Program-made: the position numbers and the translations under genes
In this document: positions 1-64,000 of the stretch, piece by piece
How the letters are laid out: every line of letters starts with the position of its first letter
Position numbering within the stretch: the first letter of the stretch is position 1
Assembly (NCBI GenBank): GCA_018653365.1
Contig: JABIAG010000001.1
Coordinates: 698,231-762,230 of the forward strand
Origin: Candidatus Woesearchaeota archaeon
GTDB lineage: Archaea > Nanobdellota > Nanobdellia > Woesearchaeales > JABIAG01
Direction: 5' to 3'
DNA length: 64,000 bases
Notes under the pieces: generated by a model
Seen by the model: only the letters and a program-made list of their open reading frames with translations
The model's database searches: none
Told to the model about the DNA's origin: nothing

Positions 1-36
1 ATAGTATTTTTAAATAAAGACTCATTCTAAATCCAA

Positions 37-1716
37 ATGTTAAAAGAAAAACAGTATCCTGAATTAATTCTGACTTTCACTCCAAATACAATAGAACATT
101 TAGGCGTGAGGATGTATTCAACAGCCCCCCCCGTAATTGCCGAATTGGTAGCAAATTCGTATGATGCGGATGCAACCGAAGTCCACATCCATTTAAAAGA
201 CAAGGTTAAAAAAGAAATTGTTATATCTGATAACGGCCACGGCATGTCTTTTCAAGACATTAATGACAAGTTTTTAAGAATTGGAAGAAATCGCAGAACT
301 GAAGAAGAAAGTCAAACATCCCCAAAAGGAAGAAAAGTAATTGGGAAAAAAGGATTAGGGAAATTATCTTTTTTTGGTATTGCTCAAGAAATCGAAGTCC
401 AGACAATAAAAGATGGAAAAAAGAATTCTTTTTTAATGCGCTGGACGGACATTACTAAAAAAGGTGATAAAACCAAACAAAGAGATTACGCCCCCACCAT
501 TTTAGAATTTGATGTTAAAAACAACAAACCAAGTGGAACATCAATAATTTTGAGGTCAATCAACAGAGTTAGTGATTTTGATGCGAATACACTTGCTAAC
601 AGTTTATCCAAAATATTCATAACTGAACCCGACTTTAAAATATATGTAAAACATAATGAAAATCCAGACATATTAATTGATAATAAACGAAAGTATTCCC
701 AACTAGAACCACAGGTCAAATGGAACATTCCAAAAGACATCGATCTTGAATCGCAGCATAATAACATTAAACTAATAAAAGGACAGTTACTTGCTACTAA
801 AAAACCAATATCCCCCAACACTCATCTTCGCGGCATAACCTTGTTTTCAAGAAAAAAGCTTGTAAATGCCCCAGAATACTTCTCCGACAGTACTTCAAGT
901 CACTTTTTTTCATATTTGACAGGTTGGCTCGAGGTCGATTTTATAGATGACCTTGAAGAAGACGTAATTGGAACTAACCGCCAATCCCTAAATTGGGGAA
1001 ATAAAGACATGATTGAGTTAAGAAAACAATTACAAGACTTGTTAAGATGGCTTGAAAAAGATTGGAGAAAAAAACGTTCAGAAATCCGAGAAGAAAACAT
1101 TGAAAAAACTACAGGAGTAAAAATCAGTGAATGGTTTGACAAGTTACCAAAAAAACTTCGGCAAAAAGTAAAACCCATCGTAGAATCAATTGTTAGAGAG
1201 TCTGAATTGCCAGATGAAGTGGGAACTCAAGCTGTAAAAAACTTTCATGAAATTGTTCCAGAATACCCCTTTTACCACTGGCGTAACTTACATCCTGAAG
1301 TAAGATTCAAATCTGAGAAGTATTATAAGACTAAGGACTATTATACCGCGTTATCTGAATGTGCAAAAAGATATCTAAATGCTGTAAAGGTTAAAACTTC
1401 ATCCCCCCTTATTGAGAGAAACCTACTGGAAAGTGTTTTTTCAATTAAAGATCCAATTTTGTCAGTAACTAATAAATTCAAAAAACCCGATGGAAAAGAG
1501 TTCGAATCAAAAACTATAGTTAACATTAATGAGGGTCATCGTATGCTGGCTATTGCTTTGTGGACCGCATTTAGGTGTCCTATCGCACACGAAGAAGTTG
1601 TTGATCTACGAAAATCAGGGTTGTTTACTGAAAAGGATTGTTTAGATGCTTTAAGCTTACTTTCTCATCTGTTTCATAGATTAGATGGATCTGAAGTTAT
1701 TACTAATTCTGAATAA
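37..1716 (+). CDS. GHKL (MORC/Hsp90-like) ATPase fused to C-terminal TIGR02391/HEPN-like domain; probable defence protein
   Basis: ELVANSYDADA, DNGHGMS, GKKGLGK and GT GHKL motifs; C-terminal 'FRCPIAH...DALSLLSHLFHRLD' with an Rx4H motif. Confidence 0.75.
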   Translation: MLKEKQYPELILTFTPNTIEHLGVRMYSTAPPVIAELVANSYDADATEVHIHLKDKVKKEIVISDNGHGMSFQDINDKFLRIGRNRRTEEESQTSPKGRKVIGKKGLGKLSFFGIAQEIEVQTIKDGKKNSFLMRWTDITKKGDKTKQRDYAPTILEFDVKNNKPSGTSIILRSINRVSDFDANTLANSLSKIFITEPDFKIYVKHNENPDILIDNKRKYSQLEPQVKWNIPKDIDLESQHNNIKLIKGQLLATKKPISPNTHLRGITLFSRKKLVNAPEYFSDSTSSHFFSYLTGWLEVDFIDDLEEDVIGTNRQSLNWGNKDMIELRKQLQDLLRWLEKDWRKKRSEIREENIEKTTGVKISEWFDKLPKKLRQKVKPIVESIVRESELPDEVGTQAVKNFHEIVPEYPFYHWRNLHPEVRFKSEKYYKTKDYYTALSECAKRYLNAVKVKTSSPLIERNLLESVFSIKDPILSVTNKFKKPDGKEFESKTIVNINEGHRMLAIALWTAFRCPIAHEEVVDLRKSGLFTEKDCLDALSLLSHLFHRLDGSEVITNSE

Positions 1717-1963
1717 GTTTTTGTTTAAACCTTTTGTAAAAATAACCAAAACCTTTACACAACATCACTACGCTTCGCTTTGTTCTGAGCATAAAGCTTT
1801 CTTTAAACAGGGTTTGCATAAGAAGTGTGAATTGCACATTAAGTGGTTAGGAAGATTGATAATGGAGAATTTTTGTAGTGATGACGGGTTTTTGTGCAAT
1901 CTTGTAGTGGAAGTTGCATAAAAAAACAAAAAGATTAAATAAACTAAATAAATATGTATTAAA

Positions 1964-2188
1964 ATGAAAAAAGCAATAATAACAATAATCCTGATTCTTA
2001 TTTTATTAATTAGCGCATACATTTACATTCAAACAACAAACCTTCAAGACTACCCCCCTGTTCGAGATTGCAAATCAAGAGGAGGAGAATGTGTTAGTGA
2101 AAACATAGGATGTGATGAAGGAATAGAAGAATATCCAAAAACTGTTTGTGAAAAAGAAGATAAAATATGTTGTCTTGTTAATGTTTAA
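1964..2188 (+). CDS. small membrane-anchored Cys-rich protein
   Basis: N-terminal hydrophobic helix, then C-x4-G-x-C...C...C...CC pattern. Confidence 0.6.
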   Translation: MKKAIITIILILILLISAYIYIQTTNLQDYPPVRDCKSRGGECVSENIGCDEGIEEYPKTVCEKEDKICCLVNV

Positions 2189-2278
2189 TTATTTCTGAAG
2201 TTATAATACTCCCACTCTTCGCTTCAAACTTGACATCCAATTCTCCTGGTAGAGTTTTTGTGCAAAGCCCAAATAACC

Positions 2279-2293
2279 AAAACCTTTATATAC
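2279..2293 (+). promoter_or_regulatory. BRE/TATA promoter of the grpE-dnaK-dnaJ operon
   Basis: AAAACCTTTATATA about 60 nt upstream of grpE; AGGTGGGA RBS before the ATG. Confidence 0.5.
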
Positions 2294-2350
2294 TAGCTTG
2301 GTTTAGTGTAGTTGTTGTTGAGTTAAAGTCAACGCGTAAAAGGTGGGAAT

Positions 2351-2860
2351 ATGGATAAAAAAGCAGAAATCAAAGAAGCAGTAAAGAAATGCAAAACAGA
2401 AAAAAAAGAACTAAAGAAAGAAGTAAAGAGTGAAAAAGTACAAATCTCTGAACTAACAATACTACTCCAAAGAACACAAGCAGACTTTGAAAACTTCAGA
2501 AAGCGAGCAGAAGTAGCAAAAAAAGAACTAACATACTATTTTAAAAAAGAAATAATCACAAGTTTACTACCAACTCTAGACATGTTCAACCTAGCCCTAA
2601 AACACACAGAAAACAAAGACGAATTCATAAAAGGAATGGAGATGATATACGCCCAATTCCTAGCAACCCTAGAAAACGAAGGATTAGAGCCGATCAAGGA
2701 CATTAAGGTTTTTGATGCTGAACTACACGAAGCCATAATGGCAGAAGAATCAGACCAAAAAGACGGAACCATACTAGAAGAATTACAAAAAGGATACAAA
2801 ATCAATGGAAAAGTAGTAAGATGTTCACGAGTAAAGGTATCACAAAAGAATGCAAAATAA
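2351..2860 (+). CDS. grpE: nucleotide exchange factor GrpE
   Basis: QADFENFRKR, FDAELHEAI, QKGYKINGKVVR motifs; next to dnaK. Confidence 0.95.
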   Translation: MDKKAEIKEAVKKCKTEKKELKKEVKSEKVQISELTILLQRTQADFENFRKRAEVAKKELTYYFKKEIITSLLPTLDMFNLALKHTENKDEFIKGMEMIYAQFLATLENEGLEPIKDIKVFDAELHEAIMAEESDQKDGTILEELQKGYKINGKVVRCSRVKVSQKNAK

Positions 2861-3215
2861 ATTCATATGCGAAGATTGTGGAAAATGTTGCTTAATGGGA
2901 AGTGGATTCCTAGCAGGTAATGACAAAAAATTAATCGCAAAGTTCCTCAAGATAAGCGAGGAACAATTAGAAAAATCACATTTAGAAAAAGTGGATATGA
3001 ACGGTGTGGAAGCATGGAGACCAAAATTCAAAAAACCATTTGGACCATGCACATTTTACAAAGAAGAGGTTCACTGCATCATACACCCCGTAAAGCCTGA
3101 GTTATGCCGACTTGCAAACTGCAAACATGACGCAACTCAGGAATTTTACAAAAAATATTATCAAAAAGAACAAAAAGAGCTATGGAAGATAGCAGAAGAA
3201 ATCGGAGGAAAATAA
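2850..3215 (+). CDS. YkgJ-family (CxxCxxCC) cysteine cluster protein
   Basis: CEDCGKCC ... CTF ... C-x-IH-x2-KP-x2-CR. Confidence 0.85.
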
Positions 3216-3216
3216 A

Positions 3217-5079
3217 ATGACAGATAAAAAAGAAGAAGTTAAAGGAAGAACAATCGGAATAGATTTAGGTACAACATTCTCAGCAGTAGCAGTAATGGAA
3301 GGTGGAAAAGCAACCATAATCCCAAATGCAGAAGGAGAAAGAACAACCCCCTCAGTAGTACTAATTAAAGGCGGAGAAAGAATAGTTGGAAAGTTAGCAA
3401 AAAACCAAGCAGTAACCAACCCACAACACACAATCAGATCCATCAAAAGAAAAATGGGAACTGACGAAAAAGTAACTGTTGATGGAAAAGACTACTCCTC
3501 ACAAGAAATCTCAGCAATAATTTTACAAAAACTAAAAACAGACGCTGAAGCCTACTTGGGAGGACAAGTAGACAATGCAGTAATCACAGTACCCGCATAC
3601 TTTAACGACGCACAAAGACAAGCAACAAAAGACGCAGGAAAAGTAGCAGGACTAAACGTTTTAAGAATAGTAAACGAACCAACCGCAGCATCACTAGCAT
3701 ACGGAATGGACAAAAGCAACGACCACACCGTACTAGTATTTGATTTCGGAGGCGGAACATTTGATGTAAGTGTAATGGAATTGGGGGATGGAGTATTCGA
3801 AGTTAAATCCACTAGTGGAAATAACAAACTAGGAGGAGATGACATTGACGAAATAATTATAGACTTTTTAGCAGACAAATTCAAAACCGAACAAGGAATT
3901 GATCTAAAAAGCGATGCACAAGCATTACAAAGACTAAAAGAAGCAGCAGAAAACGCAAAAAGAGAACTAAGTACTTCTCAACAAACAACAATAAACATAC
4001 CCTTTGTAACATCTGACGCAAACGGACCAAAACACTTAAACGTTGATCTAACAAGAGCTAAGTTCGAAGAATTAATATCAGACATCTTAGACAAACTAAA
4101 AGGACCAACAGAACAAGCACTAAAAGACTCCGGAGTAAAAGAAGTAGACAAAGTATTACTAGTTGGAGGATCAACAAGAATTCCATCCGTACAAGCACTA
4201 GTAAAAGATCTAACCAACAAAGAGGGAGATAAAAGTGTTAATCCAGATGAGGCAGTAGCATTAGGTGCTGCAATACAAGCAGGAATTTTAGGTGGAGATG
4301 TAAAAGATGTTTTATTACTCGATGTAACACCACTATCACTGGGAATAGAAACCCTGGGTGGAGTAGCTACTAAGTTAATAGAAAGAAACACTACCATACC
4401 TACTAAGAAAAGCCAGGTGTTCTCAACCGCAGCAGACAATCAACCAGAAGTAACCATAAATGTACTTCAGGGTGAAAGAGCAATGGCAACTGACAACAAA
4501 ACACTAGGAACATTCAACCTAGATGGAATACCGCCAGCTCCAAGAGGAGTACCACAAATTGAGGTAACCTTCGACATTGATGCAAACGGCATTGTAAACG
4601 TATCTGCAAAAGATTTAGGAACCAAAAAAGAACAAAAAATAACCGTAACCGGAAGTTCTAACCTAAAAGACGAAGATATTGAAAAAATGCAGAAAGACGC
4701 AGAAGCACACGCAGAAGAAGATAAGAAAAATCTAGAAAAGATCAACACTCTAAACGAAGCTGAAAGCCTAGTTGCACAATACGAAAAAACCATAAAAGAT
4801 ATGGGAGACAAAGTTGACAAGAAACAACTAGAACCTATTAAGAAAGATATTGAATCCTTAAAAGAATTGCTGAAAGACAAAGAAAAAAATTATGAAGCAA
4901 TCAAAAAGAAAAAGGAAGAAGTAACTGAAAAGTTCAATAAGGTTGCGCAAGAAATGTACTCCAAAGTCAACGAAGAACAAGCAGCAAAAAGCAAAGAAGA
5001 CAAAAAAGACGAAAAAGTTGTTGATGCTGAAGTTGTTGACGAGAAAGACAAAAGCGAAAAGGATAAAAAGAAAGAGTGA
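3217..5079 (+). CDS. dnaK: chaperone DnaK (Hsp70)
   Basis: [35 protein letters not shown]. Confidence 0.99.
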
Positions 5080-5091
5080 GTCTAGCTTAGA

Positions 5092-5259
5092 ATGGAGTTC
5101 GACATAAGCTGGATATTTTTTTTACTTATTTTAATATATTTCCTAAGTAAACTCTGGAAAGATACAAAAGTAAGCAGAAAAATGAAAAAACACTTCCAGT
5201 GGGAACTTAACGAAGTACTCACTAATGAAAAACACAAAGTAAAAGGCAAACATGACTAA
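5092..5259 (+). CDS. small single-TM protein (55 aa, below the ORF track cutoff)
   Basis: Manual translation [55 protein letters not shown]; fills the dnaK-dnaJ gap and overlaps the dnaJ start. Confidence 0.7.
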
Positions 5260-6313
5260 CGATTACTACGAAACACTAGGAATAGAAAAAGGTGCAAGTA
5301 AAGAAGAGATCAAAAAAGCATATAAGACACTAGCTAAAAAATATCATCCAGACATAAACAAAGAATCAGGTTCTGAAGAAAAATTTAAAGAAATAAACGA
5401 AGCAGCTGCCGTACTAGGTGATGATGCAAAAAGAGAACAATATGATCGCTTCGGAACAGCAGACAATACTGGCCAAGGATTTGGAGGAGGATTTGACTTC
5501 GGAGGAATGGATTTCGGAGATATCTTCGACCAAGTATTCAGCGGATTCGGAGGCGGATTTGGCGGAAGAAAAAAACAACCCCGAAGAGGATCAGACTTAC
5601 GATACGATATTGAAATCAGTTTAGAAGAAGCAGCCGAAGGAATGGAAAAAGAAGTTACAATACCAAAACTAGACACCTGCGACCAATGTAGCGGAACAGG
5701 CGCAGATGAAGACAGCCAAGTAAAAACTTGTTCAGAATGTGGTGGAAGTGGAGTAACAAACAAACAGCAAAGAACACCCTTTGGAATAGTAAACATGCAA
5801 ACAAGTTGTAGAAAATGTCACGGTGAAGGCGAAACCATAGAAAAACCATGCATAGAATGCCACGGAACTGGAAGAAGAGAAGTAAACAAAAAAGTAACCA
5901 TAAAAATACCTCCTGGCGTAGACAATGGAAACAGACTAAGAGTACACGGTGAAGGAGAAGCCGGAGAAAAAGGAGCAGAAACCGGAGACCTATACATATT
6001 CATTACAGTTAAAGAACACAAACAATTCAACAGAGAGGGATATGATATTAACATAGAAATACCAATAAGATTTGGGCTAGCAACATTAGGAGGGGAAGTA
6101 GAAGTACCAACCCTAACTGGAGAAGCAACCCTAAAAATACCTGCAGGAACACAATCAGAAACAGTATTCAAAATGAAAGGAAAAGGAATACCTCATCTAA
6201 ACGGATACGGAACAGGAAGCGAAAACGTAAAAGTAACCGTACAAGTACCCAAAAAACTAAACAAAAAACAAAAGAAATTATTAGAAGATTTTGAAAAGAG
6301 TATAAAGAAGTAA
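5252..6313 (+). CDS. dnaJ: chaperone DnaJ
   Basis: HPD J-domain, G/F region, four CxxCxGxG repeats. Confidence 0.99.
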
Positions 6314-6346
6314 TCTTTAAATAAACTAATATGTTCTAAACAAATT

Positions 6347-6766
6347 ATGAAAGAAAAACAACCTCCAATCTTAAGAAGAATCTTAACAATACTAGCAACA
6401 GCAGTAGCAAATGCAAACAAGTGTTATTCGGAAGCAATAAGTCGTACTTCAGATGGAGCAGGCAATCCAATTCTACCCGATGGCCCAATGTCACAAGATC
6501 CATACCCTGCAGACCCAATGGAAAGAGTATGCGGATACATACGCCCACTTGCAAGAAGTATGCCCACACTAGAAGGCCCAATAAGAGTAAGTGTATACGG
6601 ACACAGAACACCCTCAACCAATACTGGAAACACAGAACAAAGCATAGCAAGATTTCAAAAACAGGTAACTCGAGACCGACTCCCAAATAGTTTTGGCGGC
6701 GATGTGGTGCGAGCTTTTCATGGTGCAAACGAAGATATATGTGCAGAAGAAGAATCGCAAGAGTAA
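6347..6766 (+). CDS. hypothetical protein
   Basis: ORF with host plus-strand codon bias and an upstream TTTAAATA box. Confidence 0.5.
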   Translation: MKEKQPPILRRILTILATAVANANKCYSEAISRTSDGAGNPILPDGPMSQDPYPADPMERVCGYIRPLARSMPTLEGPIRVSVYGHRTPSTNTGNTEQSIARFQKQVTRDRLPNSFGGDVVRAFHGANEDICAEEESQE

Positions 6767-6820
6767 TTCTCCATTGATTATATAAATAAATTTCTAAATA
6801 AAAGACCAACCCAAGTAATG

Positions 6821-6840
6821 TAACTACTTAACAGTAGTTA
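6821..6840. promoter_or_regulatory. perfect inverted repeat TAACTACT-N4-AGTAGTTA upstream of a TATA box (operator candidate)
   Basis: 8-bp arms just upstream of TTTATATA at ~6853. Confidence 0.4.
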
Positions 6841-6882
6841 ATAAACACAACATTTATATATTAGAACTTGCTTCTCGTGCAT

Positions 6883-7950
6883 ATGGCAAGAAGATCTGTT
6901 ATGAGAAGCGCATATAACATAGGTAAAATTCTAGGCCTATCTTCAATATTAGCAGTCTTATTAGACGCATACAGAATAAGAAACCGACCAAATATAGACT
7001 TCTCACTAGAAACACACAACAAACACGCACTTGAACCCACCAATCCTGTAACCCAAAAAGAAAGAGGAACAAAATATGCAATACTAATAACCGGAGACAG
7101 AGATATTGGACCAGGAAAAATACAAACTGCTCAAGATGCACAAGAACTAGTATTCTTTATCAACACAGCATTTGCATATCAAGCACTAGAACGAAGAGGA
7201 GTTGAAAGAAAAAACATGCATTTATTCTCATCCTCAGGTACCACCAGCCCAATGATCGAGGGCCCAACCAGAGTGGAAAACATCCTAAAAAGCTTAAGAC
7301 ACATGGCAAAAAAATCAAAACCAGGAGACACACTACTCATCCAATACTCCGGACATGGTGATTTAGAAAAAGAAACTAAAAGACCATACATGCACCTCCC
7401 CACACCTTCAAGCCCTTTATCACAAAGACTCTACGTCGAGGACCTAACAGACATAATAAAAGATTCGCAATTTGATTACGTTGTTGCAATGTTTGGGTGC
7501 TGCTATGGTGGAAACATGGCAAAAAGGGCAGGAAGAAACAACATAATCGGCATCTCCCCCTCCGCAGAGGGAAAACTCGGTTATTCCAGACTGACCCTTG
7601 AACAAATTAATACAACCTTCATAACCAACTTCTTAAACGCGCTAGGTGGAGAGACCATGGATGGACAACCAGTAAACGCAGATAGAAACCAGGATGGCAG
7701 AGTAACACTAGAGGAAATGTTTGATCATGGAGTTGAACAAAGCCCATTCACAGCAAAAGAAAGGATAAAAAGAGATTTTAAAAAACGAAACATAATGGGA
7801 AAATTTTTCTTACACCACTACTTCCAGGAAGGAGAAAGACCTCAACTCATATACCAAAACGCAAACCCCTCAGAATTATCCTTGCCTGAAGAAAGAAGAA
7901 AAGGAATGCTAAAAAAAGCATATGGTTGGGTTAGAAACAAATTTAGATAA
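6883..7950 (+). CDS. caspase/legumain (C13/C14)-fold cysteine peptidase with N-terminal TM and EF-hand-like loop
   Basis: KYAILITG, YSGHG (His), GCCYGG (Cys), DRNQDGRVTLEE; start uncertain (6868/6883/6901). Confidence 0.7.
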   Translation: MARRSVMRSAYNIGKILGLSSILAVLLDAYRIRNRPNIDFSLETHNKHALEPTNPVTQKERGTKYAILITGDRDIGPGKIQTAQDAQELVFFINTAFAYQALERRGVERKNMHLFSSSGTTSPMIEGPTRVENILKSLRHMAKKSKPGDTLLIQYSGHGDLEKETKRPYMHLPTPSSPLSQRLYVEDLTDIIKDSQFDYVVAMFGCCYGGNMAKRAGRNNIIGISPSAEGKLGYSRLTLEQINTTFITNFLNALGGETMDGQPVNADRNQDGRVTLEEMFDHGVEQSPFTAKERIKRDFKKRNIMGKFFLHHYFQEGERPQLIYQNANPSELSLPEERRKGMLKKAYGWVRNKFR

Positions 7951-7988
7951 GGGAAGAATTAATAAAGACCCAAGTTATTTCTTAAGTT

Positions 7989-8321
7989 ATGGTACAATAT
8001 AAACAAAAATGCACAAGATGCAGAAAAAATTATGTTCTAGTAAAATCATGGAAAGATCGTTACCCAGTATGTTATGATTGTGATAAAAAAGAAATGGATA
8101 CAGAAATCACAGATCCAAAAATGAAAAGGATGTTCAACATACCAGAAGAACTATACAAAAAGAGTAAATTCCTAAGAAGCATAAAGATTAATCACATTAG
8201 ATACGGTGAATTAACTCCCAATCAAATAAAAACATTCAAGAAAACAGTTAAGGACCTAAAAAACCCACAACCTGAAGAAAAAGAAGAAAAGAAGAAACCA
8301 AAACCCAAAAAGAAAAAATGA
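7989..8321 (+). CDS. Zn-ribbon hypothetical protein
   Basis: CTRC ... CYDC. Confidence 0.7.
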   Translation: MVQYKQKCTRCRKNYVLVKSWKDRYPVCYDCDKKEMDTEITDPKMKRMFNIPEELYKKSKFLRSIKINHIRYGELTPNQIKTFKKTVKDLKNPQPEEKEEKKKPKPKKKK

Positions 8322-8821
8322 ACAAAACAATAGCAACAGTGCTGTTTATTCTAATATTTTTAATAACTTTTGAACTCATAGCAATATCAATGTCAGGCAT
8401 AAGTGACTTCTTCAAAACTGGAGAAACCGAAATAGAAATGAGTGAAGACGAACTACGCCACATGCAATCTGTAAAGAATGTCAATGACGGCGTAAAAATA
8501 ACAATCTACGCATTAATAATTGTACTAGGAATATTACTTTATCGTACAAACTTTGAATTTTACAAAATATTTTACAATATGTGGATACCTTTAGCAGTAT
8601 TTTTAGCTATTTGTGCCTTTGCATCCATATTCCCAAACTTTTCCTTTGAATTACTACATAAAATCTTTTTTCCACAAGGAAATTATACATTTCCAACAGG
8701 AACTACACTTGTAACAATGTACCCATTTAGCTTTTTCAAAAGTTTATTCCTTCGCGTCTTTACAACAACAACTATCCTCTCGGGAATATTGGTGTTGATT
8801 GGCTATTATAGAAAACAATAG
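8318..8821 (+). CDS. DUF1461/TIGR01906-like integral membrane protein
   Basis: ELRHMQSVK, FELLHKIFFPQGNYTF...LVTMYP. Confidence 0.75.
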   Translation: MNKTIATVLFILIFLITFELIAISMSGISDFFKTGETEIEMSEDELRHMQSVKNVNDGVKITIYALIIVLGILLYRTNFEFYKIFYNMWIPLAVFLAICAFASIFPNFSFELLHKIFFPQGNYTFPTGTTLVTMYPFSFFKSLFLRVFTTTTILSGILVLIGYYRKQ

Positions 8822-8867
8822 TTCACGCACAATAATGTTTAAATATGTTTTTTCTGAAGAATAGTTA

Positions 8868-9698
8868 ATGGAGGCAAAAATGAAACAACTAATATTTATC
8901 GTGTTTATAACCAGCTTATTATTCTTAGTAGCGTGTGGAACAGAAACCATACAAGAAACCTGCAACATAGTAACCGGAGAGTGTAGCGGAGAAGAAGTAG
9001 AACTAACAGACGCAGAACAAAACTGCAAAGATAATCAAGGATTCCTAGATAAAAGAGAGAGTGAAACATATTGCATATTTAATGACGGAACTGAGTGCAA
9101 AGTAGAAGAATGCGACTTTGAAAAAGAAGAAGAAACTACTGAGGTTGAAGAAGAAGTTGAAACAACTCCAACAGAATACACAACCCAAATAAGAGTAAAA
9201 GAGGGTGAAAAAGTTAAAGTTAACGTTGAAGCAACAGATGCAGACGGTGACAAACTAACATACAAATTTGATGCACCACTAAATAATAACGGAGAATGGC
9301 AAACAAAAGAGGGAGATGAAGGAAATTATGAAGTTGAAGTAATCGTAAGTGATGGAGAAGCAGAAGCAAAAAGTGTAATACTAGTAATGGTAGAAGCACT
9401 AAATAAAGCTCCAACACTAGAGGTGAAAGGAAATCTAGAAGTTAACGAAGGAGAAGAAGTAATTCTAGAAATAATTACCTCAGACAATGAAGATGATGAA
9501 GTAATAATAACTGTATTCAACCCAAAATTCATACAAGAGGGGAAGGTATTTACCTGGAAAACAGGATTTAATGATGCAGGAGAGTATGATATTAAAGTTG
9601 AAGCAAGCGATGGGAAAAGTGGAGTATCAGAAACAATAACAGTAATTGTTAAAGATAAAAACAGAGCTCCAGTAATAACCCAAATAACACAAGAATAA
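8868..9698 (+). CDS. lipoprotein with DUF333-like Cys domain and two Ig/cadherin-like repeats
   Basis: LVAC lipobox; YCIFNDGTEC; DADGDKLTY, NKAP/NRAP, SDG motifs. Confidence 0.75.
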   Translation: MEAKMKQLIFIVFITSLLFLVACGTETIQETCNIVTGECSGEEVELTDAEQNCKDNQGFLDKRESETYCIFNDGTECKVEECDFEKEEETTEVEEEVETTPTEYTTQIRVKEGEKVKVNVEATDADGDKLTYKFDAPLNNNGEWQTKEGDEGNYEVEVIVSDGEAEAKSVILVMVEALNKAPTLEVKGNLEVNEGEEVILEIITSDNEDDEVIITVFNPKFIQEGKVFTWKTGFNDAGEYDIKVEASDGKSGVSETITVIVKDKNRAPVITQITQE

Positions 9699-9713
9699 TT
9701 TATTTTTTTCTTT

Positions 9714-10352
9714 TTACATTCTATCTTTGTAAGGAACTTCAAAACCTAAAAGAAACTGTTTAGCAGCATCCTTACCTGCAACAAAACCCGAATACACACA
9801 TAAAGCTCTATAAGCATGCTTTAACTCTCCACCCAAAGATTCCGGGGAAAGAGAATCCAGATCTCTAAATGTTCTTATTCTTTCAACAAAATCATCAACG
9901 GGTTCAACAATATCAGTACGCTCAAGAGTGCCCATCCGCTCAATAAAATGCGCAACGTCTGAAGGATCATTCACAACCAAAAGAGCATCCAGAACAGCAA
10001 GATGATTACGCGTACTAAAATAAGGTTTAACCTGCCCACAAGAATATGTTTCATCATGAAGTAAACGTGGAGCATTAAGATAAACAGCAAGAATAATAAT
10101 TTCAGCCTCTGCAATACGCGGATCTGCACGACTACCAATTTGAGCATCGACCCATGCAAGCTCTTTAGCCACAACAGCAGCATTTACTTTAATCTCATCA
10201 GCAGAAACCGGGAAACGTCTAGGAATATACCACTCATCCGAAGGATCATGAAGCCAATCTTGTACTGTTTCTTGATCTTCATCAGAAGGAACAACACATC
10301 TTACTCCAAACTCATCATGAACAATTTCCAAACCATCTCTAGTTAGCGTCAT
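9714..10352 (-). CDS. hypothetical protein
   Basis: 212-aa ORF with host minus-strand codon bias. Confidence 0.6.
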   Translation of the reverse strand: MTLTRDGLEIVHDEFGVRCVVPSDEDQETVQDWLHDPSDEWYIPRRFPVSADEIKVNAAVVAKELAWVDAQIGSRADPRIAEAEIIILAVYLNAPRLLHDETYSCGQVKPYFSTRNHLAVLDALLVVNDPSDVAHFIERMGTLERTDIVEPVDDFVERIRTFRDLDSLSPESLGGELKHAYRALCVYSGFVAGKDAAKQFLLGFEVPYKDRM

Positions 10353-10385
10353 TAATAGAAAGTAATATTAAATTATTTAAAAGTA

Positions 10386-11237
10386 TTATTGTTCTTTATT
10401 TAACCAGGCCCAATCAGCATCAATCTTATCCTGAAGCATCTGGATTTGTTCTTTAGAAATATTCTTAAACCTACCTTGAATTTTAACAAACTCTTCAACA
10501 GGAACTTTAGTTTCAGGAACGTAATTAATCTTGGTCTTACCATTCTCAATCTCAAAAGAGGACCAAAAACATGTATCTGCAGCAAGTTGAACAACCTTTC
10601 TTAAATTAATAGGCTCAACTCTCCAAAAACGTGGACAGGCAGTAAGAACGTTAACCAAAGCAGGTCCTTTAACCTCTAAAGCCTTTTTCAATTTCATCTT
10701 TAAATCTTCTAAATCAAAAGTAGAGGCCTGAGCAACATAAGGAATATTATGAGCAGCAGCAATCTTAGTAAGATCTTTTCTAAATCTTGTTTTACCTGCA
10801 GGAGTAGTAGAAGTTGAAGAACCTAAAGGAGAGGCAGAACTTCGCTGACCACCAGTATTCATATATCCCCCATTATCCAAAACAACATAAACAAAATTAT
10901 GACCTCGTTCTAGAGCACCAGAAAGAGCCTGTAACCCAATATCATACGTTCCACCATCACCAGCAAAAACAACAAACTTGACATCTTCCTTCATACCCTT
11001 CTTTTTCAAAACATTATAAGCAATTTCCATACCAGAAATTGTAGCAGCAGAATTACCAAAAGCAGAATGAATTGTAGGAATTGGCCACGCAGTATTTGGA
11101 TATTTTGTAGAAGCAACCTCTAAACAACCAGTAGCAATCGATGCAACAACGTGTTCAGCAGAATCAATTACTAACTTCGCAACCAAAGGTGCAACACACC
11201 CAGTACAAGTATTCAAATTTTCATGCTTTAACGTCAT
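10386..11237 (-). CDS. porB: pyruvate:ferredoxin oxidoreductase beta subunit
   Basis: CTGC, ATGCLEV, GDGGTYDIG (TPP motif), YMNTGGQRS. Confidence 0.93.
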   Translation of the reverse strand: MTLKHENLNTCTGCVAPLVAKLVIDSAEHVVASIATGCLEVASTKYPNTAWPIPTIHSAFGNSAATISGMEIAYNVLKKKGMKEDVKFVVFAGDGGTYDIGLQALSGALERGHNFVYVVLDNGGYMNTGGQRSSASPLGSSTSTTPAGKTRFRKDLTKIAAAHNIPYVAQASTFDLEDLKMKLKKALEVKGPALVNVLTACPRFWRVEPINLRKVVQLAADTCFWSSFEIENGKTKINYVPETKVPVEEFVKIQGRFKNISKEQIQMLQDKIDADWAWLNKEQ

Positions 11238-12370
11238 TTTATATAACGGATCTTTTCACTATAATCCTTTTTCTCCATCTTTCTAAAAACATCTTTAATA
11301 TCCTCTTCAAAAATATCTCTTCCACCAAGTCCAAAAACATAAGACTGAATATTACCAAAAAAGCAATTCTTAATTTCAGAAAACATAGGAGGCATACTTC
11401 CAAAAGACATTGACCTATCTAAAACAGCAACACCCTTAGCATTCTTTAAAGCATCAACAACATCTTTATGAGGGAAGGGCCTAAACATTCTGATCTTTAA
11501 ACAACCAACCTTAAATCCATCCTCTCTTAATTTGTTAACAACATCCTTAACCAATCCAGCAGTAGAACTATTAGTAACAATAACATAATCTGCCTGACTA
11601 ACCTTATAACGTGCAACCGCAGGATATTCTTTATCTCGAATTTTAGAAAATTTCTTCTGAAGTACTTCGTACCTTTTCAAAGCAAGTTCCATTGCTTTCT
11701 CTTGACCCTCCTTAAACTCAAAATAAGAATCAGGCATAGCAAAATGTCCCAAAGTAATTGGTTTTTTGAAATCAAAAAGGTTTACCTTAGAATTATAACT
11801 ACCCACAAAATGTTTAATCTTCTTATCATCTAACACTTCAACAGGCTCGTAAGTATGAGTTGTAATAAAACCATCCATACAAACCATAACCGGAAGTTTA
11901 ACCTCTTCAGCAAGCCTTAAAGCAATAAAAGATAGATCATAAACTTCTTGAGCATTCTCACAATAAAATTGTAACCAACCCTGATCTCTTGCAGCCATAC
12001 TATCAGAATGATCACAGTGAATATTAATCGGAGCAGACAGTGCCCTATTCCCAATATACATCAACATAGGAAGTCTTAAACCAGAAGCCACACCAAGCAC
12101 CTCAAACATGTAAGCAAGCCCTTGAGAAGCAGTAGCAGTAGCAGTACGAACACCACAAGCAGCAGCACCAACACAAGCAGATAATGCAGAATGTTCAGAT
12201 TCAACAGTAATCAACTCGCCAGTAACCTTGCCTTCAGCAAGAATTTTAGAATAACCCTCCGGAATTCCAGTAGCAGGAGTAATTGGATAGGCAGCAATAA
12301 CTTCTGGGTCAATCTGTCTTAACGCCTCAACAGCTGCAGACATCCCATTCATAGCCTTTCTATTTTGCAT
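11234..12370 (-). CDS. porA: pyruvate:ferredoxin oxidoreductase alpha subunit
   Basis: AYPITP, VESEHSA, SQGL; likely start MQNRKAM overlapping the porG end. Confidence 0.93.
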   Translation of the reverse strand: MQNRKAMNGMSAAVEALRQIDPEVIAAYPITPATGIPEGYSKILAEGKVTGELITVESEHSALSACVGAAACGVRTATATASQGLAYMFEVLGVASGLRLPMLMYIGNRALSAPINIHCDHSDSMAARDQGWLQFYCENAQEVYDLSFIALRLAEEVKLPVMVCMDGFITTHTYEPVEVLDDKKIKHFVGSYNSKVNLFDFKKPITLGHFAMPDSYFEFKEGQEKAMELALKRYEVLQKKFSKIRDKEYPAVARYKVSQADYVIVTNSSTAGLVKDVVNKLREDGFKVGCLKIRMFRPFPHKDVVDALKNAKGVAVLDRSMSFGSMPPMFSEIKNCFFGNIQSYVFGLGGRDIFEEDIKDVFRKMEKKDYSEKIRYIK

Positions 12371-12860
12371 TTTTAAAACCCTCATCAAAACATTTCAGAT
12401 TCATATCTGCAATTTTTCCCTTAAACGAATCCTTAATCGCCTTCTCAACAGATTCTTTCTTTAAAATTTTAGTAATCTTAACCAACGCGCCAAGCATGAT
12501 AATATTTGGAAGAGACCTACCAACAATTTCTTTGGCAATCTTCTCAGCATCAACAAAATGATACTTCTTCTCATCAACAGAATTAACAATAATCATCCCT
12601 TTCTTCTTTATTCCAGAAGCAAACTTGTCCAAAGATGTATCTAATACTAAGATGATATCTGGGCTCTTAATAGGCGAACGACTCCTTACAAGAGTATCAT
12701 TTAACTTAAAATACGCATTAATTGGGGTACCTGAACGTTCAGGACCAAACTCAGGATAGGCTAAAAAGAACTTATCTTCATGGTTAGCAGCTCTTGCTAA
12801 AACCTCAACAGCGGTCTTTGCACCCTGACCTCCACGTCCCTTCACAACAACCTCAATCAT
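12360..12860 (-). CDS. porG: pyruvate:ferredoxin oxidoreductase gamma subunit
   Basis: MIEVVVKGRGGQG, FGPERSG, NIIMLGA. Confidence 0.9.
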   Translation of the reverse strand: MIEVVVKGRGGQGAKTAVEVLARAANHEDKFFLAYPEFGPERSGTPINAYFKLNDTLVRSRSPIKSPDIILVLDTSLDKFASGIKKKGMIIVNSVDEKKYHFVDAEKIAKEIVGRSLPNIIMLGALVKITKILKKESVEKAIKDSFKGKIADMNLKCFDEGFKNAK

Positions 12861-12959
12861 CCAGCTGAGATATAGAGAGTCCTTTAAATAGTTTTTGTTG
12901 AATAACACAATAAATTCTGAAAAGTTATCCAATCCATAAAAGAACGCTAATTTCTAACA

Positions 12960-14053
12960 TCAAGGATGATAATTTTTTTCATAATACTCAGTATTTTGTT
13001 TCAATGCCTTTCCCAGTTTATTCCTAATCCCCTGATCAAAAAAATCAAAATCAACCGCTTTACGCTTAAACCATTTCGTATTATGACCCCCATCCCACTT
13101 ACAAAGACTAGCTGAAACCGCACGTGAAAACGATTTTAGCGCCCCACTTAATCTTTTTAAATTTTCAAATATTTTTTTAACTTGTTTAGGAGACCTTTTA
13201 GAAGGATTAAACCTCAAATCATTACCTGCTTTTGAAACCAAACGTCGTTGTCTATCCAATCTATCAAATAAATTATTAAAACCATTAACGAACACACTAC
13301 TGGACCAAGACTTCCCGTCCTCATTACGGTCTGATCTAAAAAAGACTTCCCGTCCTCATTACGGTCTGATCTAAAAAATTCATCAAACCAAACAACACCA
13401 TGTGGATTTTTATCAAAATTAATTAACTCATCCTGACTTAAACTACAAACATATTCCATCCAAGAATAAGTCACAAGAAACCTATACGAGTTGATTAACT
13501 TAGCTATATCTTCTTTAATTTCGGACTCAGAATCGGGACTAGACTCTTCAAATTCAATCAACATTTTCTTAAGGTCTCCCAATATTAGTTCTCCTTTAAC
13601 AACCAAATCCGACCACGCTTTCATGGGGAATCCACTATCACGATTAGAACTTCTAAAATCCCCATCACTCACATCAAGTGGATCTTCAAAATAAGTTGTT
13701 TTAATCACATGAGCCTTAGCAATATCGCGAATTGGCTCTATTACATCTCTAAGCGACTTTATCTTTTCATCCAAACTCTTAGCAAGATCCTTTGAAATTT
13801 CTTTTTTTAACTTAGATTTTCTCTTCTTTTCTTTAGAAGTTAATGCTGTTTCATCCGCTTTCACCAACCCTTTAAACTCCTGGACAACTTGAGCTTTTGG
13901 TAAATCATTACCTGCTTTAGAATCAATACTTTTATCATTTTTAAGAGAAACCAATGAAGCAACCAGTGCAGCAGCAGAAAGACCTAGAACAAGAGCCTTA
14001 ACACTCCTTCTAGCCTGCTTAAAGCGCTTAAAAACCTTCCTTAGTTCACCCAT
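12960..14053 (-). pseudogene. TM-anchored hypothetical protein split by a 35-bp tandem duplication (352 aa if restored)
   Basis: Removing one 35-bp copy joins ORF 13214..14053 to ORF 12960..13295 in frame (...DGKSWSSSVFVNGFNN...). Confidence 0.75.
13307..13378. repeat. perfect 35-bp tandem duplication
   Basis: GACTTCCCGTCCTCATTACGGTCTGATCTAAAAAA starts at 13309 and at 13344. Confidence 0.95.
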
Positions 14054-14111
14054 AAATATTTTTTATCATAAACTTATTTAAAGTTTTCTTTGTTGAAACA
14101 TTAACTAGTTC

Positions 14112-14546
14112 TTAAATAACATCAAAAACCGGCTCTTGAGTGGAATATCTTCGATCAAACTCGCTTGTTTCTGCAGTTATCTCATCAGGAGACATTAAAT
14201 CAAGTCGTTCTCTTGCACGATCCAACCTTGAAGCTACCTCTCCCATCCTGATTCTCCAACTAGCACGAGAATGAGCCTGATGAAATGTAATTCCTGGCAT
14301 AAACTCATGTCTTCTAAACGAATAAAAAGATTTTAACCGCCCATTATAGAACGCAACTCCTAACCTGCCCACCTCTAAAGAAGACAGGTCTGGAACATTT
14401 AAATCGTTTAGTATAGTTCGGGCTTCTTCCAAAGGCACATATCTTGTTAATTGTTCTAAAATCCTGCGATCAGTTAAATTAGGTCCACGAACCCGAGTCA
14501 TCTGAAGAAGCGAATATATGACTGCAGAGTTTTCTTTATCGTTCAT
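14112..14546 (-). CDS. hypothetical protein
   Basis: 144-aa ORF with an upstream TATA box. Confidence 0.55.
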   Translation of the reverse strand: MNDKENSAVIYSLLQMTRVRGPNLTDRRILEQLTRYVPLEEARTILNDLNVPDLSSLEVGRLGVAFYNGRLKSFYSFRRHEFMPGITFHQAHSRASWRIRMGEVASRLDRARERLDLMSPDEITAETSEFDRRYSTQEPVFDVI

Positions 14547-14586
14547 CCCAGAACTAATTAATAAACTTTGAAATATATAATGCGTC

Positions 14587-14638
14587 GTTGTAGAAGTAAC
14601 TACAACAAACCTTAAATAGTTGTTGAATATTCTACAAC
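14587..14638. promoter_or_regulatory. two 20-bp inverted-repeat operators flanking the trmB TATA box
   Basis: GTTGTAGAAGTAACTACAAC (14587-14606) and GTTGTTGAATATTCTACAAC (14619-14638) either side of CTTAAATA. Confidence 0.65.
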
Positions 14639-14641
14639 AAC

Positions 14642-15337
14642 ATGCAAGTAGAAAAAGTATTAGAAAATTTAGGATTTAGTCCAAACGAAATCAAAGTATA
14701 TCTCACTCTCACAGACCATGGTTCAAACAAAGCAGGCAAAATATCTAAACTTGCCAAAATAGATAGAAGCAGCTGCTATAACTCACTAAAAACACTAACT
14801 GAAAAAGGGCTGATCAGTTACGTTATAATAGGCAAAGTAAAATGGTTCCAGGCAACAGGCCCAAGAAGATTACTAGACTATGTAAAAGAACAAGAACAAG
14901 AAGTAAAAGACATACTTCCTGAACTACAGGGAAGACACAAAGCCAATAAAGCCGAAGGACAGGTAAGTTTATTCAAAGGAATAAAAGGAATAAAAACAAT
15001 ATTCTTAGACATAATACGAACAGGAGAAGACAATTACGTATTTGGATCAGAAGGACAACTATCAGAAAGAATGCCTGAATTCGTACAACAATTCAATCGA
15101 ATGAAAAAAGAAAAAGGCATTAAAACAAAAATGATCATAAGAAAAGGAAGAGAGGAACTAGATGAAAGCAATGCCCAACATCATTTCTTAGATGTTAAAG
15201 GAAGCCCAGCAGTAACAAACATATATGGAGACAAAATAGCAATAATCATCTGGACCGACGAACCAGAAGGAATACTAATAGAAAATGCTTCTGCAGCAAA
15301 AGCATATAAAAGCTATTTTGAAATAATGTGGAGTTAG
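14642..15337 (+). CDS. TrmB-family transcriptional regulator
   Basis: LENLGFSPNEIKVYLTL wHTH; IYGDKIAII C-terminal domain. Confidence 0.9.
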   Translation: MQVEKVLENLGFSPNEIKVYLTLTDHGSNKAGKISKLAKIDRSSCYNSLKTLTEKGLISYVIIGKVKWFQATGPRRLLDYVKEQEQEVKDILPELQGRHKANKAEGQVSLFKGIKGIKTIFLDIIRTGEDNYVFGSEGQLSERMPEFVQQFNRMKKEKGIKTKMIIRKGREELDESNAQHHFLDVKGSPAVTNIYGDKIAIIIWTDEPEGILIENASAAKAYKSYFEIMWS

Positions 15338-16332
15338 TACTCTTTCTCAATTCTTAACTCAACCAAAGATAAAGTAAACTTACTAATCATCATAAAGTGG
15401 CCAGACATGCTCTTACTCTGCTCATTTAATTTTTGTTTAATCTTAAAGTGTTCCTGATAAATATTATAATCATTATTACCAAACTTAATTGCTGCGTCCC
15501 TATTAAACTTGTAGAAAAGATGATAATACATCTCAAAATGAGCCTTTGCCATTTTAGCTAGGGGTAAAACTCCTTTCAATGATTCTTTTGAAAGTGCAAT
15601 GTGTTTACCTGCATATTTGAATTCATCTCCAACAAGTTCCAATAAGAAAAGAGTAGAAAATAACAACATTTTTTCGTGATCTGAAAAAGATGCATGCTTC
15701 TTATTTAAAATCCTACAACAGTAATCAACAAATCTATCAATATTAAGATCAATAGTGTGGATTTCTTTACAAAAATCTGAATCACCAAATTCATCATTAC
15801 TCAACGCCTCAATCAAACGATCAAACATTTGTAGAATAACCAAAAAAATTCTTCTTAGTGAATTATCGAATTCTTTAATAGTTGATTCCCCCATTTCACG
15901 AACAATACAATAACTTTTTCCCGTCTCAATAATTCCCATCCCAATAAACCGATCAACAACTCCCTGAATCATAACAATTGGGGGCTTAGAAGGAACCTTT
16001 TCACCCAACTTAGAATAATCAAATTGTGAAGTGTAAAAATGATATGCGTCTTCACATACTTTACGATTAGTATCGAACAATACCTTAATCTCATTACAAC
16101 CAGACCTATACGCTGATTGAAAGAATCTCCAAAGTAAAGGAATAGTAAAGTTAGTAATATCAATTATGGCTGGTTTGTCCTCAAAATGACCCTCCGAAGA
16201 AACTAACAGATTTCCATTTTTTTCTGCAACTTCCAACTCATCACCGGGCTTAACATTAAGCGCCTTTACCCACTCAGAGGGCAACGTCAGAGTCAAAGTA
16301 TTGTGTCCTTGCTTTATAACTTTCCGCATCAT
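15334..16332 (-). CDS. AbrB/MazE-N + PhoU-like regulator
   Basis: RKVIKQGHNTLTLTLPSEWVK N-terminus; PhoU-like helices (LELVGD). Confidence 0.85.
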   Translation of the reverse strand: MMRKVIKQGHNTLTLTLPSEWVKALNVKPGDELEVAEKNGNLLVSSEGHFEDKPAIIDITNFTIPLLWRFFQSAYRSGCNEIKVLFDTNRKVCEDAYHFYTSQFDYSKLGEKVPSKPPIVMIQGVVDRFIGMGIIETGKSYCIVREMGESTIKEFDNSLRRIFLVILQMFDRLIEALSNDEFGDSDFCKEIHTIDLNIDRFVDYCCRILNKKHASFSDHEKMLLFSTLFLLELVGDEFKYAGKHIALSKESLKGVLPLAKMAKAHFEMYYHLFYKFNRDAAIKFGNNDYNIYQEHFKIKQKLNEQSKSMSGHFMMISKFTLSLVELRIEKEY

Positions 16333-16374
16333 TACTTTAAGAAGAGGGGAAGAATATATATAAAGGTTTTGTGA

Positions 16375-16471
16375 ATATTGACAATATACTCTCTATTGAA
16401 AAATATATTGCCCATATCTGAATTGGGTAGAATTGGGGAAAGTATTCTTTTCTGGAAAAATATTGACAAAT
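16375..16471. promoter_or_regulatory. array of (A)TATTG-N-CAATA(T) palindromic boxes in a divergent promoter
   Basis: ATATTGACAATAT at 16375, with degenerate copies at ~16394, ~16405 and ~16460. Confidence 0.45.
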
Positions 16472-16501
16472 AATAAGCTAAAACACCAATAACCAATTGG
16501 C

Positions 16502-17655
16502 ATGCAATCAAATGAGACCATCGAAAGATTTCTAGATAGAGAGCGACCCCCGTTTAATTATGAACGACAGTTATTCAACGACCACTTCTGCTGGGTTTTA
16601 CCTGCACTACGTGAAGACACGCCAACACCCTACGAACTTGAAATACAACCCAGTTCCAAGTGTAATTTAAGATGCGAATGGTGTTTTGGCACAGCATTAA
16701 CATGCGGCAAACTACCAGATAAGTTAGGTTCAGAAGAAATGCGAACCATTGCAGGCAGAGTAGCCGACCTATCTGATGAAGAATTTGGAATAGAAACAGT
16801 AAAGTTTTGTGGAACAACAGGCGAACCACTAATGAACCCACACACAGCACACACAATAAGTATGTTCAAAAATTTAGGAAAACGAGTGATACTATTTACA
16901 AATGGAGTGCTATTAGATGTAGAAGATAGCGCAGGAATCCCAAACCTGGATTATGTTGCGCTAGGCGATAGATTAAATGTTAGTCTGGATTGTGGATCAG
17001 AAGAAACCTTTCAAGCAATAAAAAAAGCAAAAGGATTTGGACGAATAGTGAAAAACCTTGAAAGAATAGTGAGACGAAAAACTGAACTTGGAACAGACCT
17101 AGACATCAGATTAAGTTATGTAATTAGTACAAAAAATCAAGCAGAAATATATCAAACTGCGAAACTAGCACAAAGATTGGGGTTAACGAAATAATATACC
17201 GTGTTGATTTTGTAGCCCACGACCAAGTTCATGAATCTGCAGCATACATTGAAGACCAACTACAAAGAGCAACAGAATTAGAACATGAAGATTTCACTGT
17301 AACCTGCGCCAACACAAAATCAGAAATTGAAGAAGGCGGTGATGCATTTACTGCACAAGGAAGAAAATGTTACAACCACAACTTCTGGGCATGCATAGGA
17401 CCTGATGGGGAATTATACCCTTGTGGACATCGAACATACAAAGGCGTCCCATCATATGGAAGCGTTCTTGAGAACGATTTGGGCGACTTACTAAGATCTG
17501 CAAAACGAACTCAAAGCTTAAGTTGCTTACCTGATGAGCATTGTAAGTTTTGCTCCCCCTCATCACTTAGAAGGAATCAGTTTATGAACTATCTTGCCAC
17601 ATTAAGTGAACCAGAAATTGTTGAGGCACATGAAAAATTAGTACTGCAGAGTTAG
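16502..17655 (+). pseudogene. radical SAM/SPASM-domain protein, frameshifted at the G-run 17179-17182
   Basis: CNLRCEWC motif; the shifted frame continues GVNEIIYRVDF...KCYNHNFWACIGPDGELYPCGH...CKFC to TAG at 17655. Confidence 0.8.
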
Positions 17656-17686
17656 CTTTATATACTAAAAACCATATGTTATTCTT

Positions 17687-19723
17687 ATGTGCGGAATAAT
17701 TGGAATCTTTAATTCAAACAAGATTAGAACTCAACTCAAACAAGGAATGCAAGAGATGAAGCACCGCGGAAGAGATGGTTCAGGCACGTTTATTAAAGAA
17801 AATAATGGAATAGGACATGTACTACATGCAATAGTGAGCAAAGTAAAACAACCACTAAATTCCAAACTAGTTGCCAACTGCGAAATATACAACTGGCAAT
17901 CACATGGAATAAAAGCACGCAATGATGCAGAAATGATTCTAAGATTATTAGAAAAAGAAGGCATAACTGGAATTGAAAAACTCGATGGAGTGTTTGCTTT
18001 AGCATACTGGAATGAAAACAAAATCTACTTGGCTCGAGACATAATCGGAATAAAACCCATCTGGTACAGTCACTCAGACACATTTGCCTTCGCATCAGAA
18101 AAAAAAGTACTAGAAAAGTTAGGATTCGTAGATGTAATAGAATTAAATCCAAGAAAAATACTTGTTTATGACATTAAAACAAATGAAATAGACTTCATTG
18201 AAAGAGAATTCTTCAAACTAAAAGAAATCAAAAAACGAAAACAAGAAATCAAAAAAGAACTAAAGAAAAAACTACTTAGCGCACTAGAAAAACGAATTCC
18301 AACAAAAAAAGTGGGGGTGTTGTTTTCTGGCGGAATTGACTCAACAATAATTGCATATCTACTGAAAAAATGGAAAGTTGATTTCACTTGCTACACCGCT
18401 GTACTAGACGAAAAAGGAATGACAAAAGCAGAAGACCTAGACTGGGCAGAAAAAATAGCAAAAAAATACAAATTTAAATTAAAAACACGAAAAATTGGAA
18501 TAAAAGAAGTAGAAAAATACATCAAAAAAATTGTTCCACTAATAGAAGACTCAAACGTAGTAAAAGTGGGTGTTGCTTTACCATTTTATTTAGCATGTGA
18601 ACAAGCCAAAAAAGACGGTGTTAAAGTAATATTCTCTGGACTTGGAAGTGAAGAAATATTTGCCGGATATGAAAGACACGAAAAAAGTTCCAACATCAAT
18701 GAAGAATGCATTTATGGATTGAAACAAATGTACCAACGAGACTTATATCGAGACGATGTTGTAACAATGTACCACTCAATAGAACTACGCGTACCTTTTC
18801 TAGATAAAGAACTAGTAAATTATGCAACAAGCATTCCAGAAAAATACAAAATCGTTAAAGGAATAAAAAAACACATATTACGTGAAGTAGCACTAGAGTT
18901 AGGACTGGAAAAAGAATTTGCAATGCGAAAGAAAAAAGCAGCACAATACGGATCAAAATTTGATAAAGCAATAGGAAAACTAGCAAAAAAAGAAGGGAAA
19001 AAAAAATCAGAATACTTACGAAAATTCTACCCCTCACACAACCTACGAATTGGAGCATTATTCTCCTCAGGAAAAGACTCAACATATGCTGTTCATATAA
19101 TGCAAAAAATGAATTACGAAATCAGTTGCCTAATTACAATCAAATCTGAAAATAAAGACAGTTACATGTTCCACACCCCGAACATAGAGATGGTGAACTT
19201 ACAAGCTGAAGCAATGAACATTCCACTAGTAAGTGTTAACACAAAAGGAGAAAAAGAAAAAGAATTAGAAGATTTAGAGAATGCAATCAAAATAGCAAAA
19301 GGAAAATACAACCTAGACGGAATCGTAACCGGGGCATTGTTTTCAACATACCAAAGAAACAGGATTGAAAAAATATGCGACAAACTCGGACTAAAATGTT
19401 TTGCACCCCTCTGGCACAAAAACCAAGAAGAATACATGAAAGAACTAGTAAAATCCGGCTTTAAGATCCTGATTGTCAAAATTGCTGCCGACGGATTAAG
19501 CCAACAGTGGGTTGGAAAAGAATTAGATAACGAAGACATAAAAAAACTTGTTGCACTTAATAAAAAAAATAAAATAAACGTGGCATTTGAAGGCGGTGAA
19601 GCTGAAACATTAGTTATTGATGGGCCTTGCTTCAATAAACAAATTCTCATTAAGAAAAGCAAGATAATAACGGAATCTGACTGTATTAGTGAACTAGTAA
19701 TACAGAACGCAGAGCTAAACTAA
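17687..19723 (+). CDS. fusion of AsnB-type glutamine amidotransferase/synthetase and diphthine--ammonia ligase (Dph6)
   Basis: MCGI, HRG, RD-x-IGIKP, FSGGIDS, SGLGSEEIFAGY; then FSSGKDS, SYMFH, GALFSTYQ, FEGGEAET. Confidence 0.9.
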   Translation: MCGIIGIFNSNKIRTQLKQGMQEMKHRGRDGSGTFIKENNGIGHVLHAIVSKVKQPLNSKLVANCEIYNWQSHGIKARNDAEMILRLLEKEGITGIEKLDGVFALAYWNENKIYLARDIIGIKPIWYSHSDTFAFASEKKVLEKLGFVDVIELNPRKILVYDIKTNEIDFIEREFFKLKEIKKRKQEIKKELKKKLLSALEKRIPTKKVGVLFSGGIDSTIIAYLLKKWKVDFTCYTAVLDEKGMTKAEDLDWAEKIAKKYKFKLKTRKIGIKEVEKYIKKIVPLIEDSNVVKVGVALPFYLACEQAKKDGVKVIFSGLGSEEIFAGYERHEKSSNINEECIYGLKQMYQRDLYRDDVVTMYHSIELRVPFLDKELVNYATSIPEKYKIVKGIKKHILREVALELGLEKEFAMRKKKAAQYGSKFDKAIGKLAKKEGKKKSEYLRKFYPSHNLRIGALFSSGKDSTYAVHIMQKMNYEISCLITIKSENKDSYMFHTPNIEMVNLQAEAMNIPLVSVNTKGEKEKELEDLENAIKIAKGKYNLDGIVTGALFSTYQRNRIEKICDKLGLKCFAPLWHKNQEEYMKELVKSGFKILIVKIAADGLSQQWVGKELDNEDIKKLVALNKKNKINVAFEGGEAETLVIDGPCFNKQILIKKSKIITESDCISELVIQNAELN

Positions 19724-20827
19724 TTCATACCGCCCTTTACCAACACGATTGATCAAACCTTTCTTACAATAACGCCAAAGATAAACTGAAGGACTTTGAT
19801 AACCCAATGAGTTCAAACGCGTTTTGAACTGCTTTCTTGTAAATACGCCTTCCTTGTCAGCAATAATTTTCATAATCCGCAAACAGAAATACTGAGGATT
19901 GCGTGCTTTGATCTTCTTCATTGCGTTCAGAATAGTATTCTTCCTCTTTGATAAAAAGCCCACTTCTGAAATAAATCGATTTATGTTTGTAGCATAAATA
20001 ATTAAAACCCAGCGGGCAGTTATTTTTCCTGCTCTAAATCCAGTATGGTTATTACGAACCGCCTCGAAGTAAAGTTTTGACTCAATATTAAAATGCTTTT
20101 GCAACATTTTCTGCTCATCCAAAAGTAGCACAGGAGGTTTGGATTCAATTGCAACACAGACTTCAGGATTAAACTGCTTAAGTTTGCCCTTAAAAACCCG
20201 TTTTGCCAAAGGTAATAAATCTACTTTTACGCAATCATCCACACTTGTATAACGTGTCAATTTTATGTAACGCTTATGTGATGCAATATCCAGTATTGGA
20301 CTGCCCTCCGCTTCAAATGCTACACGCAAATAACTTTTAGCTAAACTCTTATTGTTTTTTATTAAAGCTGGAACAGAAACAGGGAGCGGAATCATATACC
20401 GCACCTGTGCTGGAGCTCTTGAACGCTTAAAACCACTATTGTAATCATACATGATCTTATTCGCAACATCAACAGAAAGTAAACCCTTAATGCATTCAAA
20501 AAACATCTTGTGAAAAAAATCTTCGGGCAAGTTTAAACTGAATTCTGTATTAAATGATCCTTCTGAAAGCATTAATGCATATAGTTTAGCATACAATTCC
20601 GAATTAAAAACTAAAGGAAATTTTAGTTTAAGATGTTTGGACGATCTTATGTGATGTTTAATCCCCATTACCAAGTTTGTTATTTCGCCATAATCAGCAT
20701 AACGCTTGCACTTTCGTACAGTAACTAACGTTCTATCCTTACTTAACTCAGGAAGGGGGTTTTTCAATTTTAACTGTAAAGAATCGGGCAAATCCCACCA
20801 ATTAACTATTAATTCTTCTTCATTCAT
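19715..20827 (-). CDS. free-standing LAGLIDADG homing endonuclease-like protein with C-terminal wHTH
   Basis: LYALMLSEGS and YLRVAFEAEGS motifs; FISEVGFLSKRK. Confidence 0.7.
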   Translation of the reverse strand: MNEEELIVNWWDLPDSLQLKLKNPLPELSKDRTLVTVRKCKRYADYGEITNLVMGIKHHIRSSKHLKLKFPLVFNSELYAKLYALMLSEGSFNTEFSLNLPEDFFHKMFFECIKGLLSVDVANKIMYDYNSGFKRSRAPAQVRYMIPLPVSVPALIKNNKSLAKSYLRVAFEAEGSPILDIASHKRYIKLTRYTSVDDCVKVDLLPLAKRVFKGKLKQFNPEVCVAIESKPPVLLLDEQKMLQKHFNIESKLYFEAVRNNHTGFRAGKITARWVLIIYATNINRFISEVGFLSKRKNTILNAMKKIKARNPQYFCLRIMKIIADKEGVFTRKQFKTRLNSLGYQSPSVYLWRYCKKGLINRVGKGRYELV

Positions 20828-20835
20828 TTTTCGAT

Positions 20836-20877
20836 TCCTCCAAAGTTTTTCAACTACTGAGAACTTTGGAATGGCAG
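20836..20877 (-). promoter_or_regulatory. 5' leader hairpin sequestering the GGAGG RBS of the LAGLIDADG gene
   Basis: Minus strand CTGCCAT-TCCAAAGTT-N14-AACTTTGGA-GGA...ATG; near-identical copy at 53500-53540. Confidence 0.7.
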
Positions 20878-21131
20878 TATAAAAAGAGACTCAACTAGCG
20901 AAACTGCTCTTAAACTTTTAACTTAAGTGACCACAGAGTGGGAAGAGTTTAAGTTGGGAGTTTTGCGCGAGGATCTTTTTCCAAAAGAATCAAAATTTAT
21001 TTATAAACCTGGCGTCAGGACCTGTCCAGTGACCAATGGTTTAAGTATGAAAAATTTCCGGTTTGGCCAGTGGTTTTTTCCACAATTTAAGCAAAAAATT
21101 AAAATAGTTAAGAAAAAAACAGAGATGGAAA

Positions 21132-21329
21132 ATGAAAATACTGGAAAACTTAGGATTGAAAAAGCAGAATCTAAACTCAAAAGAGTATGCCGCTGCTGTT
21201 AAAAGAAAAGACATGCAAATAAAGCAGTTAGAAAGAGATAAAGAAGTGCTAAGAACCACATTATTAAAAAAAGAAAGAGAAATTCTAGAAATGAAAGACA
21301 TCCTCAAAAAAGCTCAAAAATCACTATAA
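21132..21329 (+). CDS. small coiled-coil protein
   Basis: 65 aa, K/E-rich heptads. Confidence 0.55.
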   Translation: MKILENLGLKKQNLNSKEYAAAVKRKDMQIKQLERDKEVLRTTLLKKEREILEMKDILKKAQKSL

Positions 21330-21396
21330 GCACAGTATCTACTAGCAAGGGACAAATACCAATAATGCTTATAAATAGTTCTTTGTTCTTAACAAT

Positions 21397-23889
21397 ATGC
21401 CTAGAAGAAAAACCAATACAGTTGAAGAAATCATAGAATTTGTACTAGAACATGAAGGCCCAGATCTGGATGGATGTGCCCACCCAACTAAGAGAAGAGT
21501 TATGTTTGCTGAGTTAGATGAGGCAATAACCCACATTCACGAGATGGCACTTCTGCCGAACTTAAGAACGTATCATTTTAATAGCGTTATGTCGATTTGG
21601 AAAACGGATAAAGAATCAGGCAAACCTTTAGCAAGAGAACTTACAGGATTGTTAATGGATAGAATGCTACAAAGACACCGCACACTACTAGACGTAATAA
21701 AAAATATCAAACAGGAAGATTTCAAAAACGAACAATTCAAATTTGAAACCAAAGACGGAACAATACAATATAACTTAAGGGCAATGCTGGGAACTGCGTA
21801 TGCATCTTCACTAAACGCAGCAGTAATGGACTGGATAACACACAATCCTAATGCAGAAATAAGAACAGAATACGCAGGAATAAAACCATGGCACTTCGGA
21901 AGAGTTCCAAATGGTACGTGGGAAGGGGAAAAAGGAAAACAAAACGCAAGAGAAGCAACAGGACAACTAATAGCAAAACTACAACAAAGACACGGAACAT
22001 TACTAGAGGTAATACAACATATTACCTCAGACCACTTCAAAAATGAGCAACTTGAATTCACCAACAAAGATGGAACACTACAATACAATTTAGCATCAAT
22101 GGCACACCACGTTTATCAAGGTTCACCAAGTGCAGCAGTAATAGACTGGATAACACACAATCCTAATGCAGAAATAAGAACAGAATACGCAGGAATAAAA
22201 CCATGGCACTTCGGAATGGCCCCCCTAGGAACATGGAAAGGAAAACAAGGAAAACAAAACGCAAGAGAAGCAACAGAATTGTTAATGGCTAGAATGCTAC
22301 AAAGACACAGCACACTACTAGATGTAATAAAAAACATAAGCCAAGAAGACTTTCACAAACCTCTCGAATTCACAAACAAAGACGGAACACTACAACATAA
22401 CTTAAGGGCAATGCTCCGAATGGCTTATCTGAGTTCACCAAGTGCAGCAGTAATAGACTGGATAACACACAATCCTAATGCAGAACTAAAAACAGAATAC
22501 GCAGGAATAAAACCATGGCACTTCGGAATGGCCCCCCTAGGAACATGGAAAGGAAAACAAGGAAAACAAAACGCAAGACAACTAACCGGACAACTAATAG
22601 CAAAACTACAACAAAGACACGGAACACTAATAGAAGTAATAAAAAACATAAGCCAAGAAGACTTTCGCAAACCGCTCGAATTCACAAACAAAGACGGAAC
22701 ACTAAGGCACAATGCCCAAGCAATGTTTGAAGTCGCCTATAACAGCTCACCAAGTGCAGCAGTAATAGACTGGATAACACACAATCCTAATGCAGAAATA
22801 AGAACAGAATACGCAGGAATAAAACCATGGCACTTTAAAAAATCCCCCCTAAGAACATGGAAAGGAAAACAAGGAAAACAAAACGCAAGACAACTAACCG
22901 GACAACTAATACAAAAACTACACAAAATATATGGAACATTAACAGATATCATAACACACGTAACGGCGGAGGACTTTCACAAAGAACGACTTGCATTCCA
23001 AAATAGAGATGGAGTAATAACCCACACCATTGAATCAGCTTTCTGTGAAGTTTACCGAAGTTCACCAAGTGCAGCAATACTGGACTGGATAAAACAGCAA
23101 CCAGAACGAGTAAGAGCCCAATATTCTTTTGTAAAACCGATACATTTTGTTGGAACAGCCCGAACTAGGGCAAGAAGACTGGCAGGAAAACTAAGCCCAT
23201 ATGATTTAAGATCGGTAAAAAAACAAAATACATATGATACTTCAGTATTTGGATTTAAACAATATCATTCTAGTGATAAAGATGTAATGCGCTGGATCAT
23301 GGCTGAAGAAGCAATAAAAGTGTTGGGAGATAGAGACGTTAGATATCTGGGCTTGGAAACCGAACAATTTAGAGGCATATCTGCAGTTTATGACCAACTA
23401 AATCTTAATAGTTTTAGATCAACTGTTATTGAAAGAGATCCCAGAGTTTATAATGCCATGCTAGCGGTGAAACAGAGAGTCCGAAGCAAACCAGGCAAAG
23501 CGGTAAGAGGAACCCAGATCATTAACGGCCAATTAGCGGAAGAGGTAAGCAAAATACGAGGGCGAAGATACAATTATGTCAACTATGATTTCCAAGGATT
23601 CCTAAGCAAGGGTAATGTGCAGGCAATAGAAACCTTATTTCGAAAGGAATTACTTACAAAAAAAGCCATAATTTATGTTACTTTACAAGAAACTCAACTC
23701 GCCAAAAGCCGAGCTAAAAAAGCTGGATTTGAAGACCAAGTAAGTGCATTAAATCAATTAATGCAAGACCAGAGTTCAACACACACCTGTAAACAAATGT
23801 TCACCCTAGATTATCAAGGTGGAACTACAGATAGACATAAGACCCCCATGATTGTTGTAGGTTATGAAGTTACAAGACTTGCAGCATAA
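21397..23889 (+). CDS. tandem-repeat protein (5 x ~104 aa) with C-terminal class I SAM-dependent methyltransferase-like domain
   Basis: Repeat core DWITHNPNAEIRTEYAGIKPWHF...TWKGKQGKQNAR; C-terminal YLGLET, VIERD, VNYDFQG, IIYVTL, PMIVVGYEV in Rossmann strand order. Confidence 0.8.
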   Translation: MPRRKTNTVEEIIEFVLEHEGPDLDGCAHPTKRRVMFAELDEAITHIHEMALLPNLRTYHFNSVMSIWKTDKESGKPLARELTGLLMDRMLQRHRTLLDVIKNIKQEDFKNEQFKFETKDGTIQYNLRAMLGTAYASSLNAAVMDWITHNPNAEIRTEYAGIKPWHFGRVPNGTWEGEKGKQNAREATGQLIAKLQQRHGTLLEVIQHITSDHFKNEQLEFTNKDGTLQYNLASMAHHVYQGSPSAAVIDWITHNPNAEIRTEYAGIKPWHFGMAPLGTWKGKQGKQNAREATELLMARMLQRHSTLLDVIKNISQEDFHKPLEFTNKDGTLQHNLRAMLRMAYLSSPSAAVIDWITHNPNAELKTEYAGIKPWHFGMAPLGTWKGKQGKQNARQLTGQLIAKLQQRHGTLIEVIKNISQEDFRKPLEFTNKDGTLRHNAQAMFEVAYNSSPSAAVIDWITHNPNAEIRTEYAGIKPWHFKKSPLRTWKGKQGKQNARQLTGQLIQKLHKIYGTLTDIITHVTAEDFHKERLAFQNRDGVITHTIESAFCEVYRSSPSAAILDWIKQQPERVRAQYSFVKPIHFVGTARTRARRLAGKLSPYDLRSVKKQNTYDTSVFGFKQYHSSDKDVMRWIMAEEAIKVLGDRDVRYLGLETEQFRGISAVYDQLNLNSFRSTVIERDPRVYNAMLAVKQRVRSKPGKAVRGTQIINGQLAEEVSKIRGRRYNYVNYDFQGFLSKGNVQAIETLFRKELLTKKAIIYVTLQETQLAKSRAKKAGFEDQVSALNQLMQDQSSTHTCKQMFTLDYQGGTTDRHKTPMIVVGYEVTRLAA
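21550..23148 (+). repeat. coding tandem repeat, period 312-315 bp
   Basis: TGGATAACACACAATCCTAATGCAGAA at 21832, 22147, 22459, 22771; degenerate fifth copy at 23086. Confidence 0.95.
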
Positions 23890-23906
23890 GATTTAATAGT
23901 CGAGAA

Positions 23907-24644
23907 ATGCCAAAAAGCTTTATAAGTGGACTGAAAGTTCTAAGAGTTATGACAGACGATTACCGACAGGAACTCCTTGAAAGAGGACTGGACTTAACAG
24001 GATTTGGAGCAGTGATAGAAGTAACAAATGGTTTACGTGATAAAAGAGGAACATTTAATCATACAAGAGATCATAAATTAGAACAAGCTGTTTTGTGTCG
24101 TGACTACCTAAGACAAACCCTTCAACCCGAAACAAGACTTGATGTGGGAATTGCCTACTGTACAGATAAAGAAAGATCCCAACGACAACTAACCCCTGAC
24201 TTTACAATAAAAGCAATTGAATTTGATCTACCCACATTACGATCTGCGCTTGAAAGCATAACTCTAAACAGAACTTCACGTCAAGAGGTAAGGGTATTGG
24301 CAAGAGCAATGCTATTAAATGCTGGTCGAAACTTTCCATTACAAAAATTCTTTGAACCAAATGAAGGCCAAACAAAACAGGCAGCAAGAAAAATCGGCAT
24401 GCCCTTTCGCCAATACATGATAAACCGTACCAAACTTAGAGGAGTTGCAGCAGAAAGATACTTGTATAATGCCCTAATGCAAAGATTAGATTTTTGTTTG
24501 CCTGTTCATGGATTCAAATTTAAAGAGGGGAAAGTTCCAAGAGAGGCAGACCTGGTAATTGCATGTCACCAGCAAAACTTTTACGATACATTAAGAAATC
24601 TAAATCAACAAGGATGCTTTGGCGTAAAAGTTAATGCAGAATAA
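23907..24644 (+). CDS. hypothetical protein with C-terminal PD-(D/E)XK-like segment
   Basis: RGVAAERYL...GFKF...READLVI resembles the restriction-endonuclease-fold core, but the ExK is not evident. Confidence 0.45.
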   Translation: MPKSFISGLKVLRVMTDDYRQELLERGLDLTGFGAVIEVTNGLRDKRGTFNHTRDHKLEQAVLCRDYLRQTLQPETRLDVGIAYCTDKERSQRQLTPDFTIKAIEFDLPTLRSALESITLNRTSRQEVRVLARAMLLNAGRNFPLQKFFEPNEGQTKQAARKIGMPFRQYMINRTKLRGVAAERYLYNALMQRLDFCLPVHGFKFKEGKVPREADLVIACHQQNFYDTLRNLNQQGCFGVKVNAE

Positions 24645-24645
24645 A

Positions 24646-25164
24646 CTACTTCTTTAATTTAGACTTAATAGCTTTATCAGAAATAATAGCACTATTACCA
24701 CTTGGATCTTCAATAGTTATCTTAACCTTATCACGACCCCAAAGAACTCTTTGAATCTTCTTCAACATATTCTTACACTTTTTCTGAACTGTTGGATCCT
24801 CATCAGAATCACGCATGGTTTGAACAGCATCCTTCGCACGCTCCAAAAGCCCCTCAACATTAGTTATGTACCCATTAGAAGCAGGGCCAGGCTCCATGGT
24901 AATGATATGAGGAATTTTAACAGTAGCTTCAGAAGACTTAACAACTCTTATCTTCAAATCTTCTTCAGAATCTATCTCAATAGAAAACTTAGCAGGTTCT
25001 TGCTGTGCTAAAGCCTCAATATCAGATTTTTTGAAACCACAATCAGAACAGATCATAGAAAATATAGCTAGCTTACCAAAAAAAGGCACTTCTTGTTCAT
25101 CTTCCATTAAAGTCAAAGTATTCTTCTGACAAATCGGGCAAGGTTGTTTTGTTAATTGTTCCAT
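24646..25164 (-). CDS. ZPR1 zinc-finger protein
   Basis: CPIC ... CSDCGFKKSD, ITNVEGLL, IEDPSGNSAI. Confidence 0.93.
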   Translation of the reverse strand: MEQLTKQPCPICQKNTLTLMEDEQEVPFFGKLAIFSMICSDCGFKKSDIEALAQQEPAKFSIEIDSEEDLKIRVVKSSEATVKIPHIITMEPGPASNGYITNVEGLLERAKDAVQTMRDSDEDPTVQKKCKNMLKKIQRVLWGRDKVKITIEDPSGNSAIISDKAIKSKLKK

Positions 25165-25199
25165 TTTTATCAGTAGATTTAATAGGTTTAAAAAGATTA

Positions 25200-25586
25200 T
25201 TATTTCAAATTCCTAGTTTGACTCCTACCCCTGTCTAATTCATCCGTTTGTTGCTTATATTTCTCAGTAACATGATTAATTTGAACAAACAACATGTAAA
25301 TAAATAAAGCAACCATGATTAATTCGAAGACCGCATTAAACCATCTTGGAATTGCACTCTCAGAAATGATATTAAAAAATTTTAGGGCAGTAATCAATTC
25401 TTCTAAGATAAAAACAGATAATGCAGAAAGTAAATAATACCAGGGTTTGATGAAAACCTTATTGTGATTCATCTTAATAGAAATTAGTGCAATTAGAAGA
25501 CCAAATGCAATAACACTAAACGCTAAATTATAAAGAGGAGCAATCTTACCCACACAAGCAATAGCACCACATACCATCAGGAACAC
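25200..25586 (-). CDS. small multi-TM membrane protein (paralog of neighbour)
   Basis: Three TM helices; 'PWYYLL..F.LEE' resembles the neighbour's 'AWKSLM..FAIVE'. Confidence 0.6.
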   Translation of the reverse strand: MFLMVCGAIACVGKIAPLYNLAFSVIAFGLLIALISIKMNHNKVFIKPWYYLLSALSVFILEELITALKFFNIISESAIPRWFNAVFELIMVALFIYMLFVQINHVTEKYKQQTDELDRGRSQTRNLK

Positions 25587-25885
25587 GCCCTCGCTTTAGT
25601 TACCCAAATCTGTTGAATAATTGCAATAATCATAAAAATTAAAACGAAGGAAGGAATAATATGACGCATATAATTTATTTCTCTCCAAATATTAAAGGCA
25701 TCCAGAACTCCCACTATCTCAACGATAGCAAATAAAACAAGAACCACCATTAAACTTTTCCAAGCAACCAATTCAGGATTTTTTCTAGAAACTCTAAATA
25801 GTGTTAAAGAAATAAGACCCGCAGCAATAGCAAGAAATACAACGGTAAGCTGTAACACCCCAATATAAAACAGTACCTCAACCAT
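25577..25885 (-). CDS. small multi-TM membrane protein
   Basis: Three hydrophobic helices. Confidence 0.65.
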   Translation of the reverse strand: MVEVLFYIGVLQLTVVFLAIAAGLISLTLFRVSRKNPELVAWKSLMVVLVLFAIVEIVGVLDAFNIWREINYMRHIIPSFVLIFMIIAIIQQIWVTKARACS

Positions 25886-25958
25886 GGAAGAACTAGTGAA
25901 AAACTAGTATATAAATGTTGTGAAATAACTTTATATATGATTTCCACCACAATAAAAC

Positions 25959-26414
25959 ATGGAATACGCAGATGCAAGAAAATATAATCGGCTAAGAAAA
26001 GATGAACAACTCAAAAAAGCCAGAATCATATTTAACGAATTAGGAAATGAAAAAACACTAGATGTCGGGTGTGGAACAGGCATAAGCAGTAAACTATTTT
26101 CTAACGTAATGGGAATAGACCCAAGTAAAGAACTAATTGCAATGAATCCCGGCCAGTGCACTTTAGGAAGGGCGGAAGAACTTCCATTCAAAGACAACTC
26201 ATTTGAAAACGTAATCTGTGTTACAAGCATCCACAACTTTGAAGACATACAAAAAGGATTAGAAGAAATAAAAAGAGTTGGAAAAAGATTTGGATTTAGT
26301 ATACTAAAAAAAAGTTCTAAATTCGAAATGATTGTTTCTAAAGTAAAAGAATTATTCAAAATAGAAAAAGAGATAGATGAAGGAATAGATTTAGTGATTA
26401 TTTGTGAAAAATAA
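25959..26414 (+). CDS. class I SAM-dependent methyltransferase
   Basis: LDVGCGTG, GIDPS, AEELPFKDNSF. Confidence 0.9.
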   Translation: MEYADARKYNRLRKDEQLKKARIIFNELGNEKTLDVGCGTGISSKLFSNVMGIDPSKELIAMNPGQCTLGRAEELPFKDNSFENVICVTSIHNFEDIQKGLEEIKRVGKRFGFSILKKSSKFEMIVSKVKELFKIEKEIDEGIDLVIICEK

Positions 26415-26451
26415 CTGCTCCCCCCATAGCTAATAGCATAATCTTTATAAT

Positions 26452-27273
26452 GTGACTTTTGATCCCATTCTTATGAATATTGAAAAAGCATTATTTACAT
26501 ACCTCCAAGAACATCACAAGACAAGCCTAACTACATTCTCAACCACAGAAGATGCAAGATTTGAACGTGAACACGTATACGAACGCGTAGAAGAACTAAC
26601 AAAAGGATTTGAAACTGCAACACGCAGAAGAAAAAGGTTTTTAGGACAAGCATTCAATACAGCATATAGGGTGGCAACATCAGCAACAATGGGCTGTTGG
26701 GCAGGAATGGTGCGAAGTCTCATAACTAACGAACCCATGCAAAATGCGGTATTTGAAGGAGCAATTTATACTGGCGCAACTGCAGCCTTGTTAAGTTGTG
26801 CCCATCAACTCAGCTCTAGTTTACTTAAAGAGGTGCACAGTGTGGGCGTAACTCTTTCTAAAGAAGCTACAAACGAACAAAGAGCTGTTGTTGAAAGACT
26901 ACAAAACGCATTAACACTAGTAGTCAATACTAACACCGATCCTGAATTGGCATCGCGACTCAAAACCCTGGATTATCTTCAAAACCCACCCCCACAAGAT
27001 TCCAAAGTAGCACATTTTATACAAGGCTCATTTGCATATGCCATCATTGCGATTCCCGCAGAGATCATTGGAAGATCCCTGTTTCCCGCTCTTTCAGTAA
27101 TTGTTGGGGGCGGACTTGAAAATTCATTCACAAAGAGCATGTCTGCAATAATAGAAACAAAAAGAAGGAGAACATTTAATCAAGAAATAGGACCACTCAC
27201 ACAATTAGAACGAAAACAACTTGCTGCCGGACTAATTCACCGATGGTATGATGAAATATTAAGAACTGCTTAA
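26452..27273 (+). CDS. hypothetical membrane-associated protein
   Basis: 273-aa ORF with Gly/Ala-rich hydrophobic hairpins. Confidence 0.55.
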   Translation: MTFDPILMNIEKALFTYLQEHHKTSLTTFSTTEDARFEREHVYERVEELTKGFETATRRRKRFLGQAFNTAYRVATSATMGCWAGMVRSLITNEPMQNAVFEGAIYTGATAALLSCAHQLSSSLLKEVHSVGVTLSKEATNEQRAVVERLQNALTLVVNTNTDPELASRLKTLDYLQNPPPQDSKVAHFIQGSFAYAIIAIPAEIIGRSLFPALSVIVGGGLENSFTKSMSAIIETKRRRTFNQEIGPLTQLERKQLAAGLIHRWYDEILRTA

Positions 27274-29198
27274 CGTACTTCAGAACCATCTGCAGCATCA
27301 ACACTAACATCTTCTTTATCTGTTTTTAATTGTTTATTCTCAAACCAAACTTGTTTGTACTTCACATCCAAATTAACCTTTTGAAAATCATCATAAGAAA
27401 TCTGATTAACATTATTCTGAAAACCCTCCACAACAACCTCTGCTCCTGGTGAAGAAGCAGGACATTCTAAAAGTCTAACCCTCTCATCCTTTGATGCTGC
27501 TAACAACATTCCCTTACTTTCAAACCCTCTCAATTTTACTTTCTTAAGGTTTGCAACAACAACAATGTGTTTACCAACAATCTCTTCTTCAGAATAATGA
27601 GGTACCATGCCAGCAACGATTTGACGCTTTTCCTTACCCAGATTAATTTGCAAAACATATAGCTTATCTGCATCAGGAATGCGTTTAGCCTCTAACACTT
27701 CTGCAACCTTCAAATTTAGGGGGAAAACAGGGGTTTCTTCAACCTCAATTTTGGGAAATAATATTTTCTGTTCTGTTAAAACATATTTATTAGAACCAAA
27801 TTCTAACTTTTCAAAATCAACAAACTTAAAATCCAACTGTTCAGCAATACGTTGAGCACTCTCAGGAATAAATGAACGTAACAAGTGAACAACAATTCTT
27901 GCATTTTCTAAAGTATTGTAAATAACTTGATCTCTCTTAGCTTCATTCTTCCAGGGCTCTTTCTCATTCAAATAAGCATTTATTTTTTTAAGATTCGTCC
28001 AGATCAACTCTAATGCTTTATGATATTCTAAATCAGACATTAACTTATCAACTTGTGGGAATGAATCCAAAATCTTAATTTCATCCTTAAAGCTTTTATT
28101 TTCTAAAATACCATCAAAGAATTTTAAGGAAAGTACCTGAACTCGCTTAACCAAATTACCAAGATCATTACCCAACTCACCATTATACTTAGCAATTAGA
28201 TCCTTCTCTGAAAAGTTACCATCCTCACCAGAAGGTACAGTTCTTAAAAGATAAAACCTCAAAGCATCCACTCCATAAAGATCAACAAGTTCTACCGGGT
28301 CAATAACATTCCCCTTTGATTTACTCATTGCCTCTCCACTAGCATCATTAATAAAACCATGTGCATACACAGTTTTAGGCAAAGGAATATCTAGCGCCAT
28401 CAACATAGCAGGCCAAATAACTGCATGAAACCACAAAATGTCCTTACCAATAACCTGAACATCAGCAGGCCACAACTCAGAAGGATAATTAATAATTGAA
28501 AGATAATTCAATAAAGCATCAAACCAAACATAAATTATGTGTTCAGAATCATTAGGCAAAGGAATTCCCCAAGAAAAAGAGGAACGTGAAACACATAAAT
28601 CCCTTAACTCATCCCCTTTTAATCTAGATAATATCTCGTTCTTTCGTGATTCAGGTTTTATAAAATCAGGATTTGCCTCAATATGTTTTACTAATTGATC
28701 TTGATATTTGTTAAGTTTGAAAAAGTAAGCTTCTTCAGAAACAATCTTTGTTGGACGACCACACTCAGGACAGTTGCCATCATCTAACTGAAAATCAGTA
28801 TAAAATGTTTCTTCATAAATACAATAATTACCCTTATACTCCCCTTTGTAAATTTCTTTTTTATCCAAAACTTTCTGAAATGCCTCTTGACAAAACTTTT
28901 CGTGCTTAGCATCAGTGGTTCTTACCAAAGCATCGTTAGAAACATTAATTGATTTCATAAACTTCTTAAAAATCGCGTGTTGTTGATCAACAAACTTTTT
29001 AGGAGATAAATCCTTAGATTCTGCTACGGCATTGATTTTCTGCCCATGTTCATCCAGGCCATATGAATAAAACACTTTTTCATTTTTTAACCTATGCCAC
29101 CTAGCAAAAACATCCGCTACAATCTTTTCATAAGCATGCCCCAGGTGCGGATTAGCATTAGGGTAATCTATAGCCGTAGTTATGTAAAACTTATTCAT
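27270..29198 (-). CDS. metG: methionyl-tRNA synthetase with C-terminal tRNA-binding domain
   Basis: MNKFYITTAIDYPN, HLGH, YVWFDAL, MSKS, Trbp111-like C-terminus. Confidence 0.97.
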   Translation of the reverse strand: MNKFYITTAIDYPNANPHLGHAYEKIVADVFARWHRLKNEKVFYSYGLDEHGQKINAVAESKDLSPKKFVDQQHAIFKKFMKSINVSNDALVRTTDAKHEKFCQEAFQKVLDKKEIYKGEYKGNYCIYEETFYTDFQLDDGNCPECGRPTKIVSEEAYFFKLNKYQDQLVKHIEANPDFIKPESRKNEILSRLKGDELRDLCVSRSSFSWGIPLPNDSEHIIYVWFDALLNYLSIINYPSELWPADVQVIGKDILWFHAVIWPAMLMALDIPLPKTVYAHGFINDASGEAMSKSKGNVIDPVELVDLYGVDALRFYLLRTVPSGEDGNFSEKDLIAKYNGELGNDLGNLVKRVQVLSLKFFDGILENKSFKDEIKILDSFPQVDKLMSDLEYHKALELIWTNLKKINAYLNEKEPWKNEAKRDQVIYNTLENARIVVHLLRSFIPESAQRIAEQLDFKFVDFEKLEFGSNKYVLTEQKILFPKIEVEETPVFPLNLKVAEVLEAKRIPDADKLYVLQINLGKEKRQIVAGMVPHYSEEEIVGKHIVVVANLKKVKLRGFESKGMLLAASKDERVRLLECPASSPGAEVVVEGFQNNVNQISYDDFQKVNLDVKYKQVWFENKQLKTDKEDVSVDAADGSEVR

Positions 29199-29238
29199 AA
29201 ACTTAAATAAACAGAAGTGGTATTTAAAAGTTATTGCT

Positions 29239-30699
29239 TCAAAGATCTTTTTCCTTAATAAAATCCTTAAGATCGCGAACAACAGGTTCATTAAATAAGT
29301 AAATAAGAACAAAATAAACAATTGCTCCCACAAGCATAACAAAGATTAAAGTTAGAATATTCATTACAAAAAGATTCTTAACATGATACACTGCATATGC
29401 CATTATTCCTGAAAAAACAACGTACTTCAACAAGACAAAAAGAAAGTTTCGTAAGAATTCTTTAATATAAACAAATAAGTGAGCAAAGTAGTACACAAAT
29501 GTAACAATAGAGGTAATAGTTGCAACCCATGCCGCACCCTTAATTCCCAACCAGATAACAAAAGGATATATTAAAACCACAAAAATAATAAAATTGATCA
29601 AACTTAAGTTTTTAACAATTTTAGGTTTGCCCTTAGCCAAGAAAAATGAACCCGCAGGGAAAACCAGGGTTCGCAACAAAGCACCAATCGCTAAAACATA
29701 AATGATTGGAACGATAGGTAACCATTTTTCACCGATCAAAACCAGGGTCAAATCTTCAGCTAAAATAACCAACCCAATAATTGCAGGAATAACAACTAGA
29801 GTGCCAAACTCTGTAACTCTAAAATAAAGTTTCCGCAATTTATTCTTCTGTGAATTAATTTGACAAAAAATTGGAAATAAAACATTTGAAATCGCAACCT
29901 CTATTCCCTCAATAACCACATTCATTATTACTGCACCCAAGTGATATATACCCAACATTGAAGCACCCAAAACTCTACCAACCACTGCCTGGTTCCCCTC
30001 CTTTCTAACAATGAACACTAAAGAACTAACAAACAAGTTCTTACCAAACTTCACATACTTCTTTGCAAGCTTTAAACTAAAAGAGAAAGAAGGTACGAAT
30101 GGTACGAACATGAAAACCATCACTGTTGAAACCACTGAAGTAACCATCTGACCATAAATCATACTCCACGCACCAAAACCAGAAAATGCCAAAACAATAG
30201 CAACAACAACATACGACAACGTTCCAATAAACTGAGCGAGTTTTAACTGCTTAAACTTAACCTGTTTGTTTAAAACAGCGGAAGGAACAATTGCAAAAAT
30301 GTAAATTAGTCTTTCAAAAACCAAAATTCTAATCATCAAAGTTAAAGTCAGAATTAACTGAGGGGATTCCTTCATAAAAAAGGAAGCAATTTGAGGAGCA
30401 AAGAAAAACGCAACACCAAACGCAACAACATTAATCAAAGCATCAATATAAAATAAAGTGTTTTTAGCCTTTCGCGAATTGTTCTTAATCTTAATAAAAG
30501 CCTGAGATGCCCCAATATTCTGGAATATAGCCAAAAAGGAAATAAACAAAACCGCAACAGAAACTATACCAAAATCTTTTGGAATTAATAACCCTGCTAA
30601 AACAAACTTTAAAACAATTCTAATAGCCTCAGAACCAAAGAAACCAGAAAGATTCCACAAAACTCCAAACTCTAACTTTTGTTTTAGTTCCTCATGCAT
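29239..30699 (-). CDS. Wzx/PST-family polysaccharide flippase
   Basis: LAGLLIPKDFGIV, GFGAWS, many TM helices. Confidence 0.88.
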   Translation of the reverse strand: MHEELKQKLEFGVLWNLSGFFGSEAIRIVLKFVLAGLLIPKDFGIVSVAVLFISFLAIFQNIGASQAFIKIKNNSRKAKNTLFYIDALINVVAFGVAFFFAPQIASFFMKESPQLILTLTLMIRILVFERLIYIFAIVPSAVLNKQVKFKQLKLAQFIGTLSYVVVAIVLAFSGFGAWSMIYGQMVTSVVSTVMVFMFVPFVPSFSFSLKLAKKYVKFGKNLFVSSLVFIVRKEGNQAVVGRVLGASMLGIYHLGAVIMNVVIEGIEVAISNVLFPIFCQINSQKNKLRKLYFRVTEFGTLVVIPAIIGLVILAEDLTLVLIGEKWLPIVPIIYVLAIGALLRTLVFPAGSFFLAKGKPKIVKNLSLINFIIFVVLIYPFVIWLGIKGAAWVATITSIVTFVYYFAHLFVYIKEFLRNFLFVLLKYVVFSGIMAYAVYHVKNLFVMNILTLIFVMLVGAIVYFVLIYLFNEPVVRDLKDFIKEKDL

Positions 30700-30733
30700 G
30701 ATATAACTTTAGAAAAATGGAATATAAATGTTT

Positions 30734-31150
30734 CTATTTAAGCTTTTTAGTAATAGGAATTCTTTCACCACAATGTTCACAATCAAAAACAACTGCCTTA
30801 ACAGAAACATCCTTTTGCTTTTCTTCATTAAATATTTTAACATTCTTTCTCTTAAAAGGCATCTCAGCCTCTCCGGCCTTGTTACATTTAGGACAAACAT
30901 ATTTTGCTTCACAAATAAGAGTTTCCTCAAAAGAATCTTTTTCTTCAGAATGACCACATTCACTGCAAATATATTCTTTAGCTCGAATTTTAACTTTGCC
31001 AGTTTTTTCATCACGAGGCTTGCCCATGATTCCTTTTTTACATTTAGGGCAGGGTCCCTTATAAACCCAGGCAGTAACTTTACCCTCTGCAATAGTTCTA
31101 TTAGTAAAGTATATCAGATCATCCATTGACTCAGGTTCTTTTATTGCCAT
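30734..31150 (-). CDS. multi-Zn-ribbon conserved hypothetical protein
   Basis: Four CxxC pairs. Confidence 0.75.
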   Translation of the reverse strand: MAIKEPESMDDLIYFTNRTIAEGKVTAWVYKGPCPKCKKGIMGKPRDEKTGKVKIRAKEYICSECGHSEEKDSFEETLICEAKYVCPKCNKAGEAEMPFKRKNVKIFNEEKQKDVSVKAVVFDCEHCGERIPITKKLK

Positions 31151-31229
31151 ACAATTATTAAGAAGAGGTTATTTAAATAGTTTTCTAAAGACAATAATCT
31201 TTAAATAGTTCACAATATTACTTAATACC

Positions 31230-31637
31230 ATGCCAACTGAAAGCGATGCTAACGATACTTCTACTAAAGAACCAGATAAAGAGCTGGCACGAGCAATTGA
31301 ACTTCTACCACAACATATTCCAGATTTGGACCCTAGCTCTACCGCATTTGATGTTATGGATTTAGGAGCATTCTGTCTTGAACACGGAATAGCTTGTAAA
31401 AAAAATTATGCTGGAACACCCGTATTAGTACCTGTTGATCCCAAAGGAGAAAAAATTTATGATCTTGAAATCGAGGGAGCTACACACCTAAGAAGACTCC
31501 CTCAAACCAACGCATGGGTGGACAAAGACGTTCTTCATGATGCAGGAATTGAATACGAAGCAGGCTTTTTAGCAAAAAAAGAACCTAAAGTGAGAAAATT
31601 TCCTGACGCATATCTTGTTGAAAGATGTCAAGAATGA
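31230..31637 (+). CDS. hypothetical protein
   Basis: 135-aa ORF with an upstream TTTAAATA box. Confidence 0.55.
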   Translation: MPTESDANDTSTKEPDKELARAIELLPQHIPDLDPSSTAFDVMDLGAFCLEHGIACKKNYAGTPVLVPVDPKGEKIYDLEIEGATHLRRLPQTNAWVDKDVLHDAGIEYEAGFLAKKEPKVRKFPDAYLVERCQE

Positions 31638-31882
31638 TTAGTTTGATTTATTATTTCTGAGCCTTCTGGAAGCCACTCTTGATCAATAATATGGCCTGTA
31701 ATATCTTTTATATTCTTACCTAAATGAAACACCCAACGTGCAAACTTAAAAACAAACTCTGTACGACCCTCTCCTTCTTTTAAATCAAGATCATCAGTTT
31801 TAACAATAACATAACCTCCGATAATAAGAAAAAGAATCACTGCAACAGGCCAAAGTTTCATAAGATTATATTCCCCCGCCAT
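31628..31882 (-). CDS. small membrane protein
   Basis: N-terminal TM; overlaps the RNase H gene end. Confidence 0.65.
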   Translation of the reverse strand: MAGEYNLMKLWPVAVILFLIIGGYVIVKTDDLDLKEGEGRTEFVFKFARWVFHLGKNIKDITGHIIDQEWLPEGSEIINQTNHS

Positions 31883-32486
31883 TATTTAAGTTTTCTTGTT
31901 TTGTAGTGTTCATAACTGCCTGAACATTACGAAAAGAGGTTTTAGTAAACTTAGTAAAATCTAATTTTTTATCCCTTAACCTAACTAAAGCATCAAGAAC
32001 ATGTGTTGAACCCAGGGGAAGTTTGAAACCTGCCCTAATAGACAATTCTTGCATTTGTTTAAGTGCTTCTGCCCTAGCTACAATTGAGGCTGCAGCAACC
32101 TCAACAAACTGATCTTCAGCCTTAGTTAAACAATTAGCACCATCAACCTTACAACCAGGGTACTGATCAACAATAACCTCTTCTGAAGCAGACTTAAGGG
32201 TGTTAGTACACTTTGTGTGTAACTTGTTTAAAACCCCCGTAAGACTATATAACGCAACCTCTTTATTAAATTCTTCAGGAAAGAAATTAACAAAAAAAAC
32301 TTGAGAGACTTCTTTAATTCTATCCGCCATAAGCGAGATACGATGATCAGTTAATTTTTTAGAATCCTTAACGCCCATATCTTCTAGCAAAGCTCGAGTT
32401 GCATCATCTGCTTTAACAGCAGCAACAACCATTCCACCAAAAGTATCCCCTTTCAAAGATTCATCTGAACCAATTCTTAAAACCAT
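31866..32486 (-). CDS. ribonuclease HII/HIII-family protein (HIII-like DES-x-KGD motif)
   Basis: IGSDESLKGDTFG, GVKDSKKL, VAAASIVAR. Confidence 0.85.
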   Translation of the reverse strand: MVLRIGSDESLKGDTFGGMVVAAVKADDATRALLEDMGVKDSKKLTDHRISLMADRIKEVSQVFFVNFFPEEFNKEVALYSLTGVLNKLHTKCTNTLKSASEEVIVDQYPGCKVDGANCLTKAEDQFVEVAAASIVARAEALKQMQELSIRAGFKLPLGSTHVLDALVRLRDKKLDFTKFTKTSFRNVQAVMNTTKQENLNNGGGI

Positions 32487-32530
32487 ACAAACCAGATAAT
32501 TTAATAAGTATTTAAATTTATCTGCACTAC

Positions 32531-33217
32531 ATGAACTTAAAAGACTTGAAGAATGAGTTGGAAACGTTAAAAAGTGAAGATAACGTAGATCACAGATTTC
32601 ATAAAACAGAAAAGGGGAGTTATGCAGAGGATAGAATTTCAATAGGAATAACCACAAAAGATCAAATCAGGATCTCAAAAAAATATTGGACACTAAACTT
32701 AAACGAATTAGAAGAACTACTTAATTCAAAAATAAGTGATTACAAATCAATTGCACTAAGAACACTAGTTGAAAAATATAAACGAACAAATCTGAAAAAA
32801 GAAATTTATGAATTGTATATAAGAAATACAAAACAAATAAATGGATGGGACCTCGTTGACATCTCTGCATGGAAAATAGTCGGAAACTGGCTAATAGATA
32901 AAGATAAATCAAGATTGTATAAACTAGCAGTTTCTTCTGATTTGTGGGAAAGAAGAATTGCAATAGTATCAACATATGCGTTTATTCGAGAAGGGAGGAT
33001 TGAAGACACACTAAAGATTGCGGCAATATTACTTAATGACAAACACGACCTAATACACAAAGCCGTCGGATGGATGTTACGTGAAGTGGGAAAGAAAAAT
33101 CAAGAAATGTTAGACGAATTCTTAATGAAACATGTAAAACAAATGCCTCGAACTATGTTGCGATACGCAATAGAGAAGTTTGAAGAAACAAAAAGACAGC
33201 ATTATTTAAAGAAATAG
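32531..33217 (+). CDS. DNA alkylation repair protein (AlkD-like)
   Basis: WDLVD, WERRIAIV, HKAVGWMLREVGK, PRTMLRYAIEKF. Confidence 0.92.
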   Translation: MNLKDLKNELETLKSEDNVDHRFHKTEKGSYAEDRISIGITTKDQIRISKKYWTLNLNELEELLNSKISDYKSIALRTLVEKYKRTNLKKEIYELYIRNTKQINGWDLVDISAWKIVGNWLIDKDKSRLYKLAVSSDLWERRIAIVSTYAFIREGRIEDTLKIAAILLNDKHDLIHKAVGWMLREVGKKNQEMLDEFLMKHVKQMPRTMLRYAIEKFEETKRQHYLKK

Positions 33218-33261
33218 ATCATCATAAAGTTTTTATATTAAGAGATAAATAATACTAAAAA

Positions 33262-34132
33262 ATGACATGGGTATTTGGTTATGGTTCATTAATGTGGGAT
33301 TCTGTAGTAGATAGTTATAAAAAAAAAGAGTAATGGCCCCCTAAAATTTGGAGGGTATAAAGCAACATTAAAAAAATGGCATAGAACATTAGATCTTGTT
33401 TCCACTGGCGGAAGTTGGGGAGACAGAGGAAAACGAGTGCCAGTATTTGGAATGCAAAAAAGAGGAAAGTGTTTAGGTGTTGCATTTAACATGGAAGATT
33501 CTGAAATTAGAACTCTAGAAAGAAGAGAGGGTTCAGGTTATGAAAAAAAAGACGTTAAAATAGACGTTGAAGGTGTTGGAAGAGTAGACGGAGTTGTTTT
33601 TGTAACTGACAATGACAGCGAAAAGTTTATTGGAGATTTAGATCAAGGTGAGGTTGCACTCTTAACACTTCACTCCGGAAAAGGCAGAAAAGGAACCGGT
33701 GAAGAATACCTAGAAAATACACAAAACTACTTAGAAGATCAACTAGGTGAAGGAGATACATTAATAGATGACATTCTTGAAACTACCGAAGAAACTGAAG
33801 ACGATAGCATCTCAATGCAACTTCCAGTTTATGATAATGCAGGAAACATGAAACCCGATCAGATTGGAATGCCAAAAGTAGTAAGAGACGAACTAGAGGT
33901 TAGTCCAAATGATCACGTTATCGTAAAAGCAGGAGATAATACAAAGATATTACGAGTCAGAAGAGCTCCTTCAGACTTAGTATCTGGAGACTCACAAGCA
34001 CACACCCCTAAATTTATAACAATAAGTAGGGCAGTACGAAACGAACTTGGAACTAACACTGTTGCAAACAGAAGATCCACCCCAAAGTTCAAAACAATTT
34101 TCCAATCAGTTGAAATAAGAAGTGCTGGTTAA
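33262..34132 (+). pseudogene. ChaC-like gamma-glutamylcyclotransferase plus C-terminal double-psi-barrel-like domain, frameshifted in an A9 run
   Basis: MTWVFGYGSLMW at 33262; one A fewer in 33319-33327 joins it to ORF 33437..34132 (REG-x-GY; GRKGTGEEYL). Confidence 0.8.
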
Positions 34133-34174
34133 AAATTAAAGATTTTTATTCATTCTATGCCCGTTTATTTGAAA

Positions 34175-34447
34175 CTATAACCTTCTAGCTTCATTAAGAA
34201 CTTGTTCAGATTTTGGGGAGTTAAGCAGCTTAAAACCGACCGCTTGCAAACAAAGAAGTTCAATTTTAGCAAAACGTTCTGCCCCTGCAACCTTCGCAGC
34301 AACACCCTCTTCAAGACCTTCAGAATGTCGTTGATATGCTTCAACACCCCGATTTTTTAACACAATTGTATCAAATAACTCATCAAACCTACTCACACCA
34401 TACGTTTTACTAAAAAAATTAAACAATGCATCAGCATAATCATTCAT
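34175..34447 (-). CDS. hypothetical protein
   Basis: 90-aa ORF with an upstream TATA box. Confidence 0.5.
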   Translation of the reverse strand: MNDYADALFNFFSKTYGVSRFDELFDTIVLKNRGVEAYQRHSEGLEEGVAAKVAGAERFAKIELLCLQAVGFKLLNSPKSEQVLNEARRL

Positions 34448-34527
34448 TAACAGAGGTAAAGAAGGGTTTTTATAAAGATAACTCGAAAAGAAGTTAGTTT
34501 TTTAAAGACAGAACAGTTAACATTCTC

Positions 34528-34830
34528 ATGACAGAACCAAAAACTAAAACAAGACGACAAGAACTAGCAAAAGGAATTACACTAGGTCTCCCTTTACTAC
34601 ATATTGCACCAATAGCAGTTCCACTTATAAGGACTGCTAAAAATAAACCCTCCAGAAGACAACTCATTTATGCAGGATTAACTGCTGCTGCAATAACCGC
34701 AACATACGCAGTATTAGCACGGAACGGCATTAACGCCTACCAAATCCCTTTATGGACAAATGGACTTAGTGCAGCAATATACTTAATTGCTGGACGAATG
34801 GGGAGTGCCCAGTCATTAGACACACATTAG
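34528..34830 (+). CDS. small membrane protein, tandem paralog 1
   Basis: TRRQELAKGITLGL...ATYAVLA..G..AYQIPLWTNGL. Confidence 0.7.
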   Translation: MTEPKTKTRRQELAKGITLGLPLLHIAPIAVPLIRTAKNKPSRRQLIYAGLTAAAITATYAVLARNGINAYQIPLWTNGLSAAIYLIAGRMGSAQSLDTH

Positions 34831-34840
34831 ACAAATTTTC

Positions 34841-35247
34841 TCACTTGCAACCTTTTTTCTTTGAAAAGTAGACAGTTTTATAAGTTAATCTACGTTAACA
34901 ACCACATGCCTGAAACAAGAAGAGAAGAAATATTGGGAGGAATAAAACTAGGATTACTAGTTGCACACTTCATACCAACAACAATATCAAATTGCAATGA
35001 ATTTAAACCCGAACTTTCAAAAAGAAAATTAATTAGCACAGCATTAACCATCACTGCAACCGCTGCAACATACGCAGTTTTAGCATACAAAGGACTACCT
35101 GCTTACCATATTCCACTATTCACAAATGGACTAACGGCATTCATCTCAGGCATGAATTGGTGGGCAGAATGGGATGCAACAAGATATAGTTAAAAACTAC
35201 CTAAAGACTTTTGTTCACTTGCAACCTTTTTTCTTTGAAAAGTAGAC
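34841..35247. repeat. 33-bp perfect direct repeat (34841-34873 and 35215-35247)
   Basis: TCACTTGCAACCTTTTTTCTTTGAAAAGTAGAC; the second copy lies in the 3' end of rnhB. Confidence 0.9.
34906..35193 (+). CDS. small membrane protein, tandem paralog 2
   Basis: TRREEILGGIKLGL...ATYAVLA..G..AYHIPLFTNGL. Confidence 0.7.
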   Translation: MPETRREEILGGIKLGLLVAHFIPTTISNCNEFKPELSKRKLISTALTITATAATYAVLAYKGLPAYHIPLFTNGLTAFISGMNWWAEWDATRYS

Positions 35248-35834
35248 CAAGACTTTCTAATCAAATGAGAATATAACTTATTGTTCCAGTGCTCATCCAT
35301 AAATACCTTTGTTTTAGGATCAGAACAATAACCACTTCCAAAATCCATTTTATGAATATTTCTTAACTCTGCCATTTTTCTATCACGAATAACCTTAGCA
35401 ATAATAGAAGCAGCAGCCACAATAGCATACTTTTCTGCTTTGTGTTCAACAACTAATTCACAATCAAGATTTAAACGTGCTTTATGACGTTCAGTATTAA
35501 TATCAGGACAATCAACATATGCTTTATCTGGATTCAACTGCTTAAGAATTTCTGAAGTTTTAACTGCCTCAAGTTTGTTAAGATTAGAATTGGGGTTGCG
35601 TAAAATATTATCATCAATCTCTTCAGGATCAATTATGGATAGTTTGTAATCTTTAACTATCTTAATAATATCTTCATATAATGCTTCACGTTCTTCTTTT
35701 TTTAACAATTTAGAATCCTTGACATTAATATGCTCTAACTTAAGAAGGTCTTTTTTATCTATTGACGCTGCACAAATAACCAAACTACCAAGAACTGGAC
35801 CCTTACCTGCCTCATCAACCCCTGCAATAATCAT
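35190..35834 (-). CDS. rnhB: ribonuclease HII
   Basis: GVDEAGKGPVLG, KDSK, AAASIIAKV, GSGY-x-SDP. Confidence 0.95.
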   Translation of the reverse strand: MIIAGVDEAGKGPVLGSLVICAASIDKKDLLKLEHINVKDSKLLKKEEREALYEDIIKIVKDYKLSIIDPEEIDDNILRNPNSNLNKLEAVKTSEILKQLNPDKAYVDCPDINTERHKARLNLDCELVVEHKAEKYAIVAAASIIAKVIRDRKMAELRNIHKMDFGSGYCSDPKTKVFMDEHWNNKLYSHLIRKSWSTFQRKKVASEQKSLGSF

Positions 35835-35907
35835 AAACAAAAGTAATTTTGTTAGTTATATAAATATTTATGAAAAACTTATTAAAAACAACAAAGAATA
35901 CACCAAC

Positions 35908-36186
35908 ATGACTGGAATACATAACAACACTGAATGCGTAAGATGTGGAGCGTGCTGTGTGTACTTCATGGTATGTGATGAAGCGGATAAACTTGTTACA
36001 GAACCAGAAAAGAAATGTGAGTTCTTAGAATTTAATGAGGGAATTGCAAGCTGTAAAAAATACAATTCACGACCAAAAATGTGCAAAGACTTCTTCTGTT
36101 CAAGAGACCGACCAATATTCCAAAAAGAGGAAGGGAAAAAAATCTGGAATGAACTAAAAGAAGTAGCTGACAAACTTAAGAACTAA
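35908..36186 (+). CDS. YkgJ-family cysteine cluster protein
   Basis: CVRCGACC...CEFL...C-x2-Y-x2-RP-x2-C. Confidence 0.8.
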   Translation: MTGIHNNTECVRCGACCVYFMVCDEADKLVTEPEKKCEFLEFNEGIASCKKYNSRPKMCKDFFCSRDRPIFQKEEGKKIWNELKEVADKLKN

Positions 36187-37025
36187 CTTTTTAACAACTT
36201 CATAACAGCACCCATGTCTTTCCCCAATAATTTAGCAAGTTCTTTTGCACCTTTGTCAGGGTCAGTTAAAATAGTTTTAATTTCTTTTGCTTGCGCTCGG
36301 AAATCAGCGCTCTTAAACAATGCACCCCAATTATACTCTACTTCTTTGGGCTTATCTGCATTAATTGCGTCCGTCAACACCTTTTTAAATTTGTCAGACG
36401 GCTTACCATCACATTCTCTTCCGAAAGAAGCAACAACCTTGCTATGTTTACCATAAAAATTAGTGGTTTCGAAATCAAAATCAATACTACGCTCATCCAA
36501 AAAACCATGTAATGGTAACTTCAAGGGTTTACCTATATCATGAACATCCCCCTTTCCAGATTTCATCAACAAAGTAATGTGCGGATTAGTAAATATAAAA
36601 CTTGAATCTTCAATGCCGGCCAATCCCAAGATTTCATGAACTTTAACACGTATTGCATGAACCTCACTAGACTCAACTGCCGCCCAGACAACATCTGAAC
36701 TTTTGACATCGTGCTTATCAAATCCAATGCCCTTGATAGTGCATTTTCCATTAAATAACTTTTTTAATTCCGCATAAGCACCAGGATGCGTCCTAAGAAA
36801 ATTTAAAAGATGTTTAAACAACCCTTTATTAGATTGAAAAACCCCTGGATGAAACACACCAAGCGTAACATGAAACTCAGGTTTAACAACAATTTTCTTT
36901 GTTAAATCCTTGGCAACACCAAGAGAAGGTTCCTGTCTTGCAATAGAAATTATAAGTTCATTTAATTTATCCGCAGTTTTCTGATCAACCGGGACTCCCA
37001 ATACATACGCATCTGCACCAAACAT
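36183..37025 (-). CDS. 2H phosphoesterase (2'-5' RNA ligase-like)
   Basis: Two HxT motifs: FHVTL and PHITL. Confidence 0.7.
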   Translation of the reverse strand: MFGADAYVLGVPVDQKTADKLNELIISIARQEPSLGVAKDLTKKIVVKPEFHVTLGVFHPGVFQSNKGLFKHLLNFLRTHPGAYAELKKLFNGKCTIKGIGFDKHDVKSSDVVWAAVESSEVHAIRVKVHEILGLAGIEDSSFIFTNPHITLLMKSGKGDVHDIGKPLKLPLHGFLDERSIDFDFETTNFYGKHSKVVASFGRECDGKPSDKFKKVLTDAINADKPKEVEYNWGALFKSADFRAQAKEIKTILTDPDKGAKELAKLLGKDMGAVMKLLKS

Positions 37026-37097
37026 AATTTCATTAACAAATTTGAAATATATAAATTTTATGAAAACACTTAAATACCTTACTCAATCAGTTCTAAT

Positions 37098-37625
37098 ATG
37101 GAATTTGCATACTACGATAAACATATCAATAAGAAAACGAAGTTACGTTATGATGTTACTCCGCTTTTCCATGATCCAAAAGTATTTGCTAATCTCATAA
37201 CTGATCTAATCAAACCGTTTAAGAATAAAAAAATAGATGTGGTTGCAGGACTTGACGCATTCGGATTCATACTTGGAGCGCCAATAGCACTCAAACTCAA
37301 AAAAAGTTTTGTGCCAATAAGAAAAGGCGGGAAACTTCCAGGAATTAAAGGAACAATAATCAGAACATCATTCATAGACTATTCTAAAAAAAGAAAGTCA
37401 CTAGAAATAAGCACTAATGCCATAAAGAAAGGGGACAAAGTTCTTATTGTAGATGAATGGATAGAAACCGGAACACAAATGAAAGCAGCAATTCGACTAA
37501 TTGAAAAATTAGGGGGAACAGTAATTGGCATAAGTGTTCTTTGTTCACATAAAAATGCAAAAACCAAACCTCTTTTTGATAAGTATAATTGTCAGGCAAT
37601 AAGAAAATCAAGGTTTGGACAGTAA
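37098..37625 (+). CDS. apt: adenine phosphoribosyltransferase
   Basis: GLDAFGF, IRKGGKLPG, VLIVDEWIETG PRPP loop. Confidence 0.85.
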   Translation: MEFAYYDKHINKKTKLRYDVTPLFHDPKVFANLITDLIKPFKNKKIDVVAGLDAFGFILGAPIALKLKKSFVPIRKGGKLPGIKGTIIRTSFIDYSKKRKSLEISTNAIKKGDKVLIVDEWIETGTQMKAAIRLIEKLGGTVIGISVLCSHKNAKTKPLFDKYNCQAIRKSRFGQ

Positions 37626-37668
37626 TTAATAACATTTAAATAATGTGTTTACAAAATATACTAAAAAG

Positions 37669-38115
37669 ATGGTGAAAAAAAAGAGTGTTAAAAAGAAGAG
37701 TAAGAATTCTCGAGATTTAAAGAGTAAAAAAGATTTAAAACATATTATGAGCGGAAAACGAACCTTTGGACAAAAAGTATCTGACAACCTAACAAGAGTG
37801 GCAGGAAGTTGGGGATTTATAATATGGTTTTTAGTATTAATAGCAATTTGGATAATAATCAACATAACGTTAATTACAAAAATAACAGGAAGTGCACCCT
37901 GGGACCCATACCCATTTATTTTACTAAACCTGGGACTTTCATTGTTAGCTGCAATACAAGCACCAATAATATTAATGAGTCAAAACAGAACAACAGAAAG
38001 AGACCGAAGAAAAGCAGAAGCAGACCTGGCTGTTGATAGAAAAGCAGAAAGAGAAATAGAAGCAATACAAAAAGAATTATCAAGTATCAGAAGACTTCTT
38101 AAGAACAAGCTTTAA
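37669..38115 (+). CDS. DUF1003 membrane protein
   Basis: AGSWGFI, DPYPFILLNL, QAPIILMSQNR. Confidence 0.92.
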   Translation: MVKKKSVKKKSKNSRDLKSKKDLKHIMSGKRTFGQKVSDNLTRVAGSWGFIIWFLVLIAIWIIINITLITKITGSAPWDPYPFILLNLGLSLLAAIQAPIILMSQNRTTERDRRKAEADLAVDRKAEREIEAIQKELSSIRRLLKNKL

Positions 38116-38118
38116 GAT

Positions 38119-39003
38119 TTAAAGAACAGTAAGAACTTCACAACCATCTTTAGTAACTAAAACAGTGTGTTCTGCCTGACTAACAATTCCCTTACCAATA
38201 TCAATCAAAGGAGGATACGATTTTATTATACCTAATTGTTCAAATTGTTTAAGAGCAAGTCTAACCTTTATTTCAGAAAATTCCAACCACCTTTTAGTAA
38301 AAGGAAGGCCTTCATAAGAATCAATTTGTTGTAATATTTCCCTACCCATCCTAACGGGTTTAGAATCAATCTGTGAGAACAGAGTAGCATTACCTGCCTC
38401 TTTAATCTTGCCTGCACCAGTAGAAGCAAAAGGTTCAATTGCAAAAACCATTCCCTCCTCTAATTCAGTATCGTCTTCAGTATCAAAATTAGGAATAGTT
38501 GGACTGCAATGAATGTCATTATAATCTAACCCATGTCCCGAAAGGTTAACAACTGGATTGAACCCTGCAGACTCAATAGTTTTTTGAATAGTTCTACCAA
38601 TTTCGCCAAGAGTTGTTCCTGGTCGAATAATTCTAATTGCGGCTTCTAAAGCATCTCTTGACGCAGTAACTAAAGCAGCATTTTTTTCAGATAAATCAAC
38701 AGTACAAGCATTATCACCAATAGCACCATTAACAACAACACCAACATCAAGTTTAACCACTTGATCAGTTAACTCAATATCATCCTTATCAGGACAAAAA
38801 TGTGCAGCGGTTGAATTAAGGGAGAGTTGTGTAGGAAATGCAGGTTGTGCATCAAGTGTTCTAATTTTTTCATCCACCTGATTACAAACATCAAGAACTT
38901 TAGCACCCTTAACAATCAACAAACGACCAAACTCAAGAGCTTCAGCAGCAATCTTGCCTGCTTTACGCCAATCTTCAATGTTCTTAGTATAATGATCAGA
39001 CAT
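38119..39003 (-). CDS. map: type II methionine aminopeptidase
   Basis: AAHF, KLDVG, NLSGHG, AIEPF, QAEHT. Confidence 0.96.
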   Translation of the reverse strand: MSDHYTKNIEDWRKAGKIAAEALEFGRLLIVKGAKVLDVCNQVDEKIRTLDAQPAFPTQLSLNSTAAHFCPDKDDIELTDQVVKLDVGVVVNGAIGDNACTVDLSEKNAALVTASRDALEAAIRIIRPGTTLGEIGRTIQKTIESAGFNPVVNLSGHGLDYNDIHCSPTIPNFDTEDDTELEEGMVFAIEPFASTGAGKIKEAGNATLFSQIDSKPVRMGREILQQIDSYEGLPFTKRWLEFSEIKVRLALKQFEQLGIIKSYPPLIDIGKGIVSQAEHTVLVTKDGCEVLTVL

Positions 39004-39640
39004 TTTCAGATGTGATATACCCCTTCAATAATAGCCTGCCTAAAGTAGAAATACGAATGTCAGTTCTTCCTTTATTTTCTAGGGTATCTACTAACCCCAA
39101 CTCTTTCAAACCCTCAGATTTTAGATTTCCATTAACATGATAAGAAATCAGGGGCATACTCATACCCGTACGAGTAGCTAACTCATCCAAAGAGGCACAA
39201 CAAGACTCATCACCCAAGTGTTTTAAGATCTCCATTTTTTTATCAGTTAATAATTTGTAATATGAAAATTTTAGAACGGGTAATAATACAGTTTCTTCGT
39301 TTTCTACTGAAATCGCTTTAAGTCCATTAACAAAAGCAGCAGAGGTAACAGCACACTGAGTCAACCTATTTCCAGTAGCAGTATTAACAATAATCTCTTG
39401 ATCTTTTTCTAACCGTTTAAGTTCTGCAATCTTCTGAAAAAATGCTTCCCAAATACTACCCTCAATCTCAATAATCTGAGTAGCTATCTTAAACTTATCC
39501 AGGTCAACCTGAGTCTCTTTTGCCTTTTCCAACTGATTCTTTGTGGCCAGCAAAACAACTCGCGCTGCAGGAAACTCTCTCAAACCAATAAATAAGTTTT
39601 CCATATAATCTCCAACCGGAGCAATAATTAAATTCGTCAT
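38996..39640 (-). CDS. CARF-like/DUF6293 N-domain + wHTH transcriptional regulator
   Basis: Rossmann-like N-terminus (VNTATG), C-terminal HTH (SLDELA...ISYHV). Confidence 0.7.
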   Translation of the reverse strand: MTNLIIAPVGDYMENLFIGLREFPAARVVLLATKNQLEKAKETQVDLDKFKIATQIIEIEGSIWEAFFQKIAELKRLEKDQEIIVNTATGNRLTQCAVTSAAFVNGLKAISVENEETVLLPVLKFSYYKLLTDKKMEILKHLGDESCCASLDELATRTGMSMPLISYHVNGNLKSEGLKELGLVDTLENKGRTDIRISTLGRLLLKGYITSENV

Positions 39641-39783
39641 AATAAGATTAACCTAACCCGCTTTATAAAAGTTTAGTTAAAATCGAAGAAGACATTAACT
39701 TACCGGTCTCATTCTAAATAGTAAGAGATTGAACGCTCTTACTAAAACACAAAGTATTTAAACCAAAAATCTAAATAACACGT

Positions 39784-40470
39784 ATGATCTGGGTAGCAGC
39801 AATAAGTTTAGGAATAATTTTGTTTCTTCTACACTTCTTCAGCGATGCATTATACATTAAAAAAATAGAAAAAAGAACCCATCTTAAAACATTTGTAGCA
39901 GGAATATCATTAACATACATATTTCTACATTTAATACCTCAAGCACTTCCATCAGAAAATAATGAACTATTTTTTGCATTTTTCTTAGTAGGATTTGTAA
40001 TATTCAACATGTTCGAAAGCATGATATACAACATAAGAAGTTCAAAAAAACGACAAAGAGAACTAAAAGAAGAACACGCAACAGCATTTTTCCTTTACAA
40101 CTTTTTACTAGGAGTTTCTATTTTATTTTTCTTAAGACAAGACCTATTTATTGGCATAATCTTTTTCATTCCGGTTGCACTACATGCCTTAATAAGTGCA
40201 TCAGCCCTAAGAGAGATGCATACGTTAGTAAAACAGAATCAAGGATATAGAATTTTATTATCAATTTCAACACTCCTGGGAATGGCCCTTGCACTGATTT
40301 TTGCACTACCTGAAAATGTTTCACGTTCAGTAATTGGATTTGTAGCAGGGAGTTTATTGTATATAATCTTTAGAGACCTAATCCCAAAAGTAAATAATTG
40401 CAGAATGAATTACTTCTTAAGTGGAATATTTGTAATGCTTGTGCTATTAGCGATTAGCTGGATATTATAG
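39784..40470 (+). CDS. ZIP-like metal transporter-type membrane protein
   Basis: AGISLTYIFLHLIP, GFVAGSLLYI..DLIP. Confidence 0.65.
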   Translation: MIWVAAISLGIILFLLHFFSDALYIKKIEKRTHLKTFVAGISLTYIFLHLIPQALPSENNELFFAFFLVGFVIFNMFESMIYNIRSSKKRQRELKEEHATAFFLYNFLLGVSILFFLRQDLFIGIIFFIPVALHALISASALREMHTLVKQNQGYRILLSISTLLGMALALIFALPENVSRSVIGFVAGSLLYIIFRDLIPKVNNCRMNYFLSGIFVMLVLLAISWIL

Positions 40471-40498
40471 GAACATATAACTTAGCGCAAAATTAAAA

Positions 40499-41791
40499 CT
40501 ATAACCCTTTTCTAGATTTATTCAACCTACCAACCCATTTTGAAAAAGTAAACCTAGCCGAACCATGATTCAGAATCAATGGTCGACTCACAGCTTTTTT
40601 ATATAAATCGAAAAGTTCAACCAAACTAAGTTTAACTAATTCTTCAATATCTCTTACTGCTGACGTTGTATTTGAATAATAAACTTCAACAAAAATATGT
40701 GCACCAATAACTCTGCCCTGCCAGTGAGCATTTATGGAAACCAGACAATCAAGATAATTAGAACTTGTCTTTTTAAACTGTTCCACTTGCTTAGCGGTAC
40801 CACGCACAACAGTATCTGCTGCCCCTTTTAAACCAGACAAAACTTCTGCTGCTTTAGTGACTACACTCTCGACCTTTTCTAATTCTTCTAAAGCTTTTGT
40901 ACGACAAACAGTTCTTACTGCATGTATATCTTCCGTACTTTTGAAAATAGTTTCAAAAAACTCTGCAAAACCTTCCCGTAAAATATAATCTTTAAAACCA
41001 TCTAAATAATCAAAAAGCTTTTGGGATTGTTTTATTAAGTCGACAACCAAAGCTCTTCTCTCTTCTGCAGCATCATCAACCCCCAGAGAATCAACGGCTA
41101 ACTTCAATCTGATCACATCATCATTTCGTCTGTCTCGTCTACCAATTTTATCCAGATTACGATTCTTAAACTGGTTCTTTTCATGTACTAAGTGACCAAT
41201 TTCATGAACTAAAGCGTGTCGAATAAACGCTTTTAATTCAATTTCCCCGCCCTCTAAAAGATAGAGGAAAACCAAAAGGAAATTAAGAACTATGTATCCG
41301 GAAGGCTCTGCTGCAACATAACAACCAGCATTAACTTTTTTTTCTTTTAATTGTTCTCTTAAAACTGCAACAACATTAGGAAAAAGGTTTCTTTTACTTA
41401 AAAAATGAATAAGATAATCTGTTCCTCGTCCTTTGAAAGGTAATGCTAAAACTATTTTGATCTCTTTTGCAATAGTGTTGTGTTTAATCTCTTTAATAAG
41501 GTCAAAACAAATATTCCAAATCTTTTCTGGCACTTTTCTGGCGTGTTTAATTTCAGTTTCCTCGTCTAACAATTCAGCCACATCAGAAGAGGTAATTAAA
41601 GTAATAAGAGGACCATGAACTTTAAAACCCAACACTCGCTTATAATCTTTTGATATTTGAGAAGCAAATTCTCCTCCTTCTACTTCAGACCTAGATTTAG
41701 AAAAATGTTTCGACCAACCAATACCAAAAGAACGATCTCGCAATCCCTGTAAAGCGCCAAGTCGATCGGCTTCTAAATCCCGTGCATTCAT
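40499..41791 (-). CDS. zincin metallopeptidase-like hypothetical protein
   Basis: HEIGH plus downstream EGFAEF (gluzincin-type third ligand). Confidence 0.6.
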   Translation of the reverse strand: MNARDLEADRLGALQGLRDRSFGIGWSKHFSKSRSEVEGGEFASQISKDYKRVLGFKVHGPLITLITSSDVAELLDEETEIKHARKVPEKIWNICFDLIKEIKHNTIAKEIKIVLALPFKGRGTDYLIHFLSKRNLFPNVVAVLREQLKEKKVNAGCYVAAEPSGYIVLNFLLVFLYLLEGGEIELKAFIRHALVHEIGHLVHEKNQFKNRNLDKIGRRDRRNDDVIRLKLAVDSLGVDDAAEERRALVVDLIKQSQKLFDYLDGFKDYILREGFAEFFETIFKSTEDIHAVRTVCRTKALEELEKVESVVTKAAEVLSGLKGAADTVVRGTAKQVEQFKKTSSNYLDCLVSINAHWQGRVIGAHIFVEVYYSNTTSAVRDIEELVKLSLVELFDLYKKAVSRPLILNHGSARFTFSKWVGRLNKSRKGL

Positions 41792-41925
41792 TTTTAATCT
41801 TAATCTTTTTGTGTTTATTAACTTTTTTATTTAAAATTTTATTAATTTTAAGAATCCAATTACTGTGCAATTCCATAGTAAAATATATAAACAACTAATC
41901 CAACATAATATAAAAGGGGTGAATA

Positions 41926-42360
41926 ATGTTATACTTAGGGGCAGATCATGCAGGCTTTAAACTAAAAGAAGCAGTCAAGAAATTCTTAGATAAAAAAGGA
42001 ATAAAGTATAAAGACCTAGGAGCAAAGGAATTAAATAATCAGGATGATTATGTGGAATACGCTTATGAAGTTGGTAAAAAAATAAGAAAAGGGGTTAAAG
42101 GGATATTATTCTGCGGAAGCGGCTTTGGTATGTGCATAGCAGCAAATAAAATAAAAAATGTAAGAGCGGTAAACCTGTATACAGTTCGTGAAGCAGAACT
42201 AGCGCGGATGCACAACGATGCAAACATACTATGCTTGTCAGGTTGGATGATCACAAGAAGACAGGCCAAAAAAATAATTACAAAATTTCTAAATACGAAA
42301 TTCAGTAAAGCGAAAAGACATGAACGCAGACTTAAAGAAATAAAAAAACTCAGAAAATGA
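41926..42360 (+). CDS. rpiB: ribose-5-phosphate isomerase B
   Basis: GADHAG, CGSG-x-G, HNDAN, RH-x-RR. Confidence 0.95.
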   Translation: MLYLGADHAGFKLKEAVKKFLDKKGIKYKDLGAKELNNQDDYVEYAYEVGKKIRKGVKGILFCGSGFGMCIAANKIKNVRAVNLYTVREAELARMHNDANILCLSGWMITRRQAKKIITKFLNTKFSKAKRHERRLKEIKKLRK

Positions 42361-43718
42361 TAAAGATAGAACCCTCAATCCTAGACATTGACGCAAGTAA
42401 ACTAAACTTTAAAAAGATCGAAAAATATGTAGAAAGAGTACATATCGATGTAGTCCCAAAAGGCAAGTATACTCCTACAGCAGTTAAGAGAATTAGAACT
42501 GAATTAGAAAAAGACGTACACTTAATGATTTTAGATGTTGAAAAAAACATAATTCCTTACAAAAACGCAGGAGCGTCAATAATTAATTTCAACGTCATGT
42601 CTGAAAACGTAATTGAAAAAATAAAAAAAATAAGAAAAGCAGGAATGAAAGTGGGCCTAGCAATAAACCCAGAAACCCATGTTAATGTTTTACTTCCATT
42701 TATTAAAAAAATAGATGAAGTTTTAGTCATGAGTGTTCATCCCGGTAAGGGAGGACAACGTTTCATTAACATCAGTTCTAAGATAAAGAAAATAAAACAA
42801 ATGAATCCTGATGTTTTGATAAAAGTAGATGGAGGAATAAAAGAGAGCACGCTACGTAAAATTAAAAATGCAGATGTGGCAATAATTGGAAGTTACATCT
42901 TCAATAAGAAAAAACCAATTGAGGTTATCAAAAAATTAAGTTTAAAGCATGTTGCAAACAATGTTCGTAAAGACATTATAAAAATGATAAACAAAGCAAG
43001 TTCTGGACACCCTGGAGGTGCGCTAGGAATGGCCGATGTGTTTACAACACTATATTTTGATGAACTAAAATATGATGTGAATAATGTTAAATGGGATAAG
43101 CGCGATTACCTTGTTCTGTCAAATGGACACATCTGTACAGCATTATATTCCTGTTTAGCGCGAGTAGGATTCTTTTCTCGCTCAGAACTAGAAGGATTTA
43201 GAAAAACTGGAAGAATGCTAGAAGGACATCCCTCAGTACACATACCCGGAATTGAAAACGGATCAGGACCACTAGGAATCGGGTTATCCCAGGCAGCAGG
43301 AATGGCACTAGGCTCCAGCAATAGAGTTTTTTGTGTTGTATCCGATGGAGAACAAGATGAAGGAAACAACTGGGAAGCAGTAATGCTCGCAGCAAAATAT
43401 AAGTTGGGAAACTTGATTACAATAATGGACAGAAACAAAATCCAACTATCTGGGAATACAAAAGAGGTAATGGAATTAAAAAATTTAAAGAAAAAATACT
43501 TAACATTTGGATGGAATGTTCGTTCAATAAATGGAAACAATCTCAAACAAATAAAAAAATCGTTACAATACAAAGGAAAGAAACCATTAATGATAATCGC
43601 AAATACTACCCCTGGAAAGGGAGTTAGTTTTATGGAAGGAAAATATGAATGGCATGGCAAAGCACCAAACGATAAAGAAGCAATGAAAGCACTGGAGGAA
43701 CTAGATGAAAGCAGGTAG
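42357..43718 (+). CDS. fusion of ribulose-phosphate 3-epimerase and transketolase N-terminal (TPP) subunit
   Basis: HIDV, DVHLM, MSVHPGKGGQ, VDGG; then SGHPGG, SNGH, EGHP, SDGEQDEG, WHGKAP. Confidence 0.9.
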   Translation: MIKIEPSILDIDASKLNFKKIEKYVERVHIDVVPKGKYTPTAVKRIRTELEKDVHLMILDVEKNIIPYKNAGASIINFNVMSENVIEKIKKIRKAGMKVGLAINPETHVNVLLPFIKKIDEVLVMSVHPGKGGQRFINISSKIKKIKQMNPDVLIKVDGGIKESTLRKIKNADVAIIGSYIFNKKKPIEVIKKLSLKHVANNVRKDIIKMINKASSGHPGGALGMADVFTTLYFDELKYDVNNVKWDKRDYLVLSNGHICTALYSCLARVGFFSRSELEGFRKTGRMLEGHPSVHIPGIENGSGPLGIGLSQAAGMALGSSNRVFCVVSDGEQDEGNNWEAVMLAAKYKLGNLITIMDRNKIQLSGNTKEVMELKNLKKKYLTFGWNVRSINGNNLKQIKKSLQYKGKKPLMIIANTTPGKGVSFMEGKYEWHGKAPNDKEAMKALEELDESR

Positions 43719-44592
43719 AGACGGATTCGGCGATGCACTACTAGCACTAGGAAAGAATAAACAGGTAGTTGCACTAACCGCAGATTTATCACCCTCTGTT
43801 CGAATGGACGCATTTAAAAAAAAATATCCTACAAGATTCTTTGATGTAGGCGTGGCAGAACAAAACCTAATCGGAGTTGCGTCAGGGCTGTCTCACGTTG
43901 GAAAAATACCATTTACATCCAGCTTTGGAGCATTCATGCCAGGAATGTGCTACCAACAAATTCGAACCACTGTAGCATATAACAATAATAACGTCAAATT
44001 AGTAGCAACTCACTGCGGAATCGACGTTGGAGAGGACGGAGCAATGCACCAAATGCTAGAAGATATAGCGTTGATGAGAGTCCTTCCCAACATGACTGTT
44101 GTGGTTCCCTGCGATTATAATCAAGCATACAAAGCAACACTAGCAATGGCTAAATTAAAAGGACCTTGCTACATGCGAGTAGGAAGAAGTAAAACAATGG
44201 AAATAACTTCCAAACGAACACCATTTAAGATAGGTCGTGCACAAACATTACGCAAAGGGAAAAAAGCATGCATTATTGCTTCAGGTCCAGTACTGTATGA
44301 TGCTTTGAAGGCAGCAGATGAAGTCGGCAATGTACGAGTAATTAACTTACACACAATTAAACCAATAGATACAAGAACTATTCTAAAAGCTGCAAAAGAA
44401 TGCAAAAAAATAATAACAATTGAAGACCACCAAATAGCTGGCGGAATGGGATCCGCAGTTAGCGAATTAGTTTCTGGCAAATGTGAAGTGGTTAGGTTAG
44501 GAATTGATGATGAGTTTGGTGAAAGTGGAAATTCTCAAGAATTAATGAAAAAGTTTGGGTTAACAAAAGAACATATCAAGAAAGCACTATAA
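43705..44592 (+). CDS. transketolase C-terminal subunit
   Basis: GVAEQN, GEDGAMHQ, IEDH. Confidence 0.93.
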   Translation: MKAGRDGFGDALLALGKNKQVVALTADLSPSVRMDAFKKKYPTRFFDVGVAEQNLIGVASGLSHVGKIPFTSSFGAFMPGMCYQQIRTTVAYNNNNVKLVATHCGIDVGEDGAMHQMLEDIALMRVLPNMTVVVPCDYNQAYKATLAMAKLKGPCYMRVGRSKTMEITSKRTPFKIGRAQTLRKGKKACIIASGPVLYDALKAADEVGNVRVINLHTIKPIDTRTILKAAKECKKIITIEDHQIAGGMGSAVSELVSGKCEVVRLGIDDEFGESGNSQELMKKFGLTKEHIKKAL

Positions 44593-47500
44593 CTACTTCT
44601 TAACAAAACCACTAAAGAAATACTTGCCATCAGGACCTTTCTCAAAAACATGATTGTCTTGAACAATTCTACTTGGAGAAGACTCCGAAGCAGACTCATT
44701 AACCTTGAAATGTAAAGCAGGCTCAAAAAACATGCCTCCTCGATTAACAAATTTAGGATTTGAAACACTGCCCACATTCTGAATAACAGTAGAAGAAATA
44801 ATCGACACCATACGTTTACCTTTCTCACTTAACATCTCAGACTCCATTGCTTTAGCCTTAATCTTCTTTATTTGATCGCTCTGAGTGGCAGCTTTAAGCT
44901 GTTTTAAAATCACTTTTTGATACCTTCGCAAAGTCCTTTGTGTACGTGCATCCTCTCCTTCTTGAATTGTGTAAAAGAAAACACCAATTAAATTACCCGC
45001 TTTATCAAACGCAAACTTGCTTTTGTATGCATAGCCTTTTCCCAAATGTCCTATTGCTGATCGTTCAGTGACTTTTGCAATCCATTCAGCAATATTATCT
45101 AAGTTCTTACTTGCCTTACGTCCCTTCCAATTATTAACCGAACAACTAAGTAAAACAACATTACCATTAGGTTTCATGAAGTTTTTAACCTCTCCAAAAA
45201 CATCTTCATCAGAACGATCCAAAATTGCTTCATCAACTTCAGGCATTTTCTTAAATGCTGCAATCGCCTCATCAATCTGCTTATCAGAATGCAAGCCAGG
45301 ATATTCTAAAGGATGAATTTGTCTCAACTCTTTCCGGAACTTTTTAAGATCTCCCAAAGTTATTGAAGATGGCGAACCATGACCTGCAAGAAACAAATGA
45401 GAAATTTTTCCTCGAAGTTCAGATTCATAGCGTTCAAGCATTTTTAAAATTTGAGAATCCTTACCAACAGAAAAGAATAAAACATTATGTGATTTATTAA
45501 GACTGCTCCAATCCATACCCTCAAAAGCACCCGTGTCATCAGATTCAGCTAAAAAAACAACACTAATTGGACGATTATCACTAAATAAAACCCCTGTTTC
45601 TTTTTGATGTTCCCGAATTAAAATTTGTGTTTTTAAAACATCCAAAGATAATTTATCCGCATTTACTTCCCCCTTTAAAACATCTCTTCGAGAAATATAT
45701 GCGTTAAACTCTTGAATCTCACTCAATAAGCGATCAGAGTCTACCTTAAGTAAAGCAGTTTTTCCTCCATACAATTTACTAACCTCTTCACCAACATCAA
45801 TACCTGAATCAATAGCAGATTCTATCTTCTTCCACTTAGAAGGTTTAACAAACATTGCAGTCTTAAAAAGTGAATCTGAAACCTTCTTCGCTTCAAAACC
45901 CTTGTCAAAAAACAACCGTTTAAGATTTCTAACTATTCCTTTAAATTTAAAATGATGTATTTCTTTTCCTGCATTGAATTCATTAAACCGTTTCCAAAAA
46001 TCAACTGCATCATCTTCGTCCATAAACTTCTGAACCGGAACATAAAAAAGCTTAAAAGAACCCCCAATTCCAAGAGAAACAAACTCACTAAAAAAGAATA
46101 TTGCGTTTGCAGAATTAGCCTTCTTAGCAAGACTTGGAAACCTACGATACAAAAAAGCAAGTCTCTGAAAAAGACGCAGACTTAAAGGACCAGGAGTAAA
46201 ATTTTCTTTTTTTAATAAACCCAACTCATTAAGCTTTAAAGCTGCTTTAACAACTGGCTCATCCCAGGATTCAAGTGCTTTAGCCTCAGCAAGGGAGTCT
46301 CTCTGCTTCTTAACAAAATCAAGGTACCATTTTTCATTCTCATCCGTCTTTTCAGCCTCTTTTTCCCACCAGTCTTTAACCTCAGCCAACTTATGTTGAA
46401 GATTCTCAATGCTAACACTCACAGAACCAATATCCTTCAGATTCTTTGAAGTAAGCATTTCCAAAGTAACCTGCACTAAAAGTACATAATCAGATTTACT
46501 CATTGAACTCTTAAGTTTTGACCACTCAGCTCCTTGTAGAATTGTCTTCTCTGCAAATGCCACACCATAAGTATGAGACAATTTAAACTTCTCAACATTC
46601 CTAGTTACATCCAAGGTTTGATCAACCTCTCTTACAGGAACAGACATTTCTTCTAACTCTTTAAGAAGTTGTAACAAGTAATCCTTTTTTTTAGAATCCC
46701 CTGCTTTAACAACCTTACGCAACTTAGCAATCCTAGCCTTAAAAGCATCAAGCTTATTCCCTTTGGAAATAGTCTCCAACTCAACCTGCATAGAAGAAAT
46801 CTGAGAAACAACATCAAAATCAACAGAAGAAGGACGAGCAGTCATAGGACCCAACAAAGACGAAGCAACAACACCAGTACGAACCAAATTCTTAATCAAA
46901 CCATTAGTCGCACCAACCATACGCTCAACAACACCCCACTCCTTCTTAGCAGTACGCCACATTCTACGCTTAATCTTTCTTAACGCAGAATCCTCAACAA
47001 CCTGCATCTTAGAAAACTTTGCCAACGCAGCATCATCCTGCTTTAAATCTTCAGAAACTAATTCATCTTGAGAAGCAAATACCTTCAACAACTTATGCTC
47101 AACCTGAAAAACATAATAAATAATTTGTTCACTCACCTCAGCACGAGAAAAAAGAAAACCCACCAACTTACTAAAATCTTTCTTAAACAAAGACAAACTC
47201 TGACGAAGCTCATCAGACTTTTTACCACCAAATTTTCTCAAAATACCAATATGCTTTGCTAAAACCTCTGAAATAGAACTCACATGACTATCCAACGCCC
47301 TCTTTTTACGTTCCCTGCGCTTAATTCGCTTCTCCAACCCCGAAACTGAAAGCAAAGTTAATTGTGAAAGAAGACTTCTATTCCTATGACGAACCTTTCT
47401 AAAATCCGAAGAAACATCTTCAAGAATTTGTTCAACCTCAAACAAAACCATCTCAAAACCATTAGTCAACTCAAGAATCAATAACTGCAAAACTGGACGC

Positions 47501-47847
47501 AACTCCGCAAAATCAGACCTTTCAGACAACTCCTTAAGCGAAGACAAAAACCCCTTCAACAAATTAAAAGGAGCTTCAACATCACTTTCCAACGCCACTT
47601 CTTCATTTAAAGCAATAGCCTTTAAAAATCCAAGAACCTCCAACAACAACTCATTACGATTTTCCAAACTAACAAAAAGCGTTTCAACCTTCTTTTTCGC
47701 AACATCAACAGACTCACCAGGAATCTTATTAGCCAACTCCTTGACAACAGCCAAAGTATCATCCAACTCTGAACTAGCCTTTATTGCCCGCCTAGCCTTA
47801 ATAAAACTCTTACGATCTAAACGCTTAGAACTACGTTGCCTAGCCAT
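44593..47847 (-). CDS. large coiled-coil protein with internal hydrophobic segment and C-terminal caspase-fold (DUF4347/C80-like) peptidase domain
   Basis: HLFLAGHGSP and VVLLSCSV His/Cys dyad; D-x-TGAF motif upstream; start uncertain. Confidence 0.6.
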   Translation of the reverse strand: MARQRSSKRLDRKSFIKARRAIKASSELDDTLAVVKELANKIPGESVDVAKKKVETLFVSLENRNELLLEVLGFLKAIALNEEVALESDVEAPFNLLKGFLSSLKELSERSDFAELRPVLQLLILELTNGFEMVLFEVEQILEDVSSDFRKVRHRNRSLLSQLTLLSVSGLEKRIKRRERKKRALDSHVSSISEVLAKHIGILRKFGGKKSDELRQSLSLFKKDFSKLVGFLFSRAEVSEQIIYYVFQVEHKLLKVFASQDELVSEDLKQDDAALAKFSKMQVVEDSALRKIKRRMWRTAKKEWGVVERMVGATNGLIKNLVRTGVVASSLLGPMTARPSSVDFDVVSQISSMQVELETISKGNKLDAFKARIAKLRKVVKAGDSKKKDYLLQLLKELEEMSVPVREVDQTLDVTRNVEKFKLSHTYGVAFAEKTILQGAEWSKLKSSMSKSDYVLLVQVTLEMLTSKNLKDIGSVSVSIENLQHKLAEVKDWWEKEAEKTDENEKWYLDFVKKQRDSLAEAKALESWDEPVVKAALKLNELGLLKKENFTPGPLSLRLFQRLAFLYRRFPSLAKKANSANAIFFFSEFVSLGIGGSFKLFYVPVQKFMDEDDAVDFWKRFNEFNAGKEIHHFKFKGIVRNLKRLFFDKGFEAKKVSDSLFKTAMFVKPSKWKKIESAIDSGIDVGEEVSKLYGGKTALLKVDSDRLLSEIQEFNAYISRRDVLKGEVNADKLSLDVLKTQILIREHQKETGVLFSDNRPISVVFLAESDDTGAFEGMDWSSLNKSHNVLFFSVGKDSQILKMLERYESELRGKISHLFLAGHGSPSSITLGDLKKFRKELRQIHPLEYPGLHSDKQIDEAIAAFKKMPEVDEAILDRSDEDVFGEVKNFMKPNGNVVLLSCSVNNWKGRKASKNLDNIAEWIAKVTERSAIGHLGKGYAYKSKFAFDKAGNLIGVFFYTIQEGEDARTQRTLRRYQKVILKQLKAATQSDQIKKIKAKAMESEMLSEKGKRMVSIISSTVIQNVGSVSNPKFVNRGGMFFEPALHFKVNESASESSPSRIVQDNHVFEKGPDGKYFFSGFVKK

Positions 47848-47950
47848 CCACAAAGAAACAAGTTCAACAACCATACACGACATCAAACAAACTAGTATTT
47901 AAATATTGTTATCCAAAACCATTATAAACTAAGTGTGAACACCTTTAAAC

Positions 47951-48385
47951 ATGGAAAACTTATGTCAACTAGAAGGAATGAGCTGTTTTGGATGCTGTGG
48001 AAATAGTTACAAAAGCGTTAAAGAAATCAAAGAAGACATTAAACAGAACACTGCAGAATTTAAAGAATGTGTTAGTTTAGAAGACTTTCGAGACAGATCT
48101 GGGAAGTGGGATTTACGAGAAAGCGGAGTGTGCAGAAACGTAATAGAAAATGAGGGCAAAATATTCTGTCCATTACACCCAAAATTTTGTGGTACTGAAT
48201 TAAGAGAGGATCATTGCGAACCAGAATATTTATGTAAAACATTTAAGGCATTTCAAAACTGGAAGGATAAGAAAAAACAAGAGTTTATCACATTCATAAA
48301 ATCCAAAAAACTAGATAGTTACAGATATTCCATATTAATGGATGCAAACAAATTATTAGACGAATTTAATGAGAAAACAATATAA
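47951..48385 (+). CDS. Cys-rich (YkgJ-like) hypothetical protein
   Basis: SCFGCCG, VCRN, CPLHP, C-x4-C. Confidence 0.7.
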   Translation: MENLCQLEGMSCFGCCGNSYKSVKEIKEDIKQNTAEFKECVSLEDFRDRSGKWDLRESGVCRNVIENEGKIFCPLHPKFCGTELREDHCEPEYLCKTFKAFQNWKDKKKQEFITFIKSKKLDSYRYSILMDANKLLDEFNEKTI

Positions 48386-48407
48386 ATAGTTCTAAATTTC
48401 CTGCTAT

Positions 48408-48779
48408 ATGCAGATAAGAAGAAGAGTAGCAAACTACTTATGCGGAACAGATGCTGAAGAACTAGCTAAAGAATGCACACAGCGAATAAATAACGCAATT
48501 CCCGTTAAAAGAAAGCGAATGTTCGAAATTGAGGAACTTGAAACATTAGAATTCTGGGCAACTAGAATGTTACCCAACTTAGTAACTTTAGGATCAATCG
48601 CATGTGGAAATTTGAAAGGAATCATGTTAAGTGAGGTAACCAGACATTATGGAAGCAAAGCTATTCGATGGTGGATGGAAAAAACCGCAACACGTTATGA
48701 ACAAATGTATGGTCCACTTAATAGAAATGAATTACCCGCACCACAATATCCTGGAACAAGCTTTTCTAAAAAATCTTAA
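48408..48779 (+). CDS. hypothetical protein
   Basis: 123-aa ORF with an upstream TATAAATA box. Confidence 0.5.
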   Translation: MQIRRRVANYLCGTDAEELAKECTQRINNAIPVKRKRMFEIEELETLEFWATRMLPNLVTLGSIACGNLKGIMLSEVTRHYGSKAIRWWMEKTATRYEQMYGPLNRNELPAPQYPGTSFSKKS

Positions 48780-49480
48780 CACTTAATCTTGCCGCCTTGC
48801 CAATCTTTTAGAACTAATCTTGCTGCACTTCTTGTATCAGGTAGGCCTTTCTTCAAAAGAAACTGACGCTTAATAGCCAACTCTTCCAAATCTTTTACTC
48901 CGTAATGATGTAGTAACCTAGGAAACTTTTCCAACAAATCATAAAACGCATCTTCAGGATCTTTAACCTTAGAAAAATCAACACTACCCTTCATGATACT
49001 TTCATCCTCCCGATAAGGAATAACTCCAGGAGTGTCAACCAACATAAACTGTTTAGCAGAAATATTCTGCTTACCCTTAGTAAAACCAGAAGAAGAAGAA
49101 GTCTTCGCAGAACCCCTGCCGTTTAAAGCATTAATAACAGAACTCTTACCAACATTGGGATAACCAAGAACTCCAACCAAAGGCTTTTCAACCTTTAATC
49201 GCTTACCCTCAATAATTATCATCTCTTTTAACTTCCTAATTCCATGATATTCCTTAGAAGAAACAAAAACTGCTCTTTTGAAACGTCGTTTAGCCAGTTC
49301 TAACACTGATTTATGTACTAAATCACACTTGTTTAAAACATAAATTAGGGGTTGTTTAACCTTATTAACGATTTCTTCATTAATAGTTTCATCAATATTC
49401 CTTGCATCCAACACTAATAAGATTATATCAGACTTTCTTAATACCTCATTAACAACTGTCCAAAAACGTGCCATAACCAA
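48776..49480 (-). CDS. circularly permuted RbgA/YlqF-family GTPase
   Basis: DAR, NKCD, GYPNVGKSS, DTPG. Confidence 0.93.
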   Translation of the reverse strand: MVMARFWTVVNEVLRKSDIILLVLDARNIDETINEEIVNKVKQPLIYVLNKCDLVHKSVLELAKRRFKRAVFVSSKEYHGIRKLKEMIIIEGKRLKVEKPLVGVLGYPNVGKSSVINALNGRGSAKTSSSSGFTKGKQNISAKQFMLVDTPGVIPYREDESIMKGSVDFSKVKDPEDAFYDLLEKFPRLLHHYGVKDLEELAIKRQFLLKKGLPDTRSAARLVLKDWQGGKIKC

Positions 49481-49505
49481 TATTTAACTAAGGATACTTT
49501 TATAG

Positions 49506-50165
49506 TTAACTGTTTGATAGATTAAAACTCTTAAAAACAAAATATTTGAAATCATCAGAAGAAAAATTCAGATAACCCACATCAATCGAAACGGGTTTAG
49601 ACTTACCAATAGGCAGTTCAGTTTTAAAAAGTTGAATTAATTCTTTAATTTCATCCTTAGATTTACTTTCTAAAAAACGAGCAACAGTGATGTGAGCACC
49701 CCAAGGCAGTCTAAATTCCATGCCTTTTTTTGATGCTTGATTAACAATCTGTTCAACAACCCCATAAAAAGCAGAATTAGGTTTTCCCGCAGCCACCCCC
49801 GCATCTTGATTTAATAACCAACAATCATAATCAACAACAACCCGTTCCAATAATGGCAAGCAGCCCTCAACAACTTCAGACAAACGCTCTAACATTTTCG
49901 TATCACATACAAAATCGTCTTTGGCTTGAAAAATAATAATAGTTGTATGCGCATTACTTTTGTCATATTTAATCGAACGTACTAGTTTAGAAACCTTATT
50001 TGAAAAGTCCATTATTTTATTGGTTATTTCATCTGAATGACGAAAAGCAATCATATATGCGCCTTGTCTGTGACTTTTTGGAACTACGCCTTTATCGCTT
50101 TTAATAAATGCCTTAAAACTCTCATATATCCCATCTTGCTGCTCAAGAAAACTTTCAAAACTCAT
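49506..50165 (-). CDS. 2H phosphoesterase-like protein
   Basis: AHTTI and AHITV motifs; probable start MSFESFL. Confidence 0.65.
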   Translation of the reverse strand: MSFESFLEQQDGIYESFKAFIKSDKGVVPKSHRQGAYMIAFRHSDEITNKIMDFSNKVSKLVRSIKYDKSNAHTTIIIFQAKDDFVCDTKMLERLSEVVEGCLPLLERVVVDYDCWLLNQDAGVAAGKPNSAFYGVVEQIVNQASKKGMEFRLPWGAHITVARFLESKSKDEIKELIQLFKTELPIGKSKPVSIDVGYLNFSSDDFKYFVFKSFNLSNS

Positions 50166-50220
50166 GAGTATATGAATTAAAGATAGTTTATAATGCTTAT
50201 GATATATTTTAAAAAGAAAT

Positions 50221-50238
50221 ATGGCCCCGCGGAACTCC
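50221..50238 (-). repeat. duplicated 3' end of tRNA-Ile (att-like scar)
   Basis: ATGGCCCCGCGGA followed by ACTCC equals the tRNA 3' end with the T-loop deleted. Confidence 0.6.
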
Positions 50239-50322
50239 AAACCAAGGGTCTTGTTCCTTGATCCCGCCACCAAGTACGATCTCATTACATTCAATCGCAC
50301 GAAAAAACAAAAAAAAGAAAAA

Positions 50323-50396
50323 TGGCCCCGCGGAGATTTGAACTCCGGACCTTTCGATTATCAGTCGAACGCACCACCAGACTATGCTACAGGGCC
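50323..50396 (-). tRNA. tRNA-Ile(GAT)
   Basis: GGCCCTG TA GCAT AGTCTGGTG GTGC G TTCGA CTGATAA TCGAA AGGTC CGGAG TTCAAAT CTCCG CGGGGCC A; no encoded CCA. Confidence 0.96.
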
Positions 50397-50529
50397 AATG
50401 AATTATAGGCTTGACGAACAACGCGAGGAAACCTATTTCGACGTCAACTAACGAAACGGTTGCCAGGGTGTGCTACTTAAGCTGTAATAAGAGAAAAACT
50501 AGGTTATTTTATAAATATTGCTGTTAAAC

Positions 50530-51544
50530 TTAACCAAAGAAAGAAACACCAGGATTACAAAACGCGGGACTCATACCAGAAGGCACGTAAGGCATTGCTC
50601 CACCAACTGCAAAACCTACAAGAGGGGTTCTATGACCAAAAGCAGCATTCCACTGATATGGTAACTCATCCAAATCAAGCATTCTTCTCTCCTTAGACGA
50701 ACCAGTTAATTCAGAAGTTAACTTGCCTCCTTTATGAACTACATCAGGACCTTTATTTTGAGGACGTCTAAAATGAGATTGAATATCAGAACCAGGTGTT
50801 GATGATACTTCATTCTGAATACATTAAAAAATGAGCAAGATCATAATTTGAAACACTTTCTCCAGCACTAGTAACCCAACCAACATCTGCCCTAGTATAT
50901 GGATGCCACATACCATCTAACTTTAACATAATAAATCTTCCAGGCTTAACAGCATTTAAAGCCGGAATTGCACTTCTATAAGAAGTATCTTGAGGTTGTT
51001 TTCCTTTATTAACCCAACTTACCATGGTTCTGTGAAATTCTCTTCCTGCAGCTTTGTCATGATGAGTGTGTTTATCTCTTCTTTTTTGTAAAGGAGAATT
51101 AGATTCAATAATTCGATAAGAACCATCTTTTTGCTTTTTTAACTTTATAGGCAAATAACCCATATCAACAAACCTTACATCTCTTCTGCTCTGTCTTTCA
51201 GCCTCACGTTCATAACTTAAACCACTATGAACCGGGATGAGAGAATGTTCCAGTTCAGTATGATAAGCATTCAGTTCATCTTGAAGAGTATCCGCAGGTA
51301 AGACGTTATCTTTTAATTCTCTTCGCCTTCCAGCCCAGGCCAAAGCAGTTTCACTAGCAAGCTTAGCATCCCTTTGAGTCCAACTAAGCTCTGTTTCTGC
51401 AACTATATCAAACCTAACTTCTTCACGTAACGCAGCATTAAGCTCGTATCTCTCTCGCCTATGAGCAAGAACCTTGTGAACTTTACCAACACTGCCTCCG
51501 CACCTAATAAGGGGTTCTTTTTCTATCGTCATAACTATCAACAA
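50530..51544 (-). pseudogene. hypothetical protein with a single-base frameshift near 50824
   Basis: After HFL, removing one base continues ~97 codons (CIQNEVSSTPG...VSFFG*) with host codon bias. Confidence 0.6.
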
Positions 51545-51624
51545 AAAATAACTTGAGATAGTTTAAAAAGCTTACTGGGAAAAATCAGGTTATTTTATAA
51601 ATATTGCAGTATAAATAGAAAATA

Positions 51625-52647
51625 ATGAAACAAAATAAACATTATTCATACAATCAAAAAAGCATCTGTGACGGGTGTAAATTGTGCGTAAAAGGGAGAA
51701 AATCAGTGATTTTCATAACAGGACTCTGTCCACGTAGTTGTGAATACTGCCCATTATCTGATGAAAAGTACAAAAAAGACGTAATGTACTGTAATGAACG
51801 GAAAGTAAACAAATTAGATGAGATAATTGCTGAAGTAAAGATTTCTAGATCAACCGGTGCAGGAATAACGGGAGGAGATCCACTAGTTAAACTTGGAAGA
51901 ACCGTCGAAATCATTAAGATGTTGAAAAAAAGCTTTGGAAGTAAGTTTCACATCCATCTTTATACCTCTCCAAACCTAGTTACCGAAGATAAATTAAATC
52001 AACTACATAAAGCAGGGTTAGATGAAATAAGATTTCACCCAGATATTGAAAGTGATAAATTATGGAATAAAATCAATGTTGCCAAAACGTTTAACTGGAA
52101 AGTTGGAATAGAAATCCCGGTAATTCCAGGAAAATATACTGAAACCGTTAAATTGATTGAATATTTCAAGTGGGTTGATTTTATCAACCTAAACGAACTG
52201 GAAATGTCAGACGGAAACGCATATGTACAAACAGGCAAATGTAAAGATACACTAAGTTATGCAATAACGGGGAGTAAAGCATTGGCAATGAGACTAATGA
52301 AACGATTTAGTAAGTTACAAATACACTTCTGCACAGCCAAACTAAAAGACAGAGTACAACTAGCAAACAGAATTAAGTTAAGAGCTAAAAGTGTAGCACG
52401 TAAACTGGATTACGTAGATGAAGAAGGACTCATCACACACGGTGAGATTAAAGGAACTGAAAAAGATATGATTGCAATTAAGAAAGAGTTTAGCATTCCC
52501 ACTTCTTTGATTGAGTTTGATGGAATAATAAACATTGCTGCATGGGTATTGTTAGATATTTACAAAGAAATACGTCACAAATGCTATATTGTAAAAGAAT
52601 ACCCAACATATGATAAATTGATTATTGAGAAGGAAGAATTGAAATAA
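51625..52647 (+). CDS. conserved archaeal radical SAM protein (COG2108-like)
   Basis: GCKLCVKG, ITGLCPRSCEYCP, TGGDP, HIHLYT, DEIRFHP. Confidence 0.88.
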   Translation: MKQNKHYSYNQKSICDGCKLCVKGRKSVIFITGLCPRSCEYCPLSDEKYKKDVMYCNERKVNKLDEIIAEVKISRSTGAGITGGDPLVKLGRTVEIIKMLKKSFGSKFHIHLYTSPNLVTEDKLNQLHKAGLDEIRFHPDIESDKLWNKINVAKTFNWKVGIEIPVIPGKYTETVKLIEYFKWVDFINLNELEMSDGNAYVQTGKCKDTLSYAITGSKALAMRLMKRFSKLQIHFCTAKLKDRVQLANRIKLRAKSVARKLDYVDEEGLITHGEIKGTEKDMIAIKKEFSIPTSLIEFDGIINIAAWVLLDIYKEIRHKCYIVKEYPTYDKLIIEKEELK

Positions 52648-52659
52648 AAAATAAAAAAA

Positions 52660-52831
52660 CGCCCCCGGTCAGACTTGAACTGACGACCTAAACCGAAATT
52701 AGTCATTTCTGGCTAATTTTTGCGGTAACTGCTTAACAGATTAACAGCTTCGTGATCTCAAAAGCGAGATTCGCACGCTCTACCTGTTGCTCCGCAGAAG
52801 CGTTAACTCCATACGTCTAAGCTACAGGGGC
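52660..52831 (-). tRNA. tRNA-Asn(GTT) with four BHB introns
   Basis: Exons 52831-52817, 52786-52772, 52748-52742, 52726-52721 and 52689-52660 give a 73-nt cloverleaf GCCCCTG TA GCTT AGCAGGTA GAGC G TGCGG CTGTTAA CCGCA AGGTC GTCAG TTCAAGT CTGAC CGGGGGC G. Confidence 0.9.
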
Positions 52832-52883
52832 AATTATTTTTTGTAGAGCGTGTAGGTCTGAAATAAAGAAAGTTACAATCACT

Positions 52884-53492
52884 TTATAAAATTTTCTGTA
52901 TTTTATTACCTTTTCTATGATGGTTTGATCCTATCAACAACCCCCATTTTTCAAGGTTCTTGAATCCGGGAAGTTCCAACCTTGATGCATTTCCCTTCTT
53001 AGAAATTGAACCATAAAAACCACAATCTTCTAGTTTACTCAATATTTGAACAAGAAACGATTTGGCATTGCTAGTAATCTCAATTCTCGGATAATAAGGT
53101 ATTGTTCTATGTTGTTTACTCAAAACACAACAACCATCCGTATCAAACAAACCCCTTAAGAAATCAAAGAAGAATTGGGAGTTAATCAAGTCATTACCAA
53201 TCTTCAAATTTGAATATTTCTTTCCCACAGGCATACCCCAACTTTTAAAAGTATCAAATATACCTTTATCACTGAATCTTAAAAACAGGGTATTTTCTTT
53301 TTTTCTAAATCCGATGTTAACAGTTTTATTAAAAACTTCTAAGAATAACTTTTTTGTAACCTGAGTATGATACGCAAAATCGTCTAGTTTGTGACCGCTG
53401 ATATAGATTAAGTGTCTATTTCCTGCTCGCGATAAACAGCCATCTCCAAACATGATCCCCAACAGTTCTGCTTTTGCTACATCCATTTTCAT
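52884..53492 (-). CDS. free-standing LAGLIDADG homing endonuclease-like protein
   Basis: AELLGIMFGDGCL and FLRGLFDTDGC motifs. Confidence 0.9.
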   Translation of the reverse strand: MKMDVAKAELLGIMFGDGCLSRAGNRHLIYISGHKLDDFAYHTQVTKKLFLEVFNKTVNIGFRKKENTLFLRFSDKGIFDTFKSWGMPVGKKYSNLKIGNDLINSQFFFDFLRGLFDTDGCCVLSKQHRTIPYYPRIEITSNAKSFLVQILSKLEDCGFYGSISKKGNASRLELPGFKNLEKWGLLIGSNHHRKGNKIQKIL

Positions 53493-53499
53493 TTTATTT

Positions 53500-53540
53500 T
53501 CCTCCAAAGTTTTCACTATTGTAAACTTTGGATTTGGCAG
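53500..53540 (-). promoter_or_regulatory. 5' leader hairpin sequestering the GGAGG RBS of the LAGLIDADG gene
   Basis: Minus strand CTGCCAAA-TCCAAAGTT-N12-AACTTTGGA-GGA...ATG. Confidence 0.7.
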
Positions 53541-53626
53541 AAGGATAAAACTTAGTTTACAGAAGAAGTTTTATTTATAAATAATTTGGCAGCGTTTGTC
53601 CAGTGCCACACAAAAATGTCCAGTGG

Positions 53627-53881
53627 TTATCTGACCAACCTAGAATGACCCCATTGAATAAGAAGATCAACGTTTAATGACTTAAGCTCTACTGGAACAT
53701 CACAAGCACCAAAACAAGTACCTGCCCAAATAATCACTTTAGCAGAGGTATTAGACTCGATTTCTTTCTGTATTTTATCTGCTTGAGGTTTTAAACCATC
53801 AGGCAATTGAATACAAACAAGTTTGGCTTTAGAAGCTTTTACTTGTTTTATTACCTTGTTTAGTTCTAAATCGTAATTCAT
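53627..53881 (-). CDS. diphthamide biosynthesis Dph2, N-terminal domain only
   Basis: IQLPDGLK, CFGACD, IQWGHS; only 84 aa. Confidence 0.85.
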   Translation of the reverse strand: MNYDLELNKVIKQVKASKAKLVCIQLPDGLKPQADKIQKEIESNTSAKVIIWAGTCFGACDVPVELKSLNVDLLIQWGHSRLVR

Positions 53882-53915
53882 AAACTAAGATAAGAAAAAG
53901 GGTTTAAAAATGTTA

Positions 53916-54656
53916 TTACTCCTTAACTACATCCACAACCAAGAAAGAAGGATAACGAGAATCAGGTTCCATATCAGGGTACTTTTCAACAAATTCTTTT
54001 GAAATTGAGGGTTCATTAAAACTAACAAGCTTAAAACCCGCATTTACTAACGTGTTTAAATACTCCTGAATACTATGAAAATTGGCCCCAATATTTTTCC
54101 AATCACCATTAGTTAATCTTACCTTTCCAGTAAAAGGAAAATTAGAAAAATAAGAACTACCCTCTTCAAACTTGCACTTTTCCCAATTAGATGTGTTCAT
54201 CATAATCAGCATAGGGTGTGGTACCCAGAACACAAAATGCCCCCCAGTATTAAGAGAATCAAAGATTTGTTTAATTAAACCTGCTAATTGTACGTTATCA
54301 ACAGAGTATTGAATAACACTCAACGCAGTTATCACGTCAAACGTCTTATTTAACGCTCTTAATTCGAACATATCCACTAAAGAATAAGTTATGTTGTCAG
54401 AGGGATTAAGTTTTTTTGAGATATCAATCATGGCTTTAACAGAATCGATCCCAACTACTGATTCATAATCTACTGCCATCTTCTTTGTCCACCTTCCAGT
54501 CCCACACCCAACATCTAAAAGAGATTTATCTTTAGAACTGTACTTCTTAACTATTTCAAGAACTAAAGGCCGAGCAACAAAATCAGGCATAGACTCATTT
54601 AGCTCCCACTTCATAGAATTTTCATGCGTGTAAATATCTTCAGGTTTGAGCGACAT
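53916..54656 (-). CDS. class I SAM-dependent methyltransferase
   Basis: LLDVGCGTG, GIDS, FDVIT. Confidence 0.9.
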   Translation of the reverse strand: MSLKPEDIYTHENSMKWELNESMPDFVARPLVLEIVKKYSSKDKSLLDVGCGTGRWTKKMAVDYESVVGIDSVKAMIDISKKLNPSDNITYSLVDMFELRALNKTFDVITALSVIQYSVDNVQLAGLIKQIFDSLNTGGHFVFWVPHPMLIMMNTSNWEKCKFEEGSSYFSNFPFTGKVRLTNGDWKNIGANFHSIQEYLNTLVNAGFKLVSFNEPSISKEFVEKYPDMEPDSRYPSFLVVDVVKE

Positions 54657-54695
54657 AACACCACTAACTAAAGACAGTATAAGAATCTTCTGATA

Positions 54696-55439
54696 TTACT
54701 TTCTAATTGCAATACCTGCTTTAATTATAAAACCAATAACTAAGAAAATAAGTGTTTCTATACCAAGAAAGTTAGCAACATAAACATAATTGAATCCTAG
54801 TGCAACCGCTGCCCCTATAAGTGAGATTAATGCAATAACAAAACAAATGTTAGACACAAACCGCGATCTTTGAAAATTAAGAACCTCTTTTTTTATTTTA
54901 TTCACTTTATTATAAAGATCTAAAAATTCTCGCTTAAGAGGATTAATTTCAGAAGCAACCTCATCTGCATCCAAATACTTCTTTCTAACATCCTTTAAGA
55001 ACATGTCTCTAACTTCATTAACTTTTAATAAACTAGCTTCCAAATTCTTGATTCGTGATTCTTTAACAACCTCTCGAGATTTTTTAAGTTTAACAATATC
55101 CTTCTTTAGATGATCTACATCTGAAGAAGAATTTTTTGATTGACGTTGAAACTCTGAACGTAGAACTGCATCTTTTTGAAGCATTGAAAGAACATCAGAA
55201 AACTCCTTAACAGACTTTTGTTCATAAGAAATCTTTTCAACCTTTAATCGCATTTTATGCAAGTCTTCATCTTTAGCAGCATTCTTATCTGCTTCTAACT
55301 GTTTAAGATTAAGTTCATTAAGCTCTGTAGCCATAAGTTTCCGAGATTTTTTAAGACTGACAATCTCTTCTTTTATTTTAGAAAAAGAATTTGATAAGTG
55401 TTCATCAATTTCCTTTAATGTTTTTTCCCCCATATCCAA
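54696..55439 (-). CDS. coiled-coil protein with two C-terminal TM helices
   Basis: Heptad-rich body with a hydrophobic C-terminus. Confidence 0.7.
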   Translation of the reverse strand: MDMGEKTLKEIDEHLSNSFSKIKEEIVSLKKSRKLMATELNELNLKQLEADKNAAKDEDLHKMRLKVEKISYEQKSVKEFSDVLSMLQKDAVLRSEFQRQSKNSSSDVDHLKKDIVKLKKSREVVKESRIKNLEASLLKVNEVRDMFLKDVRKKYLDADEVASEINPLKREFLDLYNKVNKIKKEVLNFQRSRFVSNICFVIALISLIGAAVALGFNYVYVANFLGIETLIFLVIGFIIKAGIAIRK

Positions 55440-55487
55440 TTAGATAGAAAAATGGTTTAAAAGGATTATTGTAGTTAAATATTGAGG

Positions 55488-55787
55488 TTACTTTATAGGG
55501 AATCTTGTTTGCTTATTACAATGCAAGCAAGTATATACAATTCCTTTAGGAGTTCTTCTCACTCTAACTGTTTTACCCTGCCTCAAATATTTGTAACAGT
55601 GTTTACAAAATCGTCGCTTAAGCTCAGAAGGAATGCGTACTTTGTACTTCATAGAAATCTTTCTAGCCAGGGTTACATACCTGTTAGATAAAGTGTCATC
55701 AGCACACTTTGCTTGTTTAAAGAGTTCATTAATACGTTCTTTAGCAGTTTTAATAATCTTTGGAGACTTTGGATTATACTTTCGCAT
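55488..55787 (-). CDS. rnp4: ribonuclease P protein component 4 (Rpp21/RPR2)
   Basis: AKERINELF, RYVTLARKI, KRRFCKHC, CLHC-x3-RFP. Confidence 0.92.
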   Translation of the reverse strand: MRKYNPKSPKIIKTAKERINELFKQAKCADDTLSNRYVTLARKISMKYKVRIPSELKRRFCKHCYKYLRQGKTVRVRRTPKGIVYTCLHCNKQTRFPIK

Positions 55788-55818
55788 AAGGTTAATAAAA
55801 AAAAGAAGTTTATAATAT

Positions 55819-56979
55819 TTACTCTTTAATCTCTTTAAGTTCTTTAATTTCGAACTTATCGCCCTTTTTTCTATCAAATTCGTGAAGAGTTTTATCTTTG
55901 TCTTCTTCCACATCTTCAATTAAGAAATTTAAAAAACGCCTAACCCAACCCTTTTCCTCTTTCTTTTTAGAAATTACCTCAAGTTTAGGTTCAACTACCT
56001 TTTTTTCAACAACTTTAGTTTTTTCTATGACTTTAGGTTTTTGGTTTTCTAACTTTTCCAACTTAGAAGCAAGTTTTGTAAGATTCTTCTTTAAATCAGT
56101 AACTTCCTGATTTAATGACTTCTTCTCAGCTACTTGTTCGTTTAGCTCTTTCTTTAATTCCAACATGCCTTTCTGTAACTTGACATTTTCTAATTTGAAA
56201 GATTTTTTAATTTCCTCTGCCTTCTTAGTTATTGACTTTTTAGACATTAACTTTTTAACAGATTCCATGTCTTCAAGCATTCTTCGAGAGATGTCTTTTT
56301 CTAACTTATCAAGATTAACATTGTTAGTTTTATTTGAGAGATCCAACTTTTTATCAACATTAGAAATTTTAGATTCTAATGCTGCTTTTTCATCATCAAT
56401 ATTTTTGGTGACTCCTGCTTTTAATATGTCTTGACCTACCTTTAAACGTTCTAACTTTTTATTAATATCTGACCGTAGTTTTGTGCTATCTTTTTTGTAA
56501 TCTTTAGTGTGAACCGCAACTGCATCAATAGTTTTAACTTGTTTATCAAGAACTTGTATTCTTTCCAGCTCTGTTCTTAAAAACTTGATCTTCTTTAATT
56601 CAGACCCAATCTCTTCAGCTTTAGCTGAGTTCTCATCCAATTTAAGAATTTTTGAATTCCACACAGTAATTTTAGCATTAGTCTGATCCAAGAACTTATC
56701 TGTTGAAATTGCAATATCTTTAACCTGTTTTTCAAGGTCTTTAGTTTTATTTGTTAATTGTTTGTCTAGATAATCAGTCTTGTTTTTTAACTCTCTGAAT
56801 ATTAACTCATTAAGCTCTTTTAATCTCCCTCGAAAAATGTCTAAAGAGGTATCCACCTTCTCCTCTAACTGAATAAATTCTTCCCTTGTTTCAATGAAAT
56901 CCTTCTTAACAGAAGCAAAAGTAATTCTCAAAATCTTATCTAATTTTGGTACATGTTCAATATGAATCTTTTTCTGCAT
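55819..56979 (-). CDS. long coiled-coil protein
   Basis: K/E/L heptads; C-terminal amphipathic GWVRRFLNFL. Confidence 0.7.
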   Translation of the reverse strand: MQKKIHIEHVPKLDKILRITFASVKKDFIETREEFIQLEEKVDTSLDIFRGRLKELNELIFRELKNKTDYLDKQLTNKTKDLEKQVKDIAISTDKFLDQTNAKITVWNSKILKLDENSAKAEEIGSELKKIKFLRTELERIQVLDKQVKTIDAVAVHTKDYKKDSTKLRSDINKKLERLKVGQDILKAGVTKNIDDEKAALESKISNVDKKLDLSNKTNNVNLDKLEKDISRRMLEDMESVKKLMSKKSITKKAEEIKKSFKLENVKLQKGMLELKKELNEQVAEKKSLNQEVTDLKKNLTKLASKLEKLENQKPKVIEKTKVVEKKVVEPKLEVISKKKEEKGWVRRFLNFLIEDVEEDKDKTLHEFDRKKGDKFEIKELKEIKE

Positions 56980-57050
56980 TTTATCCCCTAACAAAAGATA
57001 GAGAAGTCATTTATAAGGATTATTATAGAAAAAAAGAGGTGTTAGAAAGG

Positions 57051-57629
57051 TTAAATATGTGTTCCGGATTTAACTCCTACAGGAACGGGCATTCTCCCAC
57101 CCAACAAATAAGCACGAACTGTTTGTTCAACTGCATCATCCAAATGACCTTGAGCATGAGTAAGTGATTCTAACTCAGAAGCAGATAACTCTTCCCTTGT
57201 TACCCTAACAAACCCACGATAAAACTCACCTGCATTCCGTGCATTAAATGAAGAAACATTTTGTTTTATGGCTCCTGCCTCAAGAAACAGTCCCCCCCTA
57301 GTTTTTCTCAAGCCCCAACAAGACTCAAGAGGTTCTCCCAACATTCCCACTGCAAGATTATACGCCTGTTCAGGATAAGATTTGATAAAAGCTTCACAAG
57401 CATCCCTTCTCCCAACATATTTTATATCAGGAACTGTAGGAATTATTTTGAAGGTAAACACAGGAGGATCTGGTTCGGTTTCATATCCATTAATCGTTTC
57501 TCTTTGAGAAAGAACCAACTTTGCCAATGCATCCCGGATCTCTGCAACTTCACCTAATCGCCATAAAGCAAGGGCAAGAACTCCCACCGTCGCTGTCTCA
57601 CATACTGTCCTTAAACTCGGTATCCGCAT
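57051..57629 (-). CDS. hypothetical protein, N-terminal TM
   Basis: 192-aa ORF. Confidence 0.55.
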   Translation of the reverse strand: MRIPSLRTVCETATVGVLALALWRLGEVAEIRDALAKLVLSQRETINGYETEPDPPVFTFKIIPTVPDIKYVGRRDACEAFIKSYPEQAYNLAVGMLGEPLESCWGLRKTRGGLFLEAGAIKQNVSSFNARNAGEFYRGFVRVTREELSASELESLTHAQGHLDDAVEQTVRAYLLGGRMPVPVGVKSGTHI

Positions 57630-57655
57630 AATAAGAGAATAATTAGAAGAATTAT

Positions 57656-58132
57656 TTAAAGTTTATTCCTTTCTCTTGCTTTTTGCTCCTTAAGATAATG
57701 AATAAAAGATAGGTTTACACGTTCTTGAAATGATAAGATCGCAGAATACACCTTTACCAAATTCATATGACCTACGTTCTTAAGCGGAACTTGACGTCCA
57801 TCACGATACAAAATACAATCAGCATTATCTTCAGTAACATCCATAAACAGGCGGGTATTAGCAACCTTAAACAGAATTCTATCATCTCTAATCAAAAACA
57901 GGGAAGGATTTTTATCAACCATGTGATCCAAACCTTGCTGATATGCTCGTTCAGGATTGTTCCGAAGTGCAGCATCATAGTCAGCATTCTTTTCAGTTAG
58001 TTCTGGAAGAAGTACCCGAATGTAAACTGCGCGTGTTTTAACCGGTTCTGTCTTTTTTTCCCTTAATAACGGAGTAGCCAGAGCCGCAGCAAGAATAATA
58101 CTTAACCCAACCCAAGTTCTTCGTCTTAGCAT
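57656..58132 (-). CDS. hypothetical protein, N-terminal TM
   Basis: 158-aa ORF; shares 'PE-x-AY' with its neighbour. Confidence 0.55.
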   Translation of the reverse strand: MLRRRTWVGLSIILAAALATPLLREKKTEPVKTRAVYIRVLLPELTEKNADYDAALRNNPERAYQQGLDHMVDKNPSLFLIRDDRILFKVANTRLFMDVTEDNADCILYRDGRQVPLKNVGHMNLVKVYSAILSFQERVNLSFIHYLKEQKARERNKL

Positions 58133-58156
58133 AAAGAATGAAAAATAAGAATTTAT

Positions 58157-58849
58157 TTAAAGCTTATCCCAAATAAAGTTAAAGTAAACTCTAAAAGAAC
58201 TAGCAACTTCCTTCTCATGAATTAAAATCGCATAAGGATTCTGTTCATCCCACATGATAAACGCAACATTATCACCATAAATGTTAATTGCTGTATGACC
58301 TGCAGATTTCATAAACTTTATCTCCGAAAGTGGCAATGAAATCTTCTCTTTTTTACCAGAAAAGACGATCTTGAATTTTATGTTTTTTTCTTTCCTTAAG
58401 AGATGGTACTTGGGAAAATAATGTTTTAAAGAAGAACTGCTTTCTAAACTACCCCCTAAAACTAAAACTTCCTTTCCAGTTCTTAACTGATCATCAAGAA
58501 CGTAACGAATCCCCTTTTCCCCTATAAAGAACTGAGTTGATTTTTTTTCTGCATTTTGCTGAAAAAGCTTTTGCAAATCAGGAAGTCCTTGACTTACAAC
58601 ATTTGCTTTCTCGTCAACAAGTTCTTTCAACTTCTTTGGATTATTAGCAAAATAGTTCTTTGTGTTATCCACAGTTAAATACGAAACCAGTCCCTTTTCA
58701 GCCAACCTTTGGAGAACATCATAAACGCTTCTACGATGAATACCTGTACGTTTAGCGAGTTCGGTAACGTTTGAACTAGAGAGTTGTAAGAGAATCTTGT
58801 AAAGTTTTGTTTCATTCTTTGTTAGGCCTGCCGCCTCTAACGCATTCAT
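58157..58849 (-). CDS. TrmB-family transcriptional regulator
   Basis: AGLTKNETKLY, IHRRSVYDVLQRL, IYGDNVAF. Confidence 0.9.
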   Translation of the reverse strand: MNALEAAGLTKNETKLYKILLQLSSSNVTELAKRTGIHRRSVYDVLQRLAEKGLVSYLTVDNTKNYFANNPKKLKELVDEKANVVSQGLPDLQKLFQQNAEKKSTQFFIGEKGIRYVLDDQLRTGKEVLVLGGSLESSSSLKHYFPKYHLLRKEKNIKFKIVFSGKKEKISLPLSEIKFMKSAGHTAINIYGDNVAFIMWDEQNPYAILIHEKEVASSFRVYFNFIWDKL

Positions 58850-58947
58850 AGATAAATTAACCCCCTGGATTATTTAAATGTTGTGGTGATAAGTACTCCC
58901 ACATACCTTTATGTTATTAAATTACTTTAATCTCTTTGGTGATAAAT

Positions 58948-59922
58948 ATGACGAAGAAAAAATCATTTTTCAAAGAAAAAACAATAAGTGAATTAAAAGC
59001 AATGAATGTTTGGGGAGTAGAAACCCCAGAAGATTTAGTTGCAACAATACAAGAATTAGGAGATGAAGACGCATTACTGTTAGACTTTGGCCTAACTCCT
59101 GCCAGGTTTGGACCAGATCCAACAGTGGCTTCACGCCGTAATTTAAGACACGGATTTTATTGCAACCTAAACCAACCCTATTCTGCTGAACAAGCAGAAG
59201 CTACAACGGCAATCCCACTAGATATAAGACAAACCAGCATGGACAGAGTATTAGCAAGACAAGAAGAAAATGTTTTCTGTTTGGGATATAGTTTCAGACC
59301 AATAATTGGAGCAGATAGAAGAAGAGTATACGTTCCCTTTTGGAGTGTGATGGAAGGATGTAAAAGAGACACTTACGATCAATGGATAAAACAAAAGTTC
59401 GCACATTTAGGAGCAGGCTCCAGCATAGAGGTATATGATGACAATCCAGTTGTAAAAGTGTCTTCGAGTACAAAAGGCCAGGGCCGTTACAGAATAAGAT
59501 GGAAAAATGTGTGTGTTGACGAGGAAGACAAAAGAGTTAAATGTTGGGGAACCCGACCAGTATACGAAGGAACAGGAGATGTAGAACCAACACATAAAGT
59601 GTATAACATCGCATTAGGAAAAGACCAAGCAATGATCTATCCCCACGATGTTCATTCCCACCAAGTAATCGTTCGTGAACACATGAGAGAGCACAACCTA
59701 CTTCCATTAGAAAGATCACAATATGCTATTCCGTCACGAATGGCTGCTGCTTTCTGGGGAAACCTGGATAGAGTGTTAGTGGCGGATAACGGATTACGAA
59801 AATTACACATAGACGAGAAAAGCATGATGATATCTAGATTAGCCGCAGTCAAGGGTGTTGACGAAGTATTATTTTGGGATGCAGAAAGAGATGGAAGAAT
59901 AAGAGATTATGAATGGAGTTAA
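58948..59922 (+). CDS. hypothetical protein
   Basis: ~324-aa ORF with host codon bias. Confidence 0.65.
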   Translation: MTKKKSFFKEKTISELKAMNVWGVETPEDLVATIQELGDEDALLLDFGLTPARFGPDPTVASRRNLRHGFYCNLNQPYSAEQAEATTAIPLDIRQTSMDRVLARQEENVFCLGYSFRPIIGADRRRVYVPFWSVMEGCKRDTYDQWIKQKFAHLGAGSSIEVYDDNPVVKVSSSTKGQGRYRIRWKNVCVDEEDKRVKCWGTRPVYEGTGDVEPTHKVYNIALGKDQAMIYPHDVHSHQVIVREHMREHNLLPLERSQYAIPSRMAAAFWGNLDRVLVADNGLRKLHIDEKSMMISRLAAVKGVDEVLFWDAERDGRIRDYEWS

Positions 59923-61019
59923 TCCGTTTCCAGTGCTTTAACAGCAGGAAGAGACCGTCCAGCAATAAGATCAAGAAATGCTCCGCCCGCAGTAGTTGAA
60001 TGAGTAAACTTAGTTAAGAAAGATTTCAAAGCCATTGCAGTTTCACCACCCCCAACCAATGATGTAACTTTCGAATTGATCAGGGTTTTAGCTAATAGAT
60101 TAGTTGCTTTAGTAAATCCCCCTTCAACATAACCCATAGGTCCATTCCAAATAACGGTTTTAGCTTTTTTTAGAATTTCTGAATAAATTAGGGTGGTTTG
60201 TTCCCCAATATCATACCCAATACTACTTTTATGCATGTTTTCTACAGGCACAGTTTTCTTATTATCTAACAAAACATCAATCGGCAAAATTATTTTTTTA
60301 TTCTTTATTAATTGTTTAGCTAGAGCAACCTCTTCCTTTTCGTAATAACTTCGACCAACCTCTTGTTTAAGAGCTTTCATAAATGTGAACATCATAGCAC
60401 CACCAATCAGAACTGCATCCGCCCTCTTAATTAATGGGCCGAGAGTGTGAAGCTTGTCAACTTTTTTACTTCCGATTAAAAGAATTAATGGATGTTTTGG
60501 CTTGTTTAATATTTGTCGGGTATTCTTTACTTCCTTTTCTAAATCAAAACCAGGATAAGACGGGAGGAATTTAGTAATAGCAACCATAGAAGCATGCTTT
60601 CGATGAGAATTAGCAAACGCGTCATTAACATAAATATCAGCATATGAAGCTAACACTTTAGCATATCTTGGATTATTCTGTTTTTCGAAAGGATGAAACC
60701 TCAAGTTTTCTAACATTACAAATTTTTCTTTAGGAAGCACAGTTATTGACTCTTCCATAAAAGCTATCTTAGTGTTTAATAGTTTAGACAATCTAAGAGC
60801 AATCTTATCAAAAGAAAGACATTTCTCATATTTTTTAGGCCGGCCACCATGACCCATTATAATAACCTGTTTAGCCTTCTTTAGAAAGTTTAAGGTTGGA
60901 AGAGATTTCATTAATCTAGAATCATCAAGAATTTTACCATCTTTATCTCTTGGCAAATCCAAATCTAAACGGATAATAACCTTCTTATTTTTTATTCTAA
61001 CTTTTTTTAAAGATTTCAT
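59919..61019 (-). CDS. pgk: phosphoglycerate kinase
   Basis: LENLRF, NDAFANSHR, WNGPMG, GGGET, GGAFL. Confidence 0.96.
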   Translation of the reverse strand: MKSLKKVRIKNKKVIIRLDLDLPRDKDGKILDDSRLMKSLPTLNFLKKAKQVIIMGHGGRPKKYEKCLSFDKIALRLSKLLNTKIAFMEESITVLPKEKFVMLENLRFHPFEKQNNPRYAKVLASYADIYVNDAFANSHRKHASMVAITKFLPSYPGFDLEKEVKNTRQILNKPKHPLILLIGSKKVDKLHTLGPLIKRADAVLIGGAMMFTFMKALKQEVGRSYYEKEEVALAKQLIKNKKIILPIDVLLDNKKTVPVENMHKSSIGYDIGEQTTLIYSEILKKAKTVIWNGPMGYVEGGFTKATNLLAKTLINSKVTSLVGGGETAMALKSFLTKFTHSTTAGGAFLDLIAGRSLPAVKALETD

Positions 61020-61023
61020 TTGA

Positions 61024-62007
61024 TTACTTCATCTTTGACATTAAATCAATCATTCGAGTAGAATACCCCCACTCGCTATCATACCATCCAAATACAGTAA
61101 CCATGTTTCCATTAACCATAGTTAATTTTGAATCAAAAATAACAGAACATGAACAACCCACAATATCAGAACTAACCAATTCATCTTCAGAATATTCCAA
61201 AACTTTCATTTTTTTAGACGCTTTCTTAAATGCGTTATTAACCTGTCTAATTGTTGGTTTTTTAGACAAAGTAACTGTGAAGTCTGTTAAAGAACCAACT
61301 GCCAAAGGAACTCTAAGTGCTTTTCCATTAAGTTTGCCCTTCATTTCAGGAATAACTAGCCCCACTGCCTCTGATGCACCAGTAGTGGTAGGAATCATAT
61401 TAACTGCAGCAGCCCGTGCTCTACGCCAATCCTTATGAGGACCATCAATAAGATTCTGGGTAGAAGTATAGGCGTGCGCAGTTGTAAAAAAACCTTTCTT
61501 AATTTTAAAAGCATCATTAAGAACCTTTACCATGGGTGCTAAACAATTAGTTGTACAAGACGCATTTGAAAGAATAACATCCTTTTTTGTTATATCTTTA
61601 TGATTTACTCCCATAACAATAGTTTTAACTGGCTGATCACCCTTAGCAGGTGCAGATATCAATACCTTCTTAGCACCAGCAACAATATGTTGTGAAGCGA
61701 GTTCCCTTGTTCTAAAAAAACCAGTTGATTCACAAACAGTATGGATCTTTAATCGCTTCCAAGGAAGTTTAGTTGGATCCTTTTCAGAAAAAACTTTAAT
61801 CTTATGACCATCAGCAATAATAGTATTTCCTTTCACTCGTACTTTTTTAAATTTAAAAGGTTGAACAGAATCATATTTTAATAAATGCGCCATTAAATTT
61901 ATGTCGCCCAAATCATTAACTGCAACAACATTAACTCGGGGATTCTTTAAGGATGCCTTAAAAACCATCCTGCCAATTCTTCCAAAACCATTAATAGCTA
62001 CACGCAA
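61024..62007 (-). CDS. gap: type I (bacterial-like) glyceraldehyde-3-phosphate dehydrogenase
   Basis: INGFGRIGR, ASCTTNCL; TTG start with GAGGTGA RBS. Confidence 0.97.
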   Translation of the reverse strand: MRVAINGFGRIGRMVFKASLKNPRVNVVAVNDLGDINLMAHLLKYDSVQPFKFKKVRVKGNTIIADGHKIKVFSEKDPTKLPWKRLKIHTVCESTGFFRTRELASQHIVAGAKKVLISAPAKGDQPVKTIVMGVNHKDITKKDVILSNASCTTNCLAPMVKVLNDAFKIKKGFFTTAHAYTSTQNLIDGPHKDWRRARAAAVNMIPTTTGASEAVGLVIPEMKGKLNGKALRVPLAVGSLTDFTVTLSKKPTIRQVNNAFKKASKKMKVLEYSEDELVSSDIVGCSCSVIFDSKLTMVNGNMVTVFGWYDSEWGYSTRMIDLMSKMK

Positions 62008-62078
62008 AATATCACCTCTTACTCATCAATAGAAAAAGTAGTTAATAAGGTTTTTGTTTTTCAATTGAAACTAACATC

Positions 62079-62190
62079 GGGGATAAGGAAAGTTCTTCTG
62101 ACCTCGAGACTGGAGCGAAACCTCGCAGGCTCGAGCTGGAAGAAGAATTTGGGTGGAAGAAACTGCAAGTTTCTGGAACTCTTTATCCCC
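62079..62190 (+). ncRNA. putative structured RNA or palindromic element (multi-stem junction)
   Basis: GGGGATAAGG/CTTTATCCCC, AAGTTCTTCT/AGAAGAATTT, CTCGAG/CTCGAG, AGAAAC/GTTTCT with a GCAA loop. Confidence 0.45.
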
Positions 62191-62364
62191 TGTTCTGTTT
62201 CCCGAAGGGCTAAAATTTAGTGCAACGATGCTGAAGGCAAAATTTTAGAGTTTTTGAGAATGTCGTTTTTGTATTAAGAAATCATATTTTCGGGTGGGCA
62301 TTGTATTAGAGAAGGCACTGGTTTCGTTTTGTTGGGGCTGACTATCTAAGTTTTGCTTCTTTTT

Positions 62365-63120
62365 CTAAAAGAAGATTTTTAGGGGGCTGACTTTTGTTGC
62401 TTTTATCATAATATAAATTGGATTTTTTATATAATCTTGCCAAAAAGTTTTTCCATATTCTTTTATTCCTTCTTCGGAAACAATTCCGTGAATCCATTCG
62501 ACTTTAAATCCCTCGTTTTCCAACAATTTGGTATAAGTCTCTTTTTTCCAATAGTAATTAGTAAACTCGCAATATTTATCTCCTTCAAAACTATGAAGTT
62601 CTGTTAAAACTGAATCTCCTTCTTTTTTGGGACTACTTATCTTTATTCCATATTTGTTATATCCAAAAGCTAAAACATCAGGATTTATGGTTAAAGAGTA
62701 AATAATTCCCTTTTTATTTAATGCACTTGAAATATTTTTTATTAAATTTTTTAACTGATTTAAAGAATTTGAATAATGAAGAATCATAATCCCTGTAATA
62801 ATATCAAACTTTCCAAATTTAGATAAATCTTCTGAAAATATATCACAAACAAAATATTCTATATCTTCTCCGCCAGTTTCTTTTGCCTTTTTTATTAATT
62901 CTTCTGAAACATCAACTCCTATAACCTTTTTTGCACCTAGTGATTTTATCATACGACTGGAAACACCTTCCCCGCATGCAATATCTAAAACTACTTTCCC
63001 CTTAATTTCAGAAATTGCATTTAAAATAGTAGGTTCATATGCGAATTTTCTCATTGGGCGAATTGTAGCTTTTGTATATCCCTTTGCACATTTATTATAC
63101 TCCTCTTTTGCTTTATTCAT
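62365..63120 (-). CDS. class I SAM-dependent methyltransferase
   Basis: VLDIACGEG, GVDVS, FDIIT. Confidence 0.9.
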   Translation of the reverse strand: MNKAKEEYNKCAKGYTKATIRPMRKFAYEPTILNAISEIKGKVVLDIACGEGVSSRMIKSLGAKKVIGVDVSEELIKKAKETGGEDIEYFVCDIFSEDLSKFGKFDIITGIMILHYSNSLNQLKNLIKNISSALNKKGIIYSLTINPDVLAFGYNKYGIKISSPKKEGDSVLTELHSFEGDKYCEFTNYYWKKETYTKLLENEGFKVEWIHGIVSEEGIKEYGKTFWQDYIKNPIYIMIKATKVSPLKIFF

Positions 63121-63743
63121 TTTTTCTCCATTAAACATAACCACCTCTCCCTTTTTCTTTTGCCTTTTCTCCCCATATAGACTTTCTCTGTTTTTTCAAT
63201 TTTGAAATATTTCCCAAAAAGCTTTTGAAAATCCTTTTCTTCTAAAGGATAAACGGTGTTGTCTAAATCTTGGAAATATAAGCTTTCTCTTCCTTGAAAA
63301 AGCAAATCATCTTTACTAAAAGAACAAACTAGAAGTTTTCCATTCTTATTTAAGACCGAACAAATATTTTTTATATATTCTGCTCTTTTTTTTGGTTCGA
63401 TATTGTGCAAAATGGAAATTTCATAAACAAAATCATATTTTTCTTTAATCTCTTTTAATTTAAAAATATCATAAACTTTAAACTGAAGATTTTTGTTTGA
63501 GGAGTATTTTTCTTTGGCCATCTTTATTGCGGTTTCTGATATATCTATTCCTAAAACTTCAAATTCATTTAAAGCCAGATAATTTGAGTAATCTCCAATT
63601 CCGCAACCCATATCTAAAGTTTTGCAAGGCTTTACCCAACCAGATTCAATTAATGATTTAAAAAATTTAGGAACCCCTTCTAAACACCAAGGAAGATTCT
63701 TCCCGAATTTCTTATATATCTTTTCATATCTGTGTTCTTTCAT
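63117..63743 (-). CDS. class I SAM-dependent methyltransferase (TPMT/Methyltransf_25-like)
   Basis: LPW, LDMGCGIG, GIDIS, YDFVYE. Confidence 0.9.
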   Translation of the reverse strand: MKEHRYEKIYKKFGKNLPWCLEGVPKFFKSLIESGWVKPCKTLDMGCGIGDYSNYLALNEFEVLGIDISETAIKMAKEKYSSNKNLQFKVYDIFKLKEIKEKYDFVYEISILHNIEPKKRAEYIKNICSVLNKNGKLLVCSFSKDDLLFQGRESLYFQDLDNTVYPLEEKDFQKLFGKYFKIEKTEKVYMGRKGKRKRERWLCLMEKK

Positions 63744-63752
63744 TTTGCTTTT

Positions 63753-64000
63753 TTATTTTCCCCTCCAATGAACAATCTTCTTTTCCACCAAAATAAAACC
63801 CTTGTTTATTAAAAAACCCAAAATACCAGTAATTAAAATAGTTGCATACATCTCAGAAATTCTATAAACAAGTTGTGCATTTATAATTCTATGTCCTAAT
63901 CCAAAATTAGTTCCTATGAACATCTCAGTTACAATCACTATAACAAGAGACAAGGATATTGCAATTCTCATACCGCTAAAAATCTGAGGTAATGCTTCTG
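63753..64000 (-). CDS. ABC transporter permease (SsuC/TauC type), 5' end outside the window
   Basis: ALPQIFSGMRIAI...TEMF...GLG C-terminal permease signature. Confidence 0.85.
   Translation of the reverse strand, partial: EALPQIFSGMRIAISLSLVIVIVTEMFIGTNFGLGHRIINAQLVYRISEMYATILITGILGFLINKGFILVEKKIVHWRGK

What the first reader, a model, noticed from the sequence alone, without database searches (positions are those of the whole stretch)
20836..53540. Two dissimilar free-standing LAGLIDADG genes share an RBS-sequestering leader hairpin
Seen: at 20836-20877 and 53500-53540 (minus strand) both genes are preceded by CTGCCA-N1-2-TCCAAAGTT-N12-14-AACTTTGGAGGA-N7-8-ATG. The 9-bp stem is identical and buries the start of the GGAGG Shine-Dalgarno, and both loops contain CA.TAGT. 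The proteins (370 vs ~202 aa) have no obvious similarity beyond the LAGLIDADG helices, and neither lies in a recognisable intron or intein. Knowledge: RBS-sequestering hairpins restrain phage T4 homing endonucleases. Inference: a family-wide cis-regulatory RNA or a conserved element end for a dispersed LAGLIDADG mobile or regulatory family in this lineage.
Basis: partly seen in the sequence, partly recalled or inferred. Interest (0 to 1): 0.72.

Follow-up and report, generated by a model that had tools for sequence, protein, structure and literature searches.

The report
Shared control leader on selfish nuclease genes
Two unrelated DNA-cutting (homing endonuclease) genes in a tiny marine archaeon share a folded mRNA leader that covers their ribosome-binding site. 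It is one module of an uncatalogued control cassette found across this archaeal order, used only by selfish nuclease and transposase genes, with a promoter that the host's recombinase gene radA also uses.

Summary
Both hairpins lie where stated on the minus strand, none is expected by chance, and the genome holds a third copy before a third unrelated LAGLIDADG gene.

The hairpin is the last module of a cassette:
- CACTGGACA boxes, then a TATA box;
- an optional 85-105 nt long hairpin (LH);
- the hairpin that masks the Shine-Dalgarno (SD) sequence, then the ATG.

A covariance model of LH hit 28 of 151 genomes of the order, up to 8 copies each. Fifteen of its 16 modelled pairs show compensatory changes. 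Most of the 60 genes behind LH are LAGLIDADG-type. Others are IS200 transposases and repeat-bearing nucleases. None matched a housekeeping family.

The masking stem differs between lineages, but the SD stays paired in about two thirds of leaders. This points to selection on RNA.

Copy 1 is a roughly 1.5 kb insertion missing from two genomes of the same genus. At copy 2 the gene was swapped behind the same hairpin. In this genome the box promoter also drives an 81-aa gene plus radA.

Most likely function: repression of translation in cis, as in phage T4 homing endonucleases and IS200. No expression data exist. LH looks selected on the opposite strand, which is unexplained.

The scan has reported the same cassette before, in this genome and in others.

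The parts
19715..20827 (-). 370-aa free-standing gene: double LAGLIDADG core plus a C-terminal winged helix
   Evidence: ORF. The model at pLDDT 91 matches WhiA, PI-SceI and I-DmoI folds. E89 and E174 are conserved in 28 homologues. The family was found in only 2 of 401 genomes of the order.
20837..20870 (-). SD-masking hairpin, copy 1: 5' arm 20862-20870, 3' arm plus GGAGG 20837-20847, ATG 20825-20827
20872..20877 (-). CTGCCA. Its CC can pair with the last GG of GGAGG across a small bulge. Conserved within the genus only.
   Evidence: Folds; comparison.
20881..20980 (-). Long hairpin (LH), 100 nt. It starts about 16 nt after the TATA motif (inferred transcript start region) and ends in U5.
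   Evidence: (69.7 bits, E = 2e-11).
20996..21007 (-). TATA box (TTTATAAATAAA)
   Evidence: same position in all copies.
21023..21072 (-). Promoter boxes: CACTGGACA 21023-21031, CATTGGTCA 21030-21038, CACTGGCCA 21064-21072
19526..21085 (.). Segment missing from two genomes of the same genus (empty sites): box promoter, LH, SD hairpin, gene, and a foreign replacement tail for the host gene (about 19526-19723). The left limit is uncertain, between 19526 and 19634.
21086..21180 (+). Stranded original 3' end of the asparagine-synthase/diphthamide-synthase (Dph6-like) host gene, still close to the intact ends in G254 and G193
   Evidence: host gene domains.
52884..53492 (-). 202-aa free-standing LAGLIDADG gene
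53501..53532 (-). SD-masking hairpin, copy 2: 5' arm 53524-53532, 3' arm plus GGAGG 53501-53511, ATG 53490-53492. No LH in this copy.
   Evidence: 94.6% identical to the orthologous hairpin in G254.
53535..53540 (-). CTGCCA
53570..53581 (-). TATA box, identical to that of copy 1
53597..53625 (-). Two CACTGGACA boxes (53597-53605 and 53617-53625)
52832..52883 (-). Stub of the 3' end of a different nuclease-type gene (264 aa, HTH N-terminus) that G254 still has at this locus. It marks an ORF replacement.
52660..52831 (-). tRNA (anticodon region CTGTTAA, Asn) with large inserts, directly downstream of the 202-aa gene
   Evidence: Weak Rfam tRNA match with two long inserts; comparison with G254.

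Best explanation
The two hairpins are copies of the translation-control module of a modular expression cassette. Selfish nuclease genes carry this cassette throughout this Woesearchaeota-type (DPANN) order.

Cassette layout:
1. One to three CACTGGACA-type boxes about 12-17 nt upstream of a TATA box. In this genome the same promoter type drives the operon of an 81-aa gene plus radA.
2. An optional long hairpin (LH) of 85-105 nt. It begins roughly 15-25 nt after the TATA box, so probably near the transcript start (inferred), and it ends in a U run.
3. After 8-12 nt, a 9-13 bp hairpin whose 3' arm contains a near-perfect SD, 7-10 nt before the ATG.

Proposed mechanism (inferred, not shown): the mRNA is made from the box promoter, the SD hairpin limits 30S binding, and little nuclease is made. 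LH with its U run adds a second brake, as an attenuator or terminator or through an antisense RNA. This mirrors the T4 homing endonuclease genes and IS200 tnpA.

Shown here: conservation, covariation, restriction to selfish genes, gain or loss of the cassette as a unit, and ORF exchange behind it.
For: - Chance is excluded. No shuffle gave a match, and there is a third copy.
- The exact hairpin occurs in at least 11 other genomes of different families. Compensatory variants exist: G-C to C-G in G062 (three copies), G086, G242 and G394, and others in G108 and G219.
- Anchoring on LH instead of the hairpin gives an unbiased sample. The SD is at most 25% unpaired in 38 of 60 leaders. Four different stem types achieve this. 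The median P(unpaired) is 0.20, against 0.60 for 47 other GGAGG genes of this genome.
- LH: 94.3% of cells are paired, 15 of 16 pairs have compensatory changes, and 0 of 500 shuffles reach any observed measure. It was found in 28 of 151 genomes.
- Downstream genes: LAGLIDADG_3 in 34, LAGLIDADG_2 in 6, Y1_Tnp in 5, HNH_repeat in 2. The rest matched only HTH-type domains or nothing.
- Leaders are 70-77% identical within a genome, while the proteins behind them are about 18% identical.
- Empty sites for copy 1 and an ORF swap at copy 2.
- radA sits behind the same boxes.
- Precedents: PMC2988022 and PMC4513863.
Against: - There are no expression data. No RNA run holds this genome.
- In the window's copies the last G of GGAGG is unpaired unless the bulged GCC pairs with it. 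The stems are only moderately stable, and copy 1 has z = -0.77 against shuffles.
- About a third of LH leaders, including this genome's own contig-2 copy, leave the SD open in the isolated fold.
- Sequences for the hairpin alignment were picked by pattern, so its sequence conservation is partly ascertainment. Only one stem pair covaries there.
- LH seems selected on the opposite strand, which the simple cis model does not explain.
- Related genomes are not independent samples.
Confidence: 0.68

Rival explanations
1. The leader acts mainly through an antisense RNA, like art200 of IS200. The long hairpin, and perhaps the SD region, would be transcribed from the opposite strand. The sense-strand hairpin would then be secondary.
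For: - The reverse strand of LH folds better in 51 of 53 copies (-33.2 against -26.6 kcal/mol).
- In helices P1 and P2 there are 56 A.C cells, which are G.U on the other strand, against 14 G.U cells.
- One position is A.C in 29 copies and A-U in 18, so pairing is kept only on the antisense strand.
- LH is flanked by an A run and a T run, so it looks like a terminator in both directions.
- IS200 has an antisense RNA opposite its 5' UTR (PMC4513863), and the same LH precedes IS200 tnpA genes in relatives.
Against: - Base composition alone explains -3.7 of the -6.5 kcal/mol difference.
- The SD-hairpin segment shows no strand preference beyond composition.
- No conserved antisense TATA box could be placed.
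- T runs in the SD-hairpin loops on the antisense strand would tend to stop antisense transcripts coming from the ORF.
- Copy 2 of the window has the SD hairpin but no LH.
Confidence: 0.2
2. The shared leader is kept alike mainly by recombination. It would serve as a homology arm or element end for exchanging nuclease ORFs, and the hairpin would be a passenger without a regulatory role.
For: - Leaders are more alike within a genome than between genomes (77/70% against 66/56%), while the proteins are unrelated.
- The ORF was replaced between the SD hairpin and a 3' stub at an orthologous locus.
- The whole cassette is the unit of insertion.
Against: - Gene conversion does not explain compensatory changes that keep the stem.
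- It also does not explain four unrelated stem sequences that all pair with the SD.
- LH covariation across families implies selection on structure.
- The two roles are compatible.
Confidence: 0.1
3. The inverted repeat is a DNA operator for a dimeric regulator, for example autorepression by the nuclease as with I-TevI, and not an RNA structure.
For: - It is a near-perfect palindrome at the promoter-proximal end of the gene.
- T4 I-TevI autoregulates through an operator (PMC2988022).
Against: - The proteins behind it are unrelated, so no common autoregulator is plausible.
- The half-site sequence is free to change provided it stays complementary to the SD arm.
- The spacing varies between 6 and 16 nt.
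- The conserved DNA boxes lie elsewhere (CACTGGACA).
Confidence: 0.04

Closest known systems
RBS-sequestering hairpins of phage T4-type homing endonuclease genes (I-TevI, I-TevII, I-TevIII, segB, mobE of Aeh1; review PMC2988022)
   Same: A consensus SD about 8 nt before the AUG is buried in a stable stem. The device is found on both intron-encoded and free-standing endonuclease genes. It is one layer of multi-layered repression of a potentially toxic nuclease. There is also a variant in which a strong hairpin sits just upstream without covering the RBS (seg43(25)), which resembles type C here.
   Different: In T4 the block is relieved by late promoters inside the hairpin. No such internal promoter is conserved here. 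The T4 hairpins are individual. Here one homologous leader family, with a second long hairpin and a regulon promoter, is shared by dozens of unrelated genes across an archaeal order.
IS200 tnpA left end and 5' UTR in Salmonella (PMC4513863)
   Same: There are two inverted repeats in series, a terminator-type hairpin and then a stem-loop that sequesters an almost perfect SD. There is a possible antisense component. In relatives of this genome the same LH plus SD hairpin directly precedes IS200-family (Y1_Tnp) transposase genes.
   Different: In IS200 the terminator lies upstream of the transcript start. Here LH lies downstream of the TATA box. The HEG version has A/U-run flanks and CACTGGACA boxes that the archaeal IS200 version lacks. 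This genome has no Y1 transposase. There is no sequence relation to bacterial IS200.
Free-standing homing endonuclease cassettes that replace the tail of a host gene
   Same: Copy 1 sits in the 3' end of a host gene. It brings a diverged replacement tail and strands the original tail downstream.
   Different: Here the cassette also carries its own regulated promoter and structured leader. The host is an archaeon.

Membership tests
RBS-sequestering leader hairpins of homing endonuclease genes (T4 type) | Consensus SD about 8 nt upstream of the start codon | tested here: met
   GGAGG lies 8 and 7 nt before the ATG. Perfect GGAGG is rare in this genome: 50 candidate genes.
RBS-sequestering leader hairpins of homing endonuclease genes (T4 type) | SD lies inside a stable stem | tested here: met
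   Four to five of the 5 SD bases are paired, at -11.7 to -17.7 kcal/mol. The three copies rank 1st, 2nd and 6th of 50. Copy 1 alone is not better than shuffles for total energy (z = -0.77).
RBS-sequestering leader hairpins of homing endonuclease genes (T4 type) | Second promoter inside the hairpin that gives an unmasked transcript | tested here: inconclusive
   A TTTTTATA motif sits at the LH end of copy 1 only. It is not conserved in the other copies.
RBS-sequestering leader hairpins of homing endonuclease genes (T4 type) | Hairpin lowers translation in experiment | not testable with these tools
   No RNA or protein data. No RNA run is listed.
IS200-type leader (terminator hairpin + SD stem-loop + antisense RNA) | Two hairpins in series, the second sequestering the SD | tested here: met
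   LH plus SD hairpin in copy 1 and in 50+ loci. Copy 2 has only the second hairpin.
IS200-type leader (terminator hairpin + SD stem-loop + antisense RNA) | Precedes a Y1 (HUH) transposase | tested here: not met
   No Y1_Tnp in this genome. In relatives a homologous LH plus SD hairpin does precede Y1_Tnp genes.
IS200-type leader (terminator hairpin + SD stem-loop + antisense RNA) | Antisense RNA opposite the 5' UTR | tested here: inconclusive
   The G.U/A.C asymmetry favours the opposite strand. Composition explains part of it, and no promoter was placed.
LAGLIDADG homing endonucleases | Two LAGLIDADG helices with acidic residues on an alpha-beta-beta-alpha-beta-beta-alpha core | tested here: met
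   202-aa protein: Pfam LAGLIDADG_3, E = 2.1e-7, with GDG and DTDG motifs in its sequence. 370-aa protein: fold match to I-DmoI, PI-SceI and WhiA, with E89 and E174 conserved.
LAGLIDADG homing endonucleases | Sporadic presence with empty sites in close relatives | tested here: met
   Copy 1 is missing from G254 and G193 at the orthologous site. Its family was found in 2 of 401 genomes. Copy 2's locus holds another nuclease-type gene in G254.
LAGLIDADG homing endonucleases | Cleaves the empty allele | not testable with these tools
   Needs purified protein and the empty-site DNA.
Any Rfam family | Match to a curated covariance model | tested here: not met
   Nothing over the leaders at gathering score, or at E up to 10 (own loci) or up to 1 (six other loci).

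The most novel reading that the evidence does not exclude
The cassette may be the visible part of an undescribed SOS-like recombination regulon in DPANN archaea. An unknown factor acting on CACTGGACA boxes would switch on radA and, with it, all resident homing endonucleases and IS200 transposases. A conserved hairpin RNA of about 90 nt, read from the strand opposite the leader, would act as a shared antisense brake on these selfish genes.
Probability: 0.25. Interest if true: 0.85.

Novelty: new variant of a known kind. Interest (0 to 1): 0.62.

Why it matters
Masking the ribosome-binding site of a selfish nuclease gene is known from T4 phages and from IS200. What is new here is that one homologous, portable leader family, absent from Rfam, serves dozens of unrelated selfish genes across a whole order of small-genome archaea.

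Three further points add weight:
- It travels with these genes when they insert.
- It stays in place while the genes behind it are exchanged.
- It is wired to the same promoter element as the host recombinase gene radA.

This gives a concrete handle on how genome-reduced archaea tolerate many homing endonucleases. It points to a candidate repair-type regulon in organisms where no such circuit is known. It also provides a clean marker, the LH covariance model, for finding mobile nuclease genes that Pfam misses, such as the 370-aa family.

Tried and rejected
- Rfam: no family covers the leaders.
- RNA evidence: no RNA holder is listed for this stretch.
- Laying DNA contigs of four runs on 17500-23500 gave only short identical pieces. 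No joint crosses the cassette, so this says nothing about empty sites. Empty sites came from related genomes instead.
The genomic context of the 370-aa family's homologues was therefore not examined. The one other hit in the order, in G238, is a truncated remnant without a leader.
- Pattern matches with 2 mismatches are mostly noise. The reversed-pattern control also matches often, so only matches with 0-1 mismatches were used.
- IS200-type mobilisation of the cassette by a resident TnpA is rejected for this genome, which has no Y1 transposase.
- An antisense TATA box could not be placed. There is only a mild A/T-rich rise 20-28 nt from the LH end.
- A relaxed search for box plus TATA (1 mismatch) in this genome adds only chance-level sites: 11 found against 5-11 in shuffles. 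The regulon here is the eight exact-box promoters.
- A T4-like internal promoter is seen in copy 1 only.
- The LH hit in one unpublished genome (G132, locus L075) was left out of all sequence analyses. G132 is counted only in the 28/151 tally. Six unpublished genomes were in the sample and are counted in its tally only. G302 gave only a flank match, which was not used.


Full report
**1. Observation**

Both copies are on the minus strand, at 20837-20870 and 53501-53532, and none of 100 dinucleotide-preserving shuffles gave a match. The minus-strand reading agrees with the description down to the spacings: CTGCCA, a 9-nt arm, a 14- or 12-nt loop, AACTTTGGAGGA, then 8 or 7 nt and the ATG.

The ORFs are 370 aa (19715-20827) and 202 aa (52884-53492). 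They share no detectable similarity (BLASTP E = 0.29).
- The 202-aa protein matches Pfam LAGLIDADG_3.
- The 370-aa protein is below the Pfam threshold. A model built on 28 homologues (pLDDT 91) matches WhiA, intein endonucleases and I-DmoI at probability 1.0. The acidic residues at the ends of both LAGLIDADG helices are conserved.

'Two dissimilar free-standing LAGLIDADG genes' is therefore correct.

The window lies in a 1.09 Mb, 34% G+C genome. Its TATA boxes and earlier notes of this scan identify it as a Woesearchaeota-type DPANN archaeon.

**2. More copies and more modules in the same genome**

The genome holds a third exact copy of the hairpin on contig 3, before a third unrelated LAGLIDADG gene of 248 aa. 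Aligning the three upstream regions shows that the similarity reaches much further. It covers:
- one to three CACTGGACA-type boxes;
- a TATA box (TTTATAAA) about 12-17 nt after the last box;
- in two of the three copies, a roughly 100-nt insert between the TATA box and the hairpin, which folds into a long hairpin, here called LH.

LH also occurs on contig 2 before a fourth LAGLIDADG gene, with a different downstream hairpin.

The 9-mer CACTGGACA occurs 16 times in the genome, in clusters, and sits at a fixed distance from a TATA box at eight promoters. Six of these drive LAGLIDADG genes and one drives a nucleotidyltransferase. The eighth drives an 81-aa gene followed by radA (Rad51 family, E = 4.8e-82).

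**3. Distribution of the hairpin**

I searched 401 genomes of the order with the pattern. The exact hairpin is present in at least 11 other genomes from different families. Variants carry compensatory changes:
- CCAAACTT...AAGTTTGG in G062 (three copies), G086, G242 and G394;
- CCAATGTT...AACATTGG in G108;
- CCAAAGATC...GATCTTTGG in G219.

I examined all 28 places that matched with at most one mismatch in published genomes. Twenty-six are leaders in front of nuclease-type genes. Two are imperfect chance matches inside long ORFs.

This alignment was picked by a sequence pattern, so its sequence conservation is partly ascertainment. Only one stem pair covaries in it.

**4. An unbiased sample anchored on LH**

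A covariance model of LH (R1) behaves as follows:
- It finds only the three known copies in this genome.
- It hits 28 of 151 genomes of the order, with up to eight copies per genome. This tally includes one unpublished genome, which was not used otherwise.
- In a phylum-level sample of 151 genomes, all 12 genomes with a hit belonged to the same order.

On 53 copies, 94.3% of cells are paired and 15 of 16 pairs show changes on both sides. No shuffle out of 500 reaches any of the observed measures, and sliding the partners drops pairing to 38-56%. The alignment is fitted to the model, so these counts lean towards the structure.

LH starts about 15-25 nt after the TATA box, so probably near the transcript start (inferred). 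It begins with an A run that pairs with the terminal U run.

Between LH and the start codon there is nearly always a second hairpin, and its sequence differs between lineages:
- Type A is the window's CUCCAAAGUU/AACUUUGGAG.
- Type B pairs CACCUC with GAGGUG around an AGAUUUCUU stem.
- Type D, on IS200 genes, pairs ACCACCUU with GAGGUGGU.
- Type C has a strong hairpin but leaves the SD free. It includes this genome's contig-2 copy.

The SD is at most 25% unpaired in 38 of 60 leaders. The median is 0.20, against 0.60 for 47 other GGAGG genes of this genome (Mann-Whitney p = 4e-6; the samples are related). Different stems that all cover the SD argue for selection on the mRNA fold and not on a DNA sequence.

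**5. What the cassette drives**

The 60 proteins behind LH match these Pfam families:

| Pfam family | Proteins |
|---|---|
| LAGLIDADG_3 | 34 |
| LAGLIDADG_2 | 6 |
| Y1_Tnp (IS200 transposase) | 5 |
| HNH_repeat (homing-endonuclease-associated repeat) | 2 |

The rest matched only HTH-type domains or nothing, as the 370-aa family does. None matched a housekeeping family.

The IS200 version of LH is clearly homologous to this genome's three-way LH variant. It has a G/C-rich basal helix, no U run and no CACTGGACA boxes. This genome has no Y1 transposase.

Leaders within one genome are 77% (LH) and 70% (the rest) identical, against 66% and 56% between genomes. The proteins behind them are about 18% identical in both comparisons.

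**6. The cassette as a unit of change**

- *Copy 1.* The interval from about 19526 to 21085 is missing at the orthologous site in two genomes of the same genus. The gaps there are 104 and 167 nt instead of about 1.5-1.6 kb. The insertion sits in the 3' end of an asparagine-synthase/diphthamide-synthase fusion gene. It supplies a diverged replacement tail. The original tail is stranded at 21086-21180, still close to the intact tails of the relatives. The boxes, TATA box, LH, SD hairpin and ORF all lie inside the inserted segment.
- *Copy 2.* At the orthologous locus G254 has the same promoter, plus an LH and a 94.6% identical SD hairpin. They are followed by a non-homologous 264-aa gene. In the window a stub of that gene's 3' end survives between the LAGLIDADG stop codon and the tRNA. 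The ORF was therefore replaced behind a retained leader.

**7. Mechanism**

Shown: structure conservation, restriction to selfish genes, and modular mobility.

Inferred: the SD hairpin represses translation initiation in cis.

Two documented systems work this way:
- T4-type homing endonuclease genes have a consensus SD about 8 nt before the AUG, buried in a stable hairpin (PMC2988022).
- IS200 tnpA combines a terminator hairpin with a stem-loop over an almost perfect SD, plus an antisense RNA (PMC4513863).

Sharing the box promoter with radA suggests that nuclease expression is tied to the recombination capacity of the cell. This is an inference, and no regulator is known.

**8. Open point**

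LH looks selected on the opposite strand.
- The reverse strand folds better in 51 of 53 copies. Composition-matched shuffles explain about half of this difference.
- In helices P1 and P2, A.C cells outnumber G.U cells 56 to 14.
- One position alternates between A.C (29 copies) and A-U (18 copies). Pairing is kept through that change only on the antisense strand.

It keeps an antisense-RNA model alive, but I could not place an antisense promoter. The SD-hairpin segment shows no such asymmetry.

**9. Novelty**

No Rfam family matches. Full-text searches found no paper that describes a shared leader on archaeal free-standing endonuclease genes.

The principle is known. The order-wide homologous cassette, its sharing with IS200 and its link to radA are not. 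Earlier stages of this scan reported the same cassette in this genome and in other genomes. The tests here were run independently of those reports.

Noticed in passing
window 52660-52831 (-): The tRNA (Asn-type anticodon region) directly downstream of the 202-aa LAGLIDADG gene carries large inserts. The orthologous tRNA of G254 lacks some of them, and G254 has a different nuclease-type gene upstream. ARAGORN does not call this tRNA, and Rfam scores it just under threshold (27.5 against 29 bits).
   Followed up: partly
G000 contig 1, 101151-102700 (locus L118 421-1776): An 81-aa protein with no Pfam match is followed by radA. Both lie behind three CACTGGACA boxes and a leader in which CCUCC can pair with the GGAGG of the 81-aa gene.
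   Followed up: partly
window 50524-51590: A stretch of about 1.07 kb holding a 244-aa ORF (50810-51544, minus strand, no Pfam match) is absent from the syntenic region of G254, between tRNA-Ile and the radical-SAM gene.
   Followed up: partly
window 53627-53881 (-): An 84-aa ORF matches only the first 58 positions of the 302-position Pfam diphthamide-synthesis (Dph2) model. It is a truncated gene immediately upstream of the box promoter of the 202-aa LAGLIDADG gene.
   Followed up: no
G000 contig 1, 419153-419168 (locus L008): A nucleotidyltransferase gene (268 aa) is the only non-nuclease, non-radA gene in this genome with an exact CACTGGACA box pair and a TATA box.
   Followed up: no
L057 (G086 contig 13): The 3' half of LH plus the first arm of the SD hairpin is tandemly duplicated in one leader.
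   Followed up: no
whole genome: Only about 50 candidate genes have a perfect GGAGG 5-13 nt before an ATG. Strong SDs are therefore unusual here, and the selfish genes are over-represented among them.
   Followed up: partly

Follow-up and report, generated by a model that had tools for sequence, protein, structure and literature searches.

A predicted class I methyltransferase carrying an array of five variable DUF4046-like repeats in a Woesearchaeota archaeon

Results

Gene organization

The stretch of DNA analysed here (the window) comprises 64,000 nucleotides of a contig from a Candidatus Woesearchaeota archaeon. On its forward strand, to which all features below belong, an ORF at positions 21397..23889 is translated into a protein of 830 aa made up of a cap, five repeat units and a methyltransferase domain. 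The N-terminal cap (aa 1-61; 21397..21579), predicted by the structural model to form two helices, is followed by unit 1 (aa 62-167; 21580..21897), unit 2 (aa 168-272; 21898..22212), unit 3 (aa 273-376; 22213..22524), which is absent from a 726-aa variant of the protein, unit 4 (aa 377-480; 22525..22836) and unit 5 (aa 481-584; 22837..23148), the most divergent of the five. A short helical linker (aa 585-609; 23149..23223), delimited by the family alignment and the model helices and containing a conserved R-x-RR / G motif, leads to a domain (aa 610-830; 23224..23886) that was assigned to the class I SAM methyltransferases from its model, Foldseek, VIA-align and conservation. The gene is present as a single copy in its own genome of 1.09 Mb. 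As the earlier note on this DNA had pointed out, a second ORF of 245 aa (23907..24644) starts 17 nt past its stop codon.

The cap resembles a variant half-unit with TYHF at its end, and the motif GPD..G.AHP..KR within it is conserved in the family. This cap is present in 59 of the 159 retrieved relatives of the 830-aa protein, and its residue P22 is nearly invariant in an alignment of 37 proteins. The whole protein gave no match in a sequence search against the PDB. Its summed matches in Pfam, NCBIfam, PADLOC and PHROGs, for example to AMP-dom_DIP2-like and DinB_2, were dismissed as spurious repeat artefacts, because no single matched stretch underlies them.

Sequence and evolution of the repeat units

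Tandem Repeats Finder detected a repeat with a period of 312 nt and 4.0 copies in the DNA (80% matches, score 1477), and the protein contains five units in tandem, each 104-106 aa long. The earlier note had described these units as being about 104 aa long and had quoted three short patches (i to iii) that vary between them; both the units and all three patches are present. The first helix of the unit holds a fourth variable stretch, which reads either LIAKLQQ or LMxRMLQ. The scaffold between the patches had been called nearly identical even in DNA, which is true of the second half of the unit (SPSAAVIDWITHNPNAE...PWHF) and does not extend to the rest of it. When codon pairs encoding identical residues in units 1-4 were compared, none of the 87 pairs in this second half differed, against 42-50% of the pairs in the patches and 20-30% of those elsewhere. 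Exact DNA tracts of up to 89 nt are common to different units. With the last units of orthologues, unit 5 shares a similarity of 50%, much the same as the 52% to the closest unit of its own protein. This pattern of sequence identity indicates that the repeat units evolve in concert, that the divergence in the three variable patches is old, and that unequal recombination and gene conversion drive the evolution of the array, with half-units identical in DNA and the three patches kept different.

Variation of the repeat number among homologues, which the earlier note had proposed to look for, was found: the relatives carry from 2 to 8 units. Variants of 726, 622 and 517 aa occur in other assemblies, as does another 830-aa form whose unit 5 has GMAPLG as patch ii, and all of these are made up purely by recombination of one set of units. 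They could be genuine or could result from assembly collapse.

Across the family, the patches are hypervariable at the same positions in 24 members. In helix 4 the variable positions, which are mostly N, S, G, D, R, H or Q, alternate with conserved hydrophobic residues at i, i+3, i+4, i+7 and i+8, and this conservation pattern, on which the prediction wholly rests, places the variable patches on exposed faces. The patches had been supposed to form one basic, solvent-facing surface; exposure is what the conservation pattern predicts, while the charge of the array is not consistently basic, its net value being neutral or acidic in 12 of 24 full-length relatives. The patch corresponding to a putative 'recognition helix' is skewed to D/E and D/H. 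All 140 aligned residue sets of patch i are distinct, and ten or more positions vary; since every unit is unique, the patch residues do not form a small code. The pN/pS ratios (Nei-Gojobori) were 0.3-0.7 overall and 0.3-0.6 in the patches, and diversifying selection in the patches is not demonstrated by them, because they do not exceed 1 and pS is saturated.

Predicted fold of the repeat unit and its relationship to DUF4046

The cap and the first two modules were modelled as one well-defined body (pLDDT 95.6, pTM 0.88), in which each module of about 104 aa is predicted to consist of three helices, a beta hairpin and three further helices. Against the PDB, this model gave no Foldseek match at E <= 0.001 and a best VIA-align Z of only 5.4, and neither search matched it to a known protein-binding repeat fold. 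The modelled repeat unit is thus without a clear fold match in the PDB.

The earlier note had been reminded of DUF4046-type repeats, and a remote relationship is supported by profile comparison, structure and a language-model score. Comparison of the long units with short units of 80 aa by hhalign gave a probability of 99.5% (E 1e-22), and the short-unit proteins exceed the Pfam DUF4046 cut-off (22.8 bits) as summed scores. In the ESM Atlas, the repeat model matched a DUF4046 cluster (99% DUF4046) with TM scores of 0.52/0.54 over 198 residues, the next row having 0.29, and the DUF4046 structural matches together ranged from 0.52 to 0.55. A language-model search gave the same link with a score of 0.86 and 188 shared features. 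DUF4046 and the units described here have in common the motif order PW-x-F...W-x-G-x2-G...A-x-E-A...F...G-M-L...Y-x2-S-P...P-W-x-F, but the units described here are about 25 aa longer, owing to the insertion of a beta hairpin and to one additional helix. The Pfam DUF4046 model itself matched neither the 830-aa protein at E <= 1 nor its gene in a six-frame search of the genome. We concluded that the repeat unit is remotely related to Pfam DUF4046 (PF13255) and is enlarged in comparison with it. DUF4046 is an uncharacterised repeat found mostly in Bacillota, whereas the units of the present family belong to archaeal proteins and are joined to an enzyme; a literature search on DUF4046 found no paper.

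Three weak, independent signals hint that helices 1-3 of the unit resemble the N-terminal HTH of TetR: VIA-align of the repeat model against the PDB gave Z values of 4-5.4, with TetR-family regulators in most of the 50 rows listed; TetR_N was matched by 2 of 51 short units at E of about 1e-3; and the sole PDB profile match, at E 0.21, was a TetR regulator. In other proteins, the repeat module is joined to a segment like sigma-70 region 2. A literature search on such sigma-repeat proteins of Woesearchaeota found no paper, and a broader query on DPANN dark matter returned general papers only.

The methyltransferase domain

The earlier note had assigned the C-terminal domain to the class I SAM-dependent methyltransferases from five short motifs. 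All of these are present, namely YLGLETE (650-656), VIERD (677-681), VNYDFQG (728-734), IIYVTLQ (758-764) and PMIVVGYEV (817-825), and in the AlphaFold model they fall on strands 1, 2, 4, 5 and 7, respectively. The model (pLDDT 94.9) has the class I fold, with a seven-stranded, Rossmann-like sheet and a C-terminal antiparallel hairpin. At least 500 structures matched it in Foldseek at E <= 0.001, and the best 50 were all methyltransferases, the top E values being 1e-8 to 1e-6. In VIA-align, E. coli RsmD (2fpo) came first with Z 16.9, M. tuberculosis RsmD (6m1c, 3p9n) had Z 16.0-16.1, and Trm1 (3axt) had Z 14.9, with TYW2, Trm5, Trm14 and RlmO close behind; the RsmD superpositions have an rmsd of 2.5-2.6 A over about 170 residues. 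PrmA is also among the fold matches, and unrelated small-molecule methyltransferases score within 1-2 Z units of the best ones.

The family profile matched only RsmD-like proteins in the PDB (best 2fhp, 2esr and 2ift), and in the profile alignment NLDYxG falls onto D-P-P-Y of 2fhp. Among 58 sequences, K628, G652, D731, G734 and Y806 are invariant and E654 and E679 nearly so. The glycine loop after strand 1 reads Y-L-G-L-E-(G/T), the acidic E679 stands at the end of strand 2, and the motif after strand 4 is N-Y-D-F-Q-G here and D-[FYW]-x-G across the family. The predicted fold together with these conserved cofactor and catalytic motifs bears out the assignment: in the C-terminal 220 aa, the model shows the fold of class I SAM methyltransferases, and the cofactor motifs are intact.

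RsmD (YhhF)/Cons_hypoth95 and Trm1, which are N2-guanine RNA enzymes, are the best structural matches and share with the present domain the class I fold, the acidic position that follows strand 2 and a catalytic loop of the Asp-aromatic-Gly type after strand 4. They differ from it in having D-P-P-[FY] or D-P-F-G where D-[FY]-x-G stands here, in an identity of just 12-15% between their structures and this domain, and in lacking its 584-aa repeat array and extra helical N-terminal extension. Cons_hypoth95 (PF03602) did not match the 830-aa protein and matched 2 of 58 relatives weakly (E 0.0086). PF20553 (Methyltransf_35), a 'putative O-methyltransferase', likewise did not match the protein itself and matched 13 of 58 family members weakly (best E 4.6e-7); PF20553 is itself uncharacterised, and a literature search on it found no paper.

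Distribution of the family and genomic context

The family comprises about 215 cluster representatives, and every match with an organism name is from Woesearchaeota. It occurs in 19 of 301 genomes of the phylum, and searches of genomes from the same genus and the same family did not find it. The 830-aa gene occupies a variable genome slot, and we infer that it is an accessory gene. The order of cap, array and enzyme is kept across deep divergence, down to 25% identity.

On sister branches of the methyltransferase domain, canonical HTH domains replace the array; the one HTH-bearing protein whose source was checked is also from Woesearchaeota. One copy of the domain that stands alone is encoded two genes away from a MORC-type GHKL ATPase, and the genes following two sister-branch methyltransferases are unlike each other. 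The methyltransferase domain is common to HTH fusions of Woesearchaeota and the repeat module to fusions with the sigma-70 region-2-like segment; the 830-aa protein unites the two modules, which are separate in those fusions. Two orthologues overlap a DUF488 gene that is followed by a spore-photoproduct-lyase gene. No neighbour gene was conserved across ten family loci.

The 245-aa gene had been proposed to encode a nuclease working as the RM-like partner of the methyltransferase. The letters of the quoted core (G-x2-AE ... EADLVI) are present, while the nuclease fold received no support from any tool: the protein had no Pfam, PADLOC, PHROG or PDB match, single-sequence and four-sequence profiles searched for a nuclease against Pfam and the PDB found nothing, and the ESM Atlas leads, Mrr_cat_2 and PDDEXK_4, were below reliable scores. 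Its family is a small one of Woesearchaeota-type genomes (6 of 301), with invariant residues E38, K57, E183, D215 and E245. Both families occur together in a single one of the 301 genomes, the present one, and no relative of the 245-aa gene was seen beside any methyltransferase homologue in the ten loci. In another genome, a relative of the 245-aa gene adjoins ZPR1 in the absence of such a methyltransferase, and BLASTP found no similarity between the 245-aa protein and the gene after a sister-branch methyltransferase. On co-occurrence, the partnership is contradicted. The 245-aa gene, linked to the ZPR1 flank, appears to be an unrelated neighbour that is not part of the system, and the 830-aa methyltransferase is not an RM system.

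Discussion

With a probability of roughly one half, we regard the 830-aa protein as an orphan methyltransferase aimed at its target by its own repeat array. The enzyme would be a stand-alone, SAM-dependent, cytoplasmic methyltransferase, and the exposed variable patches would be the surface that selects the substrate, so that the array would deliver the enzyme to a particular target. The family is an undescribed one, and its array probably picks the target. The methyltransferase probably acts on nucleic acid, DNA being somewhat likelier than RNA, and the array would be expected to work as a chain of independent recognition domains, comparable to poly-HTH or poly-Myb proteins, with no code of one repeat to one base. 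The lean towards nucleic acid is suggested by analogy with the HTH sister branches, the MORC-type GHKL neighbour and the sigma-like fusions, and we infer it also from the DUF488/spore-photoproduct-lyase context and the TetR likeness.

Some observations point the other way. The closest solved structures are RNA enzymes, and the D/E and D/H bias of the patch is unusual for DNA contact; with regard to nucleic acid in general, half of the arrays (12 of 24) are net neutral or acidic.

An RNA or ribonucleoprotein target, in which the domain would methylate a base of rRNA, tRNA or another RNA while the array docks on folded RNA or the ribosome, is an unlikely reading. The three best structural matches are RsmD, the 16S rRNA m2G966 enzyme, and Trm1, TYW2, Trm5, Trm14 and RlmO come next; the profile matches in the PDB are exclusively RsmD-like. 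Against this, unrelated small-molecule methyltransferases stand within 1-2 Z units of the best matches, the patchy occurrence and variable slot are unlike those of a housekeeping RNA-modification enzyme, and the sister branches carry HTH domains of the DNA type. We consider it doubtful that the array binds proteins, with the domain methylating a Gln, Lys or Arg side chain or the array being an interaction platform. Each unit has a unique patch set without a small code, which recalls binding surfaces of the antibody or LRR type. Many arrays are acidic, and PrmA is among the fold matches; motifs of the D/NPPY type are known in protein glutamine methyltransferases too. Nevertheless, no known protein-binding repeat fold was matched, and where the repeat or the methyltransferase domain is fused to other partners, these are DNA-related. 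It is improbable that the patches are unconstrained loops in an array serving as a spacer, solubility or oligomerisation module, with a mosaic pattern set only by the end points of gene-conversion tracts. A patch pN/pS below 1 and variable positions of polar or small character, at which any residue is tolerated, would agree with this, but hypervariability recurs at the same positions in 24 independent proteins, conversion wipes out variation right beside them, and the cap-array-enzyme architecture is conserved down to 25% identity.

The reading of the earlier note, a TALE-like residue code per repeat that steers a modification enzyme and a downstream PD-(D/E)XK nuclease in an RM-like system, is very improbable. 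TALE-like readers have repeats of 33-36 aa, in each of which one or two residues set the specificity according to a small code. The present array resembles TALE, PUF and PPR proteins in its tandem arrangement, conserved scaffold and variable residues, and TALEs also in concerted evolution and varying unit number; the C-terminal methyltransferase is real, and the neighbour's invariant acidic and lysine residues (E38, K57, E183, D215, E245) could be counted in favour. The units of about 104 aa are, however, three times larger than those repeats, vary in three patches at 10 or more positions with no recurrent residue code, have no fold similarity to them, and form arrays of which half are neutral or acidic. 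This size and variability, the co-occurrence with the neighbour in one of 301 genomes, the ten loci without a conserved neighbour and the lack of any nuclease family, structure or profile match for the neighbour all speak against it.

A broader extension of the orphan-methyltransferase reading is speculative: the DUF4046-like module may represent a new class of interchangeable domains that recognise nucleic acid. Its arrays in Woesearchaeota would be shuffled by recombination within the gene, each module retaining its own specificity patches, and would send effectors such as the methyltransferase or the sigma-like segment to composite sites.

Conclusions

If the array were merely a scaffold, the protein would be an ordinary lineage-specific methyltransferase and an unusual case of concerted repeat evolution. 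If the array does select the target, the protein would be a natural methyltransferase whose specificity resides in a recombining chain of modules, and a possible new protein scaffold in targeting. For the uncharacterised DUF4046 repeat, a functional setting would then be available for the first time. The protein would also connect two orphan architectures of Woesearchaeota, the HTH-methyltransferase and the sigma-repeat proteins, and bear on how DNA or RNA is marked in genome-reduced symbiotic archaea. Were the modules exchangeable as well, they would make up a targeting system of natural origin for epigenetic marks, with parts that can be re-assorted.

Layout of the repeat-methyltransferase gene

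The ORF at 21397-23889 (+) of the window encodes a protein of 830 aa. Within the gene, Tandem Repeats Finder detected a repeat with a 312-nt period (4.0 copies, 80% matches, score 1477). At the protein level, the unit borders were set by using the recurring PWHF motif as anchor, which gave an N-terminal segment of 61 aa (the cap) with TYHF at its end, five repeat units (aa 62-167, 168-272, 273-376, 377-480 and 481-584) and a C-terminal part of 246 aa. The three patches that the earlier note had described as varying between units (patches i, ii and iii) were all found in the translation, as were the C-terminal motifs quoted there. Antisense (-) frames of 71-171 aa are open in each unit (21573-22952) and in orthologues too; the simplest explanation is that they arise incidentally from the conserved A-rich sense sequence, and not that they are a set of genes.

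The C-terminal domain

No Pfam, NCBIfam or PDB sequence match was obtained for the whole 830-aa protein. The model of the C-terminal domain (aa 610-830) had a pLDDT of 94.9 and a pTM of 0.89, and the matches listed by Foldseek against PDB were class I SAM methyltransferases only, with E-values down to 2.7e-8. A search independent of Foldseek placed the RsmD-like enzyme 3p9n at the top (Z 16.0, rmsd 2.6 Å, 169 residues), followed closely by 2ift and Trm1. When the top 1000 Foldseek chains were re-ranked, E. coli RsmD (2fpo) was the best (Z 16.9), followed by two M. tuberculosis RsmD entries (Z 16.0-16.1); since unrelated methyltransferases trailed by just 1-2 Z units, we regard the RsmD resemblance of the model as a lead and not as an assignment. 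The family profile also matched best to RsmD-like structures in PDB (2fhp, 2esr and 2ift; E 0.02-0.08), and in the alignment to 2fhp the N-L-D-Y-x-G of the family falls on the D-P-P-Y motif. In an alignment of 58 C-terminal domains from relatives, no variation was seen at K628, at G652 in the loop that follows strand 1, at D731 and G734 in the loop that follows strand 4, or at Y806, and hardly any at E679, where strand 2 ends. On these structure matches and invariant residues, we concluded that the fold, the cofactor motifs and the catalytic motifs are conserved, in support of the class I SAM methyltransferase fold proposed before, and we infer that the protein has methyltransferase activity.

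The repeat unit is a remote relative of DUF4046

The cap and units 1-2 were modelled with an input alignment of 37 relatives (pLDDT 95.6, pTM 0.88), and the high pTM suggests that they are packed as one defined body. Each modelled unit consists, in order, of a long helix, two short helices, a beta hairpin, the patch-i helix, the conserved SPSAAVIDWI helix, a short helix and the PWHF turn. Foldseek gave no match of this model in PDB; the best VIA-align score was Z 5.4, under the tool's own meaningful level, and TetR-family regulators made up most of the 50 matches listed.

Iterated profile searches among the retrieved relatives tied the 104-aa units to the approximately 80-aa units of other proteins, and hhalign linked the alignments of the two forms with 99.5% probability (E 1e-22); a hairpin insertion and one more helix set the long units apart from the short ones. 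Three short-unit proteins passed the Pfam DUF4046 cut-off as summed scores. The array model matched a DUF4046 cluster in the ESM Atlas with TM 0.52/0.54 over 198 residues (next row 0.29), and DUF4046 clusters were also returned by language-model search (score 0.86). The Pfam DUF4046 model itself did not match the 830-aa protein directly. From the hhalign link, the short-unit scores and the two cluster matches we concluded that the unit is a remote, enlarged relative of DUF4046, a kinship at which the earlier note had hinted. A literature search for DUF4046 found no paper.

Variable patches and array evolution

In 24 proteins with at least three units, the most variable positions within a protein coincide: two residues after M-L, two after a conserved Y, the residues before a conserved F and the loop after PWHF. 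Helix 4 has conserved hydrophobics at i, i+3, i+4, i+7 and i+8; its variable positions lie on the opposite face and are mainly N, S, G, D, R, H and Q, and thus look exposed. TALEs employ a small residue code, and a similar code had been proposed here; in contrast, no patch-i residue set recurs among the 140 that were aligned, therefore no small TALE-like code exists. Of 24 full-length relatives, only 12 have an array with positive net charge, and patch iii has an acidic bias at two positions. These features argue against a reader of the TALE, PUF or PPR type, and leave room for protein binding by the array.

The units evolve in concert, since those of one protein (mean identity 0.59-0.73) resemble each other more than units of different proteins do (0.42-0.70). 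The only exception is the last unit, with 50% identity to the last units of orthologues and 52% to the closest unit of its own protein. Divergence age varies sharply along the unit. At columns with identical residues in units 1-4, the SPSAAV...NAE segment had 0 differing codon pairs out of 87 and the tail 3 out of 66, against 42-50% in the patches and 20-30% elsewhere; the longest exact shared DNA tract, 89 nt, lies between the non-adjacent units 2 and 4. This showed that the units are mosaics: recombination holds half of each unit identical, and the patches retain old, unit-specific sequence. Because pN/pS in the patches was 0.3-0.6 with pS saturated, the test gave no sign of positive selection there. 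In other assemblies the protein is 726, 622 or 517 aa long, or has 830 aa with GMAPLG at patch ii of unit 5, the sequence also present there in units 3 and 4. Every one of these forms is an exact recombinant of the units described here, and they could be either real variants or assembly collapse.

Distribution and genomic context

An exhaustive search yielded 215 cluster representatives at E <= 0.001, and all matches bearing an organism name are Candidatus Woesearchaeota. Relatives with the same cap-array-methyltransferase architecture have 2-8 units, so the expected variation in repeat number does occur. The methyltransferase-domain profile matched 19 of 301 genomes of the phylum, six of them strongly; neither the same-genus nor the same-family genome was matched.

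In its own genome (1.09 Mb, 95% complete) the gene is single copy, with an AsnB-Dph6 fusion gene on one side and ZPR1 on the other. This interval (19724-24645) contains wholly different genes in related genomes (loci L033 and L034): a 553-aa unknown and a 177-aa ORF in the same-genus genome, and ORFs of 162 and 479 aa in the same-family genome. The gene is therefore accessory cargo in a variable slot. The slot's only gene in common with the same-family genome is a 65-aa coiled-coil ORF just upstream of the repeat gene (21132-21329, +; 36% identity, E 5e-6). The flanking ORF at 17687-19723 (+), in which an AsnB-type amidotransferase and a Dph6-like domain are fused, is kept full length in same-genus, same-family and one same-order genome. 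Its last 9 nt are overlapped by the 3' end of a gene at 19715-20827 (-) for a basic 370-aa protein (pI 9.9; weak LAGLIDADG_3, AbiEi-type HTH and NucT matches). The slot has no such gene in either the same-genus or the same-family genome, and a free-standing, homing-endonuclease-like element may have inserted here.

The gene for a 245-aa protein (23907-24644, +) starts 17 nt past the stop codon of the repeat-methyltransferase gene and had been proposed as its nuclease partner in a restriction-modification-like system. A word-based search of 5.8 billion proteins matched this protein to nothing besides itself, and a six-frame search found weak relatives in 5 of 301 genomes (best E 6e-9). None of the five has the methyltransferase, which speaks against the pairing; in one of them the relative and ZPR1 again converge, and no such methyltransferase lies near them. 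E38, K57, E183, D215 and E245 are kept in the four-member family alignment, and no nuclease family or structure was matched.

Gene neighbours vary among the loci of homologues. In two related genomes (L001, 9114-10633; L004, 1957-3479) three genes form a chain of overlaps: the repeat-methyltransferase gene ends within the start of a DUF488-N3a gene, and the latter shares bases with a radical SAM gene of the spore-photoproduct-lyase type. This cluster looks like an operon of DNA-related genes. In another lineage (L002, 4708-7872; L003) the repeat-methyltransferase gene is preceded on the same strand, at a distance of 130 nt, by a SAM synthetase gene, and the remaining loci have unrelated genes nearby. 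Sister-branch methyltransferases (L020, 133-2745; L021, 5001-10031) occur in tight operons, one consisting of the stand-alone domain, a 202-aa unknown and a MORC-type GHKL ATPase, the other of an HTH fusion and three unknowns of 216, 257 and 500 aa.

Probable target of the methyltransferase

In more distant relatives of the methyltransferase domain, canonical HTH domains take exactly the place of the array, and some of them pass Pfam cut-offs; the one relative checked for source is likewise from Woesearchaeota. Together with the MORC-type ATPase two genes downstream of a stand-alone copy of the domain, the occurrence of the short repeat form in proteins with a sigma-70 region-2-like segment, and three weak signals of likeness between unit helices 1-3 and TetR-type HTH, this leads us to favour a nucleic acid as substrate, DNA somewhat over RNA. 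RNA is a serious rival, because the solved structures nearest to the methyltransferase domain are RNA enzymes.

The repeat-methyltransferase gene belongs to an undescribed family. As the most likely mechanism, to which we give a probability of about one half, its product would be an orphan methyltransferase that a recombining array of large recognition modules brings to its target.

Follow-up and report, generated by a model that had tools for sequence, protein, structure and literature searches.

The largest number of introns described for one tRNA gene in the peer-reviewed literature is three, found in Thermoproteales (Sugahara et al. 2008 as summarised in the review PMC4033280), in agreement with the maximum given in a preliminary description of the locus analysed here. 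In complete Asgard genomes, introns interrupt >90% of the tRNA genes (PMC11291895), and a preprint of October 2026 reports up to five intervening sequences in a single Asgard tRNA gene. For DPANN archaea, the work of Kaneta et al. 2018 (PMC5829648), in which one Woesearchaeota genome was analysed, associates alpha4-type tRNA splicing endonucleases (EndA) with more tRNA disruption, places an L3 loop in several DPANN alpha4 EndAs, and takes the incomplete tRNA sets of some DPANN genomes to point to hidden disrupted genes. According to the same work and PMC3488258, relaxed bulge-helix-bulge (BHB) motifs require an EndA type that carries a specificity loop. In the DPANN works PMC5829648, PMC3239211, and PMC3488258, we found no description of a four-intron gene, and our literature search yielded no report of tRNA genes with four or five introns in Woesearchaeota. 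Here, we describe a tRNA-Asn(GTT) gene with four BHB introns that, judging from comparison with its relatives, is very probably functional in its host, a very small archaeon of the Woesearchaeales (DPANN). It is located in a 64,000-nt stretch of genome G000 (the window), to whose positions the coordinates below refer unless a genome or locus is named. It has one intron more than the largest number in peer-reviewed work, yet the count is not unprecedented and is no record: it is preceded by the five intervening sequences in Asgard and matched or surpassed by relatives with four or five introns.

The gene occupies 172 nt of the minus strand (52660-52831) in a 236-nt gap between ORFs at 51625-52647 (+) and 52884-53516 (−). 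The convergent downstream ORF (51625-52647) encodes an ordinary radical SAM protein (PF04055); in the same-genus genome G002, ~1.2 kb of other sequence separates the radical SAM homologue from tRNA-Asn. Based on the sequence of the window, the gene consists of five exons of 15, 15, 7, 6, and 30 nt, i.e., 73 nt in total, and four introns of 30, 23, 15, and 31 nt, all on the minus strand. Exon 1 (52817-52831, tRNA positions 1-15) comprises the 5' strand of the acceptor stem, U8, the 5' strand of the D-stem, and A14, and matches the 5' exon of the orthologues. Intron 1 (52787-52816) interrupts the tRNA between positions 15 and 16 (15/16), and is followed by exon 2 (52772-52786, positions 16-30), which was delimited from the product called by ARAGORN and by comparison with orthologues. 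Intron 2 (52749-52771, at 30/31) precedes a 7-nt micro-exon that carries the anticodon GTT (exon 3, 52742-52748, positions 31-37). Intron 3 (52727-52741) is located at the canonical site 37/38 and is separated from intron 4 (52690-52720, at 43/44) by a micro-exon of only 6 nt (exon 4, 52721-52726, positions 38-43). Exon 5 (52660-52689, positions 44-73) contains the variable loop, the T-arm, the 3' strand of the acceptor stem, and the discriminator base G73; CCA is not encoded. ARAGORN called the joined exons as tRNA-Asn(gtt) of 73 nt. The spliced product has a 7-bp acceptor stem, U8, A14, G18G19, a 5-bp anticodon stem, a 5-nt variable loop, a TTCAAGT T-loop, and G73. The anticodon GUU, the orthology, and G73, which is present in 24 of the 24 orthologues read, identify it as tRNA-Asn(GUU).

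At all four junctions, the central helix (H) is paired at four of four positions (GCTT/GAGC, CGTG/CACG, CTGT/GCAG, and ACCG/CGGT for introns 1 to 4, respectively) and is bordered by two 3-nt bulges with the cut after the second bulge base. Intron 1 forms an HBh' motif with a 4-bp intron helix (h') and no exon outer helix (h). Intron 2 forms a complete hBHBh' motif with h' of 6 bp and h of 2 bp. Intron 4 has an h' of 7 bp (AAATTAG/CTAATTT) and an h of three weak pairs that exists only while intron 3 is present; its motif is hBHBh' in the primary transcript and HBh' after intron 3 removal. Introns 1, 2, and 4 therefore each have at least one flanking helix of ≥2 pairs. Intron 3 is of the hBH, or bulge-helix-loop, type, and its outer helix is the anticodon stem; h and h' have 1 bp each in the primary transcript, and h has 5 bp once the other introns are out. 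The paired cores with correct bulges, the flanking helices, the canonical cloverleaf left upon removal, and the presence of genes for EndA and the ligase RtcB in the genome support that all four insertions are BHB introns. Thus, the intron coordinates and lengths, the G73 cloverleaf, the four central helices and cut sites, and the two micro-exons given in the preliminary description were all reproduced.

Directly after G73, an oligo-T tract (52642-52659, −) is likely an archaeal transcription terminator, and a similar T tract is present at several other tRNA genes of the genome. Upstream of the gene, a TATA-box-like sequence, TTTATAAA (52883-52890, −), is located at −59 to −52 and includes the stop codon of the upstream ORF, which encodes a LAGLIDADG-type endonuclease (see below). 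The majority of the other tRNA genes in G000 also have this BRE/TATA-like motif (at tRNA-Asn in the region 52861-52890), usually near −33 to −25. The box of tRNA-Asn is thus placed ~27 nt further upstream than in most of these genes, a position that would imply a leader of ~27 nt or co-transcription with the LAGLIDADG ORF. A weaker sequence, CTTTATTT, at −38 to −31 represents an alternative promoter box.

To place the gene among its relatives, we read 24 orthologous tRNA-Asn genes, all of which splice to 72-73 nt and contain 0-5 introns. Positions 8-58 of the spliced product are identical to those of the intronless orthologues L010, L013, and L018. Ten orthologues have a 15/16 intron with the same H and bulges as intron 1, together with an h' that co-varies (CGTA/TGCG, CATG/CATG, CGTGG/CCACG, and others). 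The H of the 30/31 intron is paired at four of four positions in nine of the nine orthologues that have it. The 43/44 introns of ten genes have ten different h' helices that are 100% paired, compared to 55% with shuffled partners, and none of 2,000 shuffles reached the observed value. Likewise, the observed pairing was reached in 0 of 2,000 partner shuffles for the helices of the 30/31 introns and in 3 of 2,000 for those of the 15/16 introns. Compensatory change on this scale among related genomes, which are not independent, would be hard to explain without selection for structure.

Standard finders did not detect the gene, as had been anticipated: it was missed by ARAGORN in default mode and with introns allowed, and by Rfam RF00005 (tRNA) at both the gathering score and E ≤ 1. 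An exhaustive search of every set of up to five BHB-core-compatible introns that leaves a strict class-I cloverleaf gave only four solutions, which have introns 2-4 and the anticodon GTT in common. The three solutions other than the four-intron one contain five introns and differ only in the D region. They, together with the boundaries of introns 3 and 4, each of which could lie one base away without altering the mature sequence, could be taken to mean that the gene is real but built differently, either with two small introns in the D-arm and thus five in total, or with boundaries shifted by one base. However, the five-intron alternatives lack flanking helices, leave D-loops without G18G19, and resemble no orthologue; in ten orthologues, the 15/16 intron is single and has H and bulges identical to those of intron 1. 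Moreover, in a by-eye check of exon and intron sequences, shifting the boundaries to 38/39 and 44/45 broke the central helix. We consider such a deviating architecture extremely unlikely. Under strict rules one solution is left, the four-intron architecture, which alone combines A14 and a GG D-loop with flanking helices at all introns. As a control for chance, the inner 133 nt were shuffled 400 times. Under loose rules, 25-30 of the 400 shuffles (6-8%) gave some cloverleaf with up to 4-5 BHB-core introns, and under strict rules none of the 400 did. Because the loose rules are still satisfied by this many shuffles, the motif-plus-cloverleaf argument is by itself only moderately specific, and one could suppose that free intron choice forced an acceptor/T-arm-like pair and unrelated intervening sequence into a cloverleaf. 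That supposition is already refuted by exons identical to those of intronless orthologues, and the G002 locus has intron 1 and the upstream flank in common with G000; the probability of a chance resemblance is close to nil. We regard the comparative evidence, i.e., the identity to intronless orthologues, as decisive for the reality of the gene.

A real gene could still be a decaying or silent copy, with its interruptions being junk insertions that are never spliced and a working tRNA-Asn located in the ~5% of the genome that is unassembled. The assembly, which comprises 1.09 Mb in 3 contigs with 34% G+C and is estimated to be 94.9% (94.93%) complete, leaves space for such a gene, and the promoter-like box lies at an unusual distance from tRNA-Asn. 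On the other hand, all exon positions are intact and match those of intronless orthologues, the four BHB cores are all perfect, and compensatory change keeps the intron helices across families. In addition, in G020, which is represented by one contig and rated 100% complete, a tRNA-Asn gene of the multi-intron design was the only match to a tRNA-Asn query. Finally, the search for another tRNA-Asn that the preliminary description called for identified no second copy in the 1.09 Mb of G000 using ARAGORN with introns allowed, RF00005 at E ≤ 1, and blastn-short with an intronless orthologue. We consider a decaying copy very unlikely; in all likelihood, the gene described here is the single functional tRNA-Asn(GUU) gene of the genome.

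The tRNA-Asn gene is not the only tRNA gene of G000 that is difficult to detect. ARAGORN and Rfam recovered only ~26-31 tRNA genes, several with wrong anticodons, and Val, Pro, Tyr, and Met are among the missing calls. Because many of the candidates are 90-161 nt long, we conclude that much of the tRNA set is concealed by non-canonical introns. A multi-intron solver run with strict rules on all tRNA candidates of G000 left 11 of 27 unsolved; among the solved ones, tRNA-Asn was the only four-intron solution. With 172 nt, it is also the longest tRNA gene detected, compared to 161 and 150 nt for the next two. Copies of the four introns were not found elsewhere in the genome beyond chance matches of 10-13 nt, and none of the four contains a palindrome of the AAATC..GATTT type. 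As the gene is invisible to ARAGORN and the Rfam tRNA model, annotation of this and related DPANN genomes can be expected to list tRNA-Asn wrongly as missing.

The introns of the orthologues recur at the sites 15/16, 30/31, 37/38, 43/44, and 59/60, and one is located at 53/54. Five genomes, including G003 of the same family, have an intronless gene, several genomes have 1-3 introns, and four introns are present in G031, G328, and G090 in addition to G000. Because of an extra intron at 59/60, the tRNA-Asn genes of G139 and G071 have five introns. In a junction pattern search of a 401-genome sample of the order, the 37/38 and 43/44 introns occurred together in at least 10 genomes from 10 genera, and at least 6 of those 10 genomes carry four introns or more; both numbers are minimum estimates because the search detects only 43/44 introns of 12-42 nt and 37/38 introns of ≤30 nt. 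An order-wide BLAST with an intronless query listed mostly genes without introns and helped little with the split ones. The T-loop intron at 59/60 was seen in L113 (G139), L117 (G071), L122 (G090), and L114 (G297); its central helix is paired at four of four positions in L114, at three in L113 and L122, and at two in L117, and the intron hairpin has 9 bp in three of these four loci. In the same-genus genome G001 (L123, G001:C4:62400-62900), the single tRNA-Asn intron is located at 53/54 and has an H of CACC/GGTG paired at four of four positions and an h' of 9 bp. The 53/54 site is used in no other orthologue read, and the flank in G001 differs.

The closest comparison is with G002, in which the same locus is 82-95% identical to that of G000 over the upstream flank and intron 1. 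The tRNA-Asn gene of G002 carries only the 15/16 intron, and family-level relatives are intronless. With four introns in G000 and one in G002 at the same locus, three adjacent introns would have been either gained in the line of G000 or lost in that of G002 within genus-level divergence. A TCTC...GAGA stem not dictated by function recurs in the 30/31 introns of distant families, which hints at a common origin or transfer rather than independent invention. A single gene with 0 to 5 introns at six sites in one order, with variation extending to one locus within one genus, represents an unusually clean natural series. It bears on how protein-spliced introns are gained and lost, on whether overlapping motifs are spliced in a set order, and on whether a loop-less alpha4-type EndA copes with relaxed motifs.

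The short exons cause the motifs to overlap, as had been proposed from the sequence. Bases 25-28 and 38-41 take part in the central helices of introns 2 and 4, respectively, so that these helices overlap both strands of the anticodon stem (27-28 and 39-41), which is the outer helix of intron 3; the intron 4 helix at 38-41 likewise competes with the anticodon stem. Using constrained ensemble folding, we estimated the penalty for forming each BHB core in the primary transcript. The penalty was 1.1 kcal/mol for intron 4, 1.6 kcal/mol for intron 2, 3.8 kcal/mol for intron 1, and 7.3 kcal/mol for intron 3, and the last value dropped to 2.5-2.9 kcal/mol once intron 2 was removed. Together with the extension of the intron 3 outer helix from 1 bp to 5 bp when the other introns are out, this supports in silico the earlier proposal that the 37/38 motif needs prior removal of intron 2. 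Folded locally, the anticodon arm with intron 3 adopts exactly the bulge-helix-loop structure (−8.9 kcal/mol). Most BHB motifs are absent from the global minimum-free-energy fold of the 172-nt precursor. We note that intron 3 (52727-52741) contains an exact copy, CTGTTAA, of the anticodon loop (cf. 52742-52748). In the folding model, early loss of intron 1, with intron 3 still in place, is predicted to create a trap: the joined D-arm would then pair with intron 3 in a helix of ~12 bp that outcompetes the splicing motif.

These data are consistent with the following pathway. A precursor of ~172 nt plus leader would be transcribed, EndA would remove the four BHB introns at 15/16, 30/31, 37/38, and 43/44, RtcB would join the exons, and CCA would be added post-transcriptionally. 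Introns 1, 2, and 4 would act as self-contained motifs in which four exon bases pair with four intron bases, followed by the intron hairpin, and the central helices of introns 2 and 4 would take bases 27-28 and 38-41, respectively, from the anticodon stem. Because this stem, the outer helix of the 37/38 motif, would form only after introns 2 and 4 are gone, intron 3 would be cut late. The suggested order is introns 4 and 2, then 3, then 1, a weak prediction from nearest-neighbour energies.

G000 encodes a single recognisable EndA of 177 aa (G000:C1:14506-15036; PF02778 and PF01974, TIGR00324) with one N-terminal and one catalytic C-terminal domain, and RtcB (C1:408850-410136; E = 2.4e-170). 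No second EndA-like gene or subunit was found in the genome using PF01974 at E ≤ 10, the NCBIfam beta-subunit model NF007085, and tblastn. Relatives of this EndA are almost all titled as Woesearchaeota or Nanoarchaeota MAGs, and an alignment of six Woesearchaeota homologues spans 177 columns with no gaps. The alignment to the alpha4 EndA of M. jannaschii (1A79) is nearly gapless (148 vs 147 residues) and shows no N-terminal insertion. Where N. equitans EndA carries its basic loop (residues 90-98), with a 6-residue basic insertion, and where ARMAN-2 carries the ASL, the protein shows gaps. In these alignments, we identified no basic insertion near the catalytic His and none of the broad-specificity loops L1/CSL, L2/ASL, and L3/NEQ. 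Thus, based on its single gene, domain composition, and alignments, we classify the enzyme as alpha4-like and without the loops tied to broad specificity. Two of the tRNA-Asn motifs are relaxed, with intron 1 lacking an exon outer helix and intron 3 an intron helix, and the sole EndA found is loop-less. More generally, the loop-less EndA coexists with a heavy load of non-canonical introns in G000.

The ORF located 52 nt upstream of tRNA-Asn on the same strand (52884-53516, −), outside the tRNA gene itself, encodes a free-standing LAGLIDADG-type endonuclease of 210 aa (PF14528, E = 2.4e-7). G000 has five LAGLIDADG-like ORFs, the other four being at C2:126684-127343, C2:78528-79067, C2:81175-81789, and C1:458196-458831, and all five are within ~150 nt of intron-bearing tRNA genes. 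A homologue with 55% identity overlaps the 3' end of the three-intron tRNA-Asn of G238 (L116:762-1538), a related ORF overlaps the tRNA-Asn 3' end in G090 (L122:1584-2690), and in G297 a LAGLIDADG-like ORF in two reading frames, and thus probably broken, lies 144 nt from tRNA-Asn (L114:1774-2287). Leaving aside a marginal match in L007 (E = 5.5e-4), a LAGLIDADG neighbour is present at 4 of 10 Asn loci with a 43/44 intron and at 0 of 13 without, which are small numbers from related genomes. A different upstream neighbour, a conserved ORF of 259-276 aa (L002:1544-2362, L003:1647-2441, L118:1619-2449, and L006:695-1474), is present in G002, G031, G328, and G020, with 46-53% identity among the four relatives and only weak HTH matches. 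This ORF overlaps exon 1 of tRNA-Asn and terminates at the TAG of tRNA positions 13-15. Of its codons, G000 retains the first 10 and the last 28 only, with the LAGLIDADG gene between them; the remnant is located at G000:C1:751050-751133 (window 52820-52903). The same-genus G002, without the endonuclease, has one intron compared to four in G000. This adjacency suggests that the endonuclease and the intron-laden allele may spread together. In the literature, we found nothing directly relevant on free-standing LAGLIDADG genes beside archaeal tRNA introns.

A joint reading of these observations is possible, although we hold it only tentatively: a loop-less EndA would process relaxed HBh' and bulge-helix-loop motifs in an obligatory order, and the intron load would travel with a LAGLIDADG endonuclease. 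If true, a loop-less alpha4-type EndA acting on the relaxed 15/16 and 37/38 motifs would contradict the rule that broad specificity requires a loop, and, with motifs that are partly mutually exclusive, a correct tRNA-Asn would depend on the order of cutting. The origin of BHB introns is an open question, to which the neighbouring LAGLIDADG gene provides a testable lead; if the enzyme cuts uninterrupted tRNA alleles and introns protect their carrier, BHB introns would have a concrete means of spreading.

Comparison with known systems shows partial matches. As in Thermoproteales, to the extent that these are covered by the summary in the review, BHB introns occupy canonical and non-canonical positions, are missed by standard finders, and are gained and lost rapidly between relatives. 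Unlike in these Crenarchaeota with their maximum of three, there are four introns here and five in relatives, in a DPANN lineage. Moreover, Thermoproteales EndA is a heterotetrameric (alpha-beta)2 enzyme with a Crenarchaea-specific loop, whereas in G000 we found a single alpha-type protein of 177 aa and no second subunit; by lineage, EndA subunits, and loop, G000 does not have a Thermoproteales-type system. The likeness to Asgard archaea is that introns interrupt the majority of tRNA genes, with many of them escaping tRNAscan-SE, that sites are BHB competent, and that gains are repeated. Asgard archaea differ in belonging to another superphylum and in having genomes several times larger, and, in G000, the tRNA gene adjoins a free-standing LAGLIDADG gene. 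Among DPANN archaea, with the split tRNAs of N. equitans and the epsilon2 EndA of ARMAN-2 as examples (PMC5829648, PMC3239211, and PMC3488258), small genomes show tRNA disruption beyond what the EndA subunit type predicts, as is the case here. In contrast to these examples, the G000 EndA has neither the basic insertion of N. equitans nor the ASL of ARMAN-2. For the neighbouring endonuclease gene, the nearest parallel is collaborative homing, in which free-standing homing endonuclease genes reportedly operate with nearby introns in T4-like phages and cyanophages (work attributed to Bonocora & Shub, 2009, and Zeng et al., 2009). Collaborative homing concerns self-splicing group I introns of phages, whereas the introns here are protein-spliced BHB introns of a cellular tRNA gene that are linked by adjacency only to a gene with putative endonuclease activity. 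In both systems, an endonuclease gene outside the intron adjoins an intron-bearing gene, such that the intron could protect its carrier and both could spread by co-conversion.
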